Positions 1-51,771 of a stretch of DNA of 51,771 nt are shown piece after piece. This DNA is from Phycisphaerae bacterium (GTDB lineage Bacteria > Planctomycetota > Phycisphaerae > UBA1845 > PWPN01): contig JABRVU010000157.1 of the NCBI GenBank assembly GCA_039961895.1, positions 1 to 51,771 of the forward strand, in the 5' to 3' direction. Every line of letters begins with the position of its first letter. Positions within the stretch are counted from its first letter, which is position 1. The notes under the pieces were generated by a model. That model saw only the letters and a list, made by a program, of their open reading frames with translations, had not been told where the DNA came from and searched no databases. The position numbers and the translations under genes were made by a program.

Positions 1-80
1 TCGGTACATTCCGTCCGGCGCACCGCCACCTACGACATCACGTATCTCGTCTGATTCTTTCCTCTGACGATGCTCTCCCG

Positions 81-404
81 TGCGAAGGGTACCCTTCGCA
101 AACCGCGAAGGACCTTCGTACCCGTAAACCTCGTCATATCAAGCTGTTGAGCCGACACTGCGAAGGTGCGAAGGGTTTCAGGGGTTCATCCCCTTACTCA
201 GAAAAAAATACCGCATGTCGTGATCCCGTGTCTCCCGAGGGATCACCGCTTGTTTTTTTTCGGTCCGCGCGGGAGTGACCCTCTCTACATCCTTCGCACC
301 TTCGCATTCTTTATTCATATCTATCAGCAATATCAATCAGCTACGGCACTGCGAAGGTTCCTGCGAAGGTTCGAACCGCATTCATCGACCTTCGCACCTT
401 CGCA
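81..404. repeat. Array of 12 copies of the octamer TGCGAAGG / CCTTCGCA arranged as six adjacent pairs
   Basis: Read directly. Inverted pair 81-100 (perfect 20-nt palindrome TGCGAAGGGTACCCTTCGCA). Degenerate inverted pair 104-120. Direct pair 159-174 (+). Direct pair 291-306 (-). Direct pair 350-369 (+, inside the tandem CTGCGAAGGTTC x2 at 349-372). Direct pair 389-404 (-). An AT-rich stretch lies at 305-345. Confidence 0.9.
220..260 (+). terminator. Rho-independent terminator-like hairpin with T8 tract, inside the octamer array
   Basis: Stem GTGATCCC (220-227) pairs with GGGATCAC (239-246), 11-nt loop, then CCGCTTG + T8 (253-260). An A7 run at 202-208 lies upstream, so it may act bidirectionally. 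Confidence 0.5.
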
Positions 405-406
405 TC

Positions 407-437
407 CCGACGGCAGGGACCCCGCTCCGGTAGGTAT
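407..437 (+). promoter_or_regulatory. Bipartite motif copy a: CCGACG-N18-TAGGTAT
   Basis: CCGACG 407-412, 18-nt spacer ending CTCCGG, TAGGTAT 431-437. It ends 4 nt before ATG 441. Confidence 0.6.
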
Positions 438-440
438 CCC

Positions 441-1331
441 ATGAACGGAAACCACCCGATTGGAGCAGAGAACGTGAGCCTTCTCGAACTCATGATGCAA
501 CAGACCGCCGGAGGATCAGCCCCGGTCGATACGAGCAACCCGTCGGTCGATGTCTCCAAGCCGGAGACATCGGAACCGGCTGAGCGCAACGGTCCGCAGG
601 AAACCGCCGATCCCGACGGCACCGCCCTCTATGCGGCCACGAATCTGGACTCCTGGGAAACCGACAAACCTCGATACTTCGCGCGGGACGTGGGCATGGA
701 CGGCGTCTGCTATCGCCGTCTGGACCCGGAATACTACGCTTGGCTCCGGCACAAGATGGCGCTGGCCAAAAAAGCGCTGGAGGCAGGACGACTCGATTCC
801 GCCGCCTTCGACGGATTGCGAACCCGCTTCAACGAAATCCATGCATGGGCGGTCGCACGTTTCGGTGAGAACGAGCTTCTCGCCGCCGTTCGGAGCCTCG
901 ATCCCAAGGCATATCCTCCGCCGGCGATTGACCCGGCCGCCCAGAGCCGTCCCGCTTGTGCCGCACCCGTCTCTCCGGTTGCATGTCCCCCTGGACCGGC
1001 TGTCGAGCAATACCTTTACCCCAAGGACGGGGAGTGGCGTTTTACGGAGAAGGTCCCGCAATCGGCCATCGACAAGGTCGATGCCATCCGCGACCAGGCG
1101 CTCTCCCTCGACTGGTCCGAGGCGCGGCTCTATCAGAACCGGGGACGGTTCCGCTTCCCCTGCGGCGAAGACTACGGACTCGTCTGTTTCGTCGATGCCA
1201 ACGAACGCATCGGCCAAGTGACCCGGCAGTACATCGAGATCGTCGGCCCGCCACCGCGGGAGAACCGTCTTCGTTTTCACAACCCCGACGTGGATCAACC
1301 ATGGCTCAAGAGAACGAATCCGGAAACATGA
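441..1331 (+). CDS. Hypothetical protein (296 aa), no family recognised
   Basis: ATG-initiated ORF with high third-position GC. Its stop overlaps an in-frame ATG of the next gene (ATGA at 1328-1331). Confidence 0.6.
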   Translation: MNGNHPIGAENVSLLELMMQQTAGGSAPVDTSNPSVDVSKPETSEPAERNGPQETADPDGTALYAATNLDSWETDKPRYFARDVGMDGVCYRRLDPEYYAWLRHKMALAKKALEAGRLDSAAFDGLRTRFNEIHAWAVARFGENELLAAVRSLDPKAYPPPAIDPAAQSRPACAAPVSPVACPPGPAVEQYLYPKDGEWRFTEKVPQSAIDKVDAIRDQALSLDWSEARLYQNRGRFRFPCGEDYGLVCFVDANERIGQVTRQYIEIVGPPPRENRLRFHNPDVDQPWLKRTNPET

Positions 1332-1594
1332 AACGGCCCTACGCCAATGCCAGGGACGTTCTGCCGTCCGAGGTGCTCGACACCGTCCGGCGGCATTTCA
1401 CCGGTCTCCTCTGGGTGCCGAGCGACGTGGGTTTTTACGAGGAACGCCGCAAGCTCGTATTGGCGCTCAAGGGACAAGGCGTGCCTACCCGCGAAATCGC
1501 CCGGTTGTCCGGCGTCACATCGCGCCGGGTGCGCCAGATCGTGGCTCAGAGCCGCGAGGAATCCATCCCGACGCATCGCGATCCGCTCCGGTAG
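1301..1594 (+). CDS. Small HTH protein, Mor/C-like transcriptional activator candidate
   Basis: Lower part of ORF 956-1594. ATG at 1301; alternative ATG at 1328 in an ATGA overlap with the upstream stop. C-terminal HTH-like stretch: GQGVPTREIARLSGVTSRRVRQIV, preceded by LLWVP...YEERRKLVL, which resembles the Mor family layout. Confidence 0.55.
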   Translation: MAQENESGNMKRPYANARDVLPSEVLDTVRRHFTGLLWVPSDVGFYEERRKLVLALKGQGVPTREIARLSGVTSRRVRQIVAQSREESIPTHRDPLR

Positions 1595-1598
1595 ATAT
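1568..1598 (+). promoter_or_regulatory. Bipartite motif copy b: CCGACG-N18-TAGATAT
   Basis: CCGACG 1568-1573, spacer ends CTCCGG, TAGATAT 1592-1598. The TAG at 1592-1594 is also the stop codon of the HTH gene. Confidence 0.6.
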
Positions 1599-1672
1599 CG
1601 AGGGAGGTTCCCCTGAAGAGGGCGAAATCCGCCTTCCGCCCCGAACCCCGAGATGCCGAAACGAAAAATGCG

Positions 1673-2209
1673 GTGACCATGGCAGACGACCAGGCCCAAG
1701 ACGGGATCGGAAAACACGACGCGGGTCAGCTCAAACGCTGGCACCGCAACGCTGCGTCCGAGCAGGAGGTCCGCAAGACCGCCAAAGCACGGACCGGCAG
1801 CGGCGCGGCTCCGGGCAACCAGAACAGCCTGCGCCACGGCATCTACGCCGACCGCTTTCTCTCCCCGGAGGAGCGACCTCTCTTCGAGGCCATCATCGGC
1901 CAGCTCTACCAGGACTTCGTGTTCAACAAGAGCTCGGACTTCATGCAGGTCGAGCTGGTGGCGGTCTACTTCCTCAAGCTGGGCCGGGCGCAGGAGTCCG
2001 GCGACTGGGACGCCGCCGAGCGGCTGGACCGGATGATCCGCTGCCACCTCAAGGACCTCAAGGCCACCAAGATCGCCCGTGAGGGTGAGGCATCCCAGGG
2101 ACCGGAGACGACGCCGGCTGAGTGGGCCACGGCTCTGCTTGAGAAGCTGGCGGAGTCGCAGAAGAAACCGGCCCGGAAAACGACCGCAAGAGGGAAAACA
2201 CGGAAATGA
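1673..2209 (+). CDS. terS: Putative terminase small subunit
   Basis: GTG at 1673 or ATG at 1679. Contains PGNQNSLRHGIYA, a GNxNxxxHG motif I associate with small terminases, plus a basic C-terminal tail. Sits in the packaging region, but 2.4 kb upstream of terL. Confidence 0.45.
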   Translation: MTMADDQAQDGIGKHDAGQLKRWHRNAASEQEVRKTAKARTGSGAAPGNQNSLRHGIYADRFLSPEERPLFEAIIGQLYQDFVFNKSSDFMQVELVAVYFLKLGRAQESGDWDAAERLDRMIRCHLKDLKATKIAREGEASQGPETTPAEWATALLEKLAESQKKPARKTTARGKTRK

Positions 2210-2473
2210 GGTCGGATAACACCACCACCCGCCATGCAGCGACCCGCGAAACACGCGGACTTGCGGCCAGCGCCGGCCTGGGAATGTCGGATAAGACGTG
2301 TTCTCTGACATTCCGAAGCCGCCGGTCGGCGGAAGGTTCTGTCAATCAATGCTTCCGCCCGGCATCTCAAGGCTTCGATGCCGCCCGCATCATTGCCTGC
2401 GGATGTGTTCGGGGACGCGACTGTAGGCTGACTGTCTCTTTCCTCTGTCATTGCCTGTCCGAAGGCGGGAATG

Positions 2474-2497
2474 GAAAAGCGGCCCGGGTGGACCGCT
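2474..2497 (-). terminator. Weak terminator-like hairpin downstream of the recombinase gene
   Basis: On the minus strand: AGCGGTCC-ACCC-GGGCCGCT (one G-U pair) followed by TTTTCC. Begins 24 nt after the stop at 2521. Confidence 0.35.
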
Positions 2498-2520
2498 TGG
2501 CTTCCATGGTCGGCGGCGGA

Positions 2521-3480
2521 TCAGAGACGCTCGAGGGCGTCCTCCAGCGCGCCGTCCACAAGGTGGGTGTAGACCTGGGTGGTCGACAGGTCCCGGTGAC
2601 CGAGGGCCCGCTGGACCACCAGGATATCTCCGGTCCGGCTGTAGAGGTGGGTGGCGAAGGTATGCCGGAGCGCATGCGGGCTGAGCTTCTTGTCGATGCC
2701 TGCGGCCTTGAGCCAATACTCGAGCCGCCTGGCCACCTGCCGCTCGCAGAGTCGCTCCCCGCGGTTGGAGAGGAACAAAGCCCGGCATTCGCCGTCGCCC
2801 CGGCGTCGGCGCTCGACCAGGTAACTCCGCAGGAGGGATCGCAGAGTGGACTTTAGAAACTTCACTTGCGGGACGGAGCCCTTGGCGAGCACGCGGAGAT
2901 GCTTGGCGTCGAGGTCCACGTCCTCGATGTCAAGGTCGACGAGTTCCTGCAGCCGGATGCCGGTCCCGAGGAAGACCTCGATGATGACGCGGTCCCGGAC
3001 TGCCAGCGAGGATGCCCTGCCGCGAAGTTCCTTGAGCAGACGGCGCTTCTCGGCCTCGGTCAGAAACTTGGGGGGAGTCCGGGGAAGCCTGCGAAGGGTC
3101 AACGACCCGGCCGGATTCTCCCGGACGATTTCGTTCCGCTCGGCCCAGGTGAAGAACGACCGGACGGCCGCCTTGAACCGGTGCATGGACGCCGGCGACC
3201 GGACGCCGCCTCCGGCCGAGGTCGTCACCTGCGGTGAGGTCAACGCCTCGTCGATCATGGGGCTGGTCACCTCCTCCGGGACGATCCCCGGATGCCCCCG
3301 GAGGAGCGCCTCTGACAGGTACGAGAGGTCGCGCAGGTATGCGCTGATGGTGTTCTCCGAACGCCCTTCGGCCGCGAGCCTCCTGCCGAAGGCTTCCAAG
3401 GCTTCGGTGAAACCGGGCCGCGCGCTGGAAGGCTCAGGACTGCTCAGCAGCCGGAGACTCGATGGCGTCGTGTTCGTCAT
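2521..3480 (-). CDS. Tyrosine recombinase, XerC/XerD/phage-integrase family
   Basis: Full catalytic signature: Arg in TGIRLQE, HALRHTFATHL (HxxR), LGHRDLSTTQVYTHL (His...Tyr). The N-terminal core-binding region ENTISAYLRDLSYL is present. Confidence 0.9.
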   Translation of the reverse strand: MTNTTPSSLRLLSSPEPSSARPGFTEALEAFGRRLAAEGRSENTISAYLRDLSYLSEALLRGHPGIVPEEVTSPMIDEALTSPQVTTSAGGGVRSPASMHRFKAAVRSFFTWAERNEIVRENPAGSLTLRRLPRTPPKFLTEAEKRRLLKELRGRASSLAVRDRVIIEVFLGTGIRLQELVDLDIEDVDLDAKHLRVLAKGSVPQVKFLKSTLRSLLRSYLVERRRRGDGECRALFLSNRGERLCERQVARRLEYWLKAAGIDKKLSPHALRHTFATHLYSRTGDILVVQRALGHRDLSTTQVYTHLVDGALEDALERL

Positions 3481-3835
3481 TACGCTCTCCTCCTTTCTTG
3501 GCGCTCCGGCCCATGGGCGTGTCCTTGGGCAGGGGCAGCTTGTCGATGCGGCCGGTATCCTTGGCCCAGATCAGAAACATGCGGAGCACCCGCTTGGTCT
3601 TTTCGACCGTGGGCACGGAGCGCTCCCGCCCGTTGGGCAGCTTGAGCAGCGCATCGGACTTGAAGAATTTTCCCACGTGCGGAATGAGGACGCTGGACAG
3701 CTTGCGCTCCGCACCGAAGAAGGCCTCGATCTGCTCGAAGTCCTTGCCGTAGGTGTAGAGCGTCCGCTCCTTTTTCCCCTGGGTCCGCAGGTGTTCCAGA
3801 TAGGCCTGGGCGGCCTGATGCAGGGTCTCGTTCAT
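3434..3835 (-). CDS. Stand-alone integrase core-binding (SAM-like) domain protein
   Basis: 133 aa. AQAYLEHLRTQGKKERTLYTYGKDFEQIEAFF...TVEKTKRVLRMFLIWAKDTGRI resembles the N-terminal domain of tyrosine recombinases. Overlaps the recombinase start by 47 nt. Confidence 0.55.
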   Translation of the reverse strand: MNETLHQAAQAYLEHLRTQGKKERTLYTYGKDFEQIEAFFGAERKLSSVLIPHVGKFFKSDALLKLPNGRERSVPTVEKTKRVLRMFLIWAKDTGRIDKLPLPKDTPMGRSAKKGGERNDEHDAIESPAAEQS

Positions 3836-4053
3836 GATTCGTTCTCCTTTCGTTTGTTGAGTTCAGGTTTCCCGGACCGGATGGTCCCGGCGTCGAAAAC
3901 GCGCATTCGGCACCTCCTTTCAAACGGCTCAAGTCCTTGTAAATCAAGGCGCTGCGCACATTCACATACAGGCTTCGTGTGCGCCGGAAGTCAAGGCGTT
4001 CCATGCACATTCCAGAGAAACAATCAGGCCCGGGGCGGGCCGGGAGGGGAATC

Positions 4054-4344
4054 ATGAGAAGACAGGTCGAAACGATCCTGAAGGCGCTGTTGGCAGCGAG
4101 TCTGGCGGCATCCCTGCTGGGTTGCGCCGCTGCCAGACCGCCTCAGCGGATTCAGGACGCCATTCACACGGCGAACCGCTATATGCCCGAGTACGTGGCC
4201 GAGGCCAACAAAGCCCTGGCCGACGCGGAGCACCCGGACCGGGAGCGCCTGGTCGGCATCGGTGACCGGTTGGCCGAGGTATTGGACGCCATGGACCGTT
4301 GGGCGTCGAGGCAGGAAAAAACGCCGGAGGAGGACAAGCGATGA
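4054..4344 (+). CDS. Small lipoprotein (96 aa)
   Basis: ATG 4054 preceded by GGGAGGGGA. Signal peptide with lipobox: LAASLAASLLGC. Confidence 0.6.
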   Translation: MRRQVETILKALLAASLAASLLGCAAARPPQRIQDAIHTANRYMPEYVAEANKALADAEHPDRERLVGIGDRLAEVLDAMDRWASRQEKTPEEDKR

Positions 4345-4619
4345 AGGAAATCCTGGAACGGAACAGCGAGGCCGTCCGCGAGGCTGGACGGCAACTGGTC
4401 GAGATCGGTGCGGAGCTGGCTGCCGGGAAAATCGACGATGCCCTGGCCCGGCTCGATACCGCACGGCAGGCTTACCCCGAGTGGGAGGAGCTCGATCAAG
4501 CCGCGGCTGATATCGAAGGGGTGATCCGCGACCGCGAAGGAATGCTCGCCGTCCAGCACATCCTGGCCGAGATCATCGGCACGGTCCTCGGGTCGGCCTT
4601 GAGGTCGAGGCTGCCCTGA
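4341..4619 (+). CDS. Hypothetical helical protein (92 aa)
   Basis: ATGA overlap with the upstream stop. Its TGA overlaps the terL ATG by 1 nt (TGATG), so it looks translationally coupled on both sides. Confidence 0.5.
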   Translation: MKEILERNSEAVREAGRQLVEIGAELAAGKIDDALARLDTARQAYPEWEELDQAAADIEGVIRDREGMLAVQHILAEIIGTVLGSALRSRLP

Positions 4620-6145
4620 TGGCCCGGATATCCGCCAAGGAGCGCAAACTGGCGGAGACCCTGGCGGACCCGGTCCTCTGGGGGCAGGGATACCTGCGCA
4701 ACCGCGACGGGGGACAACGGGTCTACTGGCCGCACCAGGCGGAAGACCTGCTCTGCCCGGACAAAAATATCATCCACCTGGACGGACGCGACGTGGGCAA
4801 GAGCGTCTGCATCACCACCGATGCCCTGCATTTCGCCTTCACCAACCGAGGCTGCCAGGGACTCGTCGCCGCGCCCCACCAAGGGCATCTCGACACGCTG
4901 ATCGAGGAGATCGAATTCCAGCTCGACGCCAACCCGGACCTCATGGTCAGTGTGGCTCTCACCAAATACGGCAAGCCCAAGATTCACCGCAAACCATACT
5001 TCCGGCTCGAATTCACCAACGGCGCGATCCTCTACTTCCGTCCCGCCGGGGCTTACGGCGACGCTTTCCGCTCGCTGCATGTGGACCGGGTCTGGGTGGA
5101 CGAAGGGGCTTGGCTCACCGAGCGGGCCTGGAAAGCCCTTCGCCAGTGCCTGAAGTCGGGCGGCAGACTGCGCATCTATTCGACGCCCAACGGGCTGCGT
5201 GACACGACCTATTACCGCTTGACCGGCTCGACCCAGTTCCGGGTGTTCCGCTGGCCTTCCTGGCTGAACCCGGCGTGGACCCAGGAGCGGGAGGCCGAGT
5301 TGCTGGAGTTCTACGGCGGCCGGGACAGCGCGGGCTGGCAGCACGAGGTGGCCGGCGAACACGGCAAGCCTTCATACGGCGCGTTCAACATCGAGCACCT
5401 CAATCTCTGCCGACAGGATGTGGTCGAGTACCAGAAGGTCGTCGTCACCGGCGGGGAACTGCGTGGCTGCGCCACCGAGGAGGAATCCCACGACCGCCTG
5501 GAGATGCTACTCAATCTCATGCCGCGGACCGGCGTCTTCTGGATCGGAGGAGACTTGGGATACACCAACGACCCGACCGAGATCGTCGTGTTCCAGGAGA
5601 TCGAACTGCCCGAGCGCAGGATCGTCAAGCTGGTTCTGCGGGTCCGCATGGAGCACGTGGCCTATCCTCACATCGCCCAGACCATCGCGCTTCTGGACCG
5701 GTATTACACAGCCGCGGGCATCGGCGTGGACAACGGCGGCAACGGAATGGCCGTCGTTCAGGAACTGCTGACCCTGGACAAGTACAAAGACCTGGCTCTT
5801 CAGGGGCGGCTGCGCGGTTACGACTTCGGGGGCATGACCACCTTGGCCGTGCGCGACGGCCACGAGGTCAGGAAGCGGACCAAGGAATTCATGACCAGCC
5901 TTATCGCCGGGGCGCTCCAGCGACGTCAGCTTGTGTTCCCCATCGACGACCTGGAGATCGAGGATCAGTTCACCACCCACACCTACACGCTGCACGACGG
6001 GCGCATCGTCTATTCCAAGGGCAATGACCACATCATTGACGCCGTGCGCTGCGCCATGCTGGCCCGGGAGCAGTCCACCCTCAACCAAGTGGGCGAGGAG
6101 ACGGTCTCTCTGGTGCCGCTGACGACCGATCCGGTGTTCATCTGA
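4619..6145 (+). CDS. terL: Terminase large subunit
   Basis: 508 aa. Walker A-like LDGRDVGKS, Walker B VWVDEGAW, and a C-terminal nuclease-like region IGGDLGYTNDPTEIVVF ... DHIIDAVRCA. Confidence 0.85.
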   Translation: MARISAKERKLAETLADPVLWGQGYLRNRDGGQRVYWPHQAEDLLCPDKNIIHLDGRDVGKSVCITTDALHFAFTNRGCQGLVAAPHQGHLDTLIEEIEFQLDANPDLMVSVALTKYGKPKIHRKPYFRLEFTNGAILYFRPAGAYGDAFRSLHVDRVWVDEGAWLTERAWKALRQCLKSGGRLRIYSTPNGLRDTTYYRLTGSTQFRVFRWPSWLNPAWTQEREAELLEFYGGRDSAGWQHEVAGEHGKPSYGAFNIEHLNLCRQDVVEYQKVVVTGGELRGCATEEESHDRLEMLLNLMPRTGVFWIGGDLGYTNDPTEIVVFQEIELPERRIVKLVLRVRMEHVAYPHIAQTIALLDRYYTAAGIGVDNGGNGMAVVQELLTLDKYKDLALQGRLRGYDFGGMTTLAVRDGHEVRKRTKEFMTSLIAGALQRRQLVFPIDDLEIEDQFTTHTYTLHDGRIVYSKGNDHIIDAVRCAMLAREQSTLNQVGEETVSLVPLTTDPVFI

Positions 6146-6159
6146 GAGAAACGACCAAA

Positions 6160-6183
6160 GCCTCCAGTGTTTTTCATGGAGGC
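6160..6183. terminator. Hairpin between convergent terL and ATPase genes
   Basis: GCCTCCA (6160-6166) pairs with TGGAGGC (6177-6183), 10-nt loop. On the minus strand it is followed by TTTGGTCGTTTCTC. Confidence 0.45.
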
Positions 6184-6279
6184 ATTCGATTTGACGAAAA
6201 TCCACAAAACCCAGCTTTTTCCCCGGATATCCCGTTTCGATGTCAAGTCCCGTCCCCGGTCAAAAGGAATCTCATGCAG

Positions 6280-7611
6280 CTATTCCGTCGATTCCGGGAG
6301 TTCGAGTAGGAACCGCCATGCCGGTACCACCTCGATGGTCCCGCCGCCGGCCTCGATCCGCTCGTCCTCGTTCCGGGTCACGATGGTTCCGGTTTTCAGT
6401 TTCAGTTCGGCCATCGCCTCACCCAAGGCCGCGGTCTCCCGTTTCCGCGTTTGCGGCTCCGCCAGGGACTCGCACACCTGGACCAGCATCTTGGGCCGGC
6501 CGCGCATCGGTACGATGAAATCGACCTCCCGGCCGGTCCTGGTCTTGTAATAGTAGATTTCCGGATGAAGACGCCGGAGCGTGGTGAACACGAGGTTCTC
6601 CAGGAGATGGCCGGAGTTGACCAGAATTCCTGACGACACCGAAGTGACCAGTGCGTGATCGATGCAGTAGACCTTTTTCGGATTGGTGTTGCTGCGCGCA
6701 AGGGATGGGTCGAATATGCGCACGGTGAACAGGAAATAGGCGTCCTCGAACCATTCCAGGTAATCCGACACCGCGGACTTCGGAGCCTTGTGGCCCAGCG
6801 ACTTGAGATAGCCCGTGAGACTGTTGACCGAGTAATGCGAGGCGGTGTTGTCCACCAGCCAGTGCGCCAGATCGGTCACCGCCTTCGGGTGTGAAACGTC
6901 GTGGCGCTCGACCAAATCCCGAAACAGGATGGTGTGGAAATATTCCTGGTGGGTCTTGATTCTTAAATGTCGGGAGAGACCGGCGACCTCTGGAAAGCCG
7001 CCGGTCTCCCAGTATTCCTCGAAGGCCTTCTGAACGAGGAGCCGCTTCTTCGTCGACAAAGCGCCCTCGCTCTCGATTCCTTTGTAGTCCAGGAATTCCC
7101 TGAACGAAAAGGGAAACATCTCCCACGAAAGCGCCCGCCCGCGCATTTGGGTTGCGATCTCCTTCGACAGCATCCGGGCCGACGAACCGGTCAGATACAC
7201 CTCGCATTTTTCCGTACGCATCAGGCGGTCGACGAAGGGTTCCCAACCGGGGGCGGCCTGAATCTCGTCAAAGAAGCAGTAGACTGTCTCGGTGTTTTTC
7301 TTCTCAGGATAGATGGAGTAATAGGCCTCGGCGATCAGGCCGAGATTGTCCTGCCGCAGGTTGTGGAGGCGGTCGTCGAAAAAATTCAGATACAGAATGT
7401 TCTGCCGGAGGACCCCGCCGTCCAACAGCCGCTGAATGACCTGAAACAGGTATGTCGACTTGCCGCTCCGGCGCACCCCGATGCAGACGGCGGCTTTGCC
7501 GTGAACCGTCTCGATACGCAAACGCCGGGGCACTCCGGTCTCCAGCCGGGTTTCCTGGAAGTCCAGGATGATGGATTTGATCGTTTCTATCATAAGGTCA
7601 CTCCTGGCCAT
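6280..7611 (-). CDS. AAA+ ATPase with C-terminal DUF4143-type domain (COG1373-like)
   Basis: ATG at 7611 (MARSDLMIET); the ORF extension to 7869 is discounted. Walker A GVRRSGKST, Walker B CFFDEIQ. C-terminal GREVDFIV...LVQVCES looks PD-(D/E)xK-like. Sampled lines are about 52% GC versus about 63% in neighbouring genes. Confidence 0.8.
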   Translation of the reverse strand: MARSDLMIETIKSIILDFQETRLETGVPRRLRIETVHGKAAVCIGVRRSGKSTYLFQVIQRLLDGGVLRQNILYLNFFDDRLHNLRQDNLGLIAEAYYSIYPEKKNTETVYCFFDEIQAAPGWEPFVDRLMRTEKCEVYLTGSSARMLSKEIATQMRGRALSWEMFPFSFREFLDYKGIESEGALSTKKRLLVQKAFEEYWETGGFPEVAGLSRHLRIKTHQEYFHTILFRDLVERHDVSHPKAVTDLAHWLVDNTASHYSVNSLTGYLKSLGHKAPKSAVSDYLEWFEDAYFLFTVRIFDPSLARSNTNPKKVYCIDHALVTSVSSGILVNSGHLLENLVFTTLRRLHPEIYYYKTRTGREVDFIVPMRGRPKMLVQVCESLAEPQTRKRETAALGEAMAELKLKTGTIVTRNEDERIEAGGGTIEVVPAWRFLLELPESTE

Positions 7612-7633
7612 GGTTCTTTCCGGTTTCAGCCTC

Positions 7634-7689
7634 ATCCGGAAATAAATATAGCCGGATAGGCCTGTGAGTGTCAAGGGATATTTCCGGAT
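7634..7689. repeat. Perfect 11-bp inverted repeat upstream of the ATPase gene
   Basis: ATCCGGAAATA at 7634-7644 and TATTTCCGGAT at 7679-7689. A third half-site-like CCGGATA lies at 7652-7658. Confidence 0.7.
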
Positions 7690-7724
7690 ACGGTCTGGCA
7701 TTCCCAGCCCGAACAACCCGCCCA

Positions 7725-7755
7725 CCGACGTTCCTTCCCCGCCTCCGGTAGATAA
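7725..7755 (+). promoter_or_regulatory. Bipartite motif copy c: CCGACG-N18-TAGATAA
   Basis: CCGACG 7725-7730, spacer ends CTCCGG, TAGATAA 7749-7755. About 36 nt upstream of the portal ATG. Confidence 0.6.
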
Positions 7756-7790
7756 CCCCAGGGGCGGGCTTTCCCCGCCACACGGCGCGA

Positions 7791-9437
7791 ATGTCGCGCC
7801 CACAAGGGCAAGAAACAGAGAGGACCCCGGTGGAAACACGAAGCAACCCGACACCCCACAGCCCGGCATCCGGATCGGGCGCTGAGCCGACGCCGCTTTC
7901 AGCGGACGGTCTGGTGCTCGTTCCTCTGGCAGCCGCCGCGGCCTTGGACCCGTCCGTGTTCAGCAAGGTCAACGCCTCCGAAGCGATCCCGGCCTCCTGG
8001 GAGGACCGGGCGCGCAAGGCCTGGGAGTACTACCTCGAAGAGCCGCTGGTGAAGAACTGCGTCAACTCCTGGCGCACCTTCGCCGTGGGCGAAGAAATCA
8101 AGATCGCGGGCGATGACGAGAAGGTGAAATGGGAGGCCGTGGATGTCGCCGACCGCCTGGGCGTCTCCGAGTTCGTCAAGGACATGATTCTCCAGCTCCT
8201 GGTCAAAGGCGACGCCGTCGGATTCAAACGCTACACCAAGGACGGCAAGGATCTGGAGGAACTGGTCTGCGTCAACCCGGTTTCGGTCAAGGTCAAGTAC
8301 GCCCAAGGGCGGCTCGTCGAAGCCCGGCAGACGCCGGAAGACAATCCCGCCGCGGACGAGGGGCTGGACCTGCCCGTGGAGCAGGTGCTCCACCTCAAGT
8401 GGGACGCGCCGGCCTTCTCGCCACGGGGCAACTCGCTCGTCCTTCCCGCGTTCCAGTCCATCGAACTTCTCCGCGACTACCGCCGGGCCGAACAGGCCAT
8501 CGCCAAGCGCTGGGCCACGCCATTCAGGCTTCTCAAAGTCGGTGGCGCGTTCGGCCAGAAGATGGTCATGCCCGACCAGAAGATGCTCGAACAGGTCCGG
8601 GACATGGTCAACAAGATGGACCTCAAGAGCGGCTTGGTCGTCCCTTTCTACGTCACGGTCGAGACCCACGGCACCGAAGGGCAGGTCCTCAACGTCGAGG
8701 ACAAGGTCAAGGAGGTGAAGGAGGACATCGTCGTGGCGCTAGGCCTCTCGCGGTCGCTGGTGACCGGGGACGGCCCGAACTTCGCCACGGCCTCGGTGAG
8801 CCTCCAGAAGATGCTGGTGATGATCCGGGAGATCAAGCAGGCCGCCCGGAGCATCCTGAACTGGATATTCAACGACTGGCTGGAGCTCAAAGGCTGGGAA
8901 GACAAGACGCTCCAGTTCCTGTTCAACGACCTTGATCCCTCGGACGCGGTCGATTTCAAGCGCCTGCTCATCGAGCTCTACGACCGCAAGCTCATCAGCC
9001 GTTCGAGCCTGCAACTGAAGATGGACCTCGACCCTGACATCGAGGCGGCCAACCGGGAGACCGAGAAGCGCTCGGTGGACATGCTCGACGAAAAGCAGAT
9101 CAAGCCCATCGTCGATATGGTGACCGCCGGAATCATGGGCGTCGAGACGGCCCAGGAGATGCTCGGCCTCGATCCGGCGAAGAACCCGACGGGAAGTCGC
9201 GCCGAGGCATCGTGGGCCGGGCCGTTCGCCCGCGCAAGCATCGCCGCCGCCGTGTGCGACGATTGCGCGCATTTCGACGGCGATCTCAACCACTGCCGGG
9301 TCCAACGAAACGAAACCACCTTCGATACACCGGTCTGCCGTTTCTTCGACCCGAAGACCGCCGCGATGGAACGCGGTTCCGACCGGGAGAAGGAACCGAC
9401 GTCCCGGCAGGCAGCGTGCCGGGAGTGCGGGGGATGA
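7791..9437 (+). CDS. Portal protein
   Basis: 548 aa, lying between terL and the MuF gene. Size and position are typical of a portal. The start is uncertain: ATG 7791 has no SD, while GTG 7830 follows GAGAGG. Cys-rich C-terminal tail. Confidence 0.7.
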   Translation: MSRPQGQETERTPVETRSNPTPHSPASGSGAEPTPLSADGLVLVPLAAAAALDPSVFSKVNASEAIPASWEDRARKAWEYYLEEPLVKNCVNSWRTFAVGEEIKIAGDDEKVKWEAVDVADRLGVSEFVKDMILQLLVKGDAVGFKRYTKDGKDLEELVCVNPVSVKVKYAQGRLVEARQTPEDNPAADEGLDLPVEQVLHLKWDAPAFSPRGNSLVLPAFQSIELLRDYRRAEQAIAKRWATPFRLLKVGGAFGQKMVMPDQKMLEQVRDMVNKMDLKSGLVVPFYVTVETHGTEGQVLNVEDKVKEVKEDIVVALGLSRSLVTGDGPNFATASVSLQKMLVMIREIKQAARSILNWIFNDWLELKGWEDKTLQFLFNDLDPSDAVDFKRLLIELYDRKLISRSSLQLKMDLDPDIEAANRETEKRSVDMLDEKQIKPIVDMVTAGIMGVETAQEMLGLDPAKNPTGSRAEASWAGPFARASIAAAVCDDCAHFDGDLNHCRVQRNETTFDTPVCRFFDPKTAAMERGSDREKEPTSRQAACRECGG

Positions 9438-12400
9438 TCGGTGCGCTCGCGGCAGAACGTCCGCTCTCCCAAGCCGAGGCCATCCGCCTGGCCACGGAGA
9501 AAAGCGTCCGCGCCCGCAATCTCTATACGGAGCAAACGGTCGCCGAGCTGACCGCGATGCTTGCCGGGGCCGAGGAGGAGGTCCGCCGCGCTATCCTCCG
9601 CTACAAGAGTCTCGGCTCCCTCCCCGACAACAAGCTGGCCGCTCTCGAAGGTCTCAAGAAACTCCAAGCCGACATCCAGGAGACCACGAGCCGCCTGCAC
9701 CGGGAGCAGACGCTGCTTTTCCGGAAGACGGCCAAGACATCCTTCCGCCAGGGCATCTACCGAGGCATCGACGAGTTCGCCGCGGCCCAGCTTCCCTTTT
9801 ACCGCGACTTGACCCCGGAGGGCATCGACAAGCTCGCCACCCGAGTGTTCACCCTGGTGGATACCGATGCCCTCGATTTCATGACCAACTACAACCTGGT
9901 CCTGGCCGGCGACGTCAACCGCGAGCTGGCCGACGGCATCAAACGGGTCGTGATGGGCGGCATCGCCACCGGCAAGGGCGTCGAGGACATCGTCCGCGAC
10001 CTCGGGCGCGTGGTGAAAGACCCGGAGTCCTTCCGCTACGCCGGTTCCAAGGTGTTCACCAAGGCGCAGTATCGCATGGAGGTGATCGCCCGCACGGAGG
10101 TCCTGCGCGCCCATAACCAGGGGCGACTCAAGTTCCACGACCGGGTCGGAGTCCGGAAACTCGAATGGATGACCATGGAGGACGAGCGGGTCTGCCCGGT
10201 CTGCGGGCCGCTGGACGGCAAGGTGTTCGACACGAACCGCTTTCCCCGGCAACCGGCCCATCCCAACTGCCGCTGTACGAGTGTGGTCGCTTGGCCCCTG
10301 GTGATCTGCGGAGGAGAGCTGGGGGCGAAAGCCGCGGCTGAACCCGCCGCGTGCATCATCCCGCCCCAGGCCATCGAAGAGCAGGCGAAGGCCAAGGCGG
10401 CGGAAGACGCGAAGCTCAAGGCAGCCTTCGAAGGCGGACAGATCGCCGACCTGAACACTCTAAGCGTGAAGCAACTCCAGACCCTGGCCAAGCAGAACGG
10501 CGTCTCCATCGCCCGGACCAAAGCCGACTTCATCCATCTGCTCGACGCGGCGGAGCCGGGCGTGGACCACTCCACCCTCTCCGGAGCCGCCCTCGACGCC
10601 AAGCTCAAACAACACAAGATCGGCCTGCTCCGCACCAAGGACGACCTGATCCAACTCCTGGCGCAGAAACAGGCGTCCCTCAAGCAGGCGCAGCAACTGG
10701 CGGACCAGCTCAAGAAGATTCCGCCGAGCGGCGGGCTGCATGACCTCACCGTGGTCGAGCTGCAGGAGATGGCCAAAGCCAAGGGCGTCTCCCTCAACAT
10801 GACCAAGCAGGACGTGATCGACCTGCTCGACGAGTTGGAACCCGGCGTCGATCACAAGGCGCTCCAAGGCGCGACCCTGATCGACGCCAAGAAGAAGCAC
10901 CACATCGGCCCGCTCAAGAACAAGCAGCAGCTTGTCAAGGCGCTGGAAAAGGCGGCCGGTGAGGAACTGGCGGAAAAGGCCAAGAAGGAAGCTCTCGAAG
11001 CAGCCGAGAAGGCCGCAATCAACAAGGCGAAACAGGCTGTCGAACAGACCGCTGCAAAGGTGATCGTGCCGGAGTCCCCCGCAGGATACGCCGACTTCCT
11101 CTCGGCGGTGAAAGATGCGGAATCGGCGCTCGCGGCTTCGCACGGTCTGCCGCAGGAGATACTCGAAGGACACGCCAAAGAGCTCGCCCTCAAGAAAAAG
11201 CTATTTCAGGATCAGGTCGCGGCCATGAAGGTGGGCGACCTCAAGACCCTGGCCAAGGACACAAAGCTCAAGCACTGGCAGTGGGCGAACAAGGACGAAC
11301 TGGTCACTCTGCTTACGGAGACCGACCCGGCCAAGATCGAGGCCGCCAAGGCCGGCATCGAAACGAAACACGCCACCTGGTTGGAAAAGCACGGCGGCAA
11401 AAAGAAGGCCGCCGCGCCGGAATCGGCGAAGCCCGCGCCGACTCCGAAACCAACGCCACCGTCCCCGCCGGTTTTCACCAAGAAAGGCGCTCAGTTCGAG
11501 GAGACGGACGCGGCATGGATCGCCAAGGGCAAGCCGGGGAACTTCAAGCCCGCGGGCAAGGCCCAGGTCGGCGGCGCGCACAACAAGGAGTTCTGGACCG
11601 ATGAAAAAGGCGACCGCTGGCTGTTCAAACCGGTGGAACGTTCCGGCGACGACTTCATCGCCTATGGAGAGGAAGTCGCCTACAAGATCGGACGCCTCAT
11701 CGATCCGAACGCGGTCGAGGTCCGCACCATCCGCTTGAATGGACGCCTCGGCTCCATCCAGAAGTGGCGGACCGACCTCAAGGAGCGTTTCGACTTCGCC
11801 GGATTGGACCTCGCAGACCTCACCACCCTCGACATCGAGCAGATTCAGCGGGAGCACGTCGTCGACTGGTTGATCTCCAATCATGACGGCCATGCCAAGC
11901 AATTTCTGCGGGCTCGTGACGGGAAGGTCTACGGCATCGACAAGGGGCAGATCTTCAAATACCTGGGTGAGGACCGCCTGGCCGTCGACTATCACCCGAA
12001 CTCCAAGTACGGAGAACAAGAGCCCTTTTACAATACGGTTTTCCGCGCCGCCAAGGAAGGCAAGGTCAAAATCGATCCCGCGGCGACTCTCCGCTACATC
12101 CGCGAGGCGGAGAAGATCGCCGACGAGGATTACCTGGCCATTCTGCGTCCCTATGCCGAGGGACGGTTCGGAGGGGACGAATCCCGCAAGCAAGCCTTTT
12201 ACGATTTAGCACTTGCTCGGAAAAGGAATCTTCGGCGCGACTTCGAGGGCTTCTATGCGGACGTGTTGGGCCGTCGGGACTTCCGTTTCGAGGATGTGTT
12301 GGAGGCGCTGCCGAAGACGCGTTTGGGGCCGACCGAGGAGGCGCTTCTTGAGGAAGTCCGCTCCCTCGGCTGGCAAGGGAAGGTGCTACCCTTCGACGAG

Positions 12401-13999
12401 GACGACATCGAGGATCAGAACGCCCTGGTCTTCGTCGAGACCTTGAAGGGAAAGCAGCGGACCGTGGTCAAGATGAAAGTTCGGCCTGAAGCGGAGGGAA
12501 AGCTTCTTGAGGCGCTGCGCAAGGCGGGAGTCGACACCACAGCCGCCCGGGTGGGTGAAGCGCTGCCGCAGGACGTTTTCGCCCAGGACATATTGGCCGC
12601 GGTGAAAACGGTCAACCACCACGCCACGGACCAGCAGTACAACCAGGGGACGCTCAAAAAGGCTGCGGACCATCTGAAGGCGTTAAAGCGCCTGGCTGAC
12701 TCGGACGATCCCGACGAACAAGCCATGGCCCGAAGCTACATCGACTGGATTGAGAAGGTCCAGGAAGCAGCCCGTGAACACAAACCGGTCGCCGGACGGT
12801 TCGATGTATATCTCAAGAAACATGCCGCGCCGGAAAAGAAACCCAAAAAGGTTCCCTTCACCGTGCGCCGGACGAAGGTGCTTCAGGCCAAACGAGAGCT
12901 CAAGAACGGCGAACTCGTTGTCGTGGACGAGGCGGCGGACAACTCGGCGCTGTTCCGCGGTCGTGCCATGAAGGCCGGCGAGCAGTTCGAAATCGATTTC
13001 GGCGACGGCACGCGCGCCGTCTACCGCCCGTGGTCGGACAAGAACCTCTACGCCCAGCAAGGGGAATTCGAAATGGTCCTGCCAGACAGGCCGGACGTCA
13101 AGAGCCTCGAAAGGGCTATGGAACGGATGGAATCGTTGGGCATCAAGGCAGGTGCGGCCACGCCGCAGGACGCCGAGCTTCTCTATCTTCACAAGCAAGC
13201 CTACCTCGCCAAGGTGGACCGAGAGCCGGACTACAAGCGGCTGGTCGAGGACCTTGATCGCCGGGCGGCGAGCAAGGAGGAACGCATCCGCGAGATGCGC
13301 GGCTTCTGGGAAAAACGGCTCGGAGTGAAAGACATCACCCGCATGCCGGGCTACGACCCCATGGGCGAATACCAGGCCGCTTTCAAGAATCCCGCCAAGC
13401 GAGCAGGCTACAGGCATCAATACCGCTTCGACATTTCCGACGCGGACATCGAGAAGCAGATGAAGGGATACGGCCTTCATCACCGGCTGACCAACGGCGA
13501 GGACGTGGCGTCGTTCATCGACGCGGCGCTGGGAAACAACGGAGCCATGGTGAGTACGGTCGAGAAGCTGCGCGCCGGGGTGCCGGTGGGTGGGATGTCG
13601 CCGGAAGCGGACATGGACACCGGCGGTGCGAGCTATTTCTTCACCCGGATCAAGAAGCTCCCGACGGCCGGAGGGCCGTCCGACACGGGGCTCTACTTCA
13701 AGAAGCGGATGCTCCGTCGCATGGACGCCATCAGTTACGACCACGACGCCTTCGGGCGGGTGAGGGACGAATACGTCTCGAACCACCGGGGGAGCACGCC
13801 CGAGGAGTGGAAACAGTTCGCCCGCCGAGGTAGCAACGAGACGATCTTCAAGTACTCGGTGACCCTGCTGGACAACATCGACGTGATCGTGGTCGGAAGC
13901 GAGCGGGAAAAACAACGGCTGTTGGAGGTCTTCCGCAACCGAAAAATCATGAAGCTGCCCGACGGCCGCAAGATCGAGGAGATCGTACTGGTGAGGTGA
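9434..13999 (+). CDS. Giant MuF-domain polyvalent virion protein (1521 aa): MuF + HeH/SAP-like repeats + PI3/4-kinase-like domain + unassigned C-terminal domain
   Basis: ATG 9434 in an ATGA overlap with the portal stop. The MuF (SPP1 gp7) signature ends ...EDERVCPVCGPLDGKVF...PAHPNCRCT (about 9850-10290). Kinase-like motifs: LFKPVERSGDDF, NHDGHAKQ, GIDKGQ (11621-11950). Confidence 0.8.
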   Translation: MIGALAAERPLSQAEAIRLATEKSVRARNLYTEQTVAELTAMLAGAEEEVRRAILRYKSLGSLPDNKLAALEGLKKLQADIQETTSRLHREQTLLFRKTAKTSFRQGIYRGIDEFAAAQLPFYRDLTPEGIDKLATRVFTLVDTDALDFMTNYNLVLAGDVNRELADGIKRVVMGGIATGKGVEDIVRDLGRVVKDPESFRYAGSKVFTKAQYRMEVIARTEVLRAHNQGRLKFHDRVGVRKLEWMTMEDERVCPVCGPLDGKVFDTNRFPRQPAHPNCRCTSVVAWPLVICGGELGAKAAAEPAACIIPPQAIEEQAKAKAAEDAKLKAAFEGGQIADLNTLSVKQLQTLAKQNGVSIARTKADFIHLLDAAEPGVDHSTLSGAALDAKLKQHKIGLLRTKDDLIQLLAQKQASLKQAQQLADQLKKIPPSGGLHDLTVVELQEMAKAKGVSLNMTKQDVIDLLDELEPGVDHKALQGATLIDAKKKHHIGPLKNKQQLVKALEKAAGEELAEKAKKEALEAAEKAAINKAKQAVEQTAAKVIVPESPAGYADFLSAVKDAESALAASHGLPQEILEGHAKELALKKKLFQDQVAAMKVGDLKTLAKDTKLKHWQWANKDELVTLLTETDPAKIEAAKAGIETKHATWLEKHGGKKKAAAPESAKPAPTPKPTPPSPPVFTKKGAQFEETDAAWIAKGKPGNFKPAGKAQVGGAHNKEFWTDEKGDRWLFKPVERSGDDFIAYGEEVAYKIGRLIDPNAVEVRTIRLNGRLGSIQKWRTDLKERFDFAGLDLADLTTLDIEQIQREHVVDWLISNHDGHAKQFLRARDGKVYGIDKGQIFKYLGEDRLAVDYHPNSKYGEQEPFYNTVFRAAKEGKVKIDPAATLRYIREAEKIADEDYLAILRPYAEGRFGGDESRKQAFYDLALARKRNLRRDFEGFYADVLGRRDFRFEDVLEALPKTRLGPTEEALLEEVRSLGWQGKVLPFDEDDIEDQNALVFVETLKGKQRTVVKMKVRPEAEGKLLEALRKAGVDTTAARVGEALPQDVFAQDILAAVKTVNHHATDQQYNQGTLKKAADHLKALKRLADSDDPDEQAMARSYIDWIEKVQEAAREHKPVAGRFDVYLKKHAAPEKKPKKVPFTVRRTKVLQAKRELKNGELVVVDEAADNSALFRGRAMKAGEQFEIDFGDGTRAVYRPWSDKNLYAQQGEFEMVLPDRPDVKSLERAMERMESLGIKAGAATPQDAELLYLHKQAYLAKVDREPDYKRLVEDLDRRAASKEERIREMRGFWEKRLGVKDITRMPGYDPMGEYQAAFKNPAKRAGYRHQYRFDISDADIEKQMKGYGLHHRLTNGEDVASFIDAALGNNGAMVSTVEKLRAGVPVGGMSPEADMDTGGASYFFTRIKKLPTAGGPSDTGLYFKKRMLRRMDAISYDHDAFGRVRDEYVSNHRGSTPEEWKQFARRGSNETIFKYSVTLLDNIDVIVVGSEREKQRLLEVFRNRKIMKLPDGRKIEEIVLVR
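10451..11325 (+). repeat. Protein-level tandem repeats of HeH/SAP-like helix-extended-helix modules inside the polyvalent protein
   Basis: Unit 1: LNTLSVKQLQTLAKQNGVSIARTKADFIHLLDAAEPGVDHSTLSGAALDAKLKQHKIGLLRTKDDLIQLL. Unit 2: LHDLTVVELQEMAKAKGVSLNMTKQDVIDLLDELEPGVDHKALQGATLIDAKKKHHIGPLKNKQQLVKAL. A further half unit, VGDLKTLAKDTKLKHWQWANKDELVTLL, lies at about 11231-11325. Confidence 0.7.
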
Positions 14000-14001
14000 G
14001 C

Positions 14002-14472
14002 ATGAAAGAGTTCATCGAAAAGGAAAAAGCCCGTCTGCAAGCACTCTTCGAGCCGTTCAACACCGGAGGCTCCTGGATGACGCTGGCGGACAAAGGCCGG
14101 ACGCCGGTCCGGCTCGGTATCGTGGACGGGTTCACCGTGACCCGCGTGGCCCCGCAATTCGACGCCGGCGGGAATTTGACGCGCATCGGTTTCTGGCTTC
14201 TCATCCGGCTCTCCGGATACGACGAGGGCTTCCAACACGCCCACACCATCAAGGTCGTCTCCTGGTCGCAGGACGACACCTACCTGCTCGATCTGCTCGA
14301 TGATCGGGACCGCAGGTTCCACATCGAGCTCATCTTCCCTGACCAGGAACCCAACGAGGCGGCGGACTGGAAGCGCTGGCGAGACTACAAGGCCGGAAAT
14401 CGGGACCGATTCGAACGGATCGACGCGGAGCTTCTGACCGAGCACACCCGCATTGCGGAGGAATGGGAATGA
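14002..14472 (+). CDS. Hypothetical protein (156 aa)
   Basis: ATG 14002, 3 nt after the polyvalent-protein stop and preceded by GGTGAGGTGAG. No family recognised. Confidence 0.6.
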   Translation: MKEFIEKEKARLQALFEPFNTGGSWMTLADKGRTPVRLGIVDGFTVTRVAPQFDAGGNLTRIGFWLLIRLSGYDEGFQHAHTIKVVSWSQDDTYLLDLLDDRDRRFHIELIFPDQEPNEAADWKRWRDYKAGNRDRFERIDAELLTEHTRIAEEWE

Positions 14473-14813
14473 AGCTCAGATACATGATCGAATACGCGCT
14501 CCGCGACCGTATCCGCAACCCGCGCTACGAACCCATCGGCGTCTGGGTTCAGGGCCCGGGACCGGGATTGGACCTGGTGATCGATTTCCTGCCCGGAAAC
14601 GCGGACGCCGAGGAAGACGCTCAGTGGGTGGTCAACCGGCTGGTCGAACAAGGAGTCAGCGGTCTGCCCGACGATTTTCTGGCCTACCACCAGGGCACTC
14701 TTTCCCAATACCGCGGCATGCGCGGTCCCGTGGTCGAAAGCGACGAATACCCGTCCGCAGAGGCCTGCGCCCGGTCGGTCATCGACCGGATCAAGTCGGG
14801 CCGCATCTCCTGA
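14469..14813 (+). CDS. Hypothetical protein (114 aa)
   Basis: ATG 14469 in an ATGA overlap with the upstream stop; alternative ATG at 14463. No family recognised. Confidence 0.55.
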   Translation: MKLRYMIEYALRDRIRNPRYEPIGVWVQGPGPGLDLVIDFLPGNADAEEDAQWVVNRLVEQGVSGLPDDFLAYHQGTLSQYRGMRGPVVESDEYPSAEACARSVIDRIKSGRIS

Positions 14814-14821
14814 TCCCCCCT

Positions 14822-14852
14822 CCGACACTTTTCGACGGTCTCCGGTAGGTAT
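14822..14852 (+). promoter_or_regulatory. Bipartite motif copy d: CCGACA-N18-TAGGTAT
   Basis: CCGACA 14822-14827, spacer ends CTCCGG, TAGGTAT 14846-14852. The flank CTGATCCCC..CCGACACTT is shared with copy e. Confidence 0.65.
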
Positions 14853-14955
14853 CCAAGCGACAGGGCTCTCGGCCTGATTTCGGGGTTCACCCCGGGCACG
14901 GGCCGACCGCCCACCGGCATCAACCGGATTTGTCGCGACATGACCGGAGAACCGA

Positions 14956-17900
14956 ATGGAGCTTTTCGCAACTGACCGTGAACGGCTGGCGTTCCTCCTC
15001 GAAACGGACGCCGCCCTGGACCTGGACTTCGAGGCGCTCGAGGCCCAGGCCGAGGCGGCTGCCGAGGAGCCGTCGCCGGAAGAGCGGCCAAAATACATCA
15101 CCAACTACATCGGCTCGAAGCAGAAGCTGGTCGACTGGATTTGGAAACACACGCCGGAGGGGGTGGAATCCGCGGCCGACGCCTTCTCTGGTTCGGCGGT
15201 CGTGGCCTACATGTACAAGACCAAGGGCCTGCGGGTACTGGCCAACGACCGGCTGCGCTACTGCCACCACGCGGCCCGGGCGATCATCGAGAACGACAAG
15301 GTGCGTCTCTCCGATGAGGACCTGGAGGCGCTGCTCGCGGACAACGCGAAGGCCGGAACCTTCGTCCGGGACAACTTCAAGGGCATCTTCTTCGCCAAGG
15401 GCGTCCACGGCCTGATCGACACGATCCGGTCGAACATCGACAAACTCTCGGGTTTCAAGAAAGACATCGCTCTCTTCGCCCTGGGCAAGACCTGCATGTC
15501 CGGCAAGGGCGGCTTCGGGCATTTCTCGTCGTCGACCCGCTACGGCAAGCGCGAGGACACCCCGGAGGAATTCAAGGAGCGGCTGCGCAAGAACGTGGCC
15601 CGCATCAACGCCCTCGTTTTCGACAACGGCAAGGAGTGCAAGGCATCCCGCAAGGACATCAACGACTTCCTGCCGGAGGCCAAGGCCGACCTCGCCTATT
15701 TCGATCCGCCCTACGCCACGGAGTTTTCGACCACCAACTACGAGAAATCCTACCACTTCGTGGAAGGACTGATGACCTATTGGGAGGGGCTGACCCTCGT
15801 CGAGGATTCCAAGACCAAGCACTACGAGACCGACCACAAGACCGTGACCCGCGCCAACGCCGCGGAGTTCTTCGAGTCCTTCCTCGGAAACGCCAGGCAT
15901 ATCCCGCACTGGCTGATTTCATACCGCGACCACGCCTATCCGAACGAATCGGAGATGCGGCGGATCATCGCCTCCCTGGGACGGGATTCGTCGATGCGCT
16001 CCCACGATCACCATTACGCCATCACATCCCGGCACGGCGAGGCGTCCCACGCCAAGGAACGTCTGTTCATCTGCCGCAAGGCCGAAGGTGTGGAGCGGTC
16101 CGCCAAGGCGTCCACAGAGGACAGCCTGCGGGCGGAAGCCGTCTGGGAGGAAACCGAGAATGAGGTCCGCTTCCGTGTCCGGAACCCGGACGAGTTCGAA
16201 CCCGACAGCTTCCGCCGCAAGCCCCTGGAGGGCGTCGACGGCGTTGCGATCATCATCGGACGCTTGAAGAAGGAGTTCGTGCCCGAGGGCGGCAATCCGC
16301 GCGCCATGGTGTTGCAGGCCTACCGGTTCGTCCGCAAGACGGAGAAGAACCCGGACGGCTGGACCGTGGAAAAAGCCAAGGAGTGGATCGACAAGCACGA
16401 AGCCGGACGGGCCGTGGATGCCGCCCTGCGCGTGGAGGAGAACCTGATCGCTCTGGCGGATGCGCCGCTTGGCGAATCGCTGGACCTCTTGAGCTGCCAG
16501 GCCGGGAAAGCGGAGTCGGTCCGCGTCACCGGTTTCATGGGCAGCAAGTACCTGATGCTCGGCTGGATCGAAAGCCATGTCCCCAAGGACGCGGAGAGCA
16601 TCCTCGATGCTTTTTCAGGCGGGGCCAACGTCGCCTATCACTTCAAACGCAAAGGGCTGAAAGTCATCGCCAACGATCTCCTGCGGTATCCCCACCATCT
16701 GGCGCGGGCCGTGGTGGAGAACTCCAGCGAGACTCTGAGCGACGAGGACGTGGACCGAATCCTCGCCCCCAATGCGGACGCGGGCACCTTTATCGTCGAT
16801 CACTTCTACGGCTACTACTACACCAAGCCGGTGCTCCGGTGGCTCGACCAAGTCTGGGCGAACATCCAGAAGCTTCACGGCTACAAGAAAGATCTGGCGC
16901 TGGCCGCGCTCGGCACGACCGTCAAGGCCAAGAGCGCCTTCGGTCAGTTTTCGCGGTCCAAGATGCACCGCAAGGCAGACCTCGACACGGATGCCAGCCT
17001 GGAGCAATCCCAGCTCTCCAATCCGCCGCTGTCCAAGTTCATCGAGTCGTTCCGGCGATCGGTGGGCCAGCTCAACCGGCTGGTCTTCGACAACGGCAAA
17101 GAGTGCAAGGCCTTCAACCTGGATGCGGCCGAGGCGGTCCGGCGATTCGGCGCGGACGTTCTGTATCTGGACCCGCCCTACGTCACCGAGTTCGGCAGCA
17201 ACGATTACGAGGACTCCCTGCATTTCATCGAAGGGCTCATGACCCGCTGGGCGGACAAGGAACTCCAGGACAATCCCCGCCGCAACTATCCGTCCCGGAC
17301 GCGTTACACCAAGGAATCGATCCGTTCCCTGATGGAGACGATGGCAGCTGACGCCCGGGGCAAGTACGGCACGGTGCTCCTGTCATACCGCGACCGGGCT
17401 TTCCCGCGGGAAGAGGAAATCAAGGAGATATTCGCCGAGCACTACGGTCTCGTCCGAGTCCGCGGCATGGAGGTGGACTACAACATCGCCAAGGACATCG
17501 GCCGGGAAGGCAAACACGCCCGGGAACTGCTCTTCGTCGCTTCCAAATCACGCGGTGCGGCGCGCTCCAAAGCGGATACGCGGGCACCGGCGGCATGTCA
17601 CACCTCGTTCCCCGTGGAGCTGTCGTTCGATACGTTTTCCGGGCTCCAGACCGAAGCGGCGGCATTGGACCAGGCCGCGGGCGATCCGCAGTTCACCTTC
17701 ATCCTCTGCCGGGCCGGCACGAACAAGAACGGCGACCACTTCACCCCAGACGAACTGGCCGCCCGCTACATGACGGCGATCAACAAGAAGATCGACCTGA
17801 AGCATTCCCAGGATTTCACCGACATCGTCGGCGGCATTGTGGGGGCGGATTACGTGGAGGACGAAAGCGGCGGCCGGATCGAGTGCGCGGGCGAACTCTA

Positions 17901-18819
17901 TGTCTCCGACAGCCCGCACGCGCAGTTGGCCTACAAGCTCATCCGCAAAGGGATCATCTCCCAGGTCTCCATGGAATGCGACTACGAGGAAGGCGAGTGC
18001 TCGATCTGCGGCAAACGCGTCGTTTCGAAGAGCGATTACTGCGTCCACCTGCGCAAGAACAAAGGCGGCGAGCTCCAGGGGCAGCCCGTCTACGAAATCC
18101 TCCACGGCGTCACTTTCACCGGGCTCGGGCTTCTCGACCGCAAAGGCGCGGACGAAAACGCCCGCATCCTGAAAGTCGCCGCGGCGGAAAACGATGGTTC
18201 GACAACCCACTCTGAAGGAGGTCCGACAATGGACGAGAAACACAAGGAAACCGAGGAACGGGAAGCGGATGCCGCCAAGAAGAAGGACGACGGCGGCGGC
18301 GGGACCGCGCCCGATGACAAGACCCGGCTCAAGGAACTGGAGCGGGAGAACAAGGAACTCAAACAGCAGGTTCTCGCGCTGCAGAAGCAGCTCGAGGAAC
18401 TGGAGGCGGAGAAAAAGGCCGCCGCGAACCGGAGCCGAGCCCAGAAGCTCCTGCGCAAGATCGAAAAGAGCGGGCTGGCATTCGAGAGCGACGAGGATCG
18501 CGAACAGGAGTTGAGCCGTCTGGCCGGTCTTTCCGACGACGCCTTCGCCGCCAGCGAAGCCGCTTTCGAGCGGATGATGAAGGCCGGGCCCCGCGCTCAC
18601 GCCGACGACAAGGACGCCAAGGACCGAGGAGCCGGAGCGGAAACCGCGAAGGCTTCATCCGGCGGCGACGATCCGCCTCTTCGCAGCGACGCGGGCGTCC
18701 GTCCGAAGGACGTGGAAGACAAAAAGACGAGCCTCGAGGACCGGCTGAAGAGCGGCTTCATGGCCGCCTACCGGCAGCGAGTGGCGACGGCGACCGGAGA
18801 ACCGGTTTCGACCAACTGA
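14956..18819 (+). CDS. Fusion protein: two tandem Dam-like (D12 class) N6-adenine DNA methyltransferase modules + prohead serine protease-like domain + coiled-coil scaffold
   Basis: ATG 14956 after GGAGA. Module 1: YIGSKQKL, DAFSGSAVV, DPPY (15703-15714). Module 2: FMGSKYLM, DAFSGGANV, DPPY (17170-17181). Protease-like: IDLKHSQDFTDIVGGIVGADYVEDESG...GIISQVSMEC. C-terminal: KELERENKELKQQVLALQKQLEELEAEKKAA. Confidence 0.8.
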   Translation: MELFATDRERLAFLLETDAALDLDFEALEAQAEAAAEEPSPEERPKYITNYIGSKQKLVDWIWKHTPEGVESAADAFSGSAVVAYMYKTKGLRVLANDRLRYCHHAARAIIENDKVRLSDEDLEALLADNAKAGTFVRDNFKGIFFAKGVHGLIDTIRSNIDKLSGFKKDIALFALGKTCMSGKGGFGHFSSSTRYGKREDTPEEFKERLRKNVARINALVFDNGKECKASRKDINDFLPEAKADLAYFDPPYATEFSTTNYEKSYHFVEGLMTYWEGLTLVEDSKTKHYETDHKTVTRANAAEFFESFLGNARHIPHWLISYRDHAYPNESEMRRIIASLGRDSSMRSHDHHYAITSRHGEASHAKERLFICRKAEGVERSAKASTEDSLRAEAVWEETENEVRFRVRNPDEFEPDSFRRKPLEGVDGVAIIIGRLKKEFVPEGGNPRAMVLQAYRFVRKTEKNPDGWTVEKAKEWIDKHEAGRAVDAALRVEENLIALADAPLGESLDLLSCQAGKAESVRVTGFMGSKYLMLGWIESHVPKDAESILDAFSGGANVAYHFKRKGLKVIANDLLRYPHHLARAVVENSSETLSDEDVDRILAPNADAGTFIVDHFYGYYYTKPVLRWLDQVWANIQKLHGYKKDLALAALGTTVKAKSAFGQFSRSKMHRKADLDTDASLEQSQLSNPPLSKFIESFRRSVGQLNRLVFDNGKECKAFNLDAAEAVRRFGADVLYLDPPYVTEFGSNDYEDSLHFIEGLMTRWADKELQDNPRRNYPSRTRYTKESIRSLMETMAADARGKYGTVLLSYRDRAFPREEEIKEIFAEHYGLVRVRGMEVDYNIAKDIGREGKHARELLFVASKSRGAARSKADTRAPAACHTSFPVELSFDTFSGLQTEAAALDQAAGDPQFTFILCRAGTNKNGDHFTPDELAARYMTAINKKIDLKHSQDFTDIVGGIVGADYVEDESGGRIECAGELYVSDSPHAQLAYKLIRKGIISQVSMECDYEEGECSICGKRVVSKSDYCVHLRKNKGGELQGQPVYEILHGVTFTGLGLLDRKGADENARILKVAAAENDGSTTHSEGGPTMDEKHKETEEREADAAKKKDDGGGGTAPDDKTRLKELERENKELKQQVLALQKQLEELEAEKKAAANRSRAQKLLRKIEKSGLAFESDEDREQELSRLAGLSDDAFAASEAAFERMMKAGPRAHADDKDAKDRGAGAETAKASSGGDDPPLRSDAGVRPKDVEDKKTSLEDRLKSGFMAAYRQRVATATGEPVSTN

Positions 18820-18835
18820 CAAAGGAGGAATGACC

Positions 18836-19198
18836 ATGGCTTTCATCAATCCCAATCATCGGGGCCTCGCATACGGCGACGGCTACCTGCAGGGCGACGG
18901 CCAACTCGGCCAGGTGGTGAGGATCGTCGGTAACGACCTCTTCGCCGTGAACACCACGCCGACGGCCAAGTCCTTCGGCATTCTGATCAAGGATTACAAG
19001 AACGGAGAGATGCCCGGCATCTACTGCATGGGCGGCGTCTACGAGACCGACGTCTTCGAGGGGACCGTGAATCCCGGCGACGACCTGAAGGTTTCGGCCA
19101 ACGGGAAACTCACCGCGGGCGTGCAGGCGGGCGAGGAAGTCATCGCCCGGGCCGTCTCCGTCTCCGGCGGAACGATCAAGTTCCGGCTGCTCATCTGA
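18836..19198 (+). CDS. Head decoration protein candidate (DUF2190-like)
   Basis: ATG 18836, 7 nt after AAGGAGG (an ATG at 18830 is too close to the SD). About 120 aa, immediately upstream of the capsid gene. GILIKDYKNGEMPGIYCMGGVYE resembles DUF2190. Confidence 0.5.
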   Translation: MAFINPNHRGLAYGDGYLQGDGQLGQVVRIVGNDLFAVNTTPTAKSFGILIKDYKNGEMPGIYCMGGVYETDVFEGTVNPGDDLKVSANGKLTAGVQAGEEVIARAVSVSGGTIKFRLLI

Positions 19199-19216
19199 TT
19201 ACAGGAGGAAAACGAT

Positions 19217-20080
19217 ATGGAGACGATCCGCATGAACGTGCACAGCCAGGAATACATGGAGACGATGGCGCGCCTGATGTCCGAGGCGCTCGAGTCCCCG
19301 GAAGGGATGCGCGCGCTGGCCGCGGCCATCGCCGAGCCCATCGAACAGGAAATCAAACGCAAGGAGATCTCTTCGCTCCTGCTCACGAAGCACACTCTGC
19401 CCAAGGGAGAGCGTCCTCTTTACCAGAAGAAGCCCAAAGTGAAGGCCTACTGGATTTCCACCGAAGGCGAGGCTCAGGAGCAGGAAGTCGGCAAGGACGA
19501 AGTGGAGTTCCCGACAAACCGCATCCACTCCGCTCCCATGGTCGATGTTTCGGTGCTCAAGAACGGCAACATCGGCACCCTGATGGACATCCAGACCGCG
19601 GCCGCGGACGAAATCCGCAAGGAGATCGACAAGCGGACCATTACGGTGCTTTCGGCGGCGGTGCCCGCGGCCAACACCGTGGAGGTGACCGGCGCGACAC
19701 TCACCGAGGAGGCGCTCAACGAGGCGATCTCCATCATCGAAGACCTCGAATTGACGGTGAAGTATATCGTCATGAGGGGCCGGCGTTTCAATGACCTGCG
19801 GGGCTGGAACCTCGACCCGGAAACCAAGGCCGAGCTGCGTGCCAAGGGTGTCATCAAGAACTATGGGACCGGCGGCATACTGCTGACCGCAGCGCAGGCC
19901 ATCGACGAGGTGCTGCTCATCCCCGACGAAGAGGTGGGCAAGATGCCGGTGCGCGAGAGCCTCAAGACCGAAGCCATCGAGCAGAAGACCCGCTTCAAGA
20001 CCGGCTGGCTCGTCTGGTCGGAACTGGGGCAAGGCATCACCCGCCCGGACATTCTCGCCAAGATCAAAATTCTCGGCTGA
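19217..20080 (+). CDS. Major capsid protein (HK97 fold)
   Basis: 287 aa, strong SD (CAGGAGG), placed after the protease/scaffold and decoration genes. Composition and length are typical of small HK97-fold capsid proteins. Confidence 0.75.
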   Translation: METIRMNVHSQEYMETMARLMSEALESPEGMRALAAAIAEPIEQEIKRKEISSLLLTKHTLPKGERPLYQKKPKVKAYWISTEGEAQEQEVGKDEVEFPTNRIHSAPMVDVSVLKNGNIGTLMDIQTAAADEIRKEIDKRTITVLSAAVPAANTVEVTGATLTEEALNEAISIIEDLELTVKYIVMRGRRFNDLRGWNLDPETKAELRAKGVIKNYGTGGILLTAAQAIDEVLLIPDEEVGKMPVRESLKTEAIEQKTRFKTGWLVWSELGQGITRPDILAKIKILG

Positions 20081-20092
20081 CGGAGGTGAACC

Positions 20093-20455
20093 GTGACCGT
20101 GAAACTGAAAAACATCCGCCCGGGAGTCCTGATCATCGCCGACGCGAAGCTGCGCCTCGACCCGGGCCAGGCCTTCGAAGCGGAGTCGATCTCCCCTCAG
20201 ATGGAGTCGGCGTTGTCCGCGGGAAGACTCGCCCGGATGGACGGCAAGGACGATCACCGGAAACAGGACGAAAGCCCCTTGACCAGTATTCAAGAGGAAG
20301 ACCTCTCTGGGCTTACCGCAACCGAAGCCATCTCCCGGATCGGCACCGAGGGTGATCCCGACAAGCTCAAAGCCCACTTGGCGGGTGAGAAACGACGGAC
20401 GGTGATCGACGCCCTCAAGAAGCGGCTGACGGAGGTGGAAGGTGGCGCTGGCTGA
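20093..20455 (+). CDS. Hypothetical head-module protein (120 aa)
   Basis: GTG start after GGAGGTGA. Position only. Confidence 0.5.
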   Translation: MTVKLKNIRPGVLIIADAKLRLDPGQAFEAESISPQMESALSAGRLARMDGKDDHRKQDESPLTSIQEEDLSGLTATEAISRIGTEGDPDKLKAHLAGEKRRTVIDALKKRLTEVEGGAG

Positions 20456-20900
20456 TCTTGTCGTCGTTCTCCGGGCCGACCTGTCCGATCTCCAAGGCGA
20501 GCTGTTCACCGACGACGTCCTTTCCCGCTGCATCCTGAAAGGCGTCTATCGTCTGGCGCGCGACCTGGAGCTTTCCGTGTCCGTCGTGAACGGAGAGGTG
20601 GTTCCGGAGCCTGAAGGCGAGCCGCGTGAGCTGTTGCTCCTGCTGGGCCAGATTCATGCATGCCAGGTCATGCGGGCACAGACCGCCAACGCGTTCGCCT
20701 TTTCCAGCGGCGACAAAAGGGTGGACAAGACCAAACAGCCCGAGCATTGGGCCGGGCTTGAGGGAGACCTCAAGGCCGTGTACAAGCAGCGGCTGAGTGA
20801 AATCAAACCGGGAGCCGCCGCATCCCCCGAGGACTACATCATCACGCCCGGCGGACTCAGACCGGTCATCTACGACCAAGGAAGCGAGCTTGAGCTGTGA
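20442..20900 (+). CDS. Putative head-tail connector protein
   Basis: GTG start overlapping the upstream gene end. Position between the capsid and gp10-like genes. Confidence 0.45.
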   Translation: MALADLVVVLRADLSDLQGELFTDDVLSRCILKGVYRLARDLELSVSVVNGEVVPEPEGEPRELLLLLGQIHACQVMRAQTANAFAFSSGDKRVDKTKQPEHWAGLEGDLKAVYKQRLSEIKPGAAASPEDYIITPGGLRPVIYDQGSELEL

Positions 20901-21259
20901 GCCTCTTGAGCGATCCCGAGAAAGATGCGGCCGCCGGGGACGTAAAGGAACTGATCCTTGCATGCGGGCAGGAAGCGGCGTTGCTGCGCGCCGTTCCGGG
21001 CGAGCGATTGTATGGATCGGACGACGCATCGTTCACTGAAGTGGAGACCTTTCCGCTCGAGTTCATCGAAACGCCGCCGGAGGACCTCGCCAACAAGATC
21101 GACGCCACGGCCTGCGTGCTCCCCGCCCTGGATGTGAGACCGGAAGACCGGGTGAAAGGCGGCGCGGACGTTTTTCGGGTTCAGACCGTAGTGGAAGAGC
21201 GTCTTTTCGGCGTCGTGACCCACAAGGTGCTGAAGCTGGTGCGCATCCATGGGAGTTAA
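20897..21259 (+). CDS. Putative head-tail adaptor / head closure protein
   Basis: GTGA overlap with the upstream stop. 120 aa. Position in the connector module. Confidence 0.45.
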   Translation: MSLLSDPEKDAAAGDVKELILACGQEAALLRAVPGERLYGSDDASFTEVETFPLEFIETPPEDLANKIDATACVLPALDVRPEDRVKGGADVFRVQTVVEERLFGVVTHKVLKLVRIHGS

Positions 21260-21734
21260 GCGTTTCGGCGATTGGGAAAAGGCGAAAGCGAAGCTGGCCG
21301 GCAATCCCGGAGCCCGGCTCGCCCTGGCGATCCGGCAGGCGACCATCAAGAACGCCCTTCTCCTCGTCCGCGAGATCAAGCGCGGCATCCGGTCCCAAGC
21401 TCCCGGCGGAAAGGCGTTCGTCAAGTTGGCCGAGAGCACCATCGCACGCAAGGGTTCCAGCAAAGCCCTGATCGATACCGGCTTCCTCGTCAATTCGATC
21501 ACTCAGCGCATCCTCTCGGACCGGGCTTTCGTGGGACTCCTGCGCGGCACTGTCAACAAGGACGGCGACGACCTGGTGAACATCGGCGCGGTGATGGAAT
21601 ACGGAGCCACCATCCAGCACCCCAACGGCGCGGTGATCGTCATCCCGCCCCGTCCATTCCTGCATCCCACGATGGAAAAGTACCGCGAGCAGATAATCGA
21701 GAACTACCGCCAGGCCATCCGCGCCGCGCTCTGA
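21249..21734 (+). CDS. HK97 gp10-like tail-completion / head-tail joining protein
   Basis: 161 aa. The pattern ...RKGSSKALIDTGFLVNSIT...VNIGAVMEYGA...IPPRPFL resembles the HK97 gp10 family. Confidence 0.6.
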   Translation: MGVKRFGDWEKAKAKLAGNPGARLALAIRQATIKNALLLVREIKRGIRSQAPGGKAFVKLAESTIARKGSSKALIDTGFLVNSITQRILSDRAFVGLLRGTVNKDGDDLVNIGAVMEYGATIQHPNGAVIVIPPRPFLHPTMEKYREQIIENYRQAIRAAL

Positions 21735-21739
21735 TCCCC

Positions 21740-21770
21740 GCCGACACTTCCCGTCCGGCTCCGGTAGGTA
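21740..21770 (+). promoter_or_regulatory. Bipartite motif copy e: CCGACA-N18-TAGGTAT
   Basis: CCGACA 21740-21745, spacer ends CTCCGG, TAGGTAT 21764-21770. Sits at the head/tail module boundary. Confidence 0.65.
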
Positions 21771-21808
21771 TCCAGCGGAAACGTTCGCTTGAGCCGGAGG
21801 AACCGGAA

Positions 21809-22357
21809 TTGGAAACCGTTCGCACAGTCGTTGAAAGCCTGATCCGCCTGATCAAGGCGGAGATCGACCCGGACGCGGTGCTCGTCGCCGCGGACGACGT
21901 CTTCGAGGTGCCCAACGTCCCGAGCCTGATCCTGCAGGGACCGACGCTGGTCGAAAACGGCGACCGCCGCACCATGGCCCACATAGTGGAGAAGGATGTC
22001 CCGAACCTCGTTTATGAACAGTGTCGGCATCCCCGGCTCTACCACCTCGACTTCGACGTCATCGTCACCGCCGGCCATGAAGGCGATCTGCTGGACCTCC
22101 AGGAACGGGTGGCCCGTTTCTATCAGCTCCACCCGGTCCTGACTGTGGAAGGCCGAGGCTCCCTCAACCTGACGGAGATCGTCCCCTTGGGCGGGTTGCG
22201 ACGGGTGAACCTGTCCAACCTGCGCCAGAGCAGCGGCCGCTGCCGGATCGAGGACTGCCCGGTTTACGACGGCCTCGTCGAAACGGGCCCGCTCATCAAA
22301 GACCGCCGGTTCGAGTTCCGGGACGGCGTCGAGGAGGATCGGCTCCATACCCCATGA
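21809..22357 (+). CDS. Putative tail terminator / sheath-proximal tail protein (182 aa)
   Basis: Coding part of ORF 21272-22357. There is no in-frame ATG after the gp10-like stop. TTG 21809 lies 8 nt after GGAGG (21796-21800). Position just upstream of the sheath. Confidence 0.45.
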   Translation: METVRTVVESLIRLIKAEIDPDAVLVAADDVFEVPNVPSLILQGPTLVENGDRRTMAHIVEKDVPNLVYEQCRHPRLYHLDFDVIVTAGHEGDLLDLQERVARFYQLHPVLTVEGRGSLNLTEIVPLGGLRRVNLSNLRQSSGRCRIEDCPVYDGLVETGPLIKDRRFEFRDGVEEDRLHTP

Positions 22358-22374
22358 AACAAGGAGGAACCACT

Positions 22375-22644
22375 GTGATCGAAATCAAGAATCTTCTGTT
22401 CCAACCGCTCACGTTCCACCTGGCGGGAGGCGGCCGGGGGCTTCATCTGAATCCCCGCGAGCGCAGAACGCTGGAAGAGGACGACATTTCCCCCGAGATC
22501 GATGCCGCGGCAAAGCGGGGCTTCGTGTCGCTGACGTCGTCGCCGCCGACCGTTCCCGAACCCGAGACGCCGCGGGAAGAGCCGGTCGAGACCGAGACGG
22601 AACACACCGGCGCAAACGGCGGCAAACGTCGGAAACGGAGGTAA
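22375..22644 (+). CDS. Hypothetical protein (89 aa) with Pro/Glu-rich and KRRKRR tail
   Basis: GTG 22375, 7 nt after AAGGAGG. Alternative ATG 22354 in an ATGA overlap. Confidence 0.45.
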   Translation: MIEIKNLLFQPLTFHLAGGGRGLHLNPRERRTLEEDDISPEIDAAAKRGFVSLTSSPPTVPEPETPREEPVETETEHTGANGGKRRKRR

Positions 22645-22647
22645 CCC

Positions 22648-24504
22648 ATGGGCACGTATCTTTCACCGGGCATCTATACCCGCGAAGTCGACTTCAGCTT
22701 TTACGTCAAGCAAATATCCACCTCCTCCTGCGGCATGGTGGGTGTGGCCGAACGCGGCCCTATCAACAAACCCGTTCTGGTCACGAGCTGGGAGCAGTTC
22801 ATCAACAAGTTCGGCTCCTACCTGCAGGCCGGATACCTCGCTTACGCCGCAAGGGCGTTTTTCGACAACGGCGGCTCCGTCCTTTTCGTGAACCGCATCG
22901 CCCATCTGACCGATCCCACGGACCGAAACACCCTGACCGCCGTGAAGGCGCAAGCTATCCTCAAGGACCGGCGCGCGGCGACGGCGTCACTCGCAACCGG
23001 CACCGTCGGCACGGATCGAATTGCGTGGCGGGCGATTCAGCCGGGGGCCGCGGGAAACGCCGTCTCCGTCGAATTCGTCGTTTCGGGAAACGATACGCCA
23101 CTCTCCGTCGAGGTCTTGGGACAAGCAATCACCGTGAACCTGGCGACCGACGGCGCGGGTGATCCTGTATCCACAGCGGACCAGGTGGTCGCCGCGGTCG
23201 TCGGGTCTCCGTATGCCTCCGCGCTGGTCACGGCGGAAACGCAGGAGACGGGCGTCGTCCAAGCCGCAGCCTTGGCAAACTTGTCCGGAGGCATGGACGC
23301 GATGGACACGCTCAAGGTGCGGGCGGCCGACGAAGGAACCTGGGGCGAGCGTCTCTCCGTCCAGGTCGAAGACGGTTCTCTCGATCCGAGCGGCGCTTTC
23401 AACCTGGTGGTCCGCCACAAAGGTGAGGTCGTGGAGGTCTTCAAGGACCTCTCGATGGACGAAGCGGCTTCGAATCATGTAGAGCTTGTCGTCAACGAAC
23501 GGTCGGATTTCATCACCGTCGAGGACCTTGGAACCGCATCCGGCCTTCCGTTGGACCGGCCGGTGATCGGGGTGTTCGACCTTTCGGGAGGAGACGACGG
23601 TCTTACCGGGCTCGACGATGCCGACTACTCCGGCGATCCCTCCCAGCACACAGGCTTCTACGCCTTCGACGAGATCGACGCGCTGAATCTGGTCATGGCT
23701 CCGGGCGTCACGACCGCCGAGGTGATCCATGCCGGCATCACCTACGCGGAAAACCGCCAGGACCTCATGTTTCTCGCCGAAGCGCCCATTCACCTCGAAC
23801 CCCTGGAAGCGGTGGATTTCCGCAAGGGCCAGGGGATGTATTCCCACGGGGCCTTCAACTCGTCTTATGCCGCGCTCTACTATCCCTGGATCGAGATCAA
23901 CGACCCGGTGACCGGCAAGCGCAAGCTCGTTCCGCCCAGCGGAGCCGTGGCCGGGTGCTACGCCCGCAGCGACAAGAAGACCCACGTCTGGTACGCGCCC
24001 GCTGGCATCGACCGCGGCCGGGTCTTCAACGCCTTGTCCCTGGGCTACAAGACCAGCCGGGGCGAGCGGGACGTCCTCTATCCCGAAGGTGTCAATGTGA
24101 TCGCTTCCTTCCCCGACAGCGGCATCAACATCTGGGGACAGAAGACCCTGCAAAGCCAGCCCTCGGCCCTCGACCGCGTGAACGTGCGGCGGCTGATGAT
24201 GTTCATCGAGGAGGCCATCGCCGAGTCCTCGCGTTTCGTGGTCTTCGAGCCCAACAACCCGCAGACCTGGCGCGCGCTGATCCGGCTGATCAACCCCTTC
24301 ATGCAGGACATCAAGGACAAGGGCGGGCTCTACGACTTCGCCGTCCAGTGCGACGAGGAGACCAACACCCCGGCTGTGATCGACCGCAACGAACTCGTGG
24401 CGCGCGTCTTTGTCAAGCCGACCAAGACGGCGGAATTCATCGAGCTCAACTTCGTGCTCACCGCCACGGGGGCAGATTTCAAAGAGATATTCAAGACCGG
24501 GTAA
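22648..24504 (+). CDS. Contractile tail sheath protein
   Basis: 618 aa. N-terminus MGTYLSPGIYTREVDFS and C-terminal YYPWI...PPSGAVAG...WYAPAG...NPI-type motifs are typical of Phage_sheath_1. Confidence 0.9.
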   Translation: MGTYLSPGIYTREVDFSFYVKQISTSSCGMVGVAERGPINKPVLVTSWEQFINKFGSYLQAGYLAYAARAFFDNGGSVLFVNRIAHLTDPTDRNTLTAVKAQAILKDRRAATASLATGTVGTDRIAWRAIQPGAAGNAVSVEFVVSGNDTPLSVEVLGQAITVNLATDGAGDPVSTADQVVAAVVGSPYASALVTAETQETGVVQAAALANLSGGMDAMDTLKVRAADEGTWGERLSVQVEDGSLDPSGAFNLVVRHKGEVVEVFKDLSMDEAASNHVELVVNERSDFITVEDLGTASGLPLDRPVIGVFDLSGGDDGLTGLDDADYSGDPSQHTGFYAFDEIDALNLVMAPGVTTAEVIHAGITYAENRQDLMFLAEAPIHLEPLEAVDFRKGQGMYSHGAFNSSYAALYYPWIEINDPVTGKRKLVPPSGAVAGCYARSDKKTHVWYAPAGIDRGRVFNALSLGYKTSRGERDVLYPEGVNVIASFPDSGINIWGQKTLQSQPSALDRVNVRRLMMFIEEAIAESSRFVVFEPNNPQTWRALIRLINPFMQDIKDKGGLYDFAVQCDEETNTPAVIDRNELVARVFVKPTKTAEFIELNFVLTATGADFKEIFKTG

Positions 24505-24515
24505 GGAGGTAAGTC

Positions 24516-24977
24516 ATGCGCAGCGGCAACATGCCCAAGAGTCTGTATCAGAACTGGCAATTCGCCGTCGAGGTGAACGGTTTCGACGTGGCGCTCTTCA
24601 AGAAGGGCCAGGAACCCAAGACCGAGTTCGAGGAGGTGGCCTTCGCGCCCGCCGGTTCCATGTTCGACCAAAAGGTGGCCGGACGGGTCAAGTTCGAGGA
24701 CATCACCCTGGAGAAAGGGATTCTCCAGGACGGTTCCGACGAGGCCGCCAGGGAGTGGATCAAGAAACAGGTGGACGTCAATGCCGTGGTCGGCGGCCTG
24801 CCCAACGACTACATGCGCGACATCGACCTCGTCCGCTACGACCGAACCGGCAACGAAACGCGACGGTGGACCCTGCACGGCGCGTGGATCAAGGTCCTGG
24901 AGTACGACGAACTCGAGGGCGCGAACACGGACAACACCATCGAGAAGCTCAGCATTTGCTTCCAGTATTGGACCTGA
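24516..24977 (+). CDS. Tail tube protein (T4 gp19-like)
   Basis: 153 aa immediately after the sheath. NWQFAVEVNG...F.EV...KFEDITLEKG pattern. Confidence 0.85.
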   Translation: MRSGNMPKSLYQNWQFAVEVNGFDVALFKKGQEPKTEFEEVAFAPAGSMFDQKVAGRVKFEDITLEKGILQDGSDEAAREWIKKQVDVNAVVGGLPNDYMRDIDLVRYDRTGNETRRWTLHGAWIKVLEYDELEGANTDNTIEKLSICFQYWT

Positions 24978-24993
24978 TCCGAGGAGGTAGATC

Positions 24994-25671
24994 ATGCACA
25001 CCTTTGAATTGCCGAGCGGCATCGAGATCGAACTCCGGGAGATGACCGGAGCCGAGGAGGAGCTGCTCACAAACCAACGTCTCATCCGCACCGGCGACGC
25101 CGTGAACCAGGTGCTCAAGAACTGCATCGTGCGGCTGGGGGACAACGACGAACCGACGGTCAAGGATGTGCTCGACCTCCTCTCCGGGGACCGGCTGTTC
25201 ATTCTGGTGCGCCTTCGTCAGATCTCGCTCGGCGACGAGGTCGAGCTGGAACTGACCTGCCCGAACACCGCCTGCCGGGCGGCGAACGCCGTCACGGTCA
25301 ACCTCGAGGAACTGGAGGTCACGCCTTACGGAGAGGAACGGGAGTTCGCGTTCACGCTGCCCGGTTCCGGAGGCAAGGTCCGGTTCGGTTATTTGGACGG
25401 CCACAAGGAGAAACGGCTGGCCGCACTCAAAGAGCCTTCCATCTCCTCGGCCATGTTGATCCGAATCATCGACGTGGATGGCGCTCCGCCGACCAAAAAG
25501 ATCATGAACGATATGTCGATGCGGGACCGCGGCGCTCTCCGGCAGGAGATGCTGAGGGTGGACGCGGGTGTCGACACGACCGTGGAGACCGATTGCCAAT
25601 CGTGCGGGACGCGCATCCGCACCCGGCTGGAGGCTGAACCGGGTTTTTTGTTTCCCGGAGTTCGCTTGTAA
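24994..25671 (+). CDS. Tail assembly chaperone (gpG analogue), zero-frame product
   Basis: 225 aa, between the tube and tape measure genes. Confidence 0.7.
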   Translation: MHTFELPSGIEIELREMTGAEEELLTNQRLIRTGDAVNQVLKNCIVRLGDNDEPTVKDVLDLLSGDRLFILVRLRQISLGDEVELELTCPNTACRAANAVTVNLEELEVTPYGEEREFAFTLPGSGGKVRFGYLDGHKEKRLAALKEPSISSAMLIRIIDVDGAPPTKKIMNDMSMRDRGALRQEMLRVDAGVDTTVETDCQSCGTRIRTRLEAEPGFLFPGVRL

Positions 25672-25820
25672 GGGACGCGTTTTTCCTCGCCTACGGCGGG
25701 CTCCACTGGAGTTTCTCGGAAACACGGGCGCTGCCGCTCTCGGTCCGCCGCGAATTCGTGGAGGCACTGGAGCGGCAGCTTGCTTTTGAGCGTGAAGAAA
25801 TGGAGCGCAGGCGCACATGA
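24994..25820 (+). CDS. Tail assembly chaperone, -1 frameshift product (gpGT analogue)
   Basis: Slip at G GGT TTT (25641-25647). The -1 frame opens only at 25638 and runs to TGA 25818-25820, which overlaps the tape-measure ATG (ATGA). The extension reads ...GFFVSRSSLVRDAFFLAYGGLHWSFSETRALPLSVRREFVEALERQLAFEREEMERRRT. Confidence 0.65.
25641..25647 (+). promoter_or_regulatory. Slippery heptamer G_GGT_TTT for programmed -1 ribosomal frameshifting
   Basis: X_XXY_YYZ pattern in the zero frame of the 24994 gene, followed by a second candidate T_TTT_TTG. Confidence 0.6.
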
Positions 25821-28800
25821 ACGGAGATCTCGGACTCGGCGTCATCGTCTCGATGAAGGATGCGTTCTCGCAGAACGCAGCCCGGGTCCAGTCGTCCATG
25901 CAGTCCCTGGACGCGACGGTGGCCGCCTCCAGCGAGCGGATGACGCGCAACATCGACCGCATCCAACAGGGCACCATGATGATCGGCGCGGGGCTGGCGC
26001 TCATGGCCGTGCCCGCGGGGCTCATCGCCTCCACCGCCGCGACCCAGAAAGCCCTGGGCGAGATGGCATCGCTCGGAATCAAGGACCTTCGCGCTCTCGA
26101 GGATGCCTCCGAGAGCTTCACCAACACCTGGGCCGGATACAGCAAGGCCGAATTCATCAGCGCGGCCTACGACGTCAAGTCCGCTCTATCCGCCTTGAGC
26201 GACGAAGCCGTGGGCACCTTCTCCGCCATGGCCGCGCTCACCGCCAAGGCCACCAAGGCCAGCATCCAGGAGATGGTCGGCACCTTCACCACCGGGTACG
26301 GCATCTTCAAGCCGATCATGGCGGATATGACCGACATGGAATGGGCCAAGGCTTTCTCCGGGGCCATGGCTCAGACCGTAGCGTCCTTCAAGACCACCGG
26401 GGCGCAGATGGCTGAAGCCGTCAAAAACATCGGCGCGGTCGCCGCCGCTTCCAACATCCCGCTTCAGGAACAACTGGCTATTCTCGGGCAATTGCAGACC
26501 ACCATGCCCGGTTCGGAAGCCGGAACACTCTACAAGGCTTTCATCATGAAGGCGGCCGAGGCCGGTGAACAATTGGGATTGTCCTTCGTGGATTCCACAG
26601 GAAGGCTCAAGGGGGTCATCCCCATTCTTCAGGAGATCAAGTCACGCTTTCCGGACCTTTCCCAGGCCGCCGCACAGGTCCAGATCAAGAAGGCCTTCGG
26701 CTCCGACGAGGCAGTGAAGTTCCTGCTCCAGATGTCCCAGGGGATGGAATCTCTGGAGGGCAACATCCGCACCATCGAGCAGGCGATGAAAAGCGGCACC
26801 GCCGTCACCGAGGAAATGGCGCGGGCCATGAACATGGACATCGGGAGTCAGTTCCAGCTTTTGCGCCAGCAGGTCGGAAACCTCGCTGAAATCCTCGGCC
26901 GCACGCTTCTGCCGGTGGTGACTCCGATCATCCAGGGGATATCGAAGGCCGTCCTGTTCTTCCAGAGGCTCGCTCGTTCGATGCCGGGGTTGACCAGGGT
27001 CCTCCTGACCTTGTCCATGGCGCTGGGTGGCGTGCTGGTCGTCGTCGGGGGAGTGATCGCCGCGGCCGGGACCATCGGCCTCATGCTCCCCGCCATCAAG
27101 GCGGGGCTTGCCGCCATGGGAGCGGCAATCGCCGGTGTGGGAAGCGCGTTCGCGGCATATTTCCTTCCGGTGGTCGCGATCATCGGCGGTGTGGTGCTCG
27201 CCGTTTATCTCCTCAAACGGGCTTGGGAGACCAACTTCGCCGGCATCAGGGACACCATCCTCGGCGCATGGGAAAAGGTGCAACTCGTATTCCAGGGAAT
27301 CCGGGCGCTCGTCACCTCGCTCTCCGGCGGAGCCGGAACCATGTCGGCCGACCTGGCCCAGAAGCTCGAACAGGCCGGACTGATGGGACTGGTGGTCACG
27401 GTCTTCCGCATCTACTACCGGGTGCGCCAGTTTCTGACCGGCTTGTGGGAGGCATTCTCCGACGCGTTCGGAAAGATCAGGGCGATTCTCGAACCCGCGG
27501 TCCGGGCGCTCATGCAGGCTTACGGCATGCTGTACAAAGCGATTTTCTCGGTCCTTGAAATCTTCGGCTTGGCGGCCTCTTCCGCCGATGCCTCCTCCTA
27601 CCGGAGTCTCGGCGAGACACTCGGCAAGGTGCTCGGTGTGATCGCCAAGGTCGGCGCTTATCTCCTCAAGTTCGTCATCTACAACCTGGCGGCCGTCATC
27701 ACGGTGGTGGCTTGGGTGGTGCGCGCGATCGTCTGGCTCGGCAAGACCATCGTCACCGCCTTCATCGAGGCGGGGAAGTTCGTCTACAAGTTCTTCCTGC
27801 CGGTCCGGCTTTTGGTCGAGGCGTTCCGCATGGCGGCCCGGGTCGTCTATGCAGTCTGGCAGGTCCTCACCGGCGACATCTCCGTGCTCGACGGGCTCAA
27901 GGCCGTCGGCGGCGCGGTCTTTGATTTCCTGGCCACGCCGTTCCGCTGGGCCCGGGACGTGATCGTCGGTGTCTGGGATTTCATCAAGGGACTCTTCTCC
28001 GCCGTTGGGAGTTTCTTCGTTTCCGCGGCATCGACTTTGGCGGCCGCTTTTATGGACCTACCGCTAGTCAAGACGTTGGCCGAGATCTTCGGCGCGGTCC
28101 GGGGATTTCTTTCCGGCGACACGACTTTCTTCGAGGCGGGCAAGGCGATTCTCGTAGCCGTCGGAAAAGGCATCTGGTCGGCGGTCACCTATCCGTTCGA
28201 GATGCTCAAGAAGGCTCTCGGGTGGCTCCGCAGACTGCTGCCTTTTTCAGACGCGGAGACCGGTCCGTTGTCGGACCTCACCGCTTCCGGCGCAGCCGTT
28301 CTCAAAACACTGGCCAAGGGAATGCTCGGCGTCCTCTCCCTGCCGGGCAAGGTGCTGGGCTTGGCGCTGCAAGGAATGCTGAACACGGTCCGCTGGGTAT
28401 GGGACGGTTTGAAAAGCCTTGGAGGCGGCACCCTCTCCGCGGTCACCTGGCCGTTCAGAAAAGGAGCGGAGGCCGCGTCCGCCGTCTGGCGTACTGTCGG
28501 CACTGCCGCATCGAGCGCTTGGAACGGGCTCACAGCACTCGGTCGTGGAGCTTCGGGTGTGTTGGCCGCGCCCTTCAGTTGGATGTTGTCCGCGGCCGGG
28601 ACAGCCTGGAACGGCATCGAACACGCGGCGTCAAGACTCTGGACCGGCCTCGGCAACGTCGGGCGCACGGCTTGGTCGCTCGTCAGCACGCCTTTTTCGT
28701 GGATCGCAGTTTCCGCGGGAGAGGCCTGGGACCGGGTTCAAACCTCAGCCGGCGCAGCCTGGGATGGAATCGCCAACCTTCTGCAGGGTGGATGGAGCCG

Positions 28801-29722
28801 GATCGGTTCGCTGTTCCAGTCGTCTTGGCCGCTTCTTTCCGCGCCCTTCGACTGGATCGCCGGAAGTGTTTCCTCCGCCTGGAGCCGGATCACCGGCACG
28901 GCGTCGACGGCATGGGACACTCTCAAGACCATGGCGCAGAGCGCCTGGGAGTGGATCAAAGCCCCGTTCGAGGGGTTGGCATCGGCCGCATCGTCCGCAT
29001 GGGAACAAGTGAAGACCGCCGCTTCGAGCGCCTTCGGGTCTCTGGCGTCCAGCGTATCCTCGCTGGCTGGCTCGGCGTTCGAGAGCGGCAGGGCGTTCAT
29101 GACCGCGGTGGGCGACGGCATCAAGTCCGCCGTGAGCGCGCCGTACCAGGCCGCCAAGTCGGCCCTTTCGTTCGTGCGGAATCTGCTGCCTTTCTCCGAT
29201 GCCAAGGAAGGCCCGCTCGCGGACTTGACCCGAAGCGGCGCTGCGCTGATTCAGACCCTGGCCGGAGGCATCACCAAGGCTGCGTCCGCGCCCGCCGAGG
29301 CCATGACCCGCGCATTCGGATTCATGACCGGGCTGACCGGCAAGATCGCCGCTCCGGCCATGTTGGCGGGAACCCTGGCGCTCACACCGGTCATGGCGGC
29401 AGAAGCTCCGACGCTTGCTTCTTCCTTGGAAAGCACCGGAGCGGCGGTTCCGATGGAGCGACCGGCCACTCGTCTCGCCACCGGACAGGCCCGTCTTCTC
29501 GGTGAGACCAAGGGAGCGCTCGGTCCAGAGTCAGGCATGCCCGCCGCACCTCCGGGGGAGACGCTTCGCCCGGTGCTCGAATCCTTGCTGGCGAAGATGG
29601 AGCAACTCGGCGAGCGACCCATCGAGGTGTCGGTGACCACGCTGCTCGACGGACGGCAGGTGGCCCGTTCCGTGTACCGGGACCTGCGCGAGCGCAAGAT
29701 CAAGAACTACGAGACGCTGTGA
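25817..29722 (+). CDS. Tail tape measure protein
   Basis: 1301 aa, Ala/Gly/Leu-rich with hydrophobic segments and a periodic Trp-repeat region. Canonical position. Confidence 0.9.
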   Translation: MNGDLGLGVIVSMKDAFSQNAARVQSSMQSLDATVAASSERMTRNIDRIQQGTMMIGAGLALMAVPAGLIASTAATQKALGEMASLGIKDLRALEDASESFTNTWAGYSKAEFISAAYDVKSALSALSDEAVGTFSAMAALTAKATKASIQEMVGTFTTGYGIFKPIMADMTDMEWAKAFSGAMAQTVASFKTTGAQMAEAVKNIGAVAAASNIPLQEQLAILGQLQTTMPGSEAGTLYKAFIMKAAEAGEQLGLSFVDSTGRLKGVIPILQEIKSRFPDLSQAAAQVQIKKAFGSDEAVKFLLQMSQGMESLEGNIRTIEQAMKSGTAVTEEMARAMNMDIGSQFQLLRQQVGNLAEILGRTLLPVVTPIIQGISKAVLFFQRLARSMPGLTRVLLTLSMALGGVLVVVGGVIAAAGTIGLMLPAIKAGLAAMGAAIAGVGSAFAAYFLPVVAIIGGVVLAVYLLKRAWETNFAGIRDTILGAWEKVQLVFQGIRALVTSLSGGAGTMSADLAQKLEQAGLMGLVVTVFRIYYRVRQFLTGLWEAFSDAFGKIRAILEPAVRALMQAYGMLYKAIFSVLEIFGLAASSADASSYRSLGETLGKVLGVIAKVGAYLLKFVIYNLAAVITVVAWVVRAIVWLGKTIVTAFIEAGKFVYKFFLPVRLLVEAFRMAARVVYAVWQVLTGDISVLDGLKAVGGAVFDFLATPFRWARDVIVGVWDFIKGLFSAVGSFFVSAASTLAAAFMDLPLVKTLAEIFGAVRGFLSGDTTFFEAGKAILVAVGKGIWSAVTYPFEMLKKALGWLRRLLPFSDAETGPLSDLTASGAAVLKTLAKGMLGVLSLPGKVLGLALQGMLNTVRWVWDGLKSLGGGTLSAVTWPFRKGAEAASAVWRTVGTAASSAWNGLTALGRGASGVLAAPFSWMLSAAGTAWNGIEHAASRLWTGLGNVGRTAWSLVSTPFSWIAVSAGEAWDRVQTSAGAAWDGIANLLQGGWSRIGSLFQSSWPLLSAPFDWIAGSVSSAWSRITGTASTAWDTLKTMAQSAWEWIKAPFEGLASAASSAWEQVKTAASSAFGSLASSVSSLAGSAFESGRAFMTAVGDGIKSAVSAPYQAAKSALSFVRNLLPFSDAKEGPLADLTRSGAALIQTLAGGITKAASAPAEAMTRAFGFMTGLTGKIAAPAMLAGTLALTPVMAAEAPTLASSLESTGAAVPMERPATRLATGQARLLGETKGALGPESGMPAAPPGETLRPVLESLLAKMEQLGERPIEVSVTTLLDGRQVARSVYRDLRERKIKNYETL

Positions 29723-29729
29723 GGAACGC

Positions 29730-30041
29730 ATGAAACGGATATTCATTTGCAGCCGGTACGCCGGGGACGTTCCCCGGAACACGGCGACCGCCGAACGTCT
29801 CTGCCGGAAGGCGGTGGAACGCGGTTGCGCGCCCTTTGCGCCGCACCTTCTCTACACGCGCTTCCTCGATGACGGAAAGACCTCCGAACGCGAAGCGGGC
29901 ATCGCCTGCGGCCTGACGTTCATGGAGAGCTGCGACGAGGTCTGGGTGTTCACCGGCGACGGTCTTTCCGACGGCATGCGCCGGGAAGTCGATCATGCCA
30001 GGCGTCTGGGCAAGCCCGTGGTAGAACTGGAGGTGCTGTAG
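29730..30041 (+). CDS. DUF4406 / nucleoside 2-deoxyribosyltransferase-like small protein
   Basis: 103 aa. MKRIFICSRYAGD...APFAPHLLY...DEVWVF...S.GM..E pattern, as I remember for DUF4406. Confidence 0.55.
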   Translation: MKRIFICSRYAGDVPRNTATAERLCRKAVERGCAPFAPHLLYTRFLDDGKTSEREAGIACGLTFMESCDEVWVFTGDGLSDGMRREVDHARRLGKPVVELEVL

Positions 30042-30043
30042 CC

Positions 30044-30514
30044 GTGGCTTGGGACCGGAAAGAGATCACCGCGTACTTGGTGGACGTGGATACGGGCGAC
30101 TACCTCGATTTCCAGTACAACCCGAACGACATCGTCGACGAGAAGAGCACGGCCTATGCGGCCATCAAGATTCCGGGCATGAGCCATCCCCGCTACCAGT
30201 ACGTGGCCGGCGAGCCGCGCAAGATCGGCTTCAAGCTGGTCTTCTTCAAGGGGTCCGTAAAGGAGTCGGTGGACTGGCTGCGCTCTCTGCTTTATCCCGA
30301 ACACGCCGGAACCATGCTCAAGAACGCCCCGCACCGGGTGATTTTCATGTTCGGAGACCTCTACCCGGGCGTGCTCTGCGTCGTCCGCCAGGTGAAGGCC
30401 CGGTTCTTCCACCTGTTCGACCGGGACAACCTGCTGCCTCAGCATGCGGAGGTGGACGTGATGCTCGAGGAGTACATCGACCAGTCCGTGGACTATTCGG
30501 AGGTGCGCGGATGA
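30044..30514 (+). CDS. Contractile-tail tube-initiator-like protein (156 aa)
   Basis: GTG start. LDFQYNPNDI...YA.I.IPG...P.YQYV.G..R.I.F.L.F pattern, common in proteins encoded next to LysM tail protein X. Confidence 0.5.
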   Translation: MAWDRKEITAYLVDVDTGDYLDFQYNPNDIVDEKSTAYAAIKIPGMSHPRYQYVAGEPRKIGFKLVFFKGSVKESVDWLRSLLYPEHAGTMLKNAPHRVIFMFGDLYPGVLCVVRQVKARFFHLFDRDNLLPQHAEVDVMLEEYIDQSVDYSEVRG

Positions 30515-30801
30515 TCGGACGTCGATCCAGATACGCGGCATCCATTCTCTACGCGTCGGGAGACGGAGACTTCCTGGGCACGCGTCCGGCCATCGAGAGC
30601 AAACCCCGGCCCGACGACCGGTTTCACACGGTGATCGAGGGGGACCGGGTCGATTTGCTGGCCCATCGCTATCTGGGACACGCCGATCTCTGGTGGATCA
30701 TCTGCGACTACAACGACATTTTCTTTCCCATGGAACTGACGCCGGGGACCATCCTGCGCATCCCCTCGGCGGAACACGTCAGCATGCGGCTTCTGGACTG
30801 A
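30511..30801 (+). CDS. LysM-domain tail protein (P2 gpX-like)
   Basis: ATGA overlap with the upstream stop. HTVIEGDRVDLLAHRYLGHADLWWIICDYNDI...L.PGTILRIP is a LysM motif. Confidence 0.75.
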   Translation: MIGRRSRYAASILYASGDGDFLGTRPAIESKPRPDDRFHTVIEGDRVDLLAHRYLGHADLWWIICDYNDIFFPMELTPGTILRIPSAEHVSMRLLD

Positions 30802-30824
30802 GTCTCCGGACGCATCCATCCATC

Positions 30825-30855
30825 CCGACACCTCGCGCCGCGCGCCGGTAAGTAT
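30825..30855 (+). promoter_or_regulatory. Bipartite motif copy f: CCGACA-N18-TAAGTAT
   Basis: CCGACA 30825-30830, spacer ends CGCCGG, TAAGTAT 30849-30855. 45 nt upstream of ATG 30901. Confidence 0.6.
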
Positions 30856-30900
30856 CCGGTGGAGTCCGCCCCTTCAGGCGGGCCGACTGGAGACCGGCGC

Positions 30901-32166
30901 ATGGATATCGATACCTTCAAACCGACTTTTGTGATCCAGATCGAGGGGCAAACCCTTTCGGCGGATATCACCCAGGAGATCACCTCGTTCGTCTTCGAGG
31001 ACAACGAGGAGGAACTCGACGTGTTGGAGCTTGCGGTCACCGACCGGAACCTCCAGTTCGTCGACGATCCACTGTTCCAGGAGGGCAACGAGATCGTCGC
31101 CCGTTTCGGATATGTCGGCAACCTCTCGCCGCGCAAGAAGGCGGTCATCAAGGATATCGACTACGACTTTCCGGAGGACGGTGACCCGACCATTCGCATC
31201 AAGGCCTACGACAAAGGCTTCAAGCTGGCCGGAAAGGAGAACCAGAAGGTCTGGCAGAAGCCCGCTCCCGGAATCCTCTACTCCGAGATCGCCGAGGAGA
31301 TCGCGGGGGCCAACGGCCTCACTCCGGTGGTCACGCCCACCAAGGGCCGCCATCTGCGCGTAACCCAGAGCAACGTCTCCGACGCGCAGTTCCTCAAGGA
31401 ACTGGCCGGAAAGGCGCGCGACAAGGACGGCGACGGCGTCACCGGATACGTCTTCTACATCCAGGACGACGAGCTGCATTTCCATCCCCGCGATCTGGAC
31501 AAGAAGCCCGCCGCGATCCTCGAGTACTTCACCGACCGCAAGGGCGTTCTGCGTTCCTTCCGCCCCTCGACGCAATCACAGGGAGCCAAGGGAGCGGGCG
31601 TCGAGACCAAGGCCGTGGGCGTGGACCCGCGCAAGAAGGAGCCGGTCGAGCACAAGGCCAACAACGAGACCACCCCGGAGCGGACTTCGTTGGGGAAGCG
31701 GACCTACCTAGTGGACGGGAACACCGGCGAGGGCACTTACAAGGAGCAGGAGTCCGGGCAGGTGGTCCCCACCTTTGACCGTTCCGAGGGCTTCCACGAG
31801 GAGCCGCGACAGGAACCGGCACAGGACCTCTCCGAGGGGAAGTTCCGCGAGGCCGAGCTCCGCCAGGTGGAAGCCGACGCGGTGACCATCGGCATCCCCG
31901 CGCTGCGCGCCAAGCAGAACGTGGAGGTCAAAGGCGTGGGCCGCAAATTCTCGGGCGTCTACTACTGCCATTCGGTCCGCCACGCTTTCGGCGAGGGCGG
32001 ATATCACTGCGAACTGAAACTCAAGAAAAACGCCCTGGGCAAAGGGGCGGGCGACAAGTCGGACGAGGCCAAGGGCAAGCAGAACGACCAGGAAGCGCCG
32101 CCCACACCGAAGGAAGAGCCGCCGCCGATGGTGACCATCGACGCGGACAGCGGGCGGAGGCTGTAA
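30901..32166 (+). CDS. Late control gene D-like tail/baseplate hub protein
   Basis: ATG 30901 after GGAGA; the GTG 30859 extension is discounted. FKPTFVIQIEG..L......SF.FED.....D.LEL pattern of Phage_GPD. Confidence 0.8.
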   Translation: MDIDTFKPTFVIQIEGQTLSADITQEITSFVFEDNEEELDVLELAVTDRNLQFVDDPLFQEGNEIVARFGYVGNLSPRKKAVIKDIDYDFPEDGDPTIRIKAYDKGFKLAGKENQKVWQKPAPGILYSEIAEEIAGANGLTPVVTPTKGRHLRVTQSNVSDAQFLKELAGKARDKDGDGVTGYVFYIQDDELHFHPRDLDKKPAAILEYFTDRKGVLRSFRPSTQSQGAKGAGVETKAVGVDPRKKEPVEHKANNETTPERTSLGKRTYLVDGNTGEGTYKEQESGQVVPTFDRSEGFHEEPRQEPAQDLSEGKFREAELRQVEADAVTIGIPALRAKQNVEVKGVGRKFSGVYYCHSVRHAFGEGGYHCELKLKKNALGKGAGDKSDEAKGKQNDQEAPPTPKEEPPPMVTIDADSGRRL

Positions 32167-32179
32167 GGAGGAAAAGCAT

Positions 32180-32611
32180 ATGGGAGATTTGAGCCGGAAT
32201 TTCTCGAAGAGCGAGTTCGCCTGCCGGTGTTGCGGCAAGACCGAGATCGATCAACGCCTCGTGGATGCGCTCCAGGAATTGCGCGACCTCGCGGGCGCTC
32301 CCGTCCGCGTGACCAGCGGGTACCGCTGCCCCGATCACAACCGGGCGGTAGGCGGAGCAAAACAGAGCCGGCACCTGCTCGGACATGCCGCGGACATAGT
32401 GATCAAGGGCTTGTCCGTCGCCGGGATGTACGAACTCGCCGAGCAGGTGGACGCCTTCCGCAAGGGCGGAATCGGCGTCTACCCGGAGCGGGGATTCATT
32501 CACGTCGACATACGCGAGGGGCGGACCCGCTGGGGGCACCTCGACGGCAAATACGTTTCGCTCGAAGAAGCCATGACAACCAACGGAGGTGACCGCAATG
32601 CAGCAGTTTGA
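32180..32611 (+). CDS. Peptidase M15A-family zinc peptidoglycan peptidase
   Basis: FSKSEFACRC...VTSGYRCPDHNRAVGGAKQSRHLLGHAADI...GFIHVD: the H-x6-D...H zinc-ligand layout. Confidence 0.85.
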   Translation: MGDLSRNFSKSEFACRCCGKTEIDQRLVDALQELRDLAGAPVRVTSGYRCPDHNRAVGGAKQSRHLLGHAADIVIKGLSVAGMYELAEQVDAFRKGGIGVYPERGFIHVDIREGRTRWGHLDGKYVSLEEAMTTNGGDRNAAV

Positions 32612-32924
32612 ACAGATTCTGACCTTCATCCTGGACCACAAGGAACTCATCGCGACCTTGTTCGTTACGCTCTTCACCGTCATCAAGCTGACCGCCTGGG
32701 GCCGGGCCAAGGCTGCGGCTCTGGACGCGGTGATCGGCGTCATCGAGCGGCTCGGCGCGAAAGAGGTCAAGACCGGCGTCGCCGGGCAGGAACTCAAGCT
32801 CGAAGCCGCAGCCCAGGACGCCCTGCGTCATGCCGTGGCCAAGGCTGATCCGAAGAAGACGCCGGACGGAACTGGGACCCGCATCGTGCGCGAGGTGCTG
32901 CGGGGCTTCCTGCCGCTGAAGTGA
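32598..32924 (+). CDS. Small membrane protein, holin-like candidate
   Basis: ATG 32598, 8 nt after GGAGG. One hydrophobic helix (LIATLFVTLFTVIKLTAW). Directly follows the M15 peptidase. Confidence 0.4.
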   Translation: MQQFEQILTFILDHKELIATLFVTLFTVIKLTAWGRAKAAALDAVIGVIERLGAKEVKTGVAGQELKLEAAAQDALRHAVAKADPKKTPDGTGTRIVREVLRGFLPLK

Positions 32925-32939
32925 TCCGGAGGACGGACC

Positions 32940-33989
32940 GTGATCGAGATACAGGACCGGCAGCACGAGGAACGCTACAAGAACCGCTGGTATGGCAAAT
33001 ACCGGGCGTTCGTGCGGGACAACAACGATCCGGAGCGGCTCGGCCGCTGCCGACTCGAAATCCCGGCCGTGCTCGGCACCGGCAAGGAGAACTGGTCGGA
33101 ATGGGCGTGGCCCTGCTTTGCCTACGGAGGCAACGAAGACATCGGCGTGTTTCTCATTCCCGAGGAAGGGGCTTCCGTCTGGGCCGAGTTCGAGGGCGGC
33201 AACGTCCAATACCCGATCTGGTCCGGCGTGTGGCTGGCCAAGACCAACCCCGGCGAACAACCGGAAGAATCGAAGCGCCTGTGCTCCGATCCGACCTGCA
33301 CCGACTGTGAGGACAAGCTCGAACACAAGCCCGATCGGCAAGACGACCTGGAGCACAAGAAACACCACGGCCACCCGCCGTACTACTGCCCGCGCCGCAA
33401 GGTTCTTCTCAAGACCGAAACCGGTCATACCATCGTTCTCGACGACCGGGACGAGGAGGAGTTCCTCAAGGTCATCGACCGGGCCGGACAGATTCTTCAC
33501 ATGGAATGCCGCGTGAAGCGCGACGTTCAGACTGGCAATGCGCGCCGCCGGGGGACCAAGGATGCCGAGCAGGGCGACCAGCTCGACATCGACTCGGACA
33601 TCAAGGACCAGAAGGCCCGGATCGAGATCACCGATCTGTGCCGCCAGTTCGTGCGCTGGGAGGCGTGGAAGGACAAGGAGAAAATCCATATCCAGTCCTG
33701 CGACAAATCCCGCGCCCGGTGGCAGAAGATTCTCATCGACACCACCAAGGGCAAGGAGAAGGTCCACATCTGGGGCCTCTGCGGCACACAGGAAATCCTC
33801 GTCGATTCCACCGCCGGGACCGAGATGATCCGTCTCACGGACAAGGCCGGCCAGGTCGTCGTGATGAACGCGGCCGCCGGTCAGGAGCGCATTCAAGCCA
33901 CGGACAAATCCGGAAGCGTGATCCTCATGGACGCCGTCATGGGGAACATCGTCATCCGCTCGACGAACAAGGTGCTGATCAACCCATGA
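32940..33989 (+). CDS. Baseplate central spike (gpV / gp5 OB-fold) with C-terminal beta-helix
   Basis: YRAFVRDNNDPERLGRCRLEIPAVLG...WAWPC...G.F.IPEEGA.VW.EFEGG....PIW.G matches the Phage_base_V pattern. The C-terminus has repetitive beta-strand units. Confidence 0.85.
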   Translation: MIEIQDRQHEERYKNRWYGKYRAFVRDNNDPERLGRCRLEIPAVLGTGKENWSEWAWPCFAYGGNEDIGVFLIPEEGASVWAEFEGGNVQYPIWSGVWLAKTNPGEQPEESKRLCSDPTCTDCEDKLEHKPDRQDDLEHKKHHGHPPYYCPRRKVLLKTETGHTIVLDDRDEEEFLKVIDRAGQILHMECRVKRDVQTGNARRRGTKDAEQGDQLDIDSDIKDQKARIEITDLCRQFVRWEAWKDKEKIHIQSCDKSRARWQKILIDTTKGKEKVHIWGLCGTQEILVDSTAGTEMIRLTDKAGQVVVMNAAAGQERIQATDKSGSVILMDAVMGNIVIRSTNKVLINP

Positions 33990-34771
33990 CAAACAACGAG
34001 ACGACAAGCCCCGCGGCATCCCTGGTCATGACCGTGTATAACGGCGAGCGTTATCTCGCCGAGGCGGTCGAAAGTGTTCTGGCCCAAACCCGGCGGGACT
34101 TTGAACTGGTCGTCTGGGATGATGGCTCCACTGACCGGACACTGGAGATCGCCCGTGACTACGCCAAGCTGGACGACCGCGTGCGCGTCGTCGCTGCGAA
34201 GCATCTGGGCCGGACCCCGGCGCTCAAGGCCGCGATTGCGGAGACGGCCGCGCCGTACCTCGGCTGGGTCGACGGCGACGACATCCTCGCCGTGACGGCG
34301 TTGGAAGAGACCGCCGCGGTTCTCGACCGGGAATCCTCTGTAGGTCTGGTCTACACCGACTACGTGACCATCGGGGAGGACGGCAAGGCACGCGGCTACG
34401 GCAACCGCTGCCGGATTCCCTTCTCCAAGGACCGGATGCTTCTCGACTTCATGACTTTCCATTTCCGCCTGATGCGGCGCTCGGCCTTCGACGCGGCGGG
34501 CGGCATCGACGAAAGCTTCCGTTGCGCGGAGGACTACGACCTCTGCCTGCGTATGGCGGAGCTGACCGAGGTCCGCCACATCCGCAGACCGCTCTATTAC
34601 TACCGCATCCATGCGGACTCCATCTCCCAGCGCATGCGGATCGAACAGATCCACTGCGCACGCGACGCCGTGGTCCATGCGCTGGAACGGCGAGGCCTGT
34701 CCGACCGGTTCGAGATCGATCTGCAGATACGCGGACGCTTTTCGCTGAGAAGGAGGAAAACGAATGGATGA
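33986..34771 (+). CDS. Family 2 glycosyltransferase
   Basis: ATGA overlap with the spike stop. SLVMTVYNGERYLAEAVESVLAQTRRDFELVVWDDGSTD and VDGDD (DxD). Confidence 0.85.
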   Translation: MTNNETTSPAASLVMTVYNGERYLAEAVESVLAQTRRDFELVVWDDGSTDRTLEIARDYAKLDDRVRVVAAKHLGRTPALKAAIAETAAPYLGWVDGDDILAVTALEETAAVLDRESSVGLVYTDYVTIGEDGKARGYGNRCRIPFSKDRMLLDFMTFHFRLMRRSAFDAAGGIDESFRCAEDYDLCLRMAELTEVRHIRRPLYYYRIHADSISQRMRIEQIHCARDAVVHALERRGLSDRFEIDLQIRGRFSLRRRKTNG

Positions 34772-35138
34772 AACCCGACATGACAGCGCCCCGTGTGACT
34801 GGAACCGGAGCGAGCGGATGCTGGCCCGGACCTTCGAATCCTGGCGGGCCGAATTCCGGAGCATACTCGAAGACCACCGCCGGGAAATCCAGGCGCGGCT
34901 TGAAAAGATCGAACGGGAAATCGAGAAGAAGTCGGACAAGGAGAACGTGGACCTTCTGGTGCGCAGCATCCAGGACGATCTGCGCCGCCACGCCGACGAC
35001 ATCAAGAACCTGCAGTCGGGCATGAACGAGAAGATGGGCGTCGAGACCATGTGGAAGGTGGTCGGTCTTGTGCTCACCGTCGGCGGTGCCGTGGGCGGCG
35101 TGGTCGGCTTTCTGGTCCATGTCCTGACGGGAAAATAA
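34764..35138 (+). CDS. Coiled-coil protein with C-terminal transmembrane anchor
   Basis: SD AGGAGG 7 nt upstream. C-terminal WKVVGLVLTVGGAVGGVVGFLVHVL. Confidence 0.55.
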   Translation: MDETRHDSAPCDWNRSERMLARTFESWRAEFRSILEDHRREIQARLEKIEREIEKKSDKENVDLLVRSIQDDLRRHADDIKNLQSGMNEKMGVETMWKVVGLVLTVGGAVGGVVGFLVHVLTGK

Positions 35139-35140
35139 CC

Positions 35141-35404
35141 ATGGCAAGACCCCAGGCGAGACTCGGTGACATCTCCAGCCACGGCGGCGTGATCGTCACA
35201 GGAGCGCTTCGCACCGTAGTCAACGGAAGACCCGCGGCGCGGCTGGGCGATCTGCATGTCTGCCCGATACCGGGCCACGGCGTGACGCCCATCGTCACGG
35301 GCAGCCTCGACACCGCGACGGAAGGGCTGCCGAACGCACGCATCGGCGACATCACGGCCTGCGGCGCGATCATCGTGACCGGCAGCCTGAACACCAACGA
35401 CTGA
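35141..35404 (+). CDS. PAAR-domain spike tip protein
   Basis: 87 aa. Repeated ARLGD / ARIGD motifs and CP.PGHG. Confidence 0.85.
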   Translation: MARPQARLGDISSHGGVIVTGALRTVVNGRPAARLGDLHVCPIPGHGVTPIVTGSLDTATEGLPNARIGDITACGAIIVTGSLNTND

Positions 35405-35413
35405 GGACCGAAG

Positions 35414-35740
35414 ATGGATTTCGAGGAACCGCAGTTTCACTACTGGGACGTCTTCCCCAAGACGGTGAAGGTGTCGCTCACCGGCTGGTCGGTGACGATA
35501 CCGCTTTCCGTGCGCGGCGCTCCCACCGGACAGATCGAGTTCGAATCCGCCGACTCCAACATCGCCTGGGTGGACGAAGACGGAAGGCTGAACCTTGGTT
35601 GGCAGGCCGGTGCGACGGTCGTCATGGCTTACGACTCGGAGAATTGGGACAGCGTCCGCTACATCCAGGTGGAGGTCGTCGATTACGGTCAAAACGGAGG
35701 CGGAGGATACGACGGGTATGGCTATGACTATCCCACATAA
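35414..35740 (+). CDS. Ig-like (Big_2-like) domain protein with Gly/Tyr tail
   Basis: IEFESADSNIAWVDEDGRLNLGWQAGATVVMAY. The C-terminus ends GGGGYDGYGYDYPT. Confidence 0.5.
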   Translation: MDFEEPQFHYWDVFPKTVKVSLTGWSVTIPLSVRGAPTGQIEFESADSNIAWVDEDGRLNLGWQAGATVVMAYDSENWDSVRYIQVEVVDYGQNGGGGYDGYGYDYPT

Positions 35741-36458
35741 CCTTCCATTGTCCTTCTGGGAAGTCGCGCCCTCTCTGATCCGGGAACCGTATCGGGAGAC
35801 GGAACAAGCGGTCCCGGTGGCCGTCATCGGATCGCCCGGCGGCGAGGTGCGGTTTGAGTCCGTCCATCCGGAAATCGCCAGGGTCGAGAACGGTGTGCTG
35901 CGCTTCGGCGCGACACCCGGCGCGACGGTCATCGTCGCCGAAGCGATCCGGGGCGAGGTGGCGTCATCCCGCAGATACATCCAGGTCGACGTGGAGAAGC
36001 CCAAAGCCGCGGTGGTGCTCGACTGGAGACCGTCCGGCTATGTGGAACTTCTGCCGGACGGAACCTGGCACTTTTACTATTTCTCCGGCTGGTACGACGC
36101 TTCCGGCAGCAATATCCGCGTGACCGGGGAGCTCGCATCGGAGGTGACCCTGGACCGGGATTACCTCCTCCGTTTCGACGTCTGGGGCGAGATCGAGAGC
36201 GTGGACGGACCCTATTTCGACCGGCTCGAGTTCTATGTCGACTGGTGGTTTATGCGGAGCTTCAATCCGACTTACGACATGAACGGCGCTCCGCTGCAGC
36301 CGTACCCCGTGCCGCGAAGGACCGAGACCATCGACCTGTCTCAATTCACGGGCGGCACGGTCACACTGCGGTTTCTTTGGGACACGGGCGACGGCCTTTA
36401 CCAGAAGTTCGACGGCTGGTTCGTGCAGAACATCGAACTCATACCTATCGGGAGTTGA
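35718..36458 (+). CDS. Ig-like (Big_2-like) domain + C-terminal jelly-roll-like domain protein
   Basis: ATG 35718 within ORF 35595-36458. VRFESVHPEIARVENGVLRFGATPGATVIV. C-terminal TVTLRFLWDTGDG...GWFVQNIELI. Confidence 0.5.
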   Translation: MAMTIPHNLPLSFWEVAPSLIREPYRETEQAVPVAVIGSPGGEVRFESVHPEIARVENGVLRFGATPGATVIVAEAIRGEVASSRRYIQVDVEKPKAAVVLDWRPSGYVELLPDGTWHFYYFSGWYDASGSNIRVTGELASEVTLDRDYLLRFDVWGEIESVDGPYFDRLEFYVDWWFMRSFNPTYDMNGAPLQPYPVPRRTETIDLSQFTGGTVTLRFLWDTGDGLYQKFDGWFVQNIELIPIGS

Positions 36459-36464
36459 CGGAAC

Positions 36465-37421
36465 ATGGTTGTCGGAAACGGATACGGTTACGGCTACGGA
36501 GAGGAAGACGGCGGGCCGATCATCGAGCAGACGAGTTCGTCGGAATCCCACTATGAACTTATGGCTCTGGCCCGTCTGCTTGCGGCCGGTCTCGGCGTGA
36601 CGGACGGCGAGGGTGAGGAGCCCTATCTCCGAAAGATTCGAGACAGCCTGGCCGAGATCAAAGGCATTCTGCAGCAGAGTCACGACGCCTCCGAAGCCCT
36701 TCGGGCGGAAGCTCGAACGGTACTGGAGGCGCACGCCGAGAGCGCGCAGCAATACATGCAGGTCGTGGATCAACCGATGCCGCCGGACTTCGACCCCTTC
36801 GTCGCCATGCCGGCGGGCACCGCCCTGAGAGATCTTCCGGACGGAGGACGCATCTTCACCCTCGCCGACAGCGTCATGGTTCGGGTGGGACCGGACGGAA
36901 AACTCACGGCCATCGGTATGGATGGCTCTGTGACCCTTCTCGAACCCGCGCGCGGCGGCGTGGTGACGCTTCCCGACGGTCGGGAGCTGATGCTCAAGCC
37001 CGAGGCGGTGCGTGTGACCCACGAAGCGGCCGGAATCGAAGGGCTTCCCCTGGACATCGATCCGATACAGACCGCGCAGGGGCGCTGCCGCGTGGAGCTG
37101 CCGGACGGATACCGGTTGGATGTATTTCAGTCAGAGCGTGCGGCCATGATCGGCAACCCCGCCGGCACCTCGGTGGTGCTCGGGATTTCCCGGATCGAGG
37201 GCGTGGGAGAGGATGTCGAGGTTCGTCTGGTGCCCGGCGGGGCCAAGGGCTTTACGGCCATGGAAAGCGGTCACAAGGGCGTCATCGAGGCCGACGGCAC
37301 GATCCATGTCGCCATGGCGAACGGGTTGGACCTGGTCATTCATTTCCCGGACGACGATGACTCGAATGGAGGCCCAGGTTCGGGTGACCCGCCCGCCTGC
37401 ATCTGCGAGGAGCGTGACTGA
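36465..37421 (+). CDS. Hypothetical protein (318 aa) with N-terminal GYGYGYG motif
   Basis: ATG start. No family recognised. Ends in a TGATG overlap with the gpW gene. Confidence 0.5.
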   Translation: MVVGNGYGYGYGEEDGGPIIEQTSSSESHYELMALARLLAAGLGVTDGEGEEPYLRKIRDSLAEIKGILQQSHDASEALRAEARTVLEAHAESAQQYMQVVDQPMPPDFDPFVAMPAGTALRDLPDGGRIFTLADSVMVRVGPDGKLTAIGMDGSVTLLEPARGGVVTLPDGRELMLKPEAVRVTHEAAGIEGLPLDIDPIQTAQGRCRVELPDGYRLDVFQSERAAMIGNPAGTSVVLGISRIEGVGEDVEVRLVPGGAKGFTAMESGHKGVIEADGTIHVAMANGLDLVIHFPDDDDSNGGPGSGDPPACICEERD

Positions 37422-37876
37422 TGGCTTTGGATTTTCTCGGACGCGGGCTTAAGTTCCCTTTCCGCTTTCAGCGGCGGTCCGGTGGCGCGCAGGTTTCCTC
37501 GGCCACCTCCACCGAGCACGAACACATCCACGAGAGCATCCTCCAGATTCTCGGCACCCGGCCGGGCGAACGCTTCATGCGCCCGGAATTCGGCTCGAAA
37601 CTCAAGGACCTGGTGTTCGAGCCGAACGATGAGGTGCTGAAGGGGCTGATCCGCCATTATGTGATCGACGCCGTGAAGCGCTGGGAGAAACGGATCGTCA
37701 TCACCGGCGTCTCCTTCGACGATTCCCCCGCGAACAAGGATCGCAATCTTCTCCCGGTCCGCATCGCCTATCGCGTCATCCAGAGCCAGGTGGAGGGCAA
37801 CCTGGTCTATCCCTTTTACCGCGAACCGCGCCAATCCGCTCCGCCCCGACAGTTCCGCTCCGTCGCCGGTAAGTAA
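37421..37876 (+). CDS. Baseplate wedge protein gpW / gp25-like
   Basis: GRGLKFPF......G......HI.ESI.QILGT.PGER.M.PEFGS.L..L.FEPN is the GPW_gp25 signature. Confidence 0.85.
   Translation: MALDFLGRGLKFPFRFQRRSGGAQVSSATSTEHEHIHESILQILGTRPGERFMRPEFGSKLKDLVFEPNDEVLKGLIRHYVIDAVKRWEKRIVITGVSFDDSPANKDRNLLPVRIAYRVIQSQVEGNLVYPFYREPRQSAPPRQFRSVAGK
37846..37876 (+). promoter_or_regulatory. Bipartite motif copy g: CCGACA-N18-TAAGTAA
   Basis: CCGACA 37846-37851, spacer ends CGCCGG, TAAGTAA 37870-37876. The TAA at 37874-37876 is the gpW stop codon. Confidence 0.55.
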
Positions 37877-37943
37877 CAAGCGGGTCCTCGTCCGGCTCGT
37901 CCGGCGGGGCCACTTGTGACCGAACCGCAACGGACGAACGGAA

Positions 37944-39353
37944 ATGGGCAGAGCGAGCATCGCTTACACGAACAAAGACTATGACTCCCTGCGCCGGGAA
38001 CTGCTGGCGCGGGTGCCGCAGCTCACCGACCGCTGGACGGACTTCAACGCGTCCGACCTCGGCGTGGTGTTGCTGGAACTCTTCTGCGGCATCGGCGATA
38101 TGCTGGCCTACTACCTCGACGCCCAGGCGGCGGAGGCATTCCTGCCCACCGCCCGCCAGCGGCAGAACGTCATCAACCTCTGCAAGCTCATCAGCTACCG
38201 GCTCGACGGGCCGGTGGCCGCAACCACCGCTTTGCGTTTCTCCCTGGCCGCGCCGCTCGACGCGGATCTGGTGATCCTGGCGGGAACGACGTGCAGGGCC
38301 CGTCTGGAAGAAAACGACATCGTGTTCGAGACGGCCGAAGACGCGACGATCTTTCGGAGCCGGACGAGCGTCGATGCGGGCGCGCGCCAGGGGAAACGCA
38401 AGGCCGAAAACTTCACGGCCCACGGGGAAACGGGCGATCCGATCATTCTGGCCGGAAAGGAAATCGCCCACGGGTCGATCCGTGTGTGGGTGCAGGCCCA
38501 GGAATGGACCGAGGTATCCCACTTTCAGGAAAGCGGCTCGGACTCGCGCCACTTCATGGCCGAGACCGATGCGCTGGACATCACCCGGATCGTCTTCGGC
38601 GACGGATTGCGCGGAGCGGTTCCCGACACCGGCGCGGAAATCCGCGTCGAGTACCTCGAAACCCTCGGGGCCGAAGGCAATCTGGGTCCCCATCTCGTCA
38701 CCGAGCTTCTCACGGCCATCTACTTCGAGGGCGGTCTGGTTCCCCTTGCGGTCACCAACCCAGTCCCCGCGACCGGCGGAGCCGCCCGCGAGACGCTGGA
38801 ACACGCCCGCCGACAGGCCCCGGCCGAGGTCCGCTCGCTCTGGAAGGCGGTCACCAAGGAGGACTACCTCGCCCTGGCCGAAGGGTTTCCGGGCGTGGCC
38901 AAGGCCCAGGTTCTCGACGTCAACGACTGCAAGAACATCCGCTACTACCAGGTCAACCTGGCCGTGGCCCCGGACGGCGGGGGTCCGCCGTCGGCGCTTC
39001 TCAAGCAGGACCTCGCCGAATACCTGGAATCGCGTAAGGTCATCACCGTCGAGATCAACCTCTTCGATCCCGTCTACCGGCCGGTATCGATTGACGCGGA
39101 GGTGTTCGCCTATGCCGGCGAGGACCTCGACCTGGTCCGAAGCCGCGTCGAACAGGCCTTGGCGGACTTTTTCGCCTTCGACCGCATGAGCTTCGGCGCG
39201 CCGGTGCATTTCTCGGATCTGGTAGCGCTTCTGGACGGCGTGCGGGGCGTGAGCCACGTGCGCATGTACACGCCGACCCAGGACGTCGACATCCGCGCCG
39301 GTCAGATCGCGTCACTCGGTCAGGTCAACCTCGACGTGCGGAGGGCGTCCTGA
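37944..39353 (+). CDS. Baseplate J-like protein
   Basis: 469 aa. YTNKDYDSLRRELLARVPQLTDRWTDFNASDLGVVLLELF resembles the Baseplate_J N-terminus. Follows gpW. Confidence 0.85.
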   Translation: MGRASIAYTNKDYDSLRRELLARVPQLTDRWTDFNASDLGVVLLELFCGIGDMLAYYLDAQAAEAFLPTARQRQNVINLCKLISYRLDGPVAATTALRFSLAAPLDADLVILAGTTCRARLEENDIVFETAEDATIFRSRTSVDAGARQGKRKAENFTAHGETGDPIILAGKEIAHGSIRVWVQAQEWTEVSHFQESGSDSRHFMAETDALDITRIVFGDGLRGAVPDTGAEIRVEYLETLGAEGNLGPHLVTELLTAIYFEGGLVPLAVTNPVPATGGAARETLEHARRQAPAEVRSLWKAVTKEDYLALAEGFPGVAKAQVLDVNDCKNIRYYQVNLAVAPDGGGPPSALLKQDLAEYLESRKVITVEINLFDPVYRPVSIDAEVFAYAGEDLDLVRSRVEQALADFFAFDRMSFGAPVHFSDLVALLDGVRGVSHVRMYTPTQDVDIRAGQIASLGQVNLDVRRAS

Positions 39354-40924
39354 TGTCCTCCTACTTCGAAAAGAAACTTATCGACCTCCTTCCGCCGATC
39401 TACCGCGAACGGGATGAGTCCGGCGATCTGGATGCCTTTCTCAAGGTCCCGGCCGCGAGCCTGGACGAACTCAAAGTACTGGCCGAGCGTTTCCCCGAGA
39501 TCTTCGACGTCGGGCGTTGCGAGGAGAGGTTCCTGCCGTTTCTCGGAGAGATCGTCGGCCACCGCTTCGATCCCACCGTAAACGCGGCGGCCCAGCGGCG
39601 TCTCATCCGCGAGGCCATAGAGATTTACCGGCGCAAGGGCACCATCCCCGCCATCGGCCGATCGCTCGTTGACATCGGGTGGGAAGGGCGCATCGAGGAG
39701 ACTTTTCACAAGGCGTTGCGCCTGAACCGCCGTTCGGTTGTCGGACGGGCCAAACTGCCGGGACTGATCTACAGCCTGGGCGTCTACCGCATCGACAGCG
39801 ACAACCTCGTCCAGGGAGTCCGGGAGGCGCTGCCCTTCCATCATCCCGCCGGTACGCGGGTGTTTTTCCTGCAGTGGCTCTACACGCTCCTGTCCATGGA
39901 GTCGGATTTCGAGGCGGTCATCAAGAAGGTCGTCGAGCGCGTGTGTCTCGGGCATCTGCACGAAACGTTCGTGGTCAACCACAATGCCCTGAACACGGAT
40001 TATCACCTCACCCGCAAGAACAAGACCTGGGGTTGGTGGCGGATCACCGACTGCACCACGCTCATGCAGGACATCGAGCGAGCCGCGGTGTGCGTCTCCC
40101 GCTGGCATGGCCGCTCGCCCCGGTTCCGTCTGAACACCGGCGACCTCAACGCCGAACGTCTGCCGAACCTGTGGAGCAGCGAACGGCGTGCGGCGTTTTG
40201 CTGCGAGATCGAAACCAAGCCCGCGGTGGAACCGGGCGTCTCGTTCATCCGGCTGGCGGGCCAGGAACTGAATCGTTCGCGCCTGAACCGTTCCGCGCAG
40301 TCTTGCCGGGTCAAGTTCCGGCAGAAAGATCTGCTCTCGGAAGCCGTCCAGGATGCGCCCGACCTCGCGGGAGACCGCCGCACACACCGGTACGGGAAGC
40401 GGTCACGGCTCTCCCATTGGTTCCGCGTCGGCCATTCGAGGCTCGGAAGGGACGACAAGGTCTCCGGCGCGGCCGTGGGCCGTCACCTTTTCATCACCGC
40501 TTACGCCGACGCTCAGTGGTCGGAGGTATCCGGCGCATGGGACGTCGTCGACCGCTGGCGCGCCCGCAGGCCCGGCTTTTCCCTGAACAACAAGGCGCTC
40601 AATCTCGCCGAACTGACCGACGCCTATGTGACCGAGGCCCGCGCATCCTTCGAGATGGACGTGGACACGGGCATTCCGCGCCGAAGACGCGTGGAGACGC
40701 TCCTGCTCAACCGCCGCAGGCTGAATCACACCGGCTTGCTGTTGTCGGTGGACCGGACCCGGCCCATGCGGCTCGGCTCGATGCCGCTCAACGCCTCGGG
40801 CTTCCGCAAGTCGAAGCCGTGCCTCCGATGGCGCTACCGGCAGAGGTACGATCACGCCCAGGCGACCGCCGGTTTCGAGGCGGCGGCGAACCAATACACG
40901 GTCACGCAATGGCCGGCGGCATAG
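39353..40924 (+). CDS. Tail protein I (P2 gpI-like) with extended C-terminal region
   Basis: LLPPIYRERD...FL......D.L......P.IFD...C.ERFLPFLGEIVG...........RRLIREAIEIYRRKGT matches the Tail_P2_I pattern. Confidence 0.75.
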   Translation: MSSYFEKKLIDLLPPIYRERDESGDLDAFLKVPAASLDELKVLAERFPEIFDVGRCEERFLPFLGEIVGHRFDPTVNAAAQRRLIREAIEIYRRKGTIPAIGRSLVDIGWEGRIEETFHKALRLNRRSVVGRAKLPGLIYSLGVYRIDSDNLVQGVREALPFHHPAGTRVFFLQWLYTLLSMESDFEAVIKKVVERVCLGHLHETFVVNHNALNTDYHLTRKNKTWGWWRITDCTTLMQDIERAAVCVSRWHGRSPRFRLNTGDLNAERLPNLWSSERRAAFCCEIETKPAVEPGVSFIRLAGQELNRSRLNRSAQSCRVKFRQKDLLSEAVQDAPDLAGDRRTHRYGKRSRLSHWFRVGHSRLGRDDKVSGAAVGRHLFITAYADAQWSEVSGAWDVVDRWRARRPGFSLNNKALNLAELTDAYVTEARASFEMDVDTGIPRRRRVETLLLNRRRLNHTGLLLSVDRTRPMRLGSMPLNASGFRKSKPCLRWRYRQRYDHAQATAGFEAAANQYTVTQWPAA

Positions 40925-40933
40925 GAGAGATCG

Positions 40934-41527
40934 ATGGCGATACATCTGTACGAAGACATCACATTGACCCTGCAAGTATCCGAAGGGGACCTCGCGAATC
41001 CCGATGACGACATCTACAACGGCACCGACGGGGAAACAAAAGACAAGGAGCTGTTCGTAGCCAACGAACAGACGACCCTCGCCGCGGCCCTGGCATCGGG
41101 GGCGACCTCGCTTCAGCTCTCCGCGCCTCGCTTCACCGACGGCGAAATCATCATCGTCGACAACGAACAGATGCGCGTCCTGAGCGGCGGCGGGACGACC
41201 GTCCTCGCCGTGGAACGCGGCTACGGCGGCACAACCCCTGCCGCCCACGATGCGGGTGCCGCGGTCTACTCCGGGTACGACTATACCGGGCTGGTGATCG
41301 AACCGGTGGATGTCGCCGGGGGCGACGAGTCGGCTTGGTACGCGTTGGCCCTGACACAGGCGGGTCTCGGTACCGCCGTCGGAGGAGCGCCTCTCAACCT
41401 GGGAGACAAGGCCCACGACGTGACTCTTTCGTTCTGGCGTCGCTGCACGGTGCCGTCCGGAACGCCGGTGCAAAACAAGACCGACATCAAACTCCGGCTC
41501 ACCGGCACGGAAAACCCGATCCTGTAG
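40934..41527 (+). CDS. Hypothetical tail/fibre-module protein (197 aa)
   Basis: SD GGAGAG. Position only. Confidence 0.5.
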   Translation: MAIHLYEDITLTLQVSEGDLANPDDDIYNGTDGETKDKELFVANEQTTLAAALASGATSLQLSAPRFTDGEIIIVDNEQMRVLSGGGTTVLAVERGYGGTTPAAHDAGAAVYSGYDYTGLVIEPVDVAGGDESAWYALALTQAGLGTAVGGAPLNLGDKAHDVTLSFWRRCTVPSGTPVQNKTDIKLRLTGTENPIL

Positions 41528-41536
41528 GAGGAACGC

Positions 41537-42523
41537 ATGGCCTATCACAGCACATCCGGGACCGCTTCAAACACCGCGGATTTCCTCGTCCGCCTGAAAG
41601 ATTTCCTCGTGGGAACGGTCGGCTGGACGCTTCGGGACGACCGCTCCGGTGACGCGGAGCCCAGTTACGTCCTGGCCTCCACGGGAGAGAGCGGAGCCGA
41701 AGACATCTTCCTCCGGTTCGTAAACGACAGCGCGGCGGACCGAATTGCGGTCCGCGCCTACCTGTACTGGGACGCGGCTACACACGCGGGCGTGAAAGAG
41801 GCGTTCCACACAAGCTACACCTACATCAAGACCGTGGATGCTTCCGCATTCCTGTATTGGTTTTACGCGGACAGGGATCACGTCTTCATCGTGACCAAGA
41901 TCGCAGCCGTCTACTACGGCCACTATTGCGGCCTTCTGAAGCGCTTTTGGTCCGGAGCCGTCGCCGTCACGCAGTCGGCCGCATCTCCGGGTTCAGGGGT
42001 CACGCTGCAGGTCAACGACGCCTCCATCTTCAGGGTCGGGGGCTATTACCTGATCAAGGACAACGCGGGGATCGAACGCGTCCAGGTGACGGCGCTGGAT
42101 ACGGTCTCATCTCCCAATACCGTCACCTTGGCGAGCCTCGTCGCAGCCTATGCGTCGGGAGCGAAGATCGGCGAGGACCCGCAACCGGTCGTCGTCGGCC
42201 ACTACCAGTCCCCGGGCAGCTTCTACGCCATCAACAAGTTCGACGGCTGGGCGAGCGCGACCGGCCAGACCGGCACCTGCGGCGCGGCCCACGGCGGTTT
42301 CCAAACCGCCAGCAATCCCGATCAGCGCCAAGGGCTCATCACGTTGTTTCCGTGGCTCGCGGCCCATACGACGGCGGCCTACAAGGAACTGCGGGGCGAA
42401 CTGATCGAGGTCTACGCCCACGGCGGCGGGATCACGGACTCCGAAGATGTCCTCGATCTCGGAGGAGTCACCTACAAGGTTTTCAACCTGTCCGGTCCGG
42501 GCTGGTGCGCGGTGAAGGAGTGA
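41537..42523 (+). CDS. Hypothetical tail/fibre-module protein (328 aa)
   Basis: SD AGGAGG. Position only. Confidence 0.5.
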   Translation: MAYHSTSGTASNTADFLVRLKDFLVGTVGWTLRDDRSGDAEPSYVLASTGESGAEDIFLRFVNDSAADRIAVRAYLYWDAATHAGVKEAFHTSYTYIKTVDASAFLYWFYADRDHVFIVTKIAAVYYGHYCGLLKRFWSGAVAVTQSAASPGSGVTLQVNDASIFRVGGYYLIKDNAGIERVQVTALDTVSSPNTVTLASLVAAYASGAKIGEDPQPVVVGHYQSPGSFYAINKFDGWASATGQTGTCGAAHGGFQTASNPDQRQGLITLFPWLAAHTTAAYKELRGELIEVYAHGGGITDSEDVLDLGGVTYKVFNLSGPGWCAVKE

Positions 42524-42527
42524 TTCC

Positions 42528-42659
42528 ATGGCGATGAGGCAAGGCAACAAAAAGGAGATCGAGGCGAACGCCGGACGCCTGACCCCGATGTTCCGGGTGG
42601 TCCGCAACGTCGGCAAGGCGAACAGAATCACCGGGAGGTTGAGACGTGGCAATCCGTAG
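42528..42659 (+). CDS. Possible 43-aa basic micro-protein
   Basis: Not in the ORF track (under 60 aa). ATG 42528, 7 nt after AAGGAG, with high third-position GC. MAMRQGNKKEIEANAGRLTPMFRVVRNVGKANRITGRLRRGNP. Confidence 0.3.
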   Translation: MAMRQGNKKEIEANAGRLTPMFRVVRNVGKANRITGRLRRGNP

Positions 42660-43107
42660 CGGAAATCGACTCGCCGTAGCGCCCTTCGCGGGCACCGTGG
42701 TTCCGATGAACCGCGCCCGGATGCCGGCCTTCCCGGCGGTCGTTTTCGAGGCCGTCGGCGCGGCATCGGAAACGCGGACAACCCGACGCGACACGGATGC
42801 GGCCTTGAGGATCACGGCGGAGGTGGACGCCCCCGCCGACATCCAGACCGTGATCGTGCGGCCGGTCCTGCGGAGCTTCGACCTGCTGGGATGGGTGGTC
42901 CGTTTCCCGACAACCCTTTCCGACGCAGCCGTCCGGATTCACCGGCCGGTCGAACGGCGGAGCGATACCCGCTGCGCGGTGTTCGACGAGGTCGAGCGGA
43001 CGGCGGACTTGAAACAGCTTGTGGTGCGCGAGACAGCCCGCCAAGCGGAATCGCGCCAGACCGTCTTCGCCGTGCTGATCCGCGAAGGCCACACGATCCA
43101 GACCTGA
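42646..43107 (+). CDS. Hypothetical protein (153 aa)
   Basis: GTG start after GGGAGG. Third codon positions are overwhelmingly G/C in this frame. Confidence 0.4.
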   Translation: MAIRSGNRLAVAPFAGTVVPMNRARMPAFPAVVFEAVGAASETRTTRRDTDAALRITAEVDAPADIQTVIVRPVLRSFDLLGWVVRFPTTLSDAAVRIHRPVERRSDTRCAVFDEVERTADLKQLVVRETARQAESRQTVFAVLIREGHTIQT

Positions 43108-43120
43108 AGGAGGAATACGA

Positions 43121-43654
43121 ATGTCACTTGGACTCATCGTCAAAACAGGCCGCATTCTCACCGCCCGGCTGCTCATGGGCGATCCCATCGAGGGCATCAC
43201 CCACTGCGCCATCGGTGACGGGGACGCCACGTTCACCGATCCCGTCAATCCGCCCGCGCCGGACATCGACCAGACAGCGCTCAAGAACGAGCGGGCCCGC
43301 AAAAAGCAGTACAAGCGCACCTTTCTCAAGGAGGACCCGGAGGGGACGCTCATCGTCAACGGCATCCATTACATCGAAACCGGCGAGGAGACCCAGACCA
43401 TCGGCGTCTTCTTCCGCTTCGAGGAAAACGAAGCCAACGGGATCACCATCCGGGAATACGGATTCTTCGGCGGAGACGTGGCCTACATCGCCGGACTGCA
43501 GTCCGATTATGCGGCGAACGGCGTTTACCACCCGGACACCAATCCGACCGGCGAGGTGCTCGATCCCGGCTACCTCTACGAAGTGAAGAACATCCCCGAC
43601 TTCAACAAGACCTCGGACACGCGCGTTGAGCTGGTCGGGGTCATCAAGATTTAG
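43121..43654 (+). CDS. Hypothetical tail-fibre-module protein (177 aa)
   Basis: Strong SD GAAGGAGG. Immediately upstream of the DUF4815 protein. Confidence 0.55.
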   Translation: MSLGLIVKTGRILTARLLMGDPIEGITHCAIGDGDATFTDPVNPPAPDIDQTALKNERARKKQYKRTFLKEDPEGTLIVNGIHYIETGEETQTIGVFFRFEENEANGITIREYGFFGGDVAYIAGLQSDYAANGVYHPDTNPTGEVLDPGYLYEVKNIPDFNKTSDTRVELVGVIKI

Positions 43655-43665
43655 GAGGAAAGACC

Positions 43666-51771: not shown

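Follow-up and report, generated by a model that had tools for sequence, protein, structure and literature searches.

A probable replication origin of paired octamers beside the primase gene of a widespread temperate phage

A 324-bp array of short repeats near the start of a 51,771-nucleotide contig from a Phycisphaerae bacterium (the whole contig being the window analyzed here) is probably the replication origin of a phage, with octamers that, judging from sequence comparisons, would serve as iterons for the C-terminal domain of the phage's primase-ATPase. Since satellite phage P4 and the staphylococcal SaPI islands already display this design, the probable origin is a well-supported and unsurprising find. 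As a secondary and weaker claim, occupancy of this origin may also gate late transcription, because just 2 bp separate the last iteron pair from the first late promoter's -35-like box, upstream of the gene for a putative late-activator HTH protein. The original prediction had favored an operator region for a DNA-binding regulator and had offered origin iterons with a DNA-unwinding element, or recognition by the small terminase (TerS), as alternatives; the origin alternative proved the best supported, whereas the operator, its main reading, was not supported and TerS recognition is disfavored.

The array and its neighborhood

The octamer TGCGAAGG occurs in exact copies on the plus strand at 81, 159, 167, 350, and 362 and on the minus strand at 93, 291, 299, 389, and 397, and these 10 exact copies combine with 2 one-mismatch copies to form six pairs at 81-404. 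Across the window we counted 11 exact copies, the sole one outside the array being at 3090, against a shuffle expectation of 2.57 (11 or more in 0 of 100 shuffles), and one-mismatch copies as a class were without enrichment (66 versus 61 expected). The 5.0-Mb host genome holds 103 copies of TGCGAAGG, and the array is its only cluster of at least 3 within 300 bp. Among 17 distinct arrays of the lineage that carries TGCGAAGG (type A), octamer columns were 95% conserved versus 78% for the spacers (Mann-Whitney p = 5e-16).

Numbering the octamers as candidate iterons from left to right, iterons 1-2 (81..100) form a perfect 20-bp palindrome, TGCGAAGG gtac CCTTCGCA, that is 99-100% conserved across the 17 type-A arrays. 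Iterons 3-4 (104..120) are a degenerate inverted pair, CGCGAAGG a CCTTCGTA, with one mismatch each (CGCGAAGG at 104-111 on the plus strand and TACGAAGG at 113-120 on the minus strand) and conservation of 93% and 82%, and many relatives carry an exact CCTTCGCA at this position. Iterons 5-6 (159..174, plus strand) are a head-to-tail tandem with an 8-bp period, a pair that is kept at this position in every octamer type, and they form the left arm of a large inverted repeat around the center, with the tandem pair of iterons 7-8 (291..306, minus strand) as its right arm; iteron 8 (299-306) is degenerate in many relatives, with 77% conservation. Iterons 9-10 (349..372, plus strand) place their octamers at 350-357 and 362-369 in a perfect 12-bp tandem that is 97-99% conserved, and iterons 11-12 (389..404, minus strand) are a tandem pair 2 bp upstream of a -35-like box, with conservation of 99-100%.

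Elements other than octamers fill the space between these pairs. The conserved element GTTTCAGGGGTTCATCCCC (175..193, plus strand) comes directly after the tandem pair whatever the specificity type, with a consensus that by eye is roughly GTTTCAGAGGTCTCACCCC, and 175-218 is 86% conserved in type-A arrays. Its imperfect mirror, the right-hand element (263..290, plus strand), precedes the minus-strand pair, by eye reads roughly CACGNGGAGTAATATTTCTATAC in other types, and is 65% conserved within type A. At the center, a segment of A7, GC hairpin, and T8 (201..262, plus strand) resembles a bidirectional terminator (A7 at 202-208, stem at 220-227/239-246, T8 at 253-260, RNA fold z = -3.1) and probably marks the end of the early (primase) operon in the TGCGAAGG sub-lineage. 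This segment is just 66% conserved in type-A relatives, and the A/T tracts shown at the array center in other octamer types are short in locus L007. RNAalifold over 12 type-A sequences gave no consensus structure for the central hairpin, and the folds of the equivalent regions of other octamer types were not significant, so we consider the hairpin lineage-specific and rejected it as a conserved RNA or DNA structure. Scanning 1-700 for sigma-70 promoters and terminators yielded nothing useful, the loop of the central hairpin exceeding the scanner's limit, and an Rfam search of 1-1500 returned a chance lncRNA match alone (E = 0.66) and no known RNA.

A candidate DNA-unwinding element (307..349) lies between the minus-strand pair at 291-306 and the plus-strand pair at 350-369; it is 87% conserved, 307-340 is 74% AT, and the richest 30-bp window there belongs to the most AT-rich 0.008% of the contig. 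Within it, an IHF-like site, TATCAATCAGCTA (331-343), has one mismatch to WATCAANNNNTTR, and loci L022, L025, and L030 have perfect IHF-consensus matches, read by eye, at the same position.

To the right of the array, the first of seven late-promoter-like motifs (407..438, plus strand) comprises CCGACG (407-412), an 18-nt spacer, and TAGGTA within CTCCGGTAGGTATC (425-438). The last iteron pair ends 2 bp before the -35-like CCGACG and abuts it without overlap; the motif follows the array in relatives of every octamer type, at 1-3 bp from the iteron pair to the -35-like box in at least three specificity types and at 11 bp in type D. The predicted arrangement was in these respects accurate: twelve octamers in six pairs within 324 bp, the palindrome, the 12-nt tandem, and the further copy at 3090 were all verified, the hairpin and the AT-rich stretch are present between octamer pairs, and the last pair does adjoin a copy of the promoter-like motif, an adjacency kept in most lineages.

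The first gene past the array, ORF285 (285 aa; 474..1331, plus strand), starts at GTG 474 with a Shine-Dalgarno GGAG at 462-465, and ATG 441 was rejected as its start since relatives have a 1-nt indel after ATG 441 and the starts are conserved. ORF285 has 676 homologues (protein clusters) without annotation or Pfam domain, and its AF2 model (pLDDT 65.6) found no PDB fold match. It was rejected as the octamer reader, its folded domains being near-identical in L022 and L024 despite different octamers, as was a small downstream HTH protein, whose recognition helix is invariant across octamer types; the HTH protein more likely reads the invariant promoter motif, and its gene is a putative late activator. 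Farther on, the minus strand carries two tyrosine-recombinase-like genes (2521-3835). At 1.3 kb downstream of the array there is a weak TerS match (phrog_1889, E = 8e-5; NCBIfam TerS_not_xtmA, E = 3e-4, below cutoff), and TerL is 4.2 kb downstream.

To the left, the window starts mid-gene, within the last 17 codons of a phage primase-ATPase gene (1..54, plus strand), which read SVHSVRRTATYDITYLV ahead of the stop at 52-54, encode a predicted beta-hairpin tail, and match the tail of a 1106-aa protein (L008:2291-5611). In the host's own genome the primase gene was not found beyond these 17 codons, so all protein data for the primase-ATPase were drawn from relatives. In about 20 close relatives the upstream gene encodes a protein of 1106 aa in which a DnaG-type primase is joined to a P-loop ATPase, and the array starts 27-30 bp past the gene's stop codon. 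This protein combines a CHC2 zinc ribbon, DnaG catalytic core, Toprim, and Walker-A ATPase and matches phrog_47 'DNA primase' over its full length (E = 2e-186).

Placing the array in a whole element, a complete relative prophage reads, in order, serine integrase, LexA-like repressor, PD-(D/E)XK nuclease, AAA_24, DUF669, RecD2-like helicase, primase, array, and late genes, with one octamer cluster in 180 kb that ends the replication module. Its LexA-like repressor lies 13 kb from the array and has no octamers nearby. A second array, in the manner of P4-style ori plus crr, was found neither in the window nor in the genome nor in the 180 kb around this relative. The element is a widespread temperate, myovirus-like phage that integrates via a serine recombinase at its left end, and its prophages occur in Desulfobacterota, Acidobacteriota, Nitrospirota, Zixibacteria, and other phyla; a related prophage of the GGTGAAAG type (locus L020) is carried by the isolate Desulfosarcina cetonica JCM 12296. 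The other end of our contig overlaps C14 by 85 bp, continuing into host DNA.

Pairing of octamers with the primase tail

Comparison of relatives revealed that the array in this phage group, whose conservation the original prediction had left to be checked, is retained at about 75 related loci, which share its layout and carry an octamer that differs by lineage. We found at least nine octamer variants, each locus having 8-14 near-identical copies, and the variants seen on the common layout besides TGCGAAGG are TGGGAAGG, TGCGGTGG, TGCGGGTG, GCCGAAGG, GCCGAAAG, GTAGAAAG, ACCGAAAG, and GGTGAAAG. The recurring layout consists of inverted pairs, a plus-strand tandem, an A/T-tract center, a minus-strand tandem, an AT-rich stretch, a plus-strand pair, and a minus-strand pair. 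Using the primase C-terminus as query, 51 IMG/VR loci were fetched, and all 48 that had enough downstream DNA to judge held one array each, 27 bp to 2.4 kb downstream. Exceptions to the adjacency of array and gene were locus L022, where the array lies beside late genes and the primase gene is 10 kb off on the other strand, and decayed prophages without a primase gene, as which we read locus L021, with a full 11-copy array in a genome without a primase homologue.

In every testable locus the octamer type matched the last ~25 residues of the primase, a predicted beta-hairpin, giving at least six tail/octamer pairings and 0 mismatches in about 75 loci. Tail RRTATYDITYLV pairs with octamer TGCGAAGG, tail HSTATYDIAYLL with TGGGAAGG, tail NAHTKNFEYRI with TGCGGTGG, tail NHRGTKLYTIQ or DHKGRRVY with GCCGAAAG, and tail KRYGTKLYTIQ with GTAGAAAG. 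Three natural mosaic proteins also conform to the pairing. In L034 and L040, identity is 80-100% over most of the first ~900 aa (one 50-aa window has 68%) and drops from 56% to 15% at the C-terminus, and the octamers differ. L071 is 92.6% identical over 202 aa to the G-type L074 yet has the H-type loop KRY, and its octamers, 1.7 kb away, are H-type. L053 and L065 share 88.6% identity, then 32% in the tail, and have GCCGAAAG and ACCGAAAG, respectively. Remnants of a second array type occur on the promoter side only (L025 and L071-73). With 27 bp to 10 kb of DNA between the tail codons and the array, co-inheritance through physical linkage could by itself account for much of the co-variation of octamer and tail, and the mosaics, as sequences, are also compatible with breakpoints lying upstream of both.

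The C-terminal domain that would do the reading is predicted to comprise three helices and a beta-hairpin, according to an AlphaFold2 model that gives the final ~120 aa block-mean pLDDT values of 72-94, at least 84 in most blocks, and shows helices followed by the hairpin. Foldseek with this domain returned best E-values of 0.2 (PDB) and 0.04 (BFVD), which are not significant, and the weak fold matches (RepE54, a Rep-iteron complex, the ORC winged helix, and phage replicative helicases) are thematically apt. The last ~15 residues of the putative initiator (loops NHR, KRY, HSIRR, HTK, and others), taken together with the octamers, may represent a beta-hairpin-to-DNA recognition code. For the rest of the protein, searches of Pfam, NCBIfam, and PDB profiles assigned the ATPase domain to no helicase family, the PDB profile search with the initiator gave DnaG primases only, and tblastn of the primase against phage records returned distant matches only, at 22-28% identity within the primase domain. 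At the nucleotide level, blastn turned up no match among 50,697 phage records.

The origin reading and its competitors

Several features typical of P4/SaPI-type origins are found together here: 12 copies of a short motif in both orientations within 324 bp, an array directly 3' of the initiator gene, an AT-rich segment flanked by opposed iterons, and an iteron sequence that co-varies with the initiator C-terminus, the last being confounded by physical linkage. Origin iterons with a DNA-unwinding element, formerly an alternative, have become the best-supported reading through the tail-octamer co-variation, the mosaics, and the layout shared with P4 and SaPI. The initiator showed no homology in sequence to either P4 alpha or a SaPI Rep: hhalign of the C-terminal domain against the P4 alpha C-terminus gave a probability of 0.2%, and PDB profile matches were to DnaG only, so the initiator is an analogue and not a demonstrated homologue.

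Among known systems, iteron plasmid and lambdoid origins (RepE, TrfA, and Pi; lambda O) place repeated initiator-binding sites next to an AT-rich element that unwinds, in many cases together with an IHF site, and have a specificity that co-evolves with the initiator. Our array is alike in its repeated sites beside an AT-rich element and in the RepE54 and Rep-iteron complex among the weak fold matches, and it differs in that classical iterons are 17-22 bp, direct, and in phase, whereas those here are 8 bp in mixed orientation and the initiator carries its own primase.

The P4 record (NC_001609) shows the alpha primase gene, then a terminator, then crr with ten 8-bp repeats in both orientations and tandem pairs at a 9-bp period. 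Shared with the present phages are the octamer unit, both orientations, tandem pairs at an 8-9-bp period, about ten copies directly 3' of a primase-type initiator gene near a rho-independent terminator, and an initiator that is a single polypeptide with the primase N-terminal. P4 alpha reportedly has a C-terminal origin-binding domain, as Ziegelin and Lanka are said to have described in 1995. The two differ in that P4 needs two separated sites, ori and crr, whereas the present prophages have one array each; the alpha C-terminus is without detectable homology to the present C-terminal domain; and here the primase is DnaG-type with a CHC2 zinc ribbon, the ATPase is unclassified, and the array abuts a late promoter.

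SaPI origins have 6-12 penta- or hexanucleotide iterons immediately 3' of rep, read by a C-terminal winged helix, and an AT-rich center with at least two oppositely pointing iterons per side; iteron sequence and initiator C-terminal domain are island-specific, Pri and Rep are fused in SaPI5 (PriRep5), and a two-hexamer loading model has been proposed (PMC9371898). The likeness extends to iterons 3' of the initiator gene, a count of 6-12, an AT-rich region between opposed iterons, a fused primase-initiator, and an iteron matched to the initiator C-terminal domain. SaPI differ in having penta- or hexanucleotide iterons rather than octamers and Reps classed as MCM-like or AAA+ helicases, whose winged helix has been solved whereas here a winged helix is no more than a model-based assignment, and they are satellites, whereas the present element is a full temperate phage in many phyla.

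On the origin reading, the phage's own initiator, of ~1100 aa, would contact each octamer through its extreme C-terminal domain, with many flexible C-terminal domains of an oligomeric initiator occupying paired sites on either side of the center; two hexamers would fit the count of six iterons in 81-174 and another six in 291-404. Perhaps aided by a bend of the IHF type, binding would lead to melting of the 74%-AT segment at 307-340 or of the central A/T tracts. Synthesis would then be primed by the initiator's primase domain, and unwinding would fall to the neighboring RecD2-like helicase or to the initiator's own ATPase. These events, from physical binding and melting to helicase action and the firing of the origin, are what we infer; the repeats, their conservation, their place after the initiator gene, and an octamer that co-varies with the protein tail and not with TerS, the HTH protein, or ORF285 are what the sequences show.

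The tight, conserved junction of the array with the promoter is not expected of a pure origin. It is conceivable, though on balance we doubt it, that the origin doubles as a switch from replication to late transcription through primase-ATPase occupancy, looping, or firing. Under such a switch, transcription from the first late promoter would supply the HTH protein, a putative late activator, which would in turn fire the remaining six promoter motifs, and the terminator-like element at the array center would block read-through from the early operon.

It is unlikely that the array mainly controls the first late promoter, through looping, repression, or activation, with the origin elsewhere and the octamers bound possibly by the primase C-terminal domain as a regulator or by another factor. 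The last pair's position 2 bp from the CCGACG of a motif that precedes seven late gene blocks would suit such control, as would a junction that octamer types A, D, G, and H retain and that type B has in looser form, the L022 array that stays with late genes while its primase gene is 10 kb distant, and the terminator-like hairpin at the array center. Yet the other six copies of the promoter motif are without octamers, and in five Acidobacteriota prophages the gap between array and promoter is 120-510 bp. The array's neighbors are the primase gene upstream and ORF285 downstream, with no adjacent regulator gene, the HTH recognition helix stays constant while the octamer varies, and the LexA-like repressor gene lacks octamers in its vicinity; twelve sites in 324 bp with an AT-rich core, 3' of a replication module, are typical of an origin and atypical of a promoter. 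The absence of an adjacent regulator and the invariant HTH helix equally leave without support the original idea of operators that serve a small regulator, dimeric or tetrameric, and the divergent repressor or Cro gene looked for upstream in relatives is absent, the primase-ATPase gene being in its place. What survives of the regulatory idea is the last pair's abutment on a late-promoter-like -35 box in most lineages.

Very improbable, in our assessment, is a packaging site (pac or cosB-like) at which an oligomeric small terminase binds the repeats and directs the first cut nearby. P1 pac hexamer clusters and lambda cosB R sites are likewise clustered short repeats around a bendable site, as the octamers are around an AT-rich, IHF-like one, and the weak TerS match and TerL lie at 1.3 kb and 4.2 kb downstream. 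TerS, however, is 100% identical in L022 (TGCGGTGG) and L024 (TGCGGGTG), near-identical in L031 (TGGGAAGG) and L028 (TGCGGGTG), across types E and F, and 90% identical between the window and L007 (GGTGAAAG), and this identity at loci with different octamers disfavors TerS recognition; the array also travels with the primase gene as a cassette (L025). The contig start, 80 bp from the array, might suggest a terminus, but it falls within a gene that relatives have unbroken and is thus an assembly break; it was rejected as a physical genome end, and the other end of the contig runs on into host DNA.

A partition centromere, another nucleoprotein site (bound, for example, by ParB, ParG, or an omega-type ribbon-helix-helix protein), or accessory sites for the nearby tyrosine recombinases are also very improbable: short units of 7-8 bp, some pairs direct and others inverted, with a spacing of 8-12 bp, do recall omega heptads, ParG boxes, and MetJ metboxes, and the two recombinase-like genes at 2521-3835 are close by, but no ParA, ParB, or ribbon-helix-helix gene was found among the proteins scanned (window plus the complete relative's 16 kb upstream), each prophage has a single array, and the array is not attP because the serine recombinase at the left end carries out integration and all integrated copies keep the array unsplit.

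Implications for the phage family

The array is no new kind of system. It supplies a candidate origin and a candidate origin-binding domain for a large, uncharacterized temperate-phage family whose primase is phrog_47, and it suggests an annotation rule by which a cluster of identical 8-mers just 3' of a large phage primase gene would be called an origin and not a pac site or operator. Of the octamer variants, which number at least nine, six pair with known tail variants; this natural series, near-isogenic mosaics included, offers starting data on how a short C-terminal hairpin might read 8 bp and could yield orthogonal replication modules for anaerobes that are hard to engineer. In P2- and Mu-type phages, the dependence of late transcription on replication is known and poorly explained; the origin acting also as a switch would, if true, offer a simple cis-acting mechanism for replication-dependent late transcription.

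The octamer array and its prophage

The array at window positions 81-404 is probably a phage replication origin with the octamers as its iterons. Exact copies of TGCGAAGG begin there at 81, 159, 167, 350 and 362 on the plus strand and at 93, 291, 299, 389 and 397 on the minus strand, such that the original prediction of twelve copies holds for ten, whereas the other two (104-111 and 113-120) carry one mismatch apiece. The 20-nt palindrome (81-100) and the 12-nt tandem (349-372) proved exact, and the single extra copy outside the array was found again at 3090. Shuffling gave an expectation of 2.6 copies in the window, with 11 reached in 0 of 100 shuffles, and the whole 5.0-Mb assembly (103 copies in total) held no second cluster elsewhere.

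Between the pairs, a terminator-like hairpin (stem 220-227/239-246, flanked by an A7 run and a T8 run) folds better than shuffled sequence (z = -3.1), as anticipated; it is not conserved as a structure in the relatives compared, and is probably the terminator of the early operon in the window's sub-lineage. The AT-rich stretch was also recovered, with 307-340 (74% AT) ranking near the top of this 63%-GC contig for AT content. Two non-octamer elements at 175-193 and 263-290 are imperfect mirror images (approximate consensus GTTTCAGAGGTCTCACCCC for the one that follows the ++ pair, CACGNGGAGTAATATTTCTATAC for the one ahead of the -- pair), lengthen the inner octamer pairs into ~36-bp inverted arms, and are kept in all specificity types, with equivalents in the related loci L025, L074, L077 and L049. 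They may be a binding site for a conserved part of the initiator or for a host factor.

The window is an entire contig (C157) of a 666-contig MAG, and its right end (51687-51771) overlaps contig C14 by 85 bp; C14 becomes host-like after ~22 kb of low-GC DNA, which identifies the element as an integrated prophage. Those first ~22 kb (G000:C14:1-22000, locus L005; 51-58% GC) carry a run of very large plus-strand ORFs (846, 1445, 969, 700, 779 and >1143 aa) that may be a cargo or defence island at the right end of the prophage. The left end of the window lies inside a gene, with frame 1 reading SVHSVRRTATYDITYLV to a stop at 52-54, and no more of this primase gene than its last 17 codons is present in the window's own genome.

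Downstream of the array lie the 285-aa ORF285 (474-1331), a 96-aa HTH protein (1304-1594; HTH_23; phrog_836 'late transcriptional activator', E = 7e-6), a weak TerS match, two minus-strand tyrosine-recombinase-like genes, TerL, a Mu-type portal and then head, tail and baseplate genes. ORF285 starts at GTG 474 (GGAG at 462-465) rather than at ATG 441, since relatives carry a 1-nt indel directly after that ATG and conserve the GTG. Its family comprises 676 protein clusters, always located after the array, and matched no Pfam or NCBIfam model and no PDB fold; an N-terminal domain (residues 50-150) is predicted confidently (pLDDT around 90).

Related prophages and their octamers

Homologues of ORF285 were found at 24 genome loci and on one viral contig, and among the close relatives, a group with 78-96% protein identity, octamer positions are the same. 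The gene ending 27-30 bp before the array in this group is not the divergent repressor or Cro-like gene that the original prediction had suggested seeking, but a primase-ATPase of 1106 aa with CHC2 zinc ribbon, DnaG catalytic core, Toprim and P-loop ATPase domains and a full-length match to phrog_47 'DNA primase'; no helicase family matched its ATPase domain, and a RecD2-like helicase gene precedes it. One complete relative prophage in a 2.6-Mb scaffold (62% GC vs 48% in its host) carries, in this order, a serine integrase, LexA-like repressor, PD-(D/E)XK nuclease, AAA_24 ATPase and DUF669, followed by the RecD2-like helicase, primase-ATPase, array and late genes. This order, together with exactly one octamer cluster in 180 kb, places the array at the close of the replication module. 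Decayed prophages also occur among the relatives, without primase (L021, L026, L028) or with a broken ORF285 (L028, L030, L031).

Relatives of window 1-6200 at L008-L019 and L027 are the same prophage (90-96% protein and about 92% DNA identity), present under MAG labels of Desulfobacterota, Chloroflexota, Nitrospirota, Planctomycetota, Zixibacteria and Ca. Ozemobacter, with several of the copies in contigs of 0.2-4 Mb. The prophage's GC remains close to 62% in hosts of 48% to 68%, and, if the bins are right, its host range looks unusually broad.

More distant relatives revealed the same layout with different octamers. It runs from distal inverted pairs to a tandem ++ pair with a conserved GTTTCAGRGG...CCCC element behind it, then through a centre of A and T tracts to the mirrored element and a tandem -- pair, and ends in a ++ pair and a -- pair after an AT-rich stretch that contains an IHF-like site. 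Each locus carries 8-14 near-identical octamers, of variants GGTGAAAG, GCCGAAGG, TGCGGTGG, TGCGGGTG, TGGGAAGG, GCCGAAAG, GTAGAAAG or ACCGAAAG, and such uniformity within a phage with divergence between phages is typical of a DNA reader that the phage itself encodes and that co-evolves with its sites. Among TGCGAAGG-lineage arrays, conservation was 95% in octamer columns vs 78% in spacers (p = 5e-16). At L049:4491-4507 and other TGCGGTGG-type viral loci, 2-3 extra octamers of that type lie within the ORF285 homologue, near the 5' end of its coding sequence, where they translate as Pro-Pro-Gln repeats and may be either functional sites or a by-product of codons.

The protein that tracks the octamer

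Evaluating candidate readers, we found that the recognition helix of the HTH protein (TREIARLSGVTSRRVRQIV) is essentially invariant over all octamer types, which speaks against it as octamer reader and, with no regulator gene nearby, leaves the prediction of an operator array for a small regulator unsupported. TerS is disfavoured because the same or nearly the same protein accompanies different octamers: it is identical in L022 (TGCGGTGG) and L024 (TGCGGGTG), nearly identical in L031 (TGGGAAGG) and L028 (TGCGGGTG), and 90% identical between the window (TGCGAAGG) and L007 (GGTGAAAG). ORF285 was likewise dismissed, its variation being confined to predicted disordered segments and its folded parts near-identical in L022 and L024 despite their different octamers.

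The last ~25 residues of the primase-ATPase, by contrast with these candidates, correspond to the octamer type wherever a locus allows both to be read, although some co-inheritance is expected since tail codons and array are neighbours. Tails ending ..NRSEHSIRRTATYDITYLV accompany TGCGAAGG, ..RAGHSTATYDIAYLL accompany TGGGAAGG, ..NAHTKNFEYRI.. accompany TGCGGTGG, ..NHRGTKLYTIQ and ..DHKGRRVY.. accompany GCCGAAAG, ..KRYGTKLYTIQ accompany GTAGAAAG, and ..CHGTKKYEI.. accompany ACCGAAAG. Three mosaics sharpen the match. L034 and L040, whose octamers differ, are mostly 80-100% identical over their first ~900 residues (68% minimum, in one 50-aa window) and drop from 56% to 15% at the C-terminus; L053 (GCCGAAAG) and L065 (ACCGAAAG) are 88.6% identical, then 32% in the tail; and L071 is 92.6% identical over 202 residues to the GCCGAAAG-type L074 while having the KRY loop and GTAGAAAG array of L077, with the array 1.7 kb from the gene. 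Where a locus holds two array types (L025, L071-73), the foreign remnant is always promoter-side and the complete array fits the adjacent primase, so the unit always co-inherited runs from the hairpin-loop codons through most of the array.

Remnants of several kinds were seen: a second primase C-terminus with GCCGAAAG sites between the TGGGAAGG array and the promoter (L025:5680-5950), one GCCGAAAG-type site by the promoter after the GTAGAAAG array (L071-L073, near 5950), and, behind the array, a second copy of part of the ORF285 C-terminus (L021:5990-6430). These are scars of cassette exchange.

The last 226 aa were modelled with AlphaFold2; over the final ~120 residues block-mean pLDDT was 72-94 (84 or more in most blocks), and these residues are predicted as helices leading to a terminal beta-hairpin, a winged-helix-like arrangement. 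Foldseek returned no significant match in PDB or BFVD; the best weak matches were DNA-binding winged helices and replication proteins, namely IRF-3 DBD, RepE54, a Rep-iteron complex and the ORC winged helix in PDB (E >= 0.2), and phage replicative helicases, a virophage helicase/primase and an 'origin binding protein' in BFVD (E 0.04-0.2).

Probable origin and other possible roles

A bipartite motif, CCGAC[AG], 12-13 nt and C[TG]CCGGTA[GA][GA]TA[TA]C, with the spacing of a -35/-10 promoter, precedes seven late gene blocks on the plus strand: copy a at 407-438 (second half at 425), then 1568-1599 (1586), 7725-7756 (7743), 14822-14853 (14840), 21741-21772 (21759), 30825-30856 (30843) and 37846-37877 (37864). 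It is kept in relatives of every octamer type, and the HTH protein is a candidate reader that more likely reads this invariant motif than the octamer. Were 425-438 a -10 region, the transcript would be expected to begin near 445. The last octamer pair adjoins copy a, as originally noted, with its -35-like CCGACG (407-412) 2 bp past the last octamer. This junction is conserved, so that a dual role, as origin and gate for the first late promoter, is conceivable if unlikely. Somewhat less likely still is that the array mainly serves to control that promoter, a reading which the junction favours but which is weakened because the other six copies lack octamers, five prophages carry 120-510-bp inserts, and a nearby regulator gene is missing. 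Terminase recognition at pac or cosB, also proposed originally, is very improbable given that TerS does not co-vary with the octamer, and centromere or recombinase sites are the least credible, as partner genes did not turn up and integrated copies keep the array in one piece.

The origin reading, which the original prediction had offered as iterons plus an AT-rich element, gains from known systems whose layout the array matches. In the P4 record a terminator follows the alpha primase gene and then comes crr, whose ten 8-bp 'ori type 1 repeats' lie on either strand and partly form tandem pairs at 9-bp period. SaPIs carry 6-12 penta- or hexanucleotide iterons directly downstream of rep, opposed on either side of an AT-rich centre and read by a C-terminal winged helix, and in SaPI5 Pri and Rep are fused (PMC9371898). 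In each structural feature tested, the array itself resembles these systems; profile comparison of the proteins with the P4 alpha C-terminus was negative (probability 0.2%), and we class the array as an analogue.

In a replication origin of this kind, C-terminal domains of an oligomeric primase-ATPase would bind octamer pairs; six sites on each side of the centre would fit a pair of hexamers. Melting would follow in the AT-rich 307-340 or in the central A/T tracts, perhaps with the aid of an IHF-type bend. Priming would then be the task of the primase domain, and unwinding that of the neighbouring helicase or of the protein's own ATPase. By this analogy, the array would add to a known kind, the iteron origin beside a primase/helicase-type initiator gene.

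Follow-up and report, generated by a model that had tools for sequence, protein, structure and literature searches.

A conserved bipartite motif as the probable promoter class of a phage-encoded ECF-like sigma factor

Seven copies of one bipartite motif, CCGACR-N14-CCGGTARRTAW, precede the phage gene modules of the window (the whole stretch of 51,771 nt that was analysed). We consider this motif, with a probability of roughly three in four, to be the cognate promoter of a phage-encoded ECF-like sigma factor, which would drive the replication, packaging, head, tail, and baseplate modules. We infer sigma binding to the motif, the position of the start site, and the order of the cascade from sequence. 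Most likely, this is a self-contained transcription system common to a large prophage family in several bacterial phyla. Phage ECF-like sigma factors with their own promoters are already known in kind (cf. phiEco32 gp36); the one described here would be a new member of that kind, from an unstudied family.

Motif copies in the window and the modules behind them

A pattern search of the window returned exactly seven matches, all on the + strand (Table 1), while 100 dinucleotide-preserving shuffles of the window returned none. Tolerating up to three mismatches recovered the same seven copies and no extras (0.85 expected); since no degenerate copies are added, the set is sharply bounded. The first-pass annotation had described seven co-oriented copies of fixed geometry and had held that a comparable density in shuffled sequence would count against them; the copies are there, and the shuffles carry none. 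Six of its positions stand, but copy e lies at 21741-21771 rather than 21740-21770, and its 13 invariant positions become 14, since the C at position 32, after the motif, is also invariant in all seven copies. It had correctly read the overlaps with stop codons: TAG 1592-1594 of copy b ends the HTH gene, and TAA 37874-37876 of copy g ends the gp25 gene.

Table 1. Motif copies (located by pattern match) and associated features. Coordinates are those of the window unless contig L408 is named (window coordinate = L408 coordinate minus 9560).
Feature	Position	Strand	Description
Copy a	407..437	+	CCGACGGCAGGGACCCCGCTCCGGTAGGTAT; exact match; ahead of the X-HTH cassette
Copy b	1568..1598	+	ahead of terS (1673-2209) and packaging genes; TAG is the HTH stop
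Copy c	7725..7755	+	ahead of the portal gene (7791-9437) and MuF fusion
Copy d	14822..14852	+	ahead of the head module: Dam-MTase fusion (14956-18819), scaffold, major capsid (19217-20080)
Copy e	21741..21771	+	ahead of the tail module: gene 21809-22357, sheath (22648-24504), tube, tape measure
Copy f	30825..30855	+	ahead of a tail/baseplate-hub gene (ATG; 30901-32166) and peptidase
Copy g	37846..37876	+	ahead of baseplate J (37944-39353), P2-I-like gene, and fibre genes; TAA is the gp25 stop
Protein X	474..1331	+	uncharacterised conserved phage protein; probable start GTG 474, not ATG 441
HTH protein	1301..1594	+	97 aa; Mor-like architecture, sigma-region-4-like HTH
Predicted sigma-70-type promoter	7645..7674	-	canonical TTGACA-18-TATATT; for the inserted AAA_14/DUF4143 ATPase gene (6280-7593, minus strand)
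ECF-type sigma gene	L408 171-767		9.4 kb left of the window
Eighth motif copy	L408 772-802		heads the replication module

The copies precede functional blocks, as had been proposed, but the label "protease/capsid" for one of these was imprecise: its first gene encodes a 1287-aa Dam-methyltransferase fusion, and the scaffold and major capsid genes come next. The earlier observation that no copy lies ahead of island genes also holds, as the motif is absent before the inserted minus-strand genes. Copy c is situated in a divergent intergenic region adjoining the inserted ATPase gene, whose start at 7593 was taken from gene calls in relatives. The promoter predicted for this ATPase, which contrasts with the motif, is the sole sigma-70-like match in 40 kb, and none was predicted on the + strand of the 40 kb scanned.

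The gap between copy a and ATG 441 is 3 nt, not 4 nt as first counted, and the accompanying suspicion that this start is mis-set is borne out by relatives. In these, the gene of protein X begins at the codon corresponding to GTG 474, with a GGAG lying 8 nt before it; thus, a transcript from copy a need not be leaderless. Protein X has 701 homologs, no Pfam domain, and an AF2 model (pLDDT 68) with no PDB fold match. Neither X nor the HTH protein was found in cultured phages among 50,697 GenBank records. An iteron-rich, origin-like region adjoins copy a; the iterons are lineage-specific, and the motif is not.

Conservation across related phages

Hundreds of related contigs from viruses and prophages carry the motif; their hosts belong to Acidobacteriota, Desulfobacterota, and Gammaproteobacteria, isolates and closed chromosomes included. 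Such a broad host range fits a specificity factor supplied by the phage. The gene junctions carrying the motif are constant across relatives, while flanks, spacers, and proteins are divergent: 198 distinct instances lie ahead of genes of the classes that follow the motif in the window, with proteins down to 39-60% identical. A copy is found at the equivalent place upstream of X in 51 of 80 loci retrieved via X, and the motif is followed by terS in 41 distinct instances and by the portal gene in 45. The junction of copy d was found in 27 instances, that of copy e (tail completion gene to gene 21809-22357) in 16, and those of copies f and g in 7 each. The first-pass annotation had reasoned that the motif would lose credit if related phages of the same gene order lacked it; at syntenic junctions, it is kept.

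Orientation follows the downstream gene. Among the loci retrieved via protein X (1.29 Mb), 183 matches are on the strand of the downstream gene and 0 are on the other; the loci retrieved via PDDEXK_1 (0.93 Mb) obey the same rule, with 53 exact matches to 0. The rare minus-strand copies in relatives point toward minus-strand genes. These observations bear on whether the motif is a site for a non-transcriptional DNA transaction, i.e., packaging, replication, partition, or recombination. A multi-copy, highly conserved element with an origin-like region beside one of its copies would suit such a role; however, its strict co-orientation with downstream genes, minus-strand copies included, its constant placement at module boundaries, 25-100 nt before a start codon, and the lineage-specificity of the iterons make this reading extremely improbable.

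Promoter-like anatomy

We built a logo from 43 instances that were pairwise <70% identical over 151 nt. Conserved columns are limited to positions 0-33 (about 33 nt), and a purine peak follows at positions 37-39 (38, 35, and 36 of 43 instances), 6-8 nt past the motif; upstream of the motif or beyond the purine peak, this logo has no conservation. The roughly 33-nt conservation, the downstream purine peak, and the absence of RNA structure (below) are the anatomy of a promoter. The bipartite, promoter-like layout first suggested for the window is thus upheld by fixed geometry, co-orientation, syntenic module boundaries, and absence before island genes.

The motif could instead act on RNA or on elongation, as an ops/RfaH-like or Q-like antitermination loading signal, a site of RNA processing, or an element associated with terminators. 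The ops element contains CGGTAG, which the window clade shares, the copies sit between genes of long co-directional operons, and some downstream leaders are strongly structured. However, most family members have CGGTAA, and neither a consensus secondary structure (alifold -0.97 kcal/mol) nor covariation in the spacer columns was found; the motif folds no better than its own shuffles (median z = +0.57). No copy has an Rfam match, and neither a NusG/RfaH-like nor a Q-like gene appeared among the genes scanned. A bipartite element whose 8-nt spacer is free suits recognition of duplex DNA, and in one relative (L415), where a 2.3-kb gene is inserted between the sigma gene and the motif, the motif remains with the downstream operon. 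Altogether, we regard an RNA-level signal as very unlikely.

A phage ECF-type sigma factor and its association with the motif

Contig L408 is 100.000% identical to window positions 1-11331 (blastn, 11,331 bp) and extends the window 9.56 kb leftwards, where it encodes an ECF-type sigma factor. An eighth exact motif copy lies 4 nt past the stop codon of the sigma gene and heads a replication module of a 104-aa ORF, PDDEXK_1, AAA_24, DUF669, and primase. The protein matches TIGR02937 (sigma70-ECF) at 45.5 bits against a cut-off of 42.9, over residues 15-187 and from sigma2 to sigma4, and the sigma factors of relatives match Pfam Sigma70_r2 above cut-off. No anti-sigma gene was seen beside the sigma gene, the neighbours being a 110-aa ORF and the replication genes. 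Autoregulatory motif copies occur in some lineages; in the window's own phage, 170 nt upstream of the sigma gene are covered.

We compared sigma clade and motif in 80 loci fetched via the neighbouring replication gene (PDDEXK_1). The motif directly follows sigma in 45 of 45 loci with the window-type clade, is adjacent in 1 of 29 loci with other clades, and occurs in 0 of 6 loci without a sigma match, counts drawn from related genomes, without phylogenetic independence. With other sigma clades, the motif is either absent or replaced by a concerted variant, in that clade-specific forms such as CCCGTA or CCGGCA...CCAGTAAATATC appear in every copy of a genome. No clean alternative promoter was identified in the most distant sigma clades, so the case for covariation rests on the intermediate clades.

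The Mor-like HTH protein

The Mor-like HTH protein was initially put forward as a candidate cognate activator. On this reading, it would bind the motif and recruit the host sigma-70 holoenzyme like Mu Mor/C, with possible autoregulation through copy a. Its last nine codons are copy b in frame, such that the protein tail PTH...R* equals the motif, and this overlap with the 3' end of its gene recalls Mu, in which Pm overlaps mor and Plys abuts C. Among the 80 loci retrieved via X, HTH and motif are both present in 56 and both absent in 21, and none has HTH only. All 27 family members fall into phrog_836 ("late transcriptional activator"), and the Pfam Mor profile aligns over positions 32-105 of 107.

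However, the three remaining loci represent lineages with the motif and an ECF-type sigma but no HTH; the same sigma is present in this phage, and motif variants track the sigma clade. A motif copy also heads the replication module, upstream of the HTH gene and presumably expressed earlier. A Mor/C-type promoter, as in Mu, would need dyad symmetry and a sigma-70-type -10. The motif has neither, nor is there conservation upstream of the -35-like box; TARRTA also ends in an invariant A, whereas sigma-70 requires a T there. Assignment of the protein to the Mor family is itself below threshold (Pfam E=0.015; hhalign probability 2%), and Sigma70_r4 matches are weak. The HTH protein is therefore probably not the main factor, and we consider this proposal unlikely. 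It may be an accessory protein (modulator, co-activator, or unrelated DNA-binding protein) rather than the primary specificity factor.

Both proteins could be needed, with the ECF sigma reading the boxes and HTH or X serving at all copies, or at a subset of them, as a co-activator or a timing switch. HTH tracks the motif closely, two motif copies bracket the X-HTH cassette in many lineages, and this cassette is located at the early/late boundary; in phiEco32, the small modulator gp73 acts on some sigma-dependent promoters. Nevertheless, HTH-less lineages retain the motif, and by eye, we noticed no systematic difference in sequence between "middle" copies (after sigma, before X) and "late" copies that could point to an additional binding site. 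We consider a joint requirement unlikely as well.

Proposed mechanism

If the motif is the promoter of the phage sigma factor, then once the lysogeny switch opens, host RNA polymerase would make the sigma, and core polymerase carrying it would read the -35-like box (T)CCGAC-R, which is followed by a short T-rich stretch. At a fixed distance would come the -10-like box (y)TCCGGTA-R-G-TA-W-C, in the register GAC-N16-CGGTA, and transcription would start at a purine ~6-8 nt past this second box. A single, near-invariant promoter class could in this way serve all lytic modules: replication, X-HTH, terS/packaging, portal, head, tail, baseplate hub, and baseplate J with fibres. The inserted island genes would use their own host-type promoters.

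Comparison with known systems

phiEco32 is a virulent podovirus of E. coli, whereas the window family is temperate, myovirus-like, and found in Desulfobacterota, Acidobacteriota, and others. In phiEco32, the ECF-type sigma gp36 redirects host core polymerase to a few phage promoters, three middle and three late; these share a tight motif, and transcription starts 6-8 nt downstream of it (PMC4281155). The window phage would use its own sigma in the same way, and the -10-like part of either motif has GTA at its core. That of phiEco32, tAATGTATAtA, has been described as a single element, while the window motif adds an equally conserved -35-like box at a fixed distance.

Bacterial ECF promoters are rigidly bipartite, adhere closely to consensus, have spacers of 14-17, and carry a T-tract behind the -35 box (PMC5758882). 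The window motif resembles them, e.g., B. subtilis sigmaW (TGAAAC-N16-CGTA), in that GAC-N16-CGGTA falls within the 14-17 bp range, and also in its close consensus adherence, its T-rich stretch past the -35, and the autoregulatory copies of some lineages. It differs in its -35 core, GAC rather than the typical AAC, and in its -10, CGGTA-R-G-TA-W-C, which is longer than CGTA/CGTC.

The likeness to Mu Mor/C lies in a small HTH protein at the early/late boundary, a target-like element that reaches into or adjoins the activator gene at its 3' end, and one copy per late operon across several operons. In Mu promoters, a dyad activator site around -43 is paired with a sigma-70 -10 (TAnnnT); the window motif has neither, and the HTH family membership is sub-threshold. 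Replication is also not Mu-like: the phage carries a primase/helicase module, and the regions examined showed no transposase. In SPO1 (gp28 and gp33/34; B. subtilis) and T4 (gp55), sigma-family proteins likewise give phage genes their own promoter class. Those phages use different sigma types and successive middle and late promoter classes, whereas the window phage apparently uses one class for replication and structural genes alike.

Motif copies and gene modules in the window

The 51,771-bp window (63% G+C; a myovirus-type structural region) contains the pattern CCGACR-N14-CCGGTARRTAW exactly seven times, always on the + strand, and none of 100 dinucleotide-preserving shuffles contains it. 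This bears out the seven co-oriented copies described in the first-pass annotation, as well as the comparison with shuffled sequence that it had proposed. Its positions hold for six copies, while copy e starts at 21741 and not at 21740; the C directly 3' of the motif is also invariant among the window copies and joins the thirteen invariant positions that it had counted. The motif overlaps the upstream stop codon at copies b and g, as had been noted. When up to three mismatches were permitted, the window yielded no further copies, against 0.85 expected, so that the seven form a sharply bounded set and not the tip of a degenerate family.

Coordinates of motif copies, genes and other features in the window and in related loci (L + number; a single number is the start of a motif copy)
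Feature	Position	Strand	Context
Iteron arrays	80-403		Between primase gene and protein X gene
AT-rich stretch	about 305-345		Surrounded by iteron arrays
Copy a	407	+	Then X (474-1331), 97-aa HTH protein (1301-1594)
Copy b	1568	+	Then terS (1673-2209), later terL (4619-6145)
Tyrosine integrase	2521-3480	-	Insertion inside packaging module
AAA_14/DUF4143 ATPase	6280-7593	-	Insertion inside packaging module
TTGACA-18-TATATT	7674 to 7645	-	Precedes inserted ATPase gene
Copy c	7725	+	Then portal (7791-9437), 1595-aa MuF fusion
Structured leader, copy c	7761-7800
1595-aa MuF-domain fusion	9212-13999		phrog_6577
Copy d	14822	+	Then 1287-aa Dam-methyltransferase fusion, scaffold, major capsid
Structured leader, copy d	14858-14927
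1287-aa fusion	14956-18819		N-terminal Dam-type N6-adenine methyltransferase
Copy e	21741	+	Then tail module: gene 21809-22357, sheath, tube, tape measure
Nucleoside 2-deoxyribosyltransferase-like gene	29730-30041		Within tail/baseplate region
Copy f	30825	+	Then tail/baseplate-hub gene (30901-32166)
Glycosyltransferase	33506-34771		Within tail/baseplate region
P10-like Rfam match	35242-35321	+	Intergenic gap in baseplate region
Copy g	37846	+	Then baseplate J, P2-I-like gene, fibre genes
Structured leader, copy g	37882-37950
Amidoligase_2 and glutamine-amidotransferase pair	49057-51331		Right end of window
Sigma leader	L408 1-170; L413 and L414 9820-10000
198-aa sigma gene	L408 171-767
Eighth exact motif copy	L408 772-802		4 nt past sigma stop codon
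One-mismatch motif copy	L338 1102-1132	-	Faces leftward 197-aa gene
Further exact motif copy	L415 2929-2959		Prophage left end
Palindromes and hairpin	L415 9177-9486		Equivalents in L413, L414

The first gene behind copy a encodes X, an uncharacterised conserved phage protein. Copy a had been thought to give a leaderless transcript or to point to a mis-set start; the start was mis-set, because relatives begin X at the equivalent of GTG 474, and the problem of a leaderless transcript disappears.

A consensus scan of 40 kb found a sole sigma-70-type promoter, the near-consensus element on the - strand before the inserted ATPase gene, and zero on the + strand. As the ATPase has a promoter of its own, copy c lies within a divergent intergenic region. 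Apart from the motif, the long + strand region offers no promoter candidates of host type. Close relatives carry an additional Metallophos gene beside the ATPase, which marks this site as a variable island hotspot.

The window also holds several features beyond the motif. Both fusions are giant head-module proteins, and the 1287-aa protein weakly resembles head protease or capsid families in its C-terminal part. Copies c, d and g are followed by strongly structured leaders, at -26, -40 and -31 kcal/mol per 70 nt, respectively; in the portal class, the shape of a hairpin with an ACAC/ACAG loop is maintained on stems that differ among lineages (compared by eye), and this hairpin may be a translational or stability element. 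The amidoligase pair, the glycosyltransferase and the deoxyribosyltransferase-like gene are each without a motif copy of their own. The Rfam match in the baseplate region, to Pseudomonas sRNA P10 (RF01668), covers the full-length model at 40 bits (gathering score 37) and has no relation to the motif. The region between primase and X contains at least 10 GCGAAGG/CCTTCGC iterons in direct and inverted arrays, and the iteron sequence at this spot differs per X lineage (e.g., ACGTCCCCA, GATCCCGAC, GTCCCCGCA and GGTACCGCG); it looks like a replication origin or X-binding array.

The motif across related prophages

To sample relatives independently of the motif, we fetched 80 loci via protein X (1.29 Mb), in which 183 matches (up to one mismatch) lay on the strand of X and 0 on the opposite strand. 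In 198 distinct instances, the classes of downstream gene were the same as in the window: portal (45), terS (41), the methyltransferase-fusion head gene (27), X (22), the first tail gene (16), hub (7) and baseplate J (7), with no class assigned for 33. The downstream gene was always co-oriented with the motif and usually started 25-100 nt away, and the proteins behind the motif were as little as 39-60% identical across relatives. Relatives with the same gene order, in which the first-pass annotation had suggested looking, thus have the motif at equivalent junctions.

Two further placements were observed. In L338, a one-mismatch copy on the minus strand, CCGACACTTCCATGAGCCCCTCGGTAGGTAA, lies in a divergent control region some 4 kb upstream of a sigma factor gene (below) and recurs at equivalent sites of about 20 related loci; it faces a leftward gene, so motif orientation follows the gene served. 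At the prophage left end of L415, an exact copy precedes a 73-aa/DUF2924/serine-recombinase operon, and its sequence type is also found in L191 and L199; excision genes may also be part of the sigma regulon.

For a sequence logo, 43 instances were kept from 180 viral ones, each <70% identical over 151 nt. They read T-CCGAC-R-s-W-T-y at positions 0-10, followed by eight unconstrained positions and y-T-CCGGTA-R-G-TA-W-C-c at positions 19-33, and the box-to-box spacing is invariant across all motif instances. Purines peak at positions 37-39 (38, 35 and 36 of 43); the flanks upstream of position 0 and past this peak lack conservation in the 43 instances. This size and shape is that of a putative promoter with a start site 6-8 nt past the second box, and the purine enrichment is an indirect sign of the predicted transcription start.

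An exact-pattern scan of IMG/VR returned at least 120 stretches with the motif, many with two or three co-oriented copies. In a one-genome-per-species collection, the single-copy matches listed are a mix of real sites and, in many cases, chance matches (a few hundred expected in 596 Gb, by our own estimate) or coding-sequence matches, some of them conserved coding segments such as one in an alphaproteobacterial gene. Host range was therefore taken only from multi-copy loci, isolates and closed chromosomes. Hosts whose assemblies are reliable are Acidobacteriota (closed chromosomes of Bryobacterales and Terriglobia, and a Chloracidobacterium isolate), Desulfobacterota (several isolates) and the gammaproteobacterium Ectothiorhodospira shaposhnikovii. 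Isolates that are candidate lysogens of the family include Chloracidobacterium thermophilum, Pseudodesulfovibrio thermohalotolerans, Desulfosarcina ovata or alkanivorans, Desulfobulbus rhabdoformis and E. shaposhnikovii DSM 243. Neither megablast with 25 kb of the window nor tblastn with the HTH protein and X matched any of 50,697 phage records, so there is no cultured relative among them. A full-text literature search for CCGGTAAGTAA gave nothing but unrelated primer-type matches.

A phage-encoded sigma factor beyond the window

The 97-aa HTH protein and the motif co-occur in 56 of 80 loci and are both absent from 21; no locus has the HTH alone, and three have the motif alone. Each of these three encodes a protein of 199-246 aa whose gene has a motif copy at the 3' end, and all three proteins match Pfam Sigma70_r2 above the gathering cut-off. 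Many motif loci contain a sigma homolog, typically some 9-10 kb before X.

The phage of the window has such a gene as well. Contig L408, retrieved via the window's own X, is 100.000% identical to window positions 1-11331 over 11,331 bp and adds 9,560 bp to the left, where it encodes a 198-aa sigma factor with an eighth exact motif copy just past its stop codon. After this copy follow a 104-aa ORF, PDDEXK_1, AAA_24, DUF669, an inserted minus-strand island, primase and X. The protein matches TIGR02937 (sigma70-ECF, NCBIfam) at 45.5 bits (curated cut-off 42.9) over residues 15-187, its top PDB sequence matches are ECF SigE/RpoE, and its 398 homologs carry the source name "RNA polymerase sigma-70 factor (ECF subfamily)". 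It thus has the make-up expected of a cognate sigma, with regions 2 and 4 only, and is encoded on the same element. In the conserved sigma leader, a long-range helix is accompanied by a hairpin, gagctcctcctcgg-cc-ccgaggaggctc, which hides the GGAGG ribosome-binding site directly before the sigma ATG; with this site sequestered, sigma translation may be controlled.

We assessed the association in 80 loci fetched via PDDEXK_1, independently of both sigma and motif. The motif was adjacent in all 45 loci whose sigma shares 39% identity or more with the reference sigma, in 1 of 29 loci with other sigma clades, and in 0 of 6 loci with no sigma match. In the first group, it mostly starts 7-8 nt past the end of the sigma alignment. 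Intermediate sigma clades have motif variants at the equivalent spot with the register kept, and in variant clades all copies of a genome are altered in concert. All copies contain CCCGTA in the clades of L250 (variant TCCCGTAGGTA) and L270 (variant TTCCCGTAAGTAAC), and the clade of L357, L359 and L391 has CCGGCA-N14-CCAGTAAATATC with unrelated spacers, in both copies in the L357 clade. Promoter sequence therefore co-varies with sigma clade. In motif-less X lineages, a search for an alternative promoter gave a single CGTATAGG-like element, inside the iteron region, and this one instance was too little to be used as covariation evidence.

The adjacency might instead reflect a signal at the 3' end of the sigma gene. 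In L415, a 2.3-kb minus-strand gene is inserted between sigma and motif, and the motif remains with the downstream replication operon, which argues for a promoter of the downstream genes. Exact or one-mismatch copies also precede the sigma operon itself in L332, L365-type loci and L414; in some lineages these would provide the positive autoregulation typical of ECF sigmas. For the window's phage, sequence upstream of sigma covers 170 nt (L408).

The HTH protein and protein X

The first-pass annotation had proposed the Mor-like HTH protein as the cognate activator. The phage's own sigma is more likely, and the HTH is most likely accessory at most. Its layout recalls phage Mu, where an activator gene is abutted by its own target promoter, as the HTH gene is by copy b: in-frame translation of copy b yields the conserved tail (PTH...R*) at the HTH C-terminus, and in many lineages the X-HTH cassette is flanked by motif copies on both sides. 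All 27 HTH family members match phrog_836, "late transcriptional activator". Membership in the Mor family is nonetheless doubtful, with sub-threshold signals only: Pfam Mor (PF08765) reached E=0.015 and 15.7 bits (cut-off 24.9) in 2 of 27 members, and hhalign against Mu Mor and C gave E of about 0.02 at 2% probability. The predicted structure (AF2 pLDDT 74) has a small beta/alpha N-terminal part and a three-helix HTH, which is generic by fold search and of LuxR, sigma-region-4 or resolvase type.

The motif itself also differs from Mor/C sites. Mu Mor/C promoters have a dyad-symmetric activator site overlapping or upstream of the -35 and a sigma-70-type -10 hexamer, TAnnnT. The motif has no dyad, its TCCGACA and TCCGGTA boxes being direct and not inverted with nothing conserved upstream of position 0, and no sigma-70 -10, since the sixth base of TARRTA is an invariant A and no alternative register of the -10-like box puts A second and T sixth. 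It is thus not a Mor/C-type promoter.

The 701 homologs of protein X are unannotated. We considered whether X is a hidden sigma and rejected it as a recognisable one, given that no PDB fold matches its AF2 model (pLDDT 68; best E = 1.4) and the protein has no Pfam or NCBIfam match.

Other readings of the motif

The first-pass annotation had also raised an RNA-level element. The motif has no consensus RNA structure (alifold -0.97 kcal/mol), no spacer pair is more than 55% pairable and none covaries, it folds no better than its own shuffles (median z = +0.57), and no motif copy has an Rfam match; we rejected a structured element on these grounds. An ops/RfaH- or Q-type antitermination site was rejected as well: the ops 12-mer, GGCGGTAGnnTG, acts in a transcribed leader and has only CGGTAG in common with the motif, and most family members have CGGTAA. 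No NusG/RfaH or Q domain was found in the scanned window genes or the gene tables of L408 and L415. T7-like RNA polymerase promoters are contiguous blocks of about 20 nt, while the motif is bipartite with eight free positions, and neither the window nor the 9.56 kb to its left has a phage RNA polymerase gene. Host sigma-70, sigma-28 or sigma-32 would be poorly matched by a -10-like box without T at the last hexamer position. The likeness to the sigma-28 -10 (GCCGATAA, compared with TCCGGTAA) was abandoned once the phage sigma with clade-matched variants had been found.

A candidate regulon and its implications

Altogether, the motif is real and almost certainly functional, and the genomic evidence supports its reading as a promoter; the ECF-type sigma that the phage itself encodes beyond the window is its most likely cognate factor. 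In relatives, the prophage left end runs from host genes through a serine recombinase, a LexA/S24-type repressor, small genes, sigma and motif to the replication module. Two CGAAATTTCG palindromes and a terminator-like hairpin lie before a 110-aa ORF and sigma, with the LexA/S24-type repressor and the serine recombinase with DUF2924 upstream of them. This region is likely a lysogeny switch controlling sigma. Such gene order and palindromes suggest that sigma is probably the first product of derepression, and it would then turn on all other modules through one promoter class.

We regard as unlikely the bolder proposal that a single sigma/promoter pair, independent of the host and working unchanged in at least three phyla, runs the whole lytic programme, with the temporal order of replication, packaging and structural modules set by the X-HTH cassette and not by different promoter classes; the HTH would then be a sigma-region-4-like mini-protein on the same promoters. 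If true, this would amount to a transcription module that is portable, orthogonal and cross-phylum, with its timing set by a new kind of device.

Promoters are known for few phage-encoded ECF-like sigmas. In this case, the sequence gives a complete candidate regulon: a sigma gene beside a putative lysogeny switch and 8-9 near-identical candidate promoters, which split a prophage of roughly 60 kb into transcription units. The same arrangement recurs in hundreds of prophages of Desulfobacterota, Acidobacteriota, a gammaproteobacterium and probably more. For annotation, the motif offers a simple rule for operon starts and start-codon correction in this phage family, and its absence flags inserted islands. 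The sigma/promoter pair is tightly specified and, with its natural variants in specificity (CCGGTA, CCCGTA, CCAGTA), is a source of candidate orthogonal parts for poorly tractable anaerobes. The Mor-like HTH also illustrates how an in-window candidate can mislead when the true factor lies outside the window.

Comparison with ECF promoters and phage precedents

The typical ECF promoter has AAC in the -35, a group-specific -10 and little departure from its consensus; its spacer measures 14-17 bp, and a T-tract may follow the -35 (PMC5758882). The motif is likewise bipartite and rigid, its GAC-N16-CGGTA falls within 14-17 bp, and it is T-rich at positions 8-10. Unlike ECF promoters, its -35-like box is CCGAC with an invariant GAC that has only AC in common with AAC, which counts as a group-specific deviation, and its -10 region is longer, CCGGTA-R-G-TA-W-C. 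Compared with the CGT-type ECF -10, CGGTA would resemble CGTA plus an additional G. The ECF reclassification was unable to capture phage ECFs (PMC7826278), and the literature on phage ECF sigma promoters that we found concerns phiEco32-type phages only. In phiEco32/SU10, three middle and three late promoters have tAATGTATAtA in common, 6-8 nt ahead of their start sites, and are read by a phage ECF sigma (PMC4281155); this system is the nearest precedent for the sigma/promoter pair described here.

Follow-up and report, generated by a model that had tools for sequence, protein, structure and literature searches.

The MuF gene and its neighbourhood

The window analysed here is a whole stretch of 51,771 nucleotides from a Phycisphaerae bacterium, and all features given with coordinates below lie on its forward (+) strand. 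It contains a complete open reading frame (9434..13999; 1521 aa plus stop, no internal stops) that encodes a MuF polyvalent protein. JGI called the gene independently on the contig of origin, with the same 1521-aa product; together with the stop-free translation, this confirms that the ORF of the original prediction is real. Its ATG overlaps the stop of the gene directly upstream (7791..9437), a portal gene according to Portal_Mu (E 3.3e-8, above cut-off), while Phage_portal matches it below cut-off (E 1.2e-7, 31.7 bits vs 39.1). The gene order at the locus is terminase-portal-MuF. In the PHROG search, phrog_6577 (unknown function) covers aa 46-1368 of the MuF protein (E 2.7e-236). With dN/dS at 0.04-0.24 in every domain, purifying selection acts on all domains of the protein.

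The N-terminal MuF / SPP1-gp7 minor-capsid module (9434..10333; aa 1-300, Pfam core aa 168-282; dN/dS 0.05-0.17) had been predicted. It adjoins the portal gene and passes two curated cut-offs, those of Pfam Phage_Mu_F (E 3e-15, 57.4 bits vs 29.6) and NCBIfam TIGR01641 phageSPP1_gp7 (58.8 bits vs 39.65), and many of its PHROG matches read 'minor head protein / head morphogenesis'. SPP1 gp7 and Mu gpF (PF04233, TIGR01641) have the same N-terminal domain and are likewise encoded after the portal gene, but they are single-domain proteins of ~300-450 aa and the window protein has 1200 residues more. We regard it as a polyvalent protein because relatives carry other effector domains (Zeta_toxin, NUDIX, DUF3626) inserted between MuF and the domains described below.

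Behind the MuF module lies a tandem duplication of a helix-extension-helix (HeH, SAP/Rho_N-like) unit (10451..10945; aa 340-410 and 435-504), with 54% identity between the two copies (E 3e-18). Pfam SAP and Rho_N each match two stretches, at 19.5 and 21.7 bits, below their curated cut-offs. A third, degenerate HeH-like unit (11201..11323; aa ~590-630) is tentatively placed on weak evidence, namely a phrog_2724 match (aa 594-630, E 1e-4) and the pattern KVGDLKTLAKDTK...KDELVTLLTE, which resembles the two upstream repeats. The Pro/Ala/Lys linker that had been proposed at about 11390-11480 is present (11390..11476; aa ~653-681): read from sequence, it is a flexible stretch with KKKAAAPESAKPAPTPKPTPPSPP at aa ~654-679. 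In relatives, the equivalent place is taken by a linker that differs in length and composition.

A kinase of the PI3/4K-HipA-CtkA branch

The next domain (11531..12283; aa ~700-950; dN/dS 0.08-0.14) is protein-kinase-like and belongs to the PI3/4K-HipA-CtkA branch. Its AF2 model (pLDDT 92.1, pTM 0.89) gave 840 Foldseek matches in the PDB at E<=1e-3, and the best 50 of the 840 are all kinases. Among the matches listed, H. pylori CtkA has the top TM-score (0.58), followed by PI3K, mTOR, PI4K and Vps34 (0.43-0.46). At the sequence level, HipA_C (19.5 bits) and the SCO1664 family (17.6 bits) match below threshold. Other family members have sub-threshold Pfam matches to HipA_C, PI3_PI4_kinase and LepB_N, and one exceeds the HipA_C cut-off. 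The window's kinase does not belong to Pfam PI3_PI4_kinase or to HipA; it scores below every Pfam cut-off.

All motif strings quoted in the original prediction are found at their places in the translation, and the motif residues K732, D818, D836, H1350, Y1401 and E1469, kept in 92-100% of homologues, are the most conserved columns of both the kinase and the C-terminal domain alignments. The FKxGDDLRQD-like string LFKPVERSGDDF sits at aa 730-741. K732 (codon 11627..11629), the beta3 ATP-binding lysine of WLFK, is Lys in 148/148 aligned homologues and lies within predicted strand 38-43 of the kinase model; the acidic alphaC residue at 746 is kept in 151/152. In the catalytic loop NHDGHAKQ (11879..11902; aa 816-823), D818 is conserved in 159/160 homologues, N816 in 145/160 and H820 in only 94/160, while 140/160 have Q, N or D at position +5. 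The Mg-binding position is usually Asn in kinases, and the window's kinase has Gln in its place. The DFG equivalent GIDKGQ (11933..11950; aa 834-839) contains D836 (158/160) and G838 (146/160). Judged by these residues, the kinase active site is intact.

The catalytic loop aligns without gaps to GDRHLNN of DNA-PKcs; the longer catalytic segment of a family member, DWMISNHDAHSGNFLRDRATGGIVGIDKGQAF, is likewise gap-free against DNA-PKcs. D818 and D836 are 18 positions apart (19 residues inclusive), exactly as in DNA-PKcs, whose GIDFGH also has the same G-I-D-x-G motif. Therefore, the claim of a PI3K-like Asp-to-Asp spacing of 19 holds. The corresponding spacing in E. coli HipA is 23. HipA, CtkA and PI3K/PI4K/PIKK share with the window's kinase the bilobal fold and the D-x-H-x-x-(N/Q) catalytic loop, at only 11-16% sequence identity. 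The N-terminal domain and HipB partner of HipA, as well as the helical/FAT-type accessory domains of PI3K/PIKK, are absent here. With matching folds and near-invariant catalytic residues, the PI3/PI4-kinase-like call is thus right at the superfamily level. As for the substrate, a lipid is no more likely than a protein or another non-lipid molecule.

A three-part module ending in a DarT-like domain

What had been described as an unassigned effector-like domain at the C-terminus is in fact a fixed module of three parts, MID1, MID2 and an ART-like domain. MID1 (12299..12838; aa 956-1135) is a small alpha/beta domain plus a helical bundle, modelled at pLDDT mostly 85-95. In homologues, MID2 and the ART-like domain always follow it, including in actinobacterial proteins and in Pan1 gp15, which has the MID1-MID2-ART-like module without the kinase. 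MID2 (12839..13333; aa 1136-1300), a beta-rich domain plus helices, is found in 143/150 sequences with the ART-like domain. Jointly, MID1 and MID2 (aa 956-1300) have a dN/dS of 0.05-0.15.

The ART-like domain (13334..13996; aa 1301-1521; dN/dS 0.04-0.24) contains LHHRL (aa 1348-1352), ASYFF (1399-1403) and NETIF (1468-1472). H1350 is conserved in 194/199 homologues (97%), Y1401 in 183/198 (92%) and E1469 in 196/196 (100%). Besides this triad five more polar residues are invariant; S1389, D1393 and D1431 are 100% conserved in the alignment, and R1405 is kept in 197/199. In the model, H1350 is at the end of a predicted beta-strand and Y1401 and E1469 are at strand starts.

The four best Foldseek matches in the PDB all belong to Thermus DarT (target TM-score 0.43-0.53, E 3.7e-3 to 4.2e-2, prob 0.89-1.00). 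Among the matches listed, DarT (DUF4433) is the best and only significant structural match and the sole fold assignment; none of the 50 PDB matches listed is from another ART family. A profile-level link to ARTs, DarT included, was not found by Pfam, PDB sequence search or hhalign. The H-Y-E triad is the ARTD-class motif of DarT2, and H and E are 119 residues apart, compared to 135 in DarT1 (H17 to E152; PMC11543638). Unlike DarT, the ART-like domain follows two obligatory accessory domains, and the DarG-like antitoxin of DarT systems is absent at the window locus: neither a DarG-like macrodomain nor a NADAR partner is adjacent to the MuF gene. On one borderline Foldseek match and the conservation of the motifs, the C-terminal domain is probably an ADP-ribosyltransferase, which favours a guess originally offered as speculative.

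A conserved cassette with two small downstream genes

The kinase (KIN), MID1, MID2 and ART-like domains are contiguous in most full-length homologues, with MuF at the N-terminus in 89/150 sequences (many of the remainder are fragments). The ART-like profile finds 2194 representative proteins, and the domain is almost always at the C-terminus of MuF proteins of 1000-3200 aa; MID-ART-like proteins without any MuF domain occur in actinobacterial mobile-element contexts. By these sequence matches, the window protein is one representative of a very large uncharacterised family and not a one-off.

Downstream gene 1 (13996..14472; 158 aa) overlaps the MuF stop codon, and at each complete related locus its counterpart directly follows the cassette (37-98% identity). 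Downstream gene 2 (14463..14813; 116 aa) shows the same synteny (40-96% identity). Neither protein has a match in Pfam, PHROG or NCBIfam. The two proteins have 46-48% and 50% identity, respectively, compared to 71-72% for the kinase and 62% for the ART-like domain. The 158-aa protein is a candidate cognate partner: inhibitor, immunity protein or chaperone. Two genes downstream, a double D12 adenine-methyltransferase is fused to a protease/scaffold-like C-terminus.

We found no literature account of KIN-MID1-MID2-ART as a fixed cassette accompanied by two small genes in synteny. Both the conservation of the four domains as one cassette and the constant synteny of the two small genes in complete related loci are new.

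Mycobacteriophage McProf gp54, Onyinye gp16 and Phrappuccino gp195 also contain this kinase-like domain (29-35% identity, E as low as 5e-30), in which WLxK, NHDxH and GIDKGQxFK are invariant. In McProf gp54 and Onyinye gp16 it shares one polypeptide with a C-terminal ART, and McProf gp54 also has a MuF-like (VG15) head domain. This ART is Pfam ADPrib_exo_Tox (R-S-E), unlike the DarT-like domain of the window, and the fusions are without MID1, MID2 and the ART-like domain. Metagenomic proteins likewise fuse the same kinase to an ADPrib_exo_Tox ART; therefore the kinase-ART pairing recurs with two unrelated ART clades. That mycobacteriophages join this kinase to a different, Pfam-recognised ART is also new. 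Their annotations as 'minor capsid and ADP-ribosyltransferase fusion proteins' omit the kinase. A small conserved gene follows these fusions (McProf gp55 vs Onyinye gp17, 35% identity).

A putative capsid-delivered two-enzyme effector

Polyvalent proteins of phages and conjugative elements likewise join MuF and several effector enzymes in one giant polypeptide (Iyer, Burroughs, Anand, de Souza, Aravind 2017, PMC5512222). Their protein-modifying domains include ARTs and protein kinases, and for MuF proteins with both, packaging in the head followed by injection has been proposed (PMC5512222, PMC9503650). Their kinase group, found mainly in Verrucomicrobia-Chlamydia and Bacteroidetes, is without a C-terminal subdomain, and an insert separates its catalytic His from the Asp (PMC5512222), whereas in the window's kinase H and D are adjacent, the C-lobe is helical and the spacing is PI3K-like. 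The MuF-fused ARTs described by Iyer et al. 2022 are Alt/VIP2 and N4-ART, in contrast to the DarT-like domain here (PMC9503650).

We consider it reasonably probable that the gene encodes a head-packaged polyvalent effector, delivered by the capsid and carrying two enzymes, a kinase and an ART. This reading builds directly on the fold-level domain identities, active-site conservation, purifying selection and conservation of cassette and synteny. From them we infer packaging, ejection, catalytic activities and targets. By analogy with SPP1 gp7, the MuF/gp7 domain would bring a few copies into the procapsid via the portal. The cargo would be the ~830-residue cassette behind HeH repeats and flexible linker, namely a PI3/4K-HipA-CtkA-branch kinase, two accessory domains and a DarT-like H-Y-E ART, both enzymes presumed active. 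The protein would exit the capsid together with the DNA; its injection into the host upon infection is probable. Early on, before phage gene expression, host macromolecules would be phosphorylated and ADP-ribosylated, the targets most likely being transcription, translation or defence proteins and possibly nucleic acid. In the producing cell, the products of the two small downstream genes may keep the enzymes in check or serve as their chaperones. Functionally, the closest parallel is the packaged ART T4 Alt together with the kinase T7 gp0.7. T4 Alt, the precedent for an ART packaged in the head and injected (PMC9503650), is of the R-S-E clade and not H-Y-E.

It is unlikely, though worth weighing, that the cassette acts on nucleic acid and not on host proteins. 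The DarT-like domain would then ADP-ribosylate DNA or RNA, either host DNA, leading to replication arrest, or the phage's own packaged or ejected DNA, which would thereby be protected against restriction. DNA binding would fall to the HeH repeats, and the kinase's substrate would be the end of a nucleic acid, a nucleotide or the ADP-ribose adduct. Only DarT appears as structural relative of the C-terminal domain among the matches listed, and DarT enzymes ADP-ribosylate ssDNA bases (PMC11543638). Two to three HeH motifs precede the cassette, yet their matches are under the Pfam cut-offs. SPP1 gp7 is a DNA-binding head protein, and the downstream D12 methyltransferase-protease/scaffold fusion suggests that the phage packages DNA-modifying enzymes. 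However, the neighbouring genes include no DarG-like or NADAR partner, and the two small downstream genes match no family in Pfam, PHROG or NCBIfam. Furthermore, CtkA, the nearest kinase structure among the matches listed, is a protein Ser/Thr kinase, and the partner of this kinase domain in mycobacteriophages is an ART of the Alt/VIP2 type, from a clade whose usual substrates are proteins.

A MuF toxin system with cognate immunity, of the kind in Jamet et al. 2017, is distinctly unlikely. In it, a growth-arresting cassette would be released or delivered against competitors or superinfected cells, and the immunity proteins encoded by the two small genes would protect the lysogen or producer. 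These genes are strictly syntenic with the cassette and evolve faster than the enzyme domains, as is typical of immunity or inhibitor partners, and the mycobacteriophage fusions also have a conserved small gene next. HipA-type kinases and DarT are both bacteriostatic toxins of toxin-antitoxin systems. Nevertheless, the small proteins carry no recognisable immunity-family signature in Pfam, PHROG or NCBIfam. The genes lie in a late structural operon, between portal and protease/scaffold, with overlapping stop and start codons, and therefore do not form a lysogenic cassette with its own expression. In polymorphic effectors it is usually the C-terminus that varies, but the C-terminal module of this protein is constant, with a single family spanning 2194 representative clusters. 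Such constancy also speaks against the main reading, as it could reflect a role in structure or assembly. Under that view, the kinase-like and ART-like domains would be non-catalytic modules of an internal head or ejection protein that organises DNA ends, fills capsid volume or plugs the portal, with polar residues conserved for binding. The invariance of MID1-MID2-ART-like in very many MuF proteins, including the kinase-less Pan1 gp15, the missing ART profile match and the Gln for Asn in the window's kinase are consistent with this reading, which we nonetheless hold to be very improbable. The Lys, acidic alphaC residue, catalytic Asp and DFG Asp are kept at 99-100% in kinases with overall identity of only ~30%, which is hard to explain without catalysis, and the same applies to H, Y, E and the five further invariant polar residues of the ART-like domain. 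Finally, the MuF-free MID-ART-like proteins of actinobacterial mobile elements also argue against a purely structural role.

A MuF protein encoded next to the portal gene

The gene for the MuF protein is open over 1521 codons at 9434-13999 on the plus strand, and it is called in the same way on the 95-kb JGI metagenome contig from which the window comes. The ATG of the MuF gene overlaps the stop codon of the portal gene (7791-9437, Portal_Mu), and the order large terminase (4619-6145), portal, MuF gene (from 9434) gives it the portal-adjacent place in a head-morphogenesis module. The window, which also encodes a tail sheath (22648-24504), a tape measure protein (25817-29722) and baseplate proteins, covers the late region of a phage or prophage that is temperate and has a contractile tail. 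The temperate life style fits the tyrosine integrase/recombinase gene near the window's left end (2521-3480, minus strand; Phage_integrase 9.3e-41 and a SAM-like N-terminal domain).

The MuF (SPP1 gp7) module claimed for the N-terminus passes both curated models: Pfam Phage_Mu_F (PF04233) matches residues 168-282 with 57.4 bits (cut-off 29.6) and NCBIfam phageSPP1_gp7 (TIGR01641) scores 58.8 bits (cut-off 39.65). Residues 340-410 and 435-504 are tandem copies of one unit, 54% identical to each other (E 3e-18), and each copy opens with a helix-extension-helix (HeH) motif giving sub-threshold matches to SAP and Rho_N. A third, degenerate HeH copy lies at about 590-630, and a Pro/Ala/Lys linker (residues ~653-681) follows this region. 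Every sequence string quoted in the original prediction was found at its position.

An insertion of about 1.46 kb (6248-7709) lies between the terminase gene and the portal gene in the window, with an AAA_14 and DUF4143 ATPase gene at 6280-7869 on the minus strand. The closest relatives are free of this insertion: their flanks run from window position ~6248 straight into ~7709.

A predicted kinase with a conserved active site

Residues ~700-950 had been read as a PI3/PI4-kinase-like domain. An AlphaFold2 model built from 29 sequences (pLDDT 92.1, pTM 0.89) supports this reading at the level of the superfamily, as it displays a bilobal kinase fold: Foldseek finds 840 matches in the PDB at E<=1e-3, and the 50 listed are kinases without exception. 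Among those listed, the top TM-score (0.58) belongs to CtkA of H. pylori, a protein kinase, while PI3K p110alpha, mTOR, PI4KIIIbeta and Vps34 reach 0.43-0.46 and ordinary protein kinases about 0.4.

The Pfam PI3_PI4_kinase model (PF00454) does not match the window protein and scores at most 23.3 bits in its relatives (cut-off 27.1). Pfam instead reports HipA_C (PF07804) over the catalytic loop, at 15.1-19.5 bits against a cut-off of 30.5; a single relative, the homologous protein P0021, exceeds that cut-off (33.2 bits). NCBIfam gives a weak match to the SCO1664 family, and some members added by an alignment-seeded search match HipA_C, PI3_PI4_kinase (23.3 bits), LepB_N or Fam20C. PDB sequence searches with the C-terminal 869 aa or with the kinase profile (A2) returned nothing meaningful.

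The motif residues singled out in the original prediction are conserved among the homologues. In a 165-sequence alignment, with denominators that vary by column, the beta3 Lys K732 is present in 148/148 sequences, an acidic alphaC residue (Glu/Asp) at position 746 in 151/152, the catalytic-loop D818 in 159/160 and the DFG-type D836 in 158/160. H820 is found in 94 of 160 members (59%). At the fifth position after the catalytic Asp, where kinases usually have a Mg-binding Asn (D-x-H-x-x-N), the window kinase has Gln, and the family has Q in 67, N in 50 and D in 23 of 160. A PI3K-type distance between the two Asp residues had also been claimed: in a PDB search with P0021 as single sequence, the one such search with an informative result, its catalytic segment aligns with DNA-PKcs in an ungapped, non-significant match (E 1.8) that sets D, H, N and G-I-D-x-G in register and confirms an 18-residue spacing of the PI3K/PIKK type.

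As modelled, the domain belongs to the PI3/4K-HipA-CtkA branch of kinases, its active site is intact, and it lies outside every curated family. Phosphoinositide kinases phosphorylate phosphatidylinositol lipids; among the structures listed, the one closest to the window kinase by TM-score is that of the protein kinase CtkA.

Two narrower assignments were rejected. HipA membership does not agree with the different Asp spacing, the lack of HipA N-terminal domains or the lack of an antitoxin: HipA_N and Couple_hipA have no Pfam match anywhere in the MuF protein, and the neighbouring genes match no HTH or antitoxin family in Pfam, PHROG or NCBIfam. The kinase group that Iyer et al. 2017 described in polyvalent proteins has different diagnostic features (PMC5512222), and its C-lobe loss and His-Asp insert do not fit the window kinase.

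A C-terminal domain that is probably an ADP-ribosyltransferase

Residues 955-1521 have no Pfam, PDB-sequence or NCBIfam match. They comprise MID1 (residues 956-1135), MID2 (1136-1300) and an ADP-ribosyltransferase (ART)-like domain (1301-1521), the last of which had been guessed to be an ART of the H-Y-E class. No sequence profile supports this guess: Pfam searches at E<=10 with four sub-segments and 19 ART-like domains gave no ART, DarT or other match, and the ART-like profile (A5) has no match among PDB sequences.

Structure and conservation speak in its favour. The AlphaFold2 model of the C-terminal 567 residues (39 sequences, pLDDT 89.6) resolves MID1 into a small alpha/beta domain and a helical bundle, MID2 into a beta-rich domain and helices, and ends with an alpha/beta domain of about 210 residues. 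The four top Foldseek matches in PDB are all Thermus DarT (prob 0.89-1.00, target TM-score 0.43-0.53). These matches are borderline (E 3.7e-3 to 4.2e-2, none at E<=1e-3), and the query was the whole 567-aa multi-domain model, for which the output gives no aligned range. No other ART family occurs among the 50 PDB matches listed, and none of the remaining ones is credible.

DarT2 carries an ARTD-class H-Y-E motif (PMC11543638), and the H, Y and E picked in the original prediction are conserved here. In a 201-sequence alignment, again with denominators varying by column, H1350 is found in 194/199 sequences, Y1401 in 183/198 and E1469 in 196/196; they fall at the end of predicted strand 392-396 and at the starts of predicted strands 447-454 and 515-519 (model numbering), respectively, a placement like that in ART cores. 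In addition, S1389, D1393 and D1431 are invariant, R1405 is kept in 197/199 and position 1378 is Lys or Arg without exception. On the strength of the model and these residues, we consider that the domain probably has an ART fold.

Rio1-kinase matches to the same model (E ~0.1, TM 0.07) were dismissed as noise. Against the BFVD structure set, Foldseek found unnamed giant-virus proteins of 180-250 aa, which add no functional label, and one long alignment to a ParB-like protein of a Bacillus phage at lower probability (prob 0.80-1.00).

Kinase and ART-like domains belong to a widespread cassette

Searched against 1.84 billion representative proteins (clusters at 50% identity), the ART-like profile matches 2194 proteins at E<=1e-3, 460 of them at E<=1e-30. 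In nearly all, the domain sits at the extreme C-terminus of a protein of 1000-3200 aa. We compared architectures by iterated local searches of the best 149 representatives together with the window protein, and among these 150 sequences kinase, MID1, MID2 and ART-like domain form a contiguous unit. The kinase is detected in 109 of them, MID2 in 143, and 89 have MuF at the N-terminus, the domain-poor sequences being mostly fragments. The stretch between MuF and cassette is variable: HeH repeats are present in only 20/150 sequences, and some relatives carry Zeta_toxin, NUDIX or DUF3626 there. Compared pairwise with eight close relatives, the window protein has dN/dS values of 0.04-0.24 for each of its domains; all domains are under purifying selection.

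The cassette is itself composite, with MID1-MID2-ART-like as one travelling unit and the kinase as a second. Homologues of the C-terminal module are plentiful (52 in one search); for example, gp15 of Pseudanabaena phage Pan1 joins MuF to this module without a kinase (31% identity). Conversely, tblastn against phage genomes finds the kinase inside mycobacteriophage proteins (29-35% identity, E down to 5e-30), where it is paired instead with an ART that Pfam recognises as ADPrib_exo_Tox. The annotation reads 'minor capsid and ADP-ribosyltransferase fusion' or 'ADP-ribosyltransferase' in two of these records and 'hypothetical protein' in the third, Phrappuccino gp195. By hhalign, the ART-like profile and that of the mycobacteriophage ADPrib_exo_Tox (R-S-E) ART match with a probability of 0.2%, so that no relation between them is detectable at the sequence level. 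What hints most strongly at cooperation between the two activities is this repeated pairing of kinase and ART, seen with two unrelated ART clades.

Two small plus-strand genes lie directly 3' of the cassette gene, encoding proteins of 158 aa (13996-14472) and 116 aa (14463-14813). Both are present at this place in every complete related locus examined (37-98% identity), and their divergence is faster than that of the enzyme domains. Neither belongs to a known family, as PHROG, Pfam and NCBIfam searches were all empty; they are plausible candidates for cognate inhibitor, immunity or chaperone proteins.

Some arrangements depart from that of the window. In the related locus L009 (1525-5000, 45% identity), MuF (289 aa) and cassette (869 aa) are separate overlapping genes, followed by the same two small genes. 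A conserved small gene likewise comes after the mycobacteriophage kinase-ART fusions (McProf gp55 / Onyinye gp17, 35% identical). Actinobacterial proteins of ~700 aa (P0082-P0088) consist of MID1-MID2-ART-like without MuF or kinase, at 22-27% identity and 93-95% coverage; in Streptomyces sp. (loci L006/L007, 8001-10259) the neighbourhood is mobile-element-like, with Replic_Relax and GP88 genes.

Relation to known systems and possible function

The window protein is of a known kind, a MuF polyvalent protein bearing protein-modifying enzymes. Like the polyvalent proteins of Iyer et al. 2017, which have at least two effector-type domains and a delivery domain, it combines kinase-like and ART-like domains with MuF, and the combinatorial variation of that class is seen here in the inserted domains, the variable HeH repeats and the split genes. 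To date, the ARTs reported in fusion with MuF have been Alt/VIP2 and N4-ART (PMC9503650). We found no account in the literature of this kinase family, the MID-ART-like module, their cassette or the syntenic small genes. PHROGs labels the family 'unknown function'. Current annotations, be it 'head morphogenesis protein', 'ADP-ribosyltransferase' or 'hypothetical', miss the kinase entirely, and so do those in GenBank. Our analysis corrects these annotations for the kinase, defines a large cassette (2194 clusters match its ART-like profile) with an active-site-intact kinase and a probable ART behind a head-packaging domain, and names its catalytic residues and candidate partner proteins.

T4 Alt is an ART packaged in the phage head. 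By analogy with SPP1 gp7, the MuF domain would direct incorporation at the portal; the protein would then be ejected with the phage DNA and, as T4 Alt, the gp0.7 kinase of T7 and the concept of polyvalent proteins suggest, could modify host targets early (PMC5512222, PMC9503650). Our analysis itself supports the domain identities at fold level and shows the intact conserved active sites, purifying selection, the conservation of cassette and synteny and the head-module context. Proteins that enter with the phage genome act ahead of any phage transcription, making them prime candidates for host takeover or counter-defence.

Other roles have to be weighed against such delivery. In MuF polymorphic toxins, according to Jamet et al. 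2017, a variable C-terminal toxin domain reportedly sits on a conserved MuF N-terminus and is followed by an immunity gene. A rival toxin-immunity role would agree with the strictly syntenic place of the two small genes, which resembles that of the immunity gene, but the C-terminal module here is conserved rather than polymorphic. DarTG toxin-antitoxin systems, for their part, have an adjacent DarG or NADAR antitoxin; neither DarG (macrodomain) nor NADAR was found next to the cassette in family searches. A purely structural role is a further rival. Finally, the DarT similarity of the C-terminal domain, the HeH repeats ahead of the cassette and the neighbouring packaged-looking methyltransferases suggest a rival, nucleic-acid-directed role.

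Kinase and ART need not be independent effectors. They could form one coupled, capsid-delivered machine silenced by two cognate small proteins, a reading we regard as decidedly unlikely. Possibly the kinase would prime the ART substrate, for instance by phosphorylating a host complex or a nucleic-acid end that would then be ADP-ribosylated in turn. Alternatively, it might gate ART activity, in analogy to the kinase-fold SidJ, which controls the SidE ARTs.

A double methyltransferase gene and copies across phyla

Downstream of the small genes, a 1287-aa ORF (14956-18819, plus strand) has a pair of D12-class N6-adenine DNA methyltransferase domains (Pfam 1.8e-43 over two stretches). Its C-terminal part has weak matches to head-maturation-protease and major-head PHROGs and a charged coiled-coil tail, and its last 407 residues correspond to positions 399-789 of phrog_27806 'DNA methyltransferase'. 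Since the ORF occupies the slot expected for a prohead protease/scaffold gene, the methyltransferases may be capsid-targeted.

If the coupled machine were real, it would form with this double adenine methyltransferase a pre-loaded enzyme set able to disarm very different hosts, which would explain near-identical prophage copies (91-98% nucleotide identity over 12 kb) in chromosomes assigned to different phyla. This distribution is unusually broad for one phage lineage, and closed genomes among the carriers cannot be explained by binning artefacts. Cultured lysogens include Syntrophus buswellii DM-2, Desulfosarcina widdelii PP31, D. alkanivorans PL12 and Ectothiorhodospira shaposhnikovii DSM 243.

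The copies come from related loci in a single-protein scan of genomes. The portal gene, the methyltransferase-protease gene and all that lies between them make up a 12.3-kb block (window 7709-19996) that recurs at 91-98% nucleotide identity in lineage A (L010-L016, L057), in chromosomes or long contigs assigned to or named as follows: Nitrospiraceae, Desulfosoma, the closed chromosome of S. buswellii DM-2, a 2.97-Mb Desulfosarcinaceae contig, a 3.98-Mb Zixibacteria chromosome and an Anaerolinea MAG. In a second group, lineage B (L033-L058), the copies are 92-97% identical to one another; its carriers are D. alkanivorans PL12, E. shaposhnikovii DSM 243, a Verrucomicrobiota MAG, Desulfofustis, Desulfobulbus, Desulfocarbo and others.

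Follow-up and report, generated by a model that had tools for sequence, protein, structure and literature searches.

Why does a gene located where a prophage would be expected to encode its head protease and scaffold also encode two DNA methyltransferases? The question is raised by a 1287-aa open reading frame (ORF) on a contig from a Phycisphaerae bacterium (JABRVU010000157.1, assembly GCA_039961895.1; this whole stretch of 51,771 nucleotides is referred to as the window). In the explanation that we prefer, the ORF is a protease/scaffold gene that acquired enzymatic cargo at its 5' end, and fusion to the protease-scaffold probably loads the methyltransferases into the virus head.

Gene order around the ORF

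The head genes of the window are arranged as follows.

4619-6145, TerL
7791..9437, + strand, Mu-type portal protein (the true start is possibly later than 7791)
9212..13999, + strand, giant minor head protein with a MuF domain (longest ORF, 1595 aa)
14956..18819, + strand, methyltransferase-methyltransferase-protease-scaffold polyprotein ORF (ATG start, 1287 aa)
18830..19198, + strand, 122-aa head protein, placed as gpD (decoration) is in lambda; weak scaffold-like match
19217..20080, + strand, major capsid protein (MCP; 287 aa, phrog_2522 at 2.4e-88)

Two small ORFs separate the MuF gene from the 1287-aa ORF. The gene order places this ORF between portal/MuF and the small head protein followed by the MCP, which is the canonical protease/scaffold slot that a first-pass annotation had assigned to it. 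The host element is a temperate, myovirus-type prophage with a Mu/lambda-like head module. The MCP does not have a delta domain and therefore requires a separate scaffold. In the syntenic loci examined (portal-MuF-protease/scaffold fusion-120 aa-MCP), no second protease or scaffold was detected, and a ~120-aa gene, the counterpart of the 122-aa ORF, was kept in every one of them.

The 1287-aa ORF has a GC3 of 0.84 and a weak Shine-Dalgarno (SD) sequence (GGAG) at its main start. The first-pass annotation had divided it into two methyltransferase modules, a small linker domain between them, a protease domain, and a scaffold tail, and this five-part layout was recovered at the same coordinates.

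Two methyltransferase modules and a small domain

The N-terminal two-thirds of the protein contains the following features.

14956..15090, + strand, conserved acidic N-terminal leader (aa 1-45; ME-L-FATD..L.FLLE.DA)
15091..16110, + strand, predicted D12-class N6-adenine DNA methyltransferase module 1 (aa 46-385), with NYIGSK as motif X, DAFSGS as motif I, and DPPY as motif IV
16129..16425, + strand, optional ~100-aa beta-rich domain (aa 392-490; W..ET.NEIRYRVRDP motif)
16516..17595, + strand, predicted D12-class methyltransferase module 2, leader included (aa 521-880), with GFMGSK, DAFSGG, and DPPY

A leader similar to aa 1-45 is also found ahead of module 2. The Pfam profile MethyltransfD12 (PF02086) matched the protein at 1.8e-43 (149.6 bits against a cut-off of 22) in three stretches that span both modules. 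The motif order X, I (FxGxG), IV (DPPY) is intact in both: module 1 carries FSGS at aa 77 and DPPY at 15703-15714 (aa 250), and module 2 carries FSGG at aa 553 and DPPY at 17170-17181 (aa 739). Aligned over 356 aa, the two modules (aa 48-385 and aa 524-875) share 42% identity (E = 9e-87). The D12 profile and this identity bear out the earlier description of two paralogous adenine methyltransferase modules with DPPY motifs at these positions.

The modules had also been called Dam-like and tandem, and both terms need to be narrowed. Dam-like is correct at the level of the D12 class but not of the Dam subfamily, as the GATC-specific profile (NCBIfam TIGR00571) scored only 27.7 and 26.1 bits, below its cut-off of 114.85. 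In other words, the modules are, by their profile scores, D12-class but not canonical Dam. Scans of the protein with Pfam, PHROG, and NCBIfam assigned all methyltransferase domains to D12 and detected no helicase, and the methyltransferase profile (A3) had no match at E <= 0.01 among PDB sequences. Tandem is correct in that two modules lie in one chain. A recent tandem duplication was rejected, however, because the identity is just 42% and single-methyltransferase relatives of ~795 aa carry a module of the module 1 type; the latter indicates that module 2 is the inserted one.

Are the modules still enzymes? In 107/107 homologues, the most distant at 52% identity, both modules keep motif X, FxGxG, and DPPY unchanged. 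Such invariance of SAM-binding and catalytic motifs indicates selection on catalysis. It also makes it very improbable that the modules have lost their enzymatic activity and persist inside the head in a structural or DNA-binding role, for example in an inner core or in organizing DNA, even though some phages do carry bulky internal head proteins.

The linker domain of the first-pass annotation corresponds to the optional beta-rich domain. It is missing in homologues of ~1190 aa and lies directly N-terminal to the protease in methyltransferase-free relatives. A homologue search with this domain as the query returned fragments only.

A divergent prohead protease

The domain that follows module 2 is best described by these features.

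17596..18180, + strand, predicted prohead serine protease domain, HK97-type but divergent (aa 881-1075, of which aa ~910-1075 are the confident core)
17803-17805, + strand, codon of the putative catalytic His, H950
17968-17970, + strand, codon of the putative catalytic Ser, S1005
17998..18048, + strand, Zn-finger-like insert in the protease (C1015-x2-C1018-x10-C1029-x-H1031)

The AF2 model of this domain has a core pLDDT of about 83-94, and a Foldseek search of the model against BFVD found Bacillus phage G gp19 as the best match (3.4e-16). Dozens of further matches bear the names 'Prohead protease', COG3740, or XkdF (probability 1.0, E 1e-7 to 1e-16, TMq 0.5-0.68). Against the PDB, Foldseek found no significant match with the same model; phmmer with the whole protein and profile searches with the protease (A1) and methyltransferase (A3) profiles returned solely zinc-finger matches to the insert.

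Sequence profiles point in the same direction below their cut-offs. The Peptidase_S78 (PF04586) score of the domain is 14.9 bits against a gathering score of 21 (E = 0.031). Sub-threshold S78 matches recur over the His-Ser region, and the homologues P0132 and P0122 match the same region of the profile at E = 0.0025 and 0.006. A transitive link is provided by P0248: the protease domain matches it at 5.9e-16, and its own S78 score of 21.9 bits lies above the gathering score. Nine of ten small remote homologues fall below the S78 cut-off, so this branch of proteases is poorly covered by Pfam.

Among full-length homologues, the His is conserved in 106/107 and the Ser in 107/107; these are the two candidate residues that had been picked out at about 17803 and 17968. 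The CxxC...CxH insert noted earlier is equally constant, as C1008, C1015, C1018, C1029, and H1031 are kept in 107/107. In an alignment by a broadened HMM, H950 and S1005 pair with H65 and S114 of HK97 gp4, which we take to be its catalytic residues, although the score is weak (3.9 bits), and hhalign of profile A1 against the single gp4 sequence gave a probability of 0.3. We conclude that aa 881-1075 form a divergent HK97-type serine prohead protease as judged from sequence and model, with H950 and S1005 putatively catalytic. The HK97/XkdF-like label of the first-pass annotation agrees with the AF2 core and the BFVD matches, with the S78 profile on the domain itself below cut-off.

A nested start for the predicted scaffold tail

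The gene also appears to encode a second product, a new finding.

18215-18222, + strand, internal SD AAGGAGGT (a perfect SD, written in rare A/T-ending codons, GAA GGA GGT, despite the GC3 of 84%)
18229..18819, + strand, nested in-frame ORF (ATG, M1092 to the stop, 196 aa; co-terminal with the full-length protein)

Evidence for this start comes from its conservation. AGGAG(G) followed by a 7-8 nt spacer and an in-frame ATG, GTG, or TTG is present in 158/159 related loci (100/101 unique linker sequences), compared with an expectation of 0.044 for a window of equal size in other parts of these ORFs. The start residue varies among M, V, and L solely via start-competent codons. Furthermore, the nested SD is stronger than the SD of the main start in 127/127 loci (-9.9 vs -6.6 kcal/mol). 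These patterns suggest that the gene 14956..18819 also encodes a scaffold-only product of 196 aa. A second apparent cluster of SD and ATG, ~297 codons upstream, was rejected as a start because it is a by-product of the methyltransferase motif VEGLM (GTG GAG GGG CTx ATG) in a subset of loci.

The tail itself has coiled-coil-type Pfam matches at aa 1100-1179, in line with the coiled-coil scaffold tail that had been described from about 18225. That estimate fell within a few bases of the conserved start codon at 18229, and the start itself was overlooked at the time. A scaffold role is suggested by context, as the tail precedes the decoration-like gene and the MCP; it matched no named scaffold family, and PHROG returned just its own family.

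Family and distribution

Is this architecture a one-off? It is a large uncharacterized family. More than 100 full-length homologues share 52-98% identity with unchanged domain order, and the intact fusion is present in >150 loci in many phyla, with the methyltransferases always N-terminal to the protease-scaffold. Methyltransferase and protease-scaffold were never seen as separate genes among complete loci. Bare, small-domain, one-methyltransferase (~795 aa), and two-methyltransferase forms share the protease-scaffold backbone. Domain identities, conservation of catalytic residues, the nested start, synteny, and this family breadth were all computed directly.

The first-pass annotation had asked whether a frameshift or assembly error joined separate methyltransferase, protease, and scaffold genes. 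The probability of such an artefact is negligible: the frame is uninterrupted, with the same domain order, in more than 100 independent assemblies, among them complete chromosomes of the isolates Desulfosarcina alkanivorans and Syntrophus buswellii, and this conservation refutes it.

Near-identical prophages (90-98% nt) occur in assemblies assigned to Desulfobacterota, Nitrospirota, Zixibacteria, Planctomycetota, and Chloroflexota. Cultured lysogens include Desulfosarcina alkanivorans PL12, D. widdelii PP31, Syntrophus buswellii DM-2, and Desulfobulbus rhabdoformis. Among deposited phages, megablast of 9000-24000 found no match and tblastn found nothing beyond distant protease-domain matches, so there is no cultured close phage relative to draw on. 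The family already exists as phrog_27806, labelled only 'DNA methyltransferase', and one homologue (P0116) was automatically named 'Modification methylase FokI' by its source. A literature search for methyltransferase fusions to a prohead protease or scaffold found no description.

How would the polyprotein work?

We lean towards a model in which the methyltransferases are encapsidated, cleaved, and ejected to give Dar-like anti-restriction. The strong internal ribosome-binding site (18215-18222) and ATG (18229) would yield an abundant 196-aa coiled-coil scaffold protein, and the weaker upstream start a minor 1287-aa polyprotein. The C-terminal scaffold segment of the polyprotein would co-assemble with free scaffold and capsid protein, so that the procapsid would enclose both methyltransferases and the protease. 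Once assembly is complete, the scaffold would be digested by the serine protease (H950/S1005), which probably also cuts the linkers between the domains; the methyltransferases, ~40 kDa each, would then be free but confined to the head with the DNA. This release by maturation cleavage is conjecture. Most likely, the enzymes would then leave the head together with the DNA and enter the next host. There, with SAM taken from the host, they would methylate the arriving genome ahead of restriction. As in M.FokI, the two diverged modules may each handle one of the strands at an asymmetric site; alternatively, they may act at two different sites. At the module 1/linker and module 2/protease boundaries, an L-x-(A/T/S)-(E/Q)-(A/G) motif recurs that may mark candidate cleavage sites.

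Encapsidation, cleavage, ejection, and the timing of methylation are steps that we infer; the functional reading as a whole (targeting to the capsid, liberation by cleavage, and methylation that is Dar-like or takes place at packaging) gains strength from the conserved nested start and the invariant catalytic motifs. Two points weigh against the model. Passage through the tail would require a folded enzyme of 40 kDa to unfold, and one or two sequence-specific methyltransferases protect against some restriction systems only. A broader proposal is that of a natural self-loading cargo system, in which active methyltransferases packaged and co-injected by the head polyprotein pre-modify the incoming genome and thereby help one prophage lineage to become established in hosts of different phyla; it is tentative and rather doubtful.

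When would methylation occur? With the same anatomy and capsid targeting, the procapsid-tethered methyltransferases could methylate DNA during packaging in the producer cell, with SAM entering via capsid pores. All packaged genomes would then be fully modified even if replication outruns cytoplasmic methylation, and ejection would be irrelevant. This alternative had already been offered in the first-pass annotation. It draws on the same evidence of encapsidation and needs no protein transit through the tail. We consider it unlikely, as densely packed DNA is a poor substrate to which access would be limited to early packaging, and P1 DarB, a known packaged anti-restriction enzyme, is believed to act after entry (PMC9024508). 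Nothing that we computed separates packaging-time methylation from methylation after ejection.

The fusion could instead be a device for expression or dosage, with the methyltransferases acting in the cytoplasm on replicating phage DNA, whether still within the polyprotein or freed by early self-cleavage. Selection would then be for late expression alongside the head genes, and encapsidated copies would be incidental and degraded. Cytoplasmic action is the norm for phage orphan methyltransferases, the full-length product has a modest SD, and protease-scaffold relatives without methyltransferases exist, which indicates that the cargo is dispensable for assembly. However, the fusion is intact in the >150 loci and never split in complete ones, and a covalent scaffold link that drags the enzyme into procapsids brings no gain to a cytoplasmic methyltransferase. 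Prohead proteases, moreover, are generally inactive until assembly. Taken together, these points make a dosage device quite improbable.

If the methyltransferases are encapsidated, they would represent a second, mechanistically distinct route to virion-borne anti-restriction, by covalent fusion rather than by the signal and helpers of P1 DarB. They would also be a natural counterpart to the engineered scaffold-fusion encapsulation of nanotechnology. The family is abundant, occurring in hundreds of prophages of anaerobic and soil bacteria from many phyla, and the head protease and scaffold of such phages go unannotated because databases label the family only 'DNA adenine methylase'. The conserved nested start offers a clean, testable case of translational control of scaffold-to-enzyme stoichiometry, and the existence of cultured lysogens makes the predictions directly testable.

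Comparison with known systems

In lambda (C/Nu3) and Mu (I/Z), a head protease gene contains an in-frame internal start that yields a co-terminal scaffold. The gene described here is similar in being a protease gene between portal and capsid genes with a conserved 3' internal start. The next genes downstream encode a small head protein and the MCP, in the order of lambda D and E, and the portal and MuF are Mu-type. The lambda C protease is ClpP/S49-like; unlike it, the protease here is HK97/S78-like. Unlike both C/Nu3 and I/Z, ~880 extra N-terminal residues (two methyltransferases and the small domain) are present, and the nested product is predicted from sequence.

HK97 gp4 (Peptidase_S78) shares the fold class, the order GD...His...Ser, and, at a weak score, the alignment of H65/S114 with H950/S1005. 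A further parallel is a C-terminal segment that probably anchors the protease within the procapsid; the HK97 scaffold is the delta domain of the capsid protein. The protein here differs from gp4 in its sub-gathering S78 score, Zn-finger insert, and long scaffold tail in place of a delta domain. M.FokI likewise has two complete D12 catalytic modules in one polypeptide, but not the optional domain between them or the fusion to virion assembly proteins, and the protein here has no cognate endonuclease.

Iyer et al. 2017 (PMC5512222) describe polyvalent proteins and MuF-effector fusions in which effectors, adenine methylases among them, are combined with a module for head incorporation and a processing protease, and propose that these proteins are injected. 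The 1287-aa protein resembles them as a multidomain phage protein that joins a methyltransferase effector, a head module, and a protease. In that paper, however, the methylase is of the DarB/SNF2/LPD36 type and the protease is a zincin metallopeptidase, as opposed to D12 modules and an HK97-type serine protease here; prohead protease appears in the searched text of PMC5512222 in the reference list alone. P1 DarB and the T4 internal proteins are anti-restriction proteins that are loaded into the head during morphogenesis and are believed to enter the cell with the DNA (PMC9024508, PMC5512222); T4 IPIII carries a capsid-targeting signal (PMC5512222). Here, too, the cargo would be an adenine methyltransferase, with head loading suggested by the fusion. 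DarB is a 250-kDa methyltransferase-helicase that relies on a short N-terminal signal and helper proteins, whereas D12 methyltransferases with no helicase would here be targeted by covalent fusion. The DarB-type architecture (LPD36, methyltransferase, SNF2/SF2 helicase) is not that of the 1287-aa protein.

In engineered P22, cargo enzymes fused to the capsid-binding C-terminus of the scaffold are encapsidated during assembly. That loading is synthetic, and the polyprotein described here would be its natural counterpart with a built-in protease.

A single reading frame in the protease/scaffold slot

The fusion gene is a single ATG-initiated open reading frame (ORF) of 1287 codons on the plus strand, and its third-position GC content (0.84) equals that of the other plus-strand phage genes. 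The order of the neighbouring genes is that of a myovirus-type head module, and the fusion gene occupies the canonical protease/scaffold slot, as the first-pass annotation had proposed: it follows the portal and MuF genes and precedes a 122-aa ORF and the major capsid protein (MCP) gene.

4619-6145: large terminase (TerL)
7791-9437: Mu-type portal
9212-13999: giant MuF protein, 1595 aa (MuF at aa ~240-360; phrog_6577)
13996-14472 and 14463-14813: small ORFs of 158 and 116 aa, 3' of MuF and 5' of the fusion gene
14956-18819, plus strand: fusion ORF
18830-19198: small ORF after the fusion gene, 122 aa
19217-20080: MCP (phrog_2522, 2.4e-88)
after the MCP: tail sheath, tube, hub and tape measure
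49943-51331: glutamine amidotransferase (GATase)-domain gene (GATase_6, 1.1e-17)

The GATase-domain gene probably belongs to the host and marks where the prophage ends on the right, which suggests an element integrated in a bacterial chromosome as a prophage. The two small ORFs upstream of the fusion gene gave no family match; pairs resembling them occur in two related loci, L003 and L004, and not in a third, L001. Between TerL and the portal, a gene for a 529-aa AAA_14 + DUF4143 ATPase runs on the minus strand (6280-7869) and overlaps the longest portal ORF by ~80 nt. It is missing in the Desulfosarcina alkanivorans prophage, where TerL adjoins the portal, and it looks like an inserted moron. 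More than 1200 residues of the MuF protein beyond its MuF domain are without assignment, and the product of the syntenic gene ranges in length from 296 aa (a Schekmanbacteria MAG) through 528 aa (D. alkanivorans) to >1522 aa (L003). This protein is a possible MuF-effector or polyvalent cargo protein, which would make it another candidate for injection. An 1182-aa protein encoded 3' of the baseplate and tail genes (43666-47214) matches solely PHROGs of unknown function (phrog_877, 4e-249; phrog_358; phrog_5986).

Is the fusion an assembly artefact, in which separate genes were joined? A search of ~5.8 billion proteins returned 434 matches to the fusion protein, and the best 120 of them (52-98% identity) all show the same order of leader, methyltransferase (MTase) module 1 (M1), an optional small domain, MTase module 2 (M2), protease-like domain and tail. 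Further evidence comes from the complete chromosome of D. alkanivorans, which has a syntenic prophage with integrase, TerL, portal, MuF, a 1284-aa fusion, a 120-aa gene, a 287-aa MCP, sheath, tube and tape measure; four further loci have the same gene order. The intact domain order in these sequences refutes an artefact.

Two methyltransferase modules and their modularity

M1 and M2 are paralogous, as had been claimed. Residues 48-385 and 524-875 share 42% identity over 356 residues (E = 9e-87), and each segment has a DPPY motif exactly where it had been placed (nt 15703-15714, aa 250; nt 17170-17181, aa 739). The SAM-binding motifs are also paired (FSGS at aa 77, FSGG at aa 553). The fusion ORF matches Pfam MethyltransfD12 at 149.6 bits against a cut-off of 22, and NCBIfam TIGR00571 at 27.7 and 26.1 bits, below its cut-off of 114.85. 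By these profiles the modules, earlier labelled "Dam-like", are D12-class enzymes and not canonical Dam. Comparison of the module profile with solved structures, by sequence, gave no match.

In an alignment of 107 sequences, DPPY is kept in all 107 in each module, and motif I (D-A-F-x-G) and motif X (G-S/N-K) are invariant or nearly so in both. This conservation indicates that both modules are under selection for catalysis, and it argues against a non-catalytic, structural role for them.

The single module of ~795-aa relatives is 75-79% identical to M1 and about 39% to M2. Because it is M1-like, we conclude that the two-MTase form arose when M2, alone or together with the small domain, was inserted behind M1 and in front of the protease; a recent tandem duplication as the source of the two-MTase form was rejected on the same values. 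Of 159 related loci, taken from GTDB genomes and IMG/VR, a single DPPY module is present in 96 and a pair in 57; the other 6 lack it. The small domain (aa 392-490, ~100 aa) is absent from ~1190-aa homologues. Its predicted fold (pLDDT 85.5) is beta-rich with a helix, and the structures closest to it are those of uncharacterised phage proteins of ~470 aa and of a single protein annotated "Prohead protease". Protease-scaffold relatives occur bare (~390-410 aa), with one or two small-domain copies in front of the protease, and in one-MTase and two-MTase forms, the D12 MTase being the sole enzymatic cargo among those sampled. Some homologues (P0104, P0113 and P0116) carry another insert of ~110 aa between M2 and the protease (…DFKMKTQKNSQLTLGHS.LHRW.AAGWDSEG…), which replaces or adds to the small domain.

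A divergent prohead protease domain

Residues 881-1100 reach 14.9 bits against Pfam Peptidase_S78, below the cut-off of 21 (E = 0.031). Two homologues, with E = 0.0025 and 0.006, match the same part of the profile (positions 50-116), where the catalytic His and Ser lie, and two PHROG matches, at 3.8e-4 and 1.4e-3, are to families named "head maturation protease". When 1.84 billion representatives were scanned exhaustively with HMMER, 1078 relatives were recovered. One of them, P0248, is matched by the window's protease domain at 5.9e-16 and itself scores above the S78 gathering score. The AlphaFold2 model of the domain, for which 21 homologues were used, is confident in its core: pLDDT is about 83-94 at domain residues 30-195. 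Foldseek matched this model to predicted viral structures, namely Bacillus phage G gp19 (3.4e-16), a Gordonia phage Pupper protein (2.6e-14) and, at probability 1.0, dozens of entries that are XkdF-like or bear the name "Prohead protease", "Prohead serine protease" or "COG3740 phage head maturation protease"; against the PDB it gave no significant match. We conclude that the domain belongs, as a divergent member, to the HK97-type prohead protease superfamily, which bears out its initial description as HK97/XkdF-like.

The candidate His and Ser, H950 and S1005, are kept in 106/107 and 107/107 homologues. In a broadened profile of 139 sequences they align, with a weak score, to H65 and S114 of HK97 gp4, which we take to be its catalytic pair; the domain is presumably an active protease. 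The CxxC...CxH insert noticed earlier within it is an invariant C-x2-C-x10-C-x-H (aa 1015-1031, nt 17998-18048). It resembles C2H2 zinc fingers (E = 4.8e-5) and could bind DNA or play a structural role. A motif L-x-(A/T/S)-(E/Q)-(A/G) recurs across homologues at two domain boundaries:

aa 391-396, nt ~16126-16143: M1/small-domain boundary
aa 896-901, nt ~17641-17658: M2/protease boundary

Both are candidates for maturation cleavage, which would fall after Glu/Gln by analogy with T4 gp21.

A nested start for a predicted scaffold

The linker 3' of the protease is variable, yet the alignment keeps G-G-x-x-M/V/L in it. The window's DNA there reads GAA GGA GGT CCG ACA ATG and contains a start signal:

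18215-18222: internal Shine-Dalgarno (SD) sequence AAGGAGGT, then a 6-nt spacer
18229-18231: nested ATG, M1092

The SD is made of A/T-ending codons that are rare in the gene (10 of its 91 glycine codons are GGA). In 6/6 loci whose proteins are 52-100% identical, A-GGA-GGx is followed by two codons and ATG, GTG or TTG. The substitutions from M to V to L at this position use start-competent codons every time. AGGAG(G) precedes an in-frame start by 7-8 nt (5 nt in two) in 158/159 loci, with ATG in 134, GTG in 14 and TTG in 10, and the start lies 30-40 codons past the GLGLLD motif. The signal is present in 100/101 distinct linker sequences; 0.044 such sites are expected in an equal-sized window elsewhere in the same ORFs. 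Anti-SD pairing is stronger at the nested than at the full-length start in 127/127 loci (mean -9.9 vs -6.6 kcal/mol). A secondary SD and start cluster 297 codons upstream was dismissed, since it merely reflects the VEGLM motif of the MTase.

Given the conserved signal and the stronger pairing, a co-terminal protein of 196 aa and ~21 kDa is very probably made from the fusion gene; relatives have a median of 192 aa for it. This predicted nested scaffold gene is new and was absent from the first-pass annotation. The tail has coiled-coil-type Pfam matches (aa 1100-1179) and a conserved C-terminal block (aa 1241-1276), and it matches no named scaffold family, so we infer its scaffold role from position, composition and the nested start. 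The predicted arrangement is like that of lambda C/Nu3 and Mu I/Z, in which the protease gene yields a nested co-terminal product.

Distribution across hosts

The head/tail region around the fusion gene (11596-24255) is 90-98% identical in nucleotides, over 7.5-12.7 kb, to loci (L006-L016) whose chromosomes or long contigs carry assignments to different phyla. Near-identical loci are assigned to Desulfosoma, Nitrospiraceae, Desulfatitalea, Ca. Ozemobacter, Phycisphaerae and Anaerolinea, and also lie in a complete Syntrophus buswellii chromosome and a chromosome-level Zixibacteria MAG. Cultured lysogens of the family include D. alkanivorans PL12 (AP021874.1, around 290.9-314.8 kb) and S. buswellii DM-2 (NZ_CP175563.1, around 143-156 kb). 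Provided that the MAG taxonomy is right, such identity across phyla suggests that the lineage either has spread recently or has a very broad range of hosts. If the assignments hold, the distribution is unusually broad for one prophage lineage and would fit a phage carrying its own DNA-protecting enzymes. A 9.1-Mb Bryobacterales chromosome (OZ252029.1) has four copies of a protease-bearing locus (L033, L035, L037 and L038), which suggests polylysogeny or a transposable, Mu-like lifestyle.

Proposed mechanism and comparison with known systems

How might the fused MTases act? In the best-supported model they are loaded with the scaffold, ejected, and active in the next cell. Abundant nested scaffold and rarer full-length polyprotein would co-assemble with the capsid protein, so that the MTases and the protease would end up within the procapsid. 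There the protease would clear the scaffold and probably cut the linkers. The ~40-kDa MTases would remain in the head, most likely exit with the DNA, and methylate it in the next cell. One rival places methylation in the producer cell, inside the capsid, during packaging; in another, the MTases are purely cytoplasmic and the fusion serves co-expression only. Loading with the scaffold followed by ejection is preferred to both.

The fusion family is widespread, uncharacterised and mis-annotated. For example, phrog_27806 (798 aa), which matches aa 524-1279 at 1372 bits, is named just "DNA methyltransferase". None of the deposited phage genomes searched was close. In full-text literature searches, no fusion of an MTase with a prohead protease or scaffold came up, and in the searched text of a polyvalent-protein survey (PMC5512222) prohead protease occurs in the reference list only. 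The ingredients are all known: a nested protease/scaffold gene, an HK97-type protease, virion-borne anti-restriction proteins, and tandem D12 MTases, which the fusion protein shares with M.FokI.
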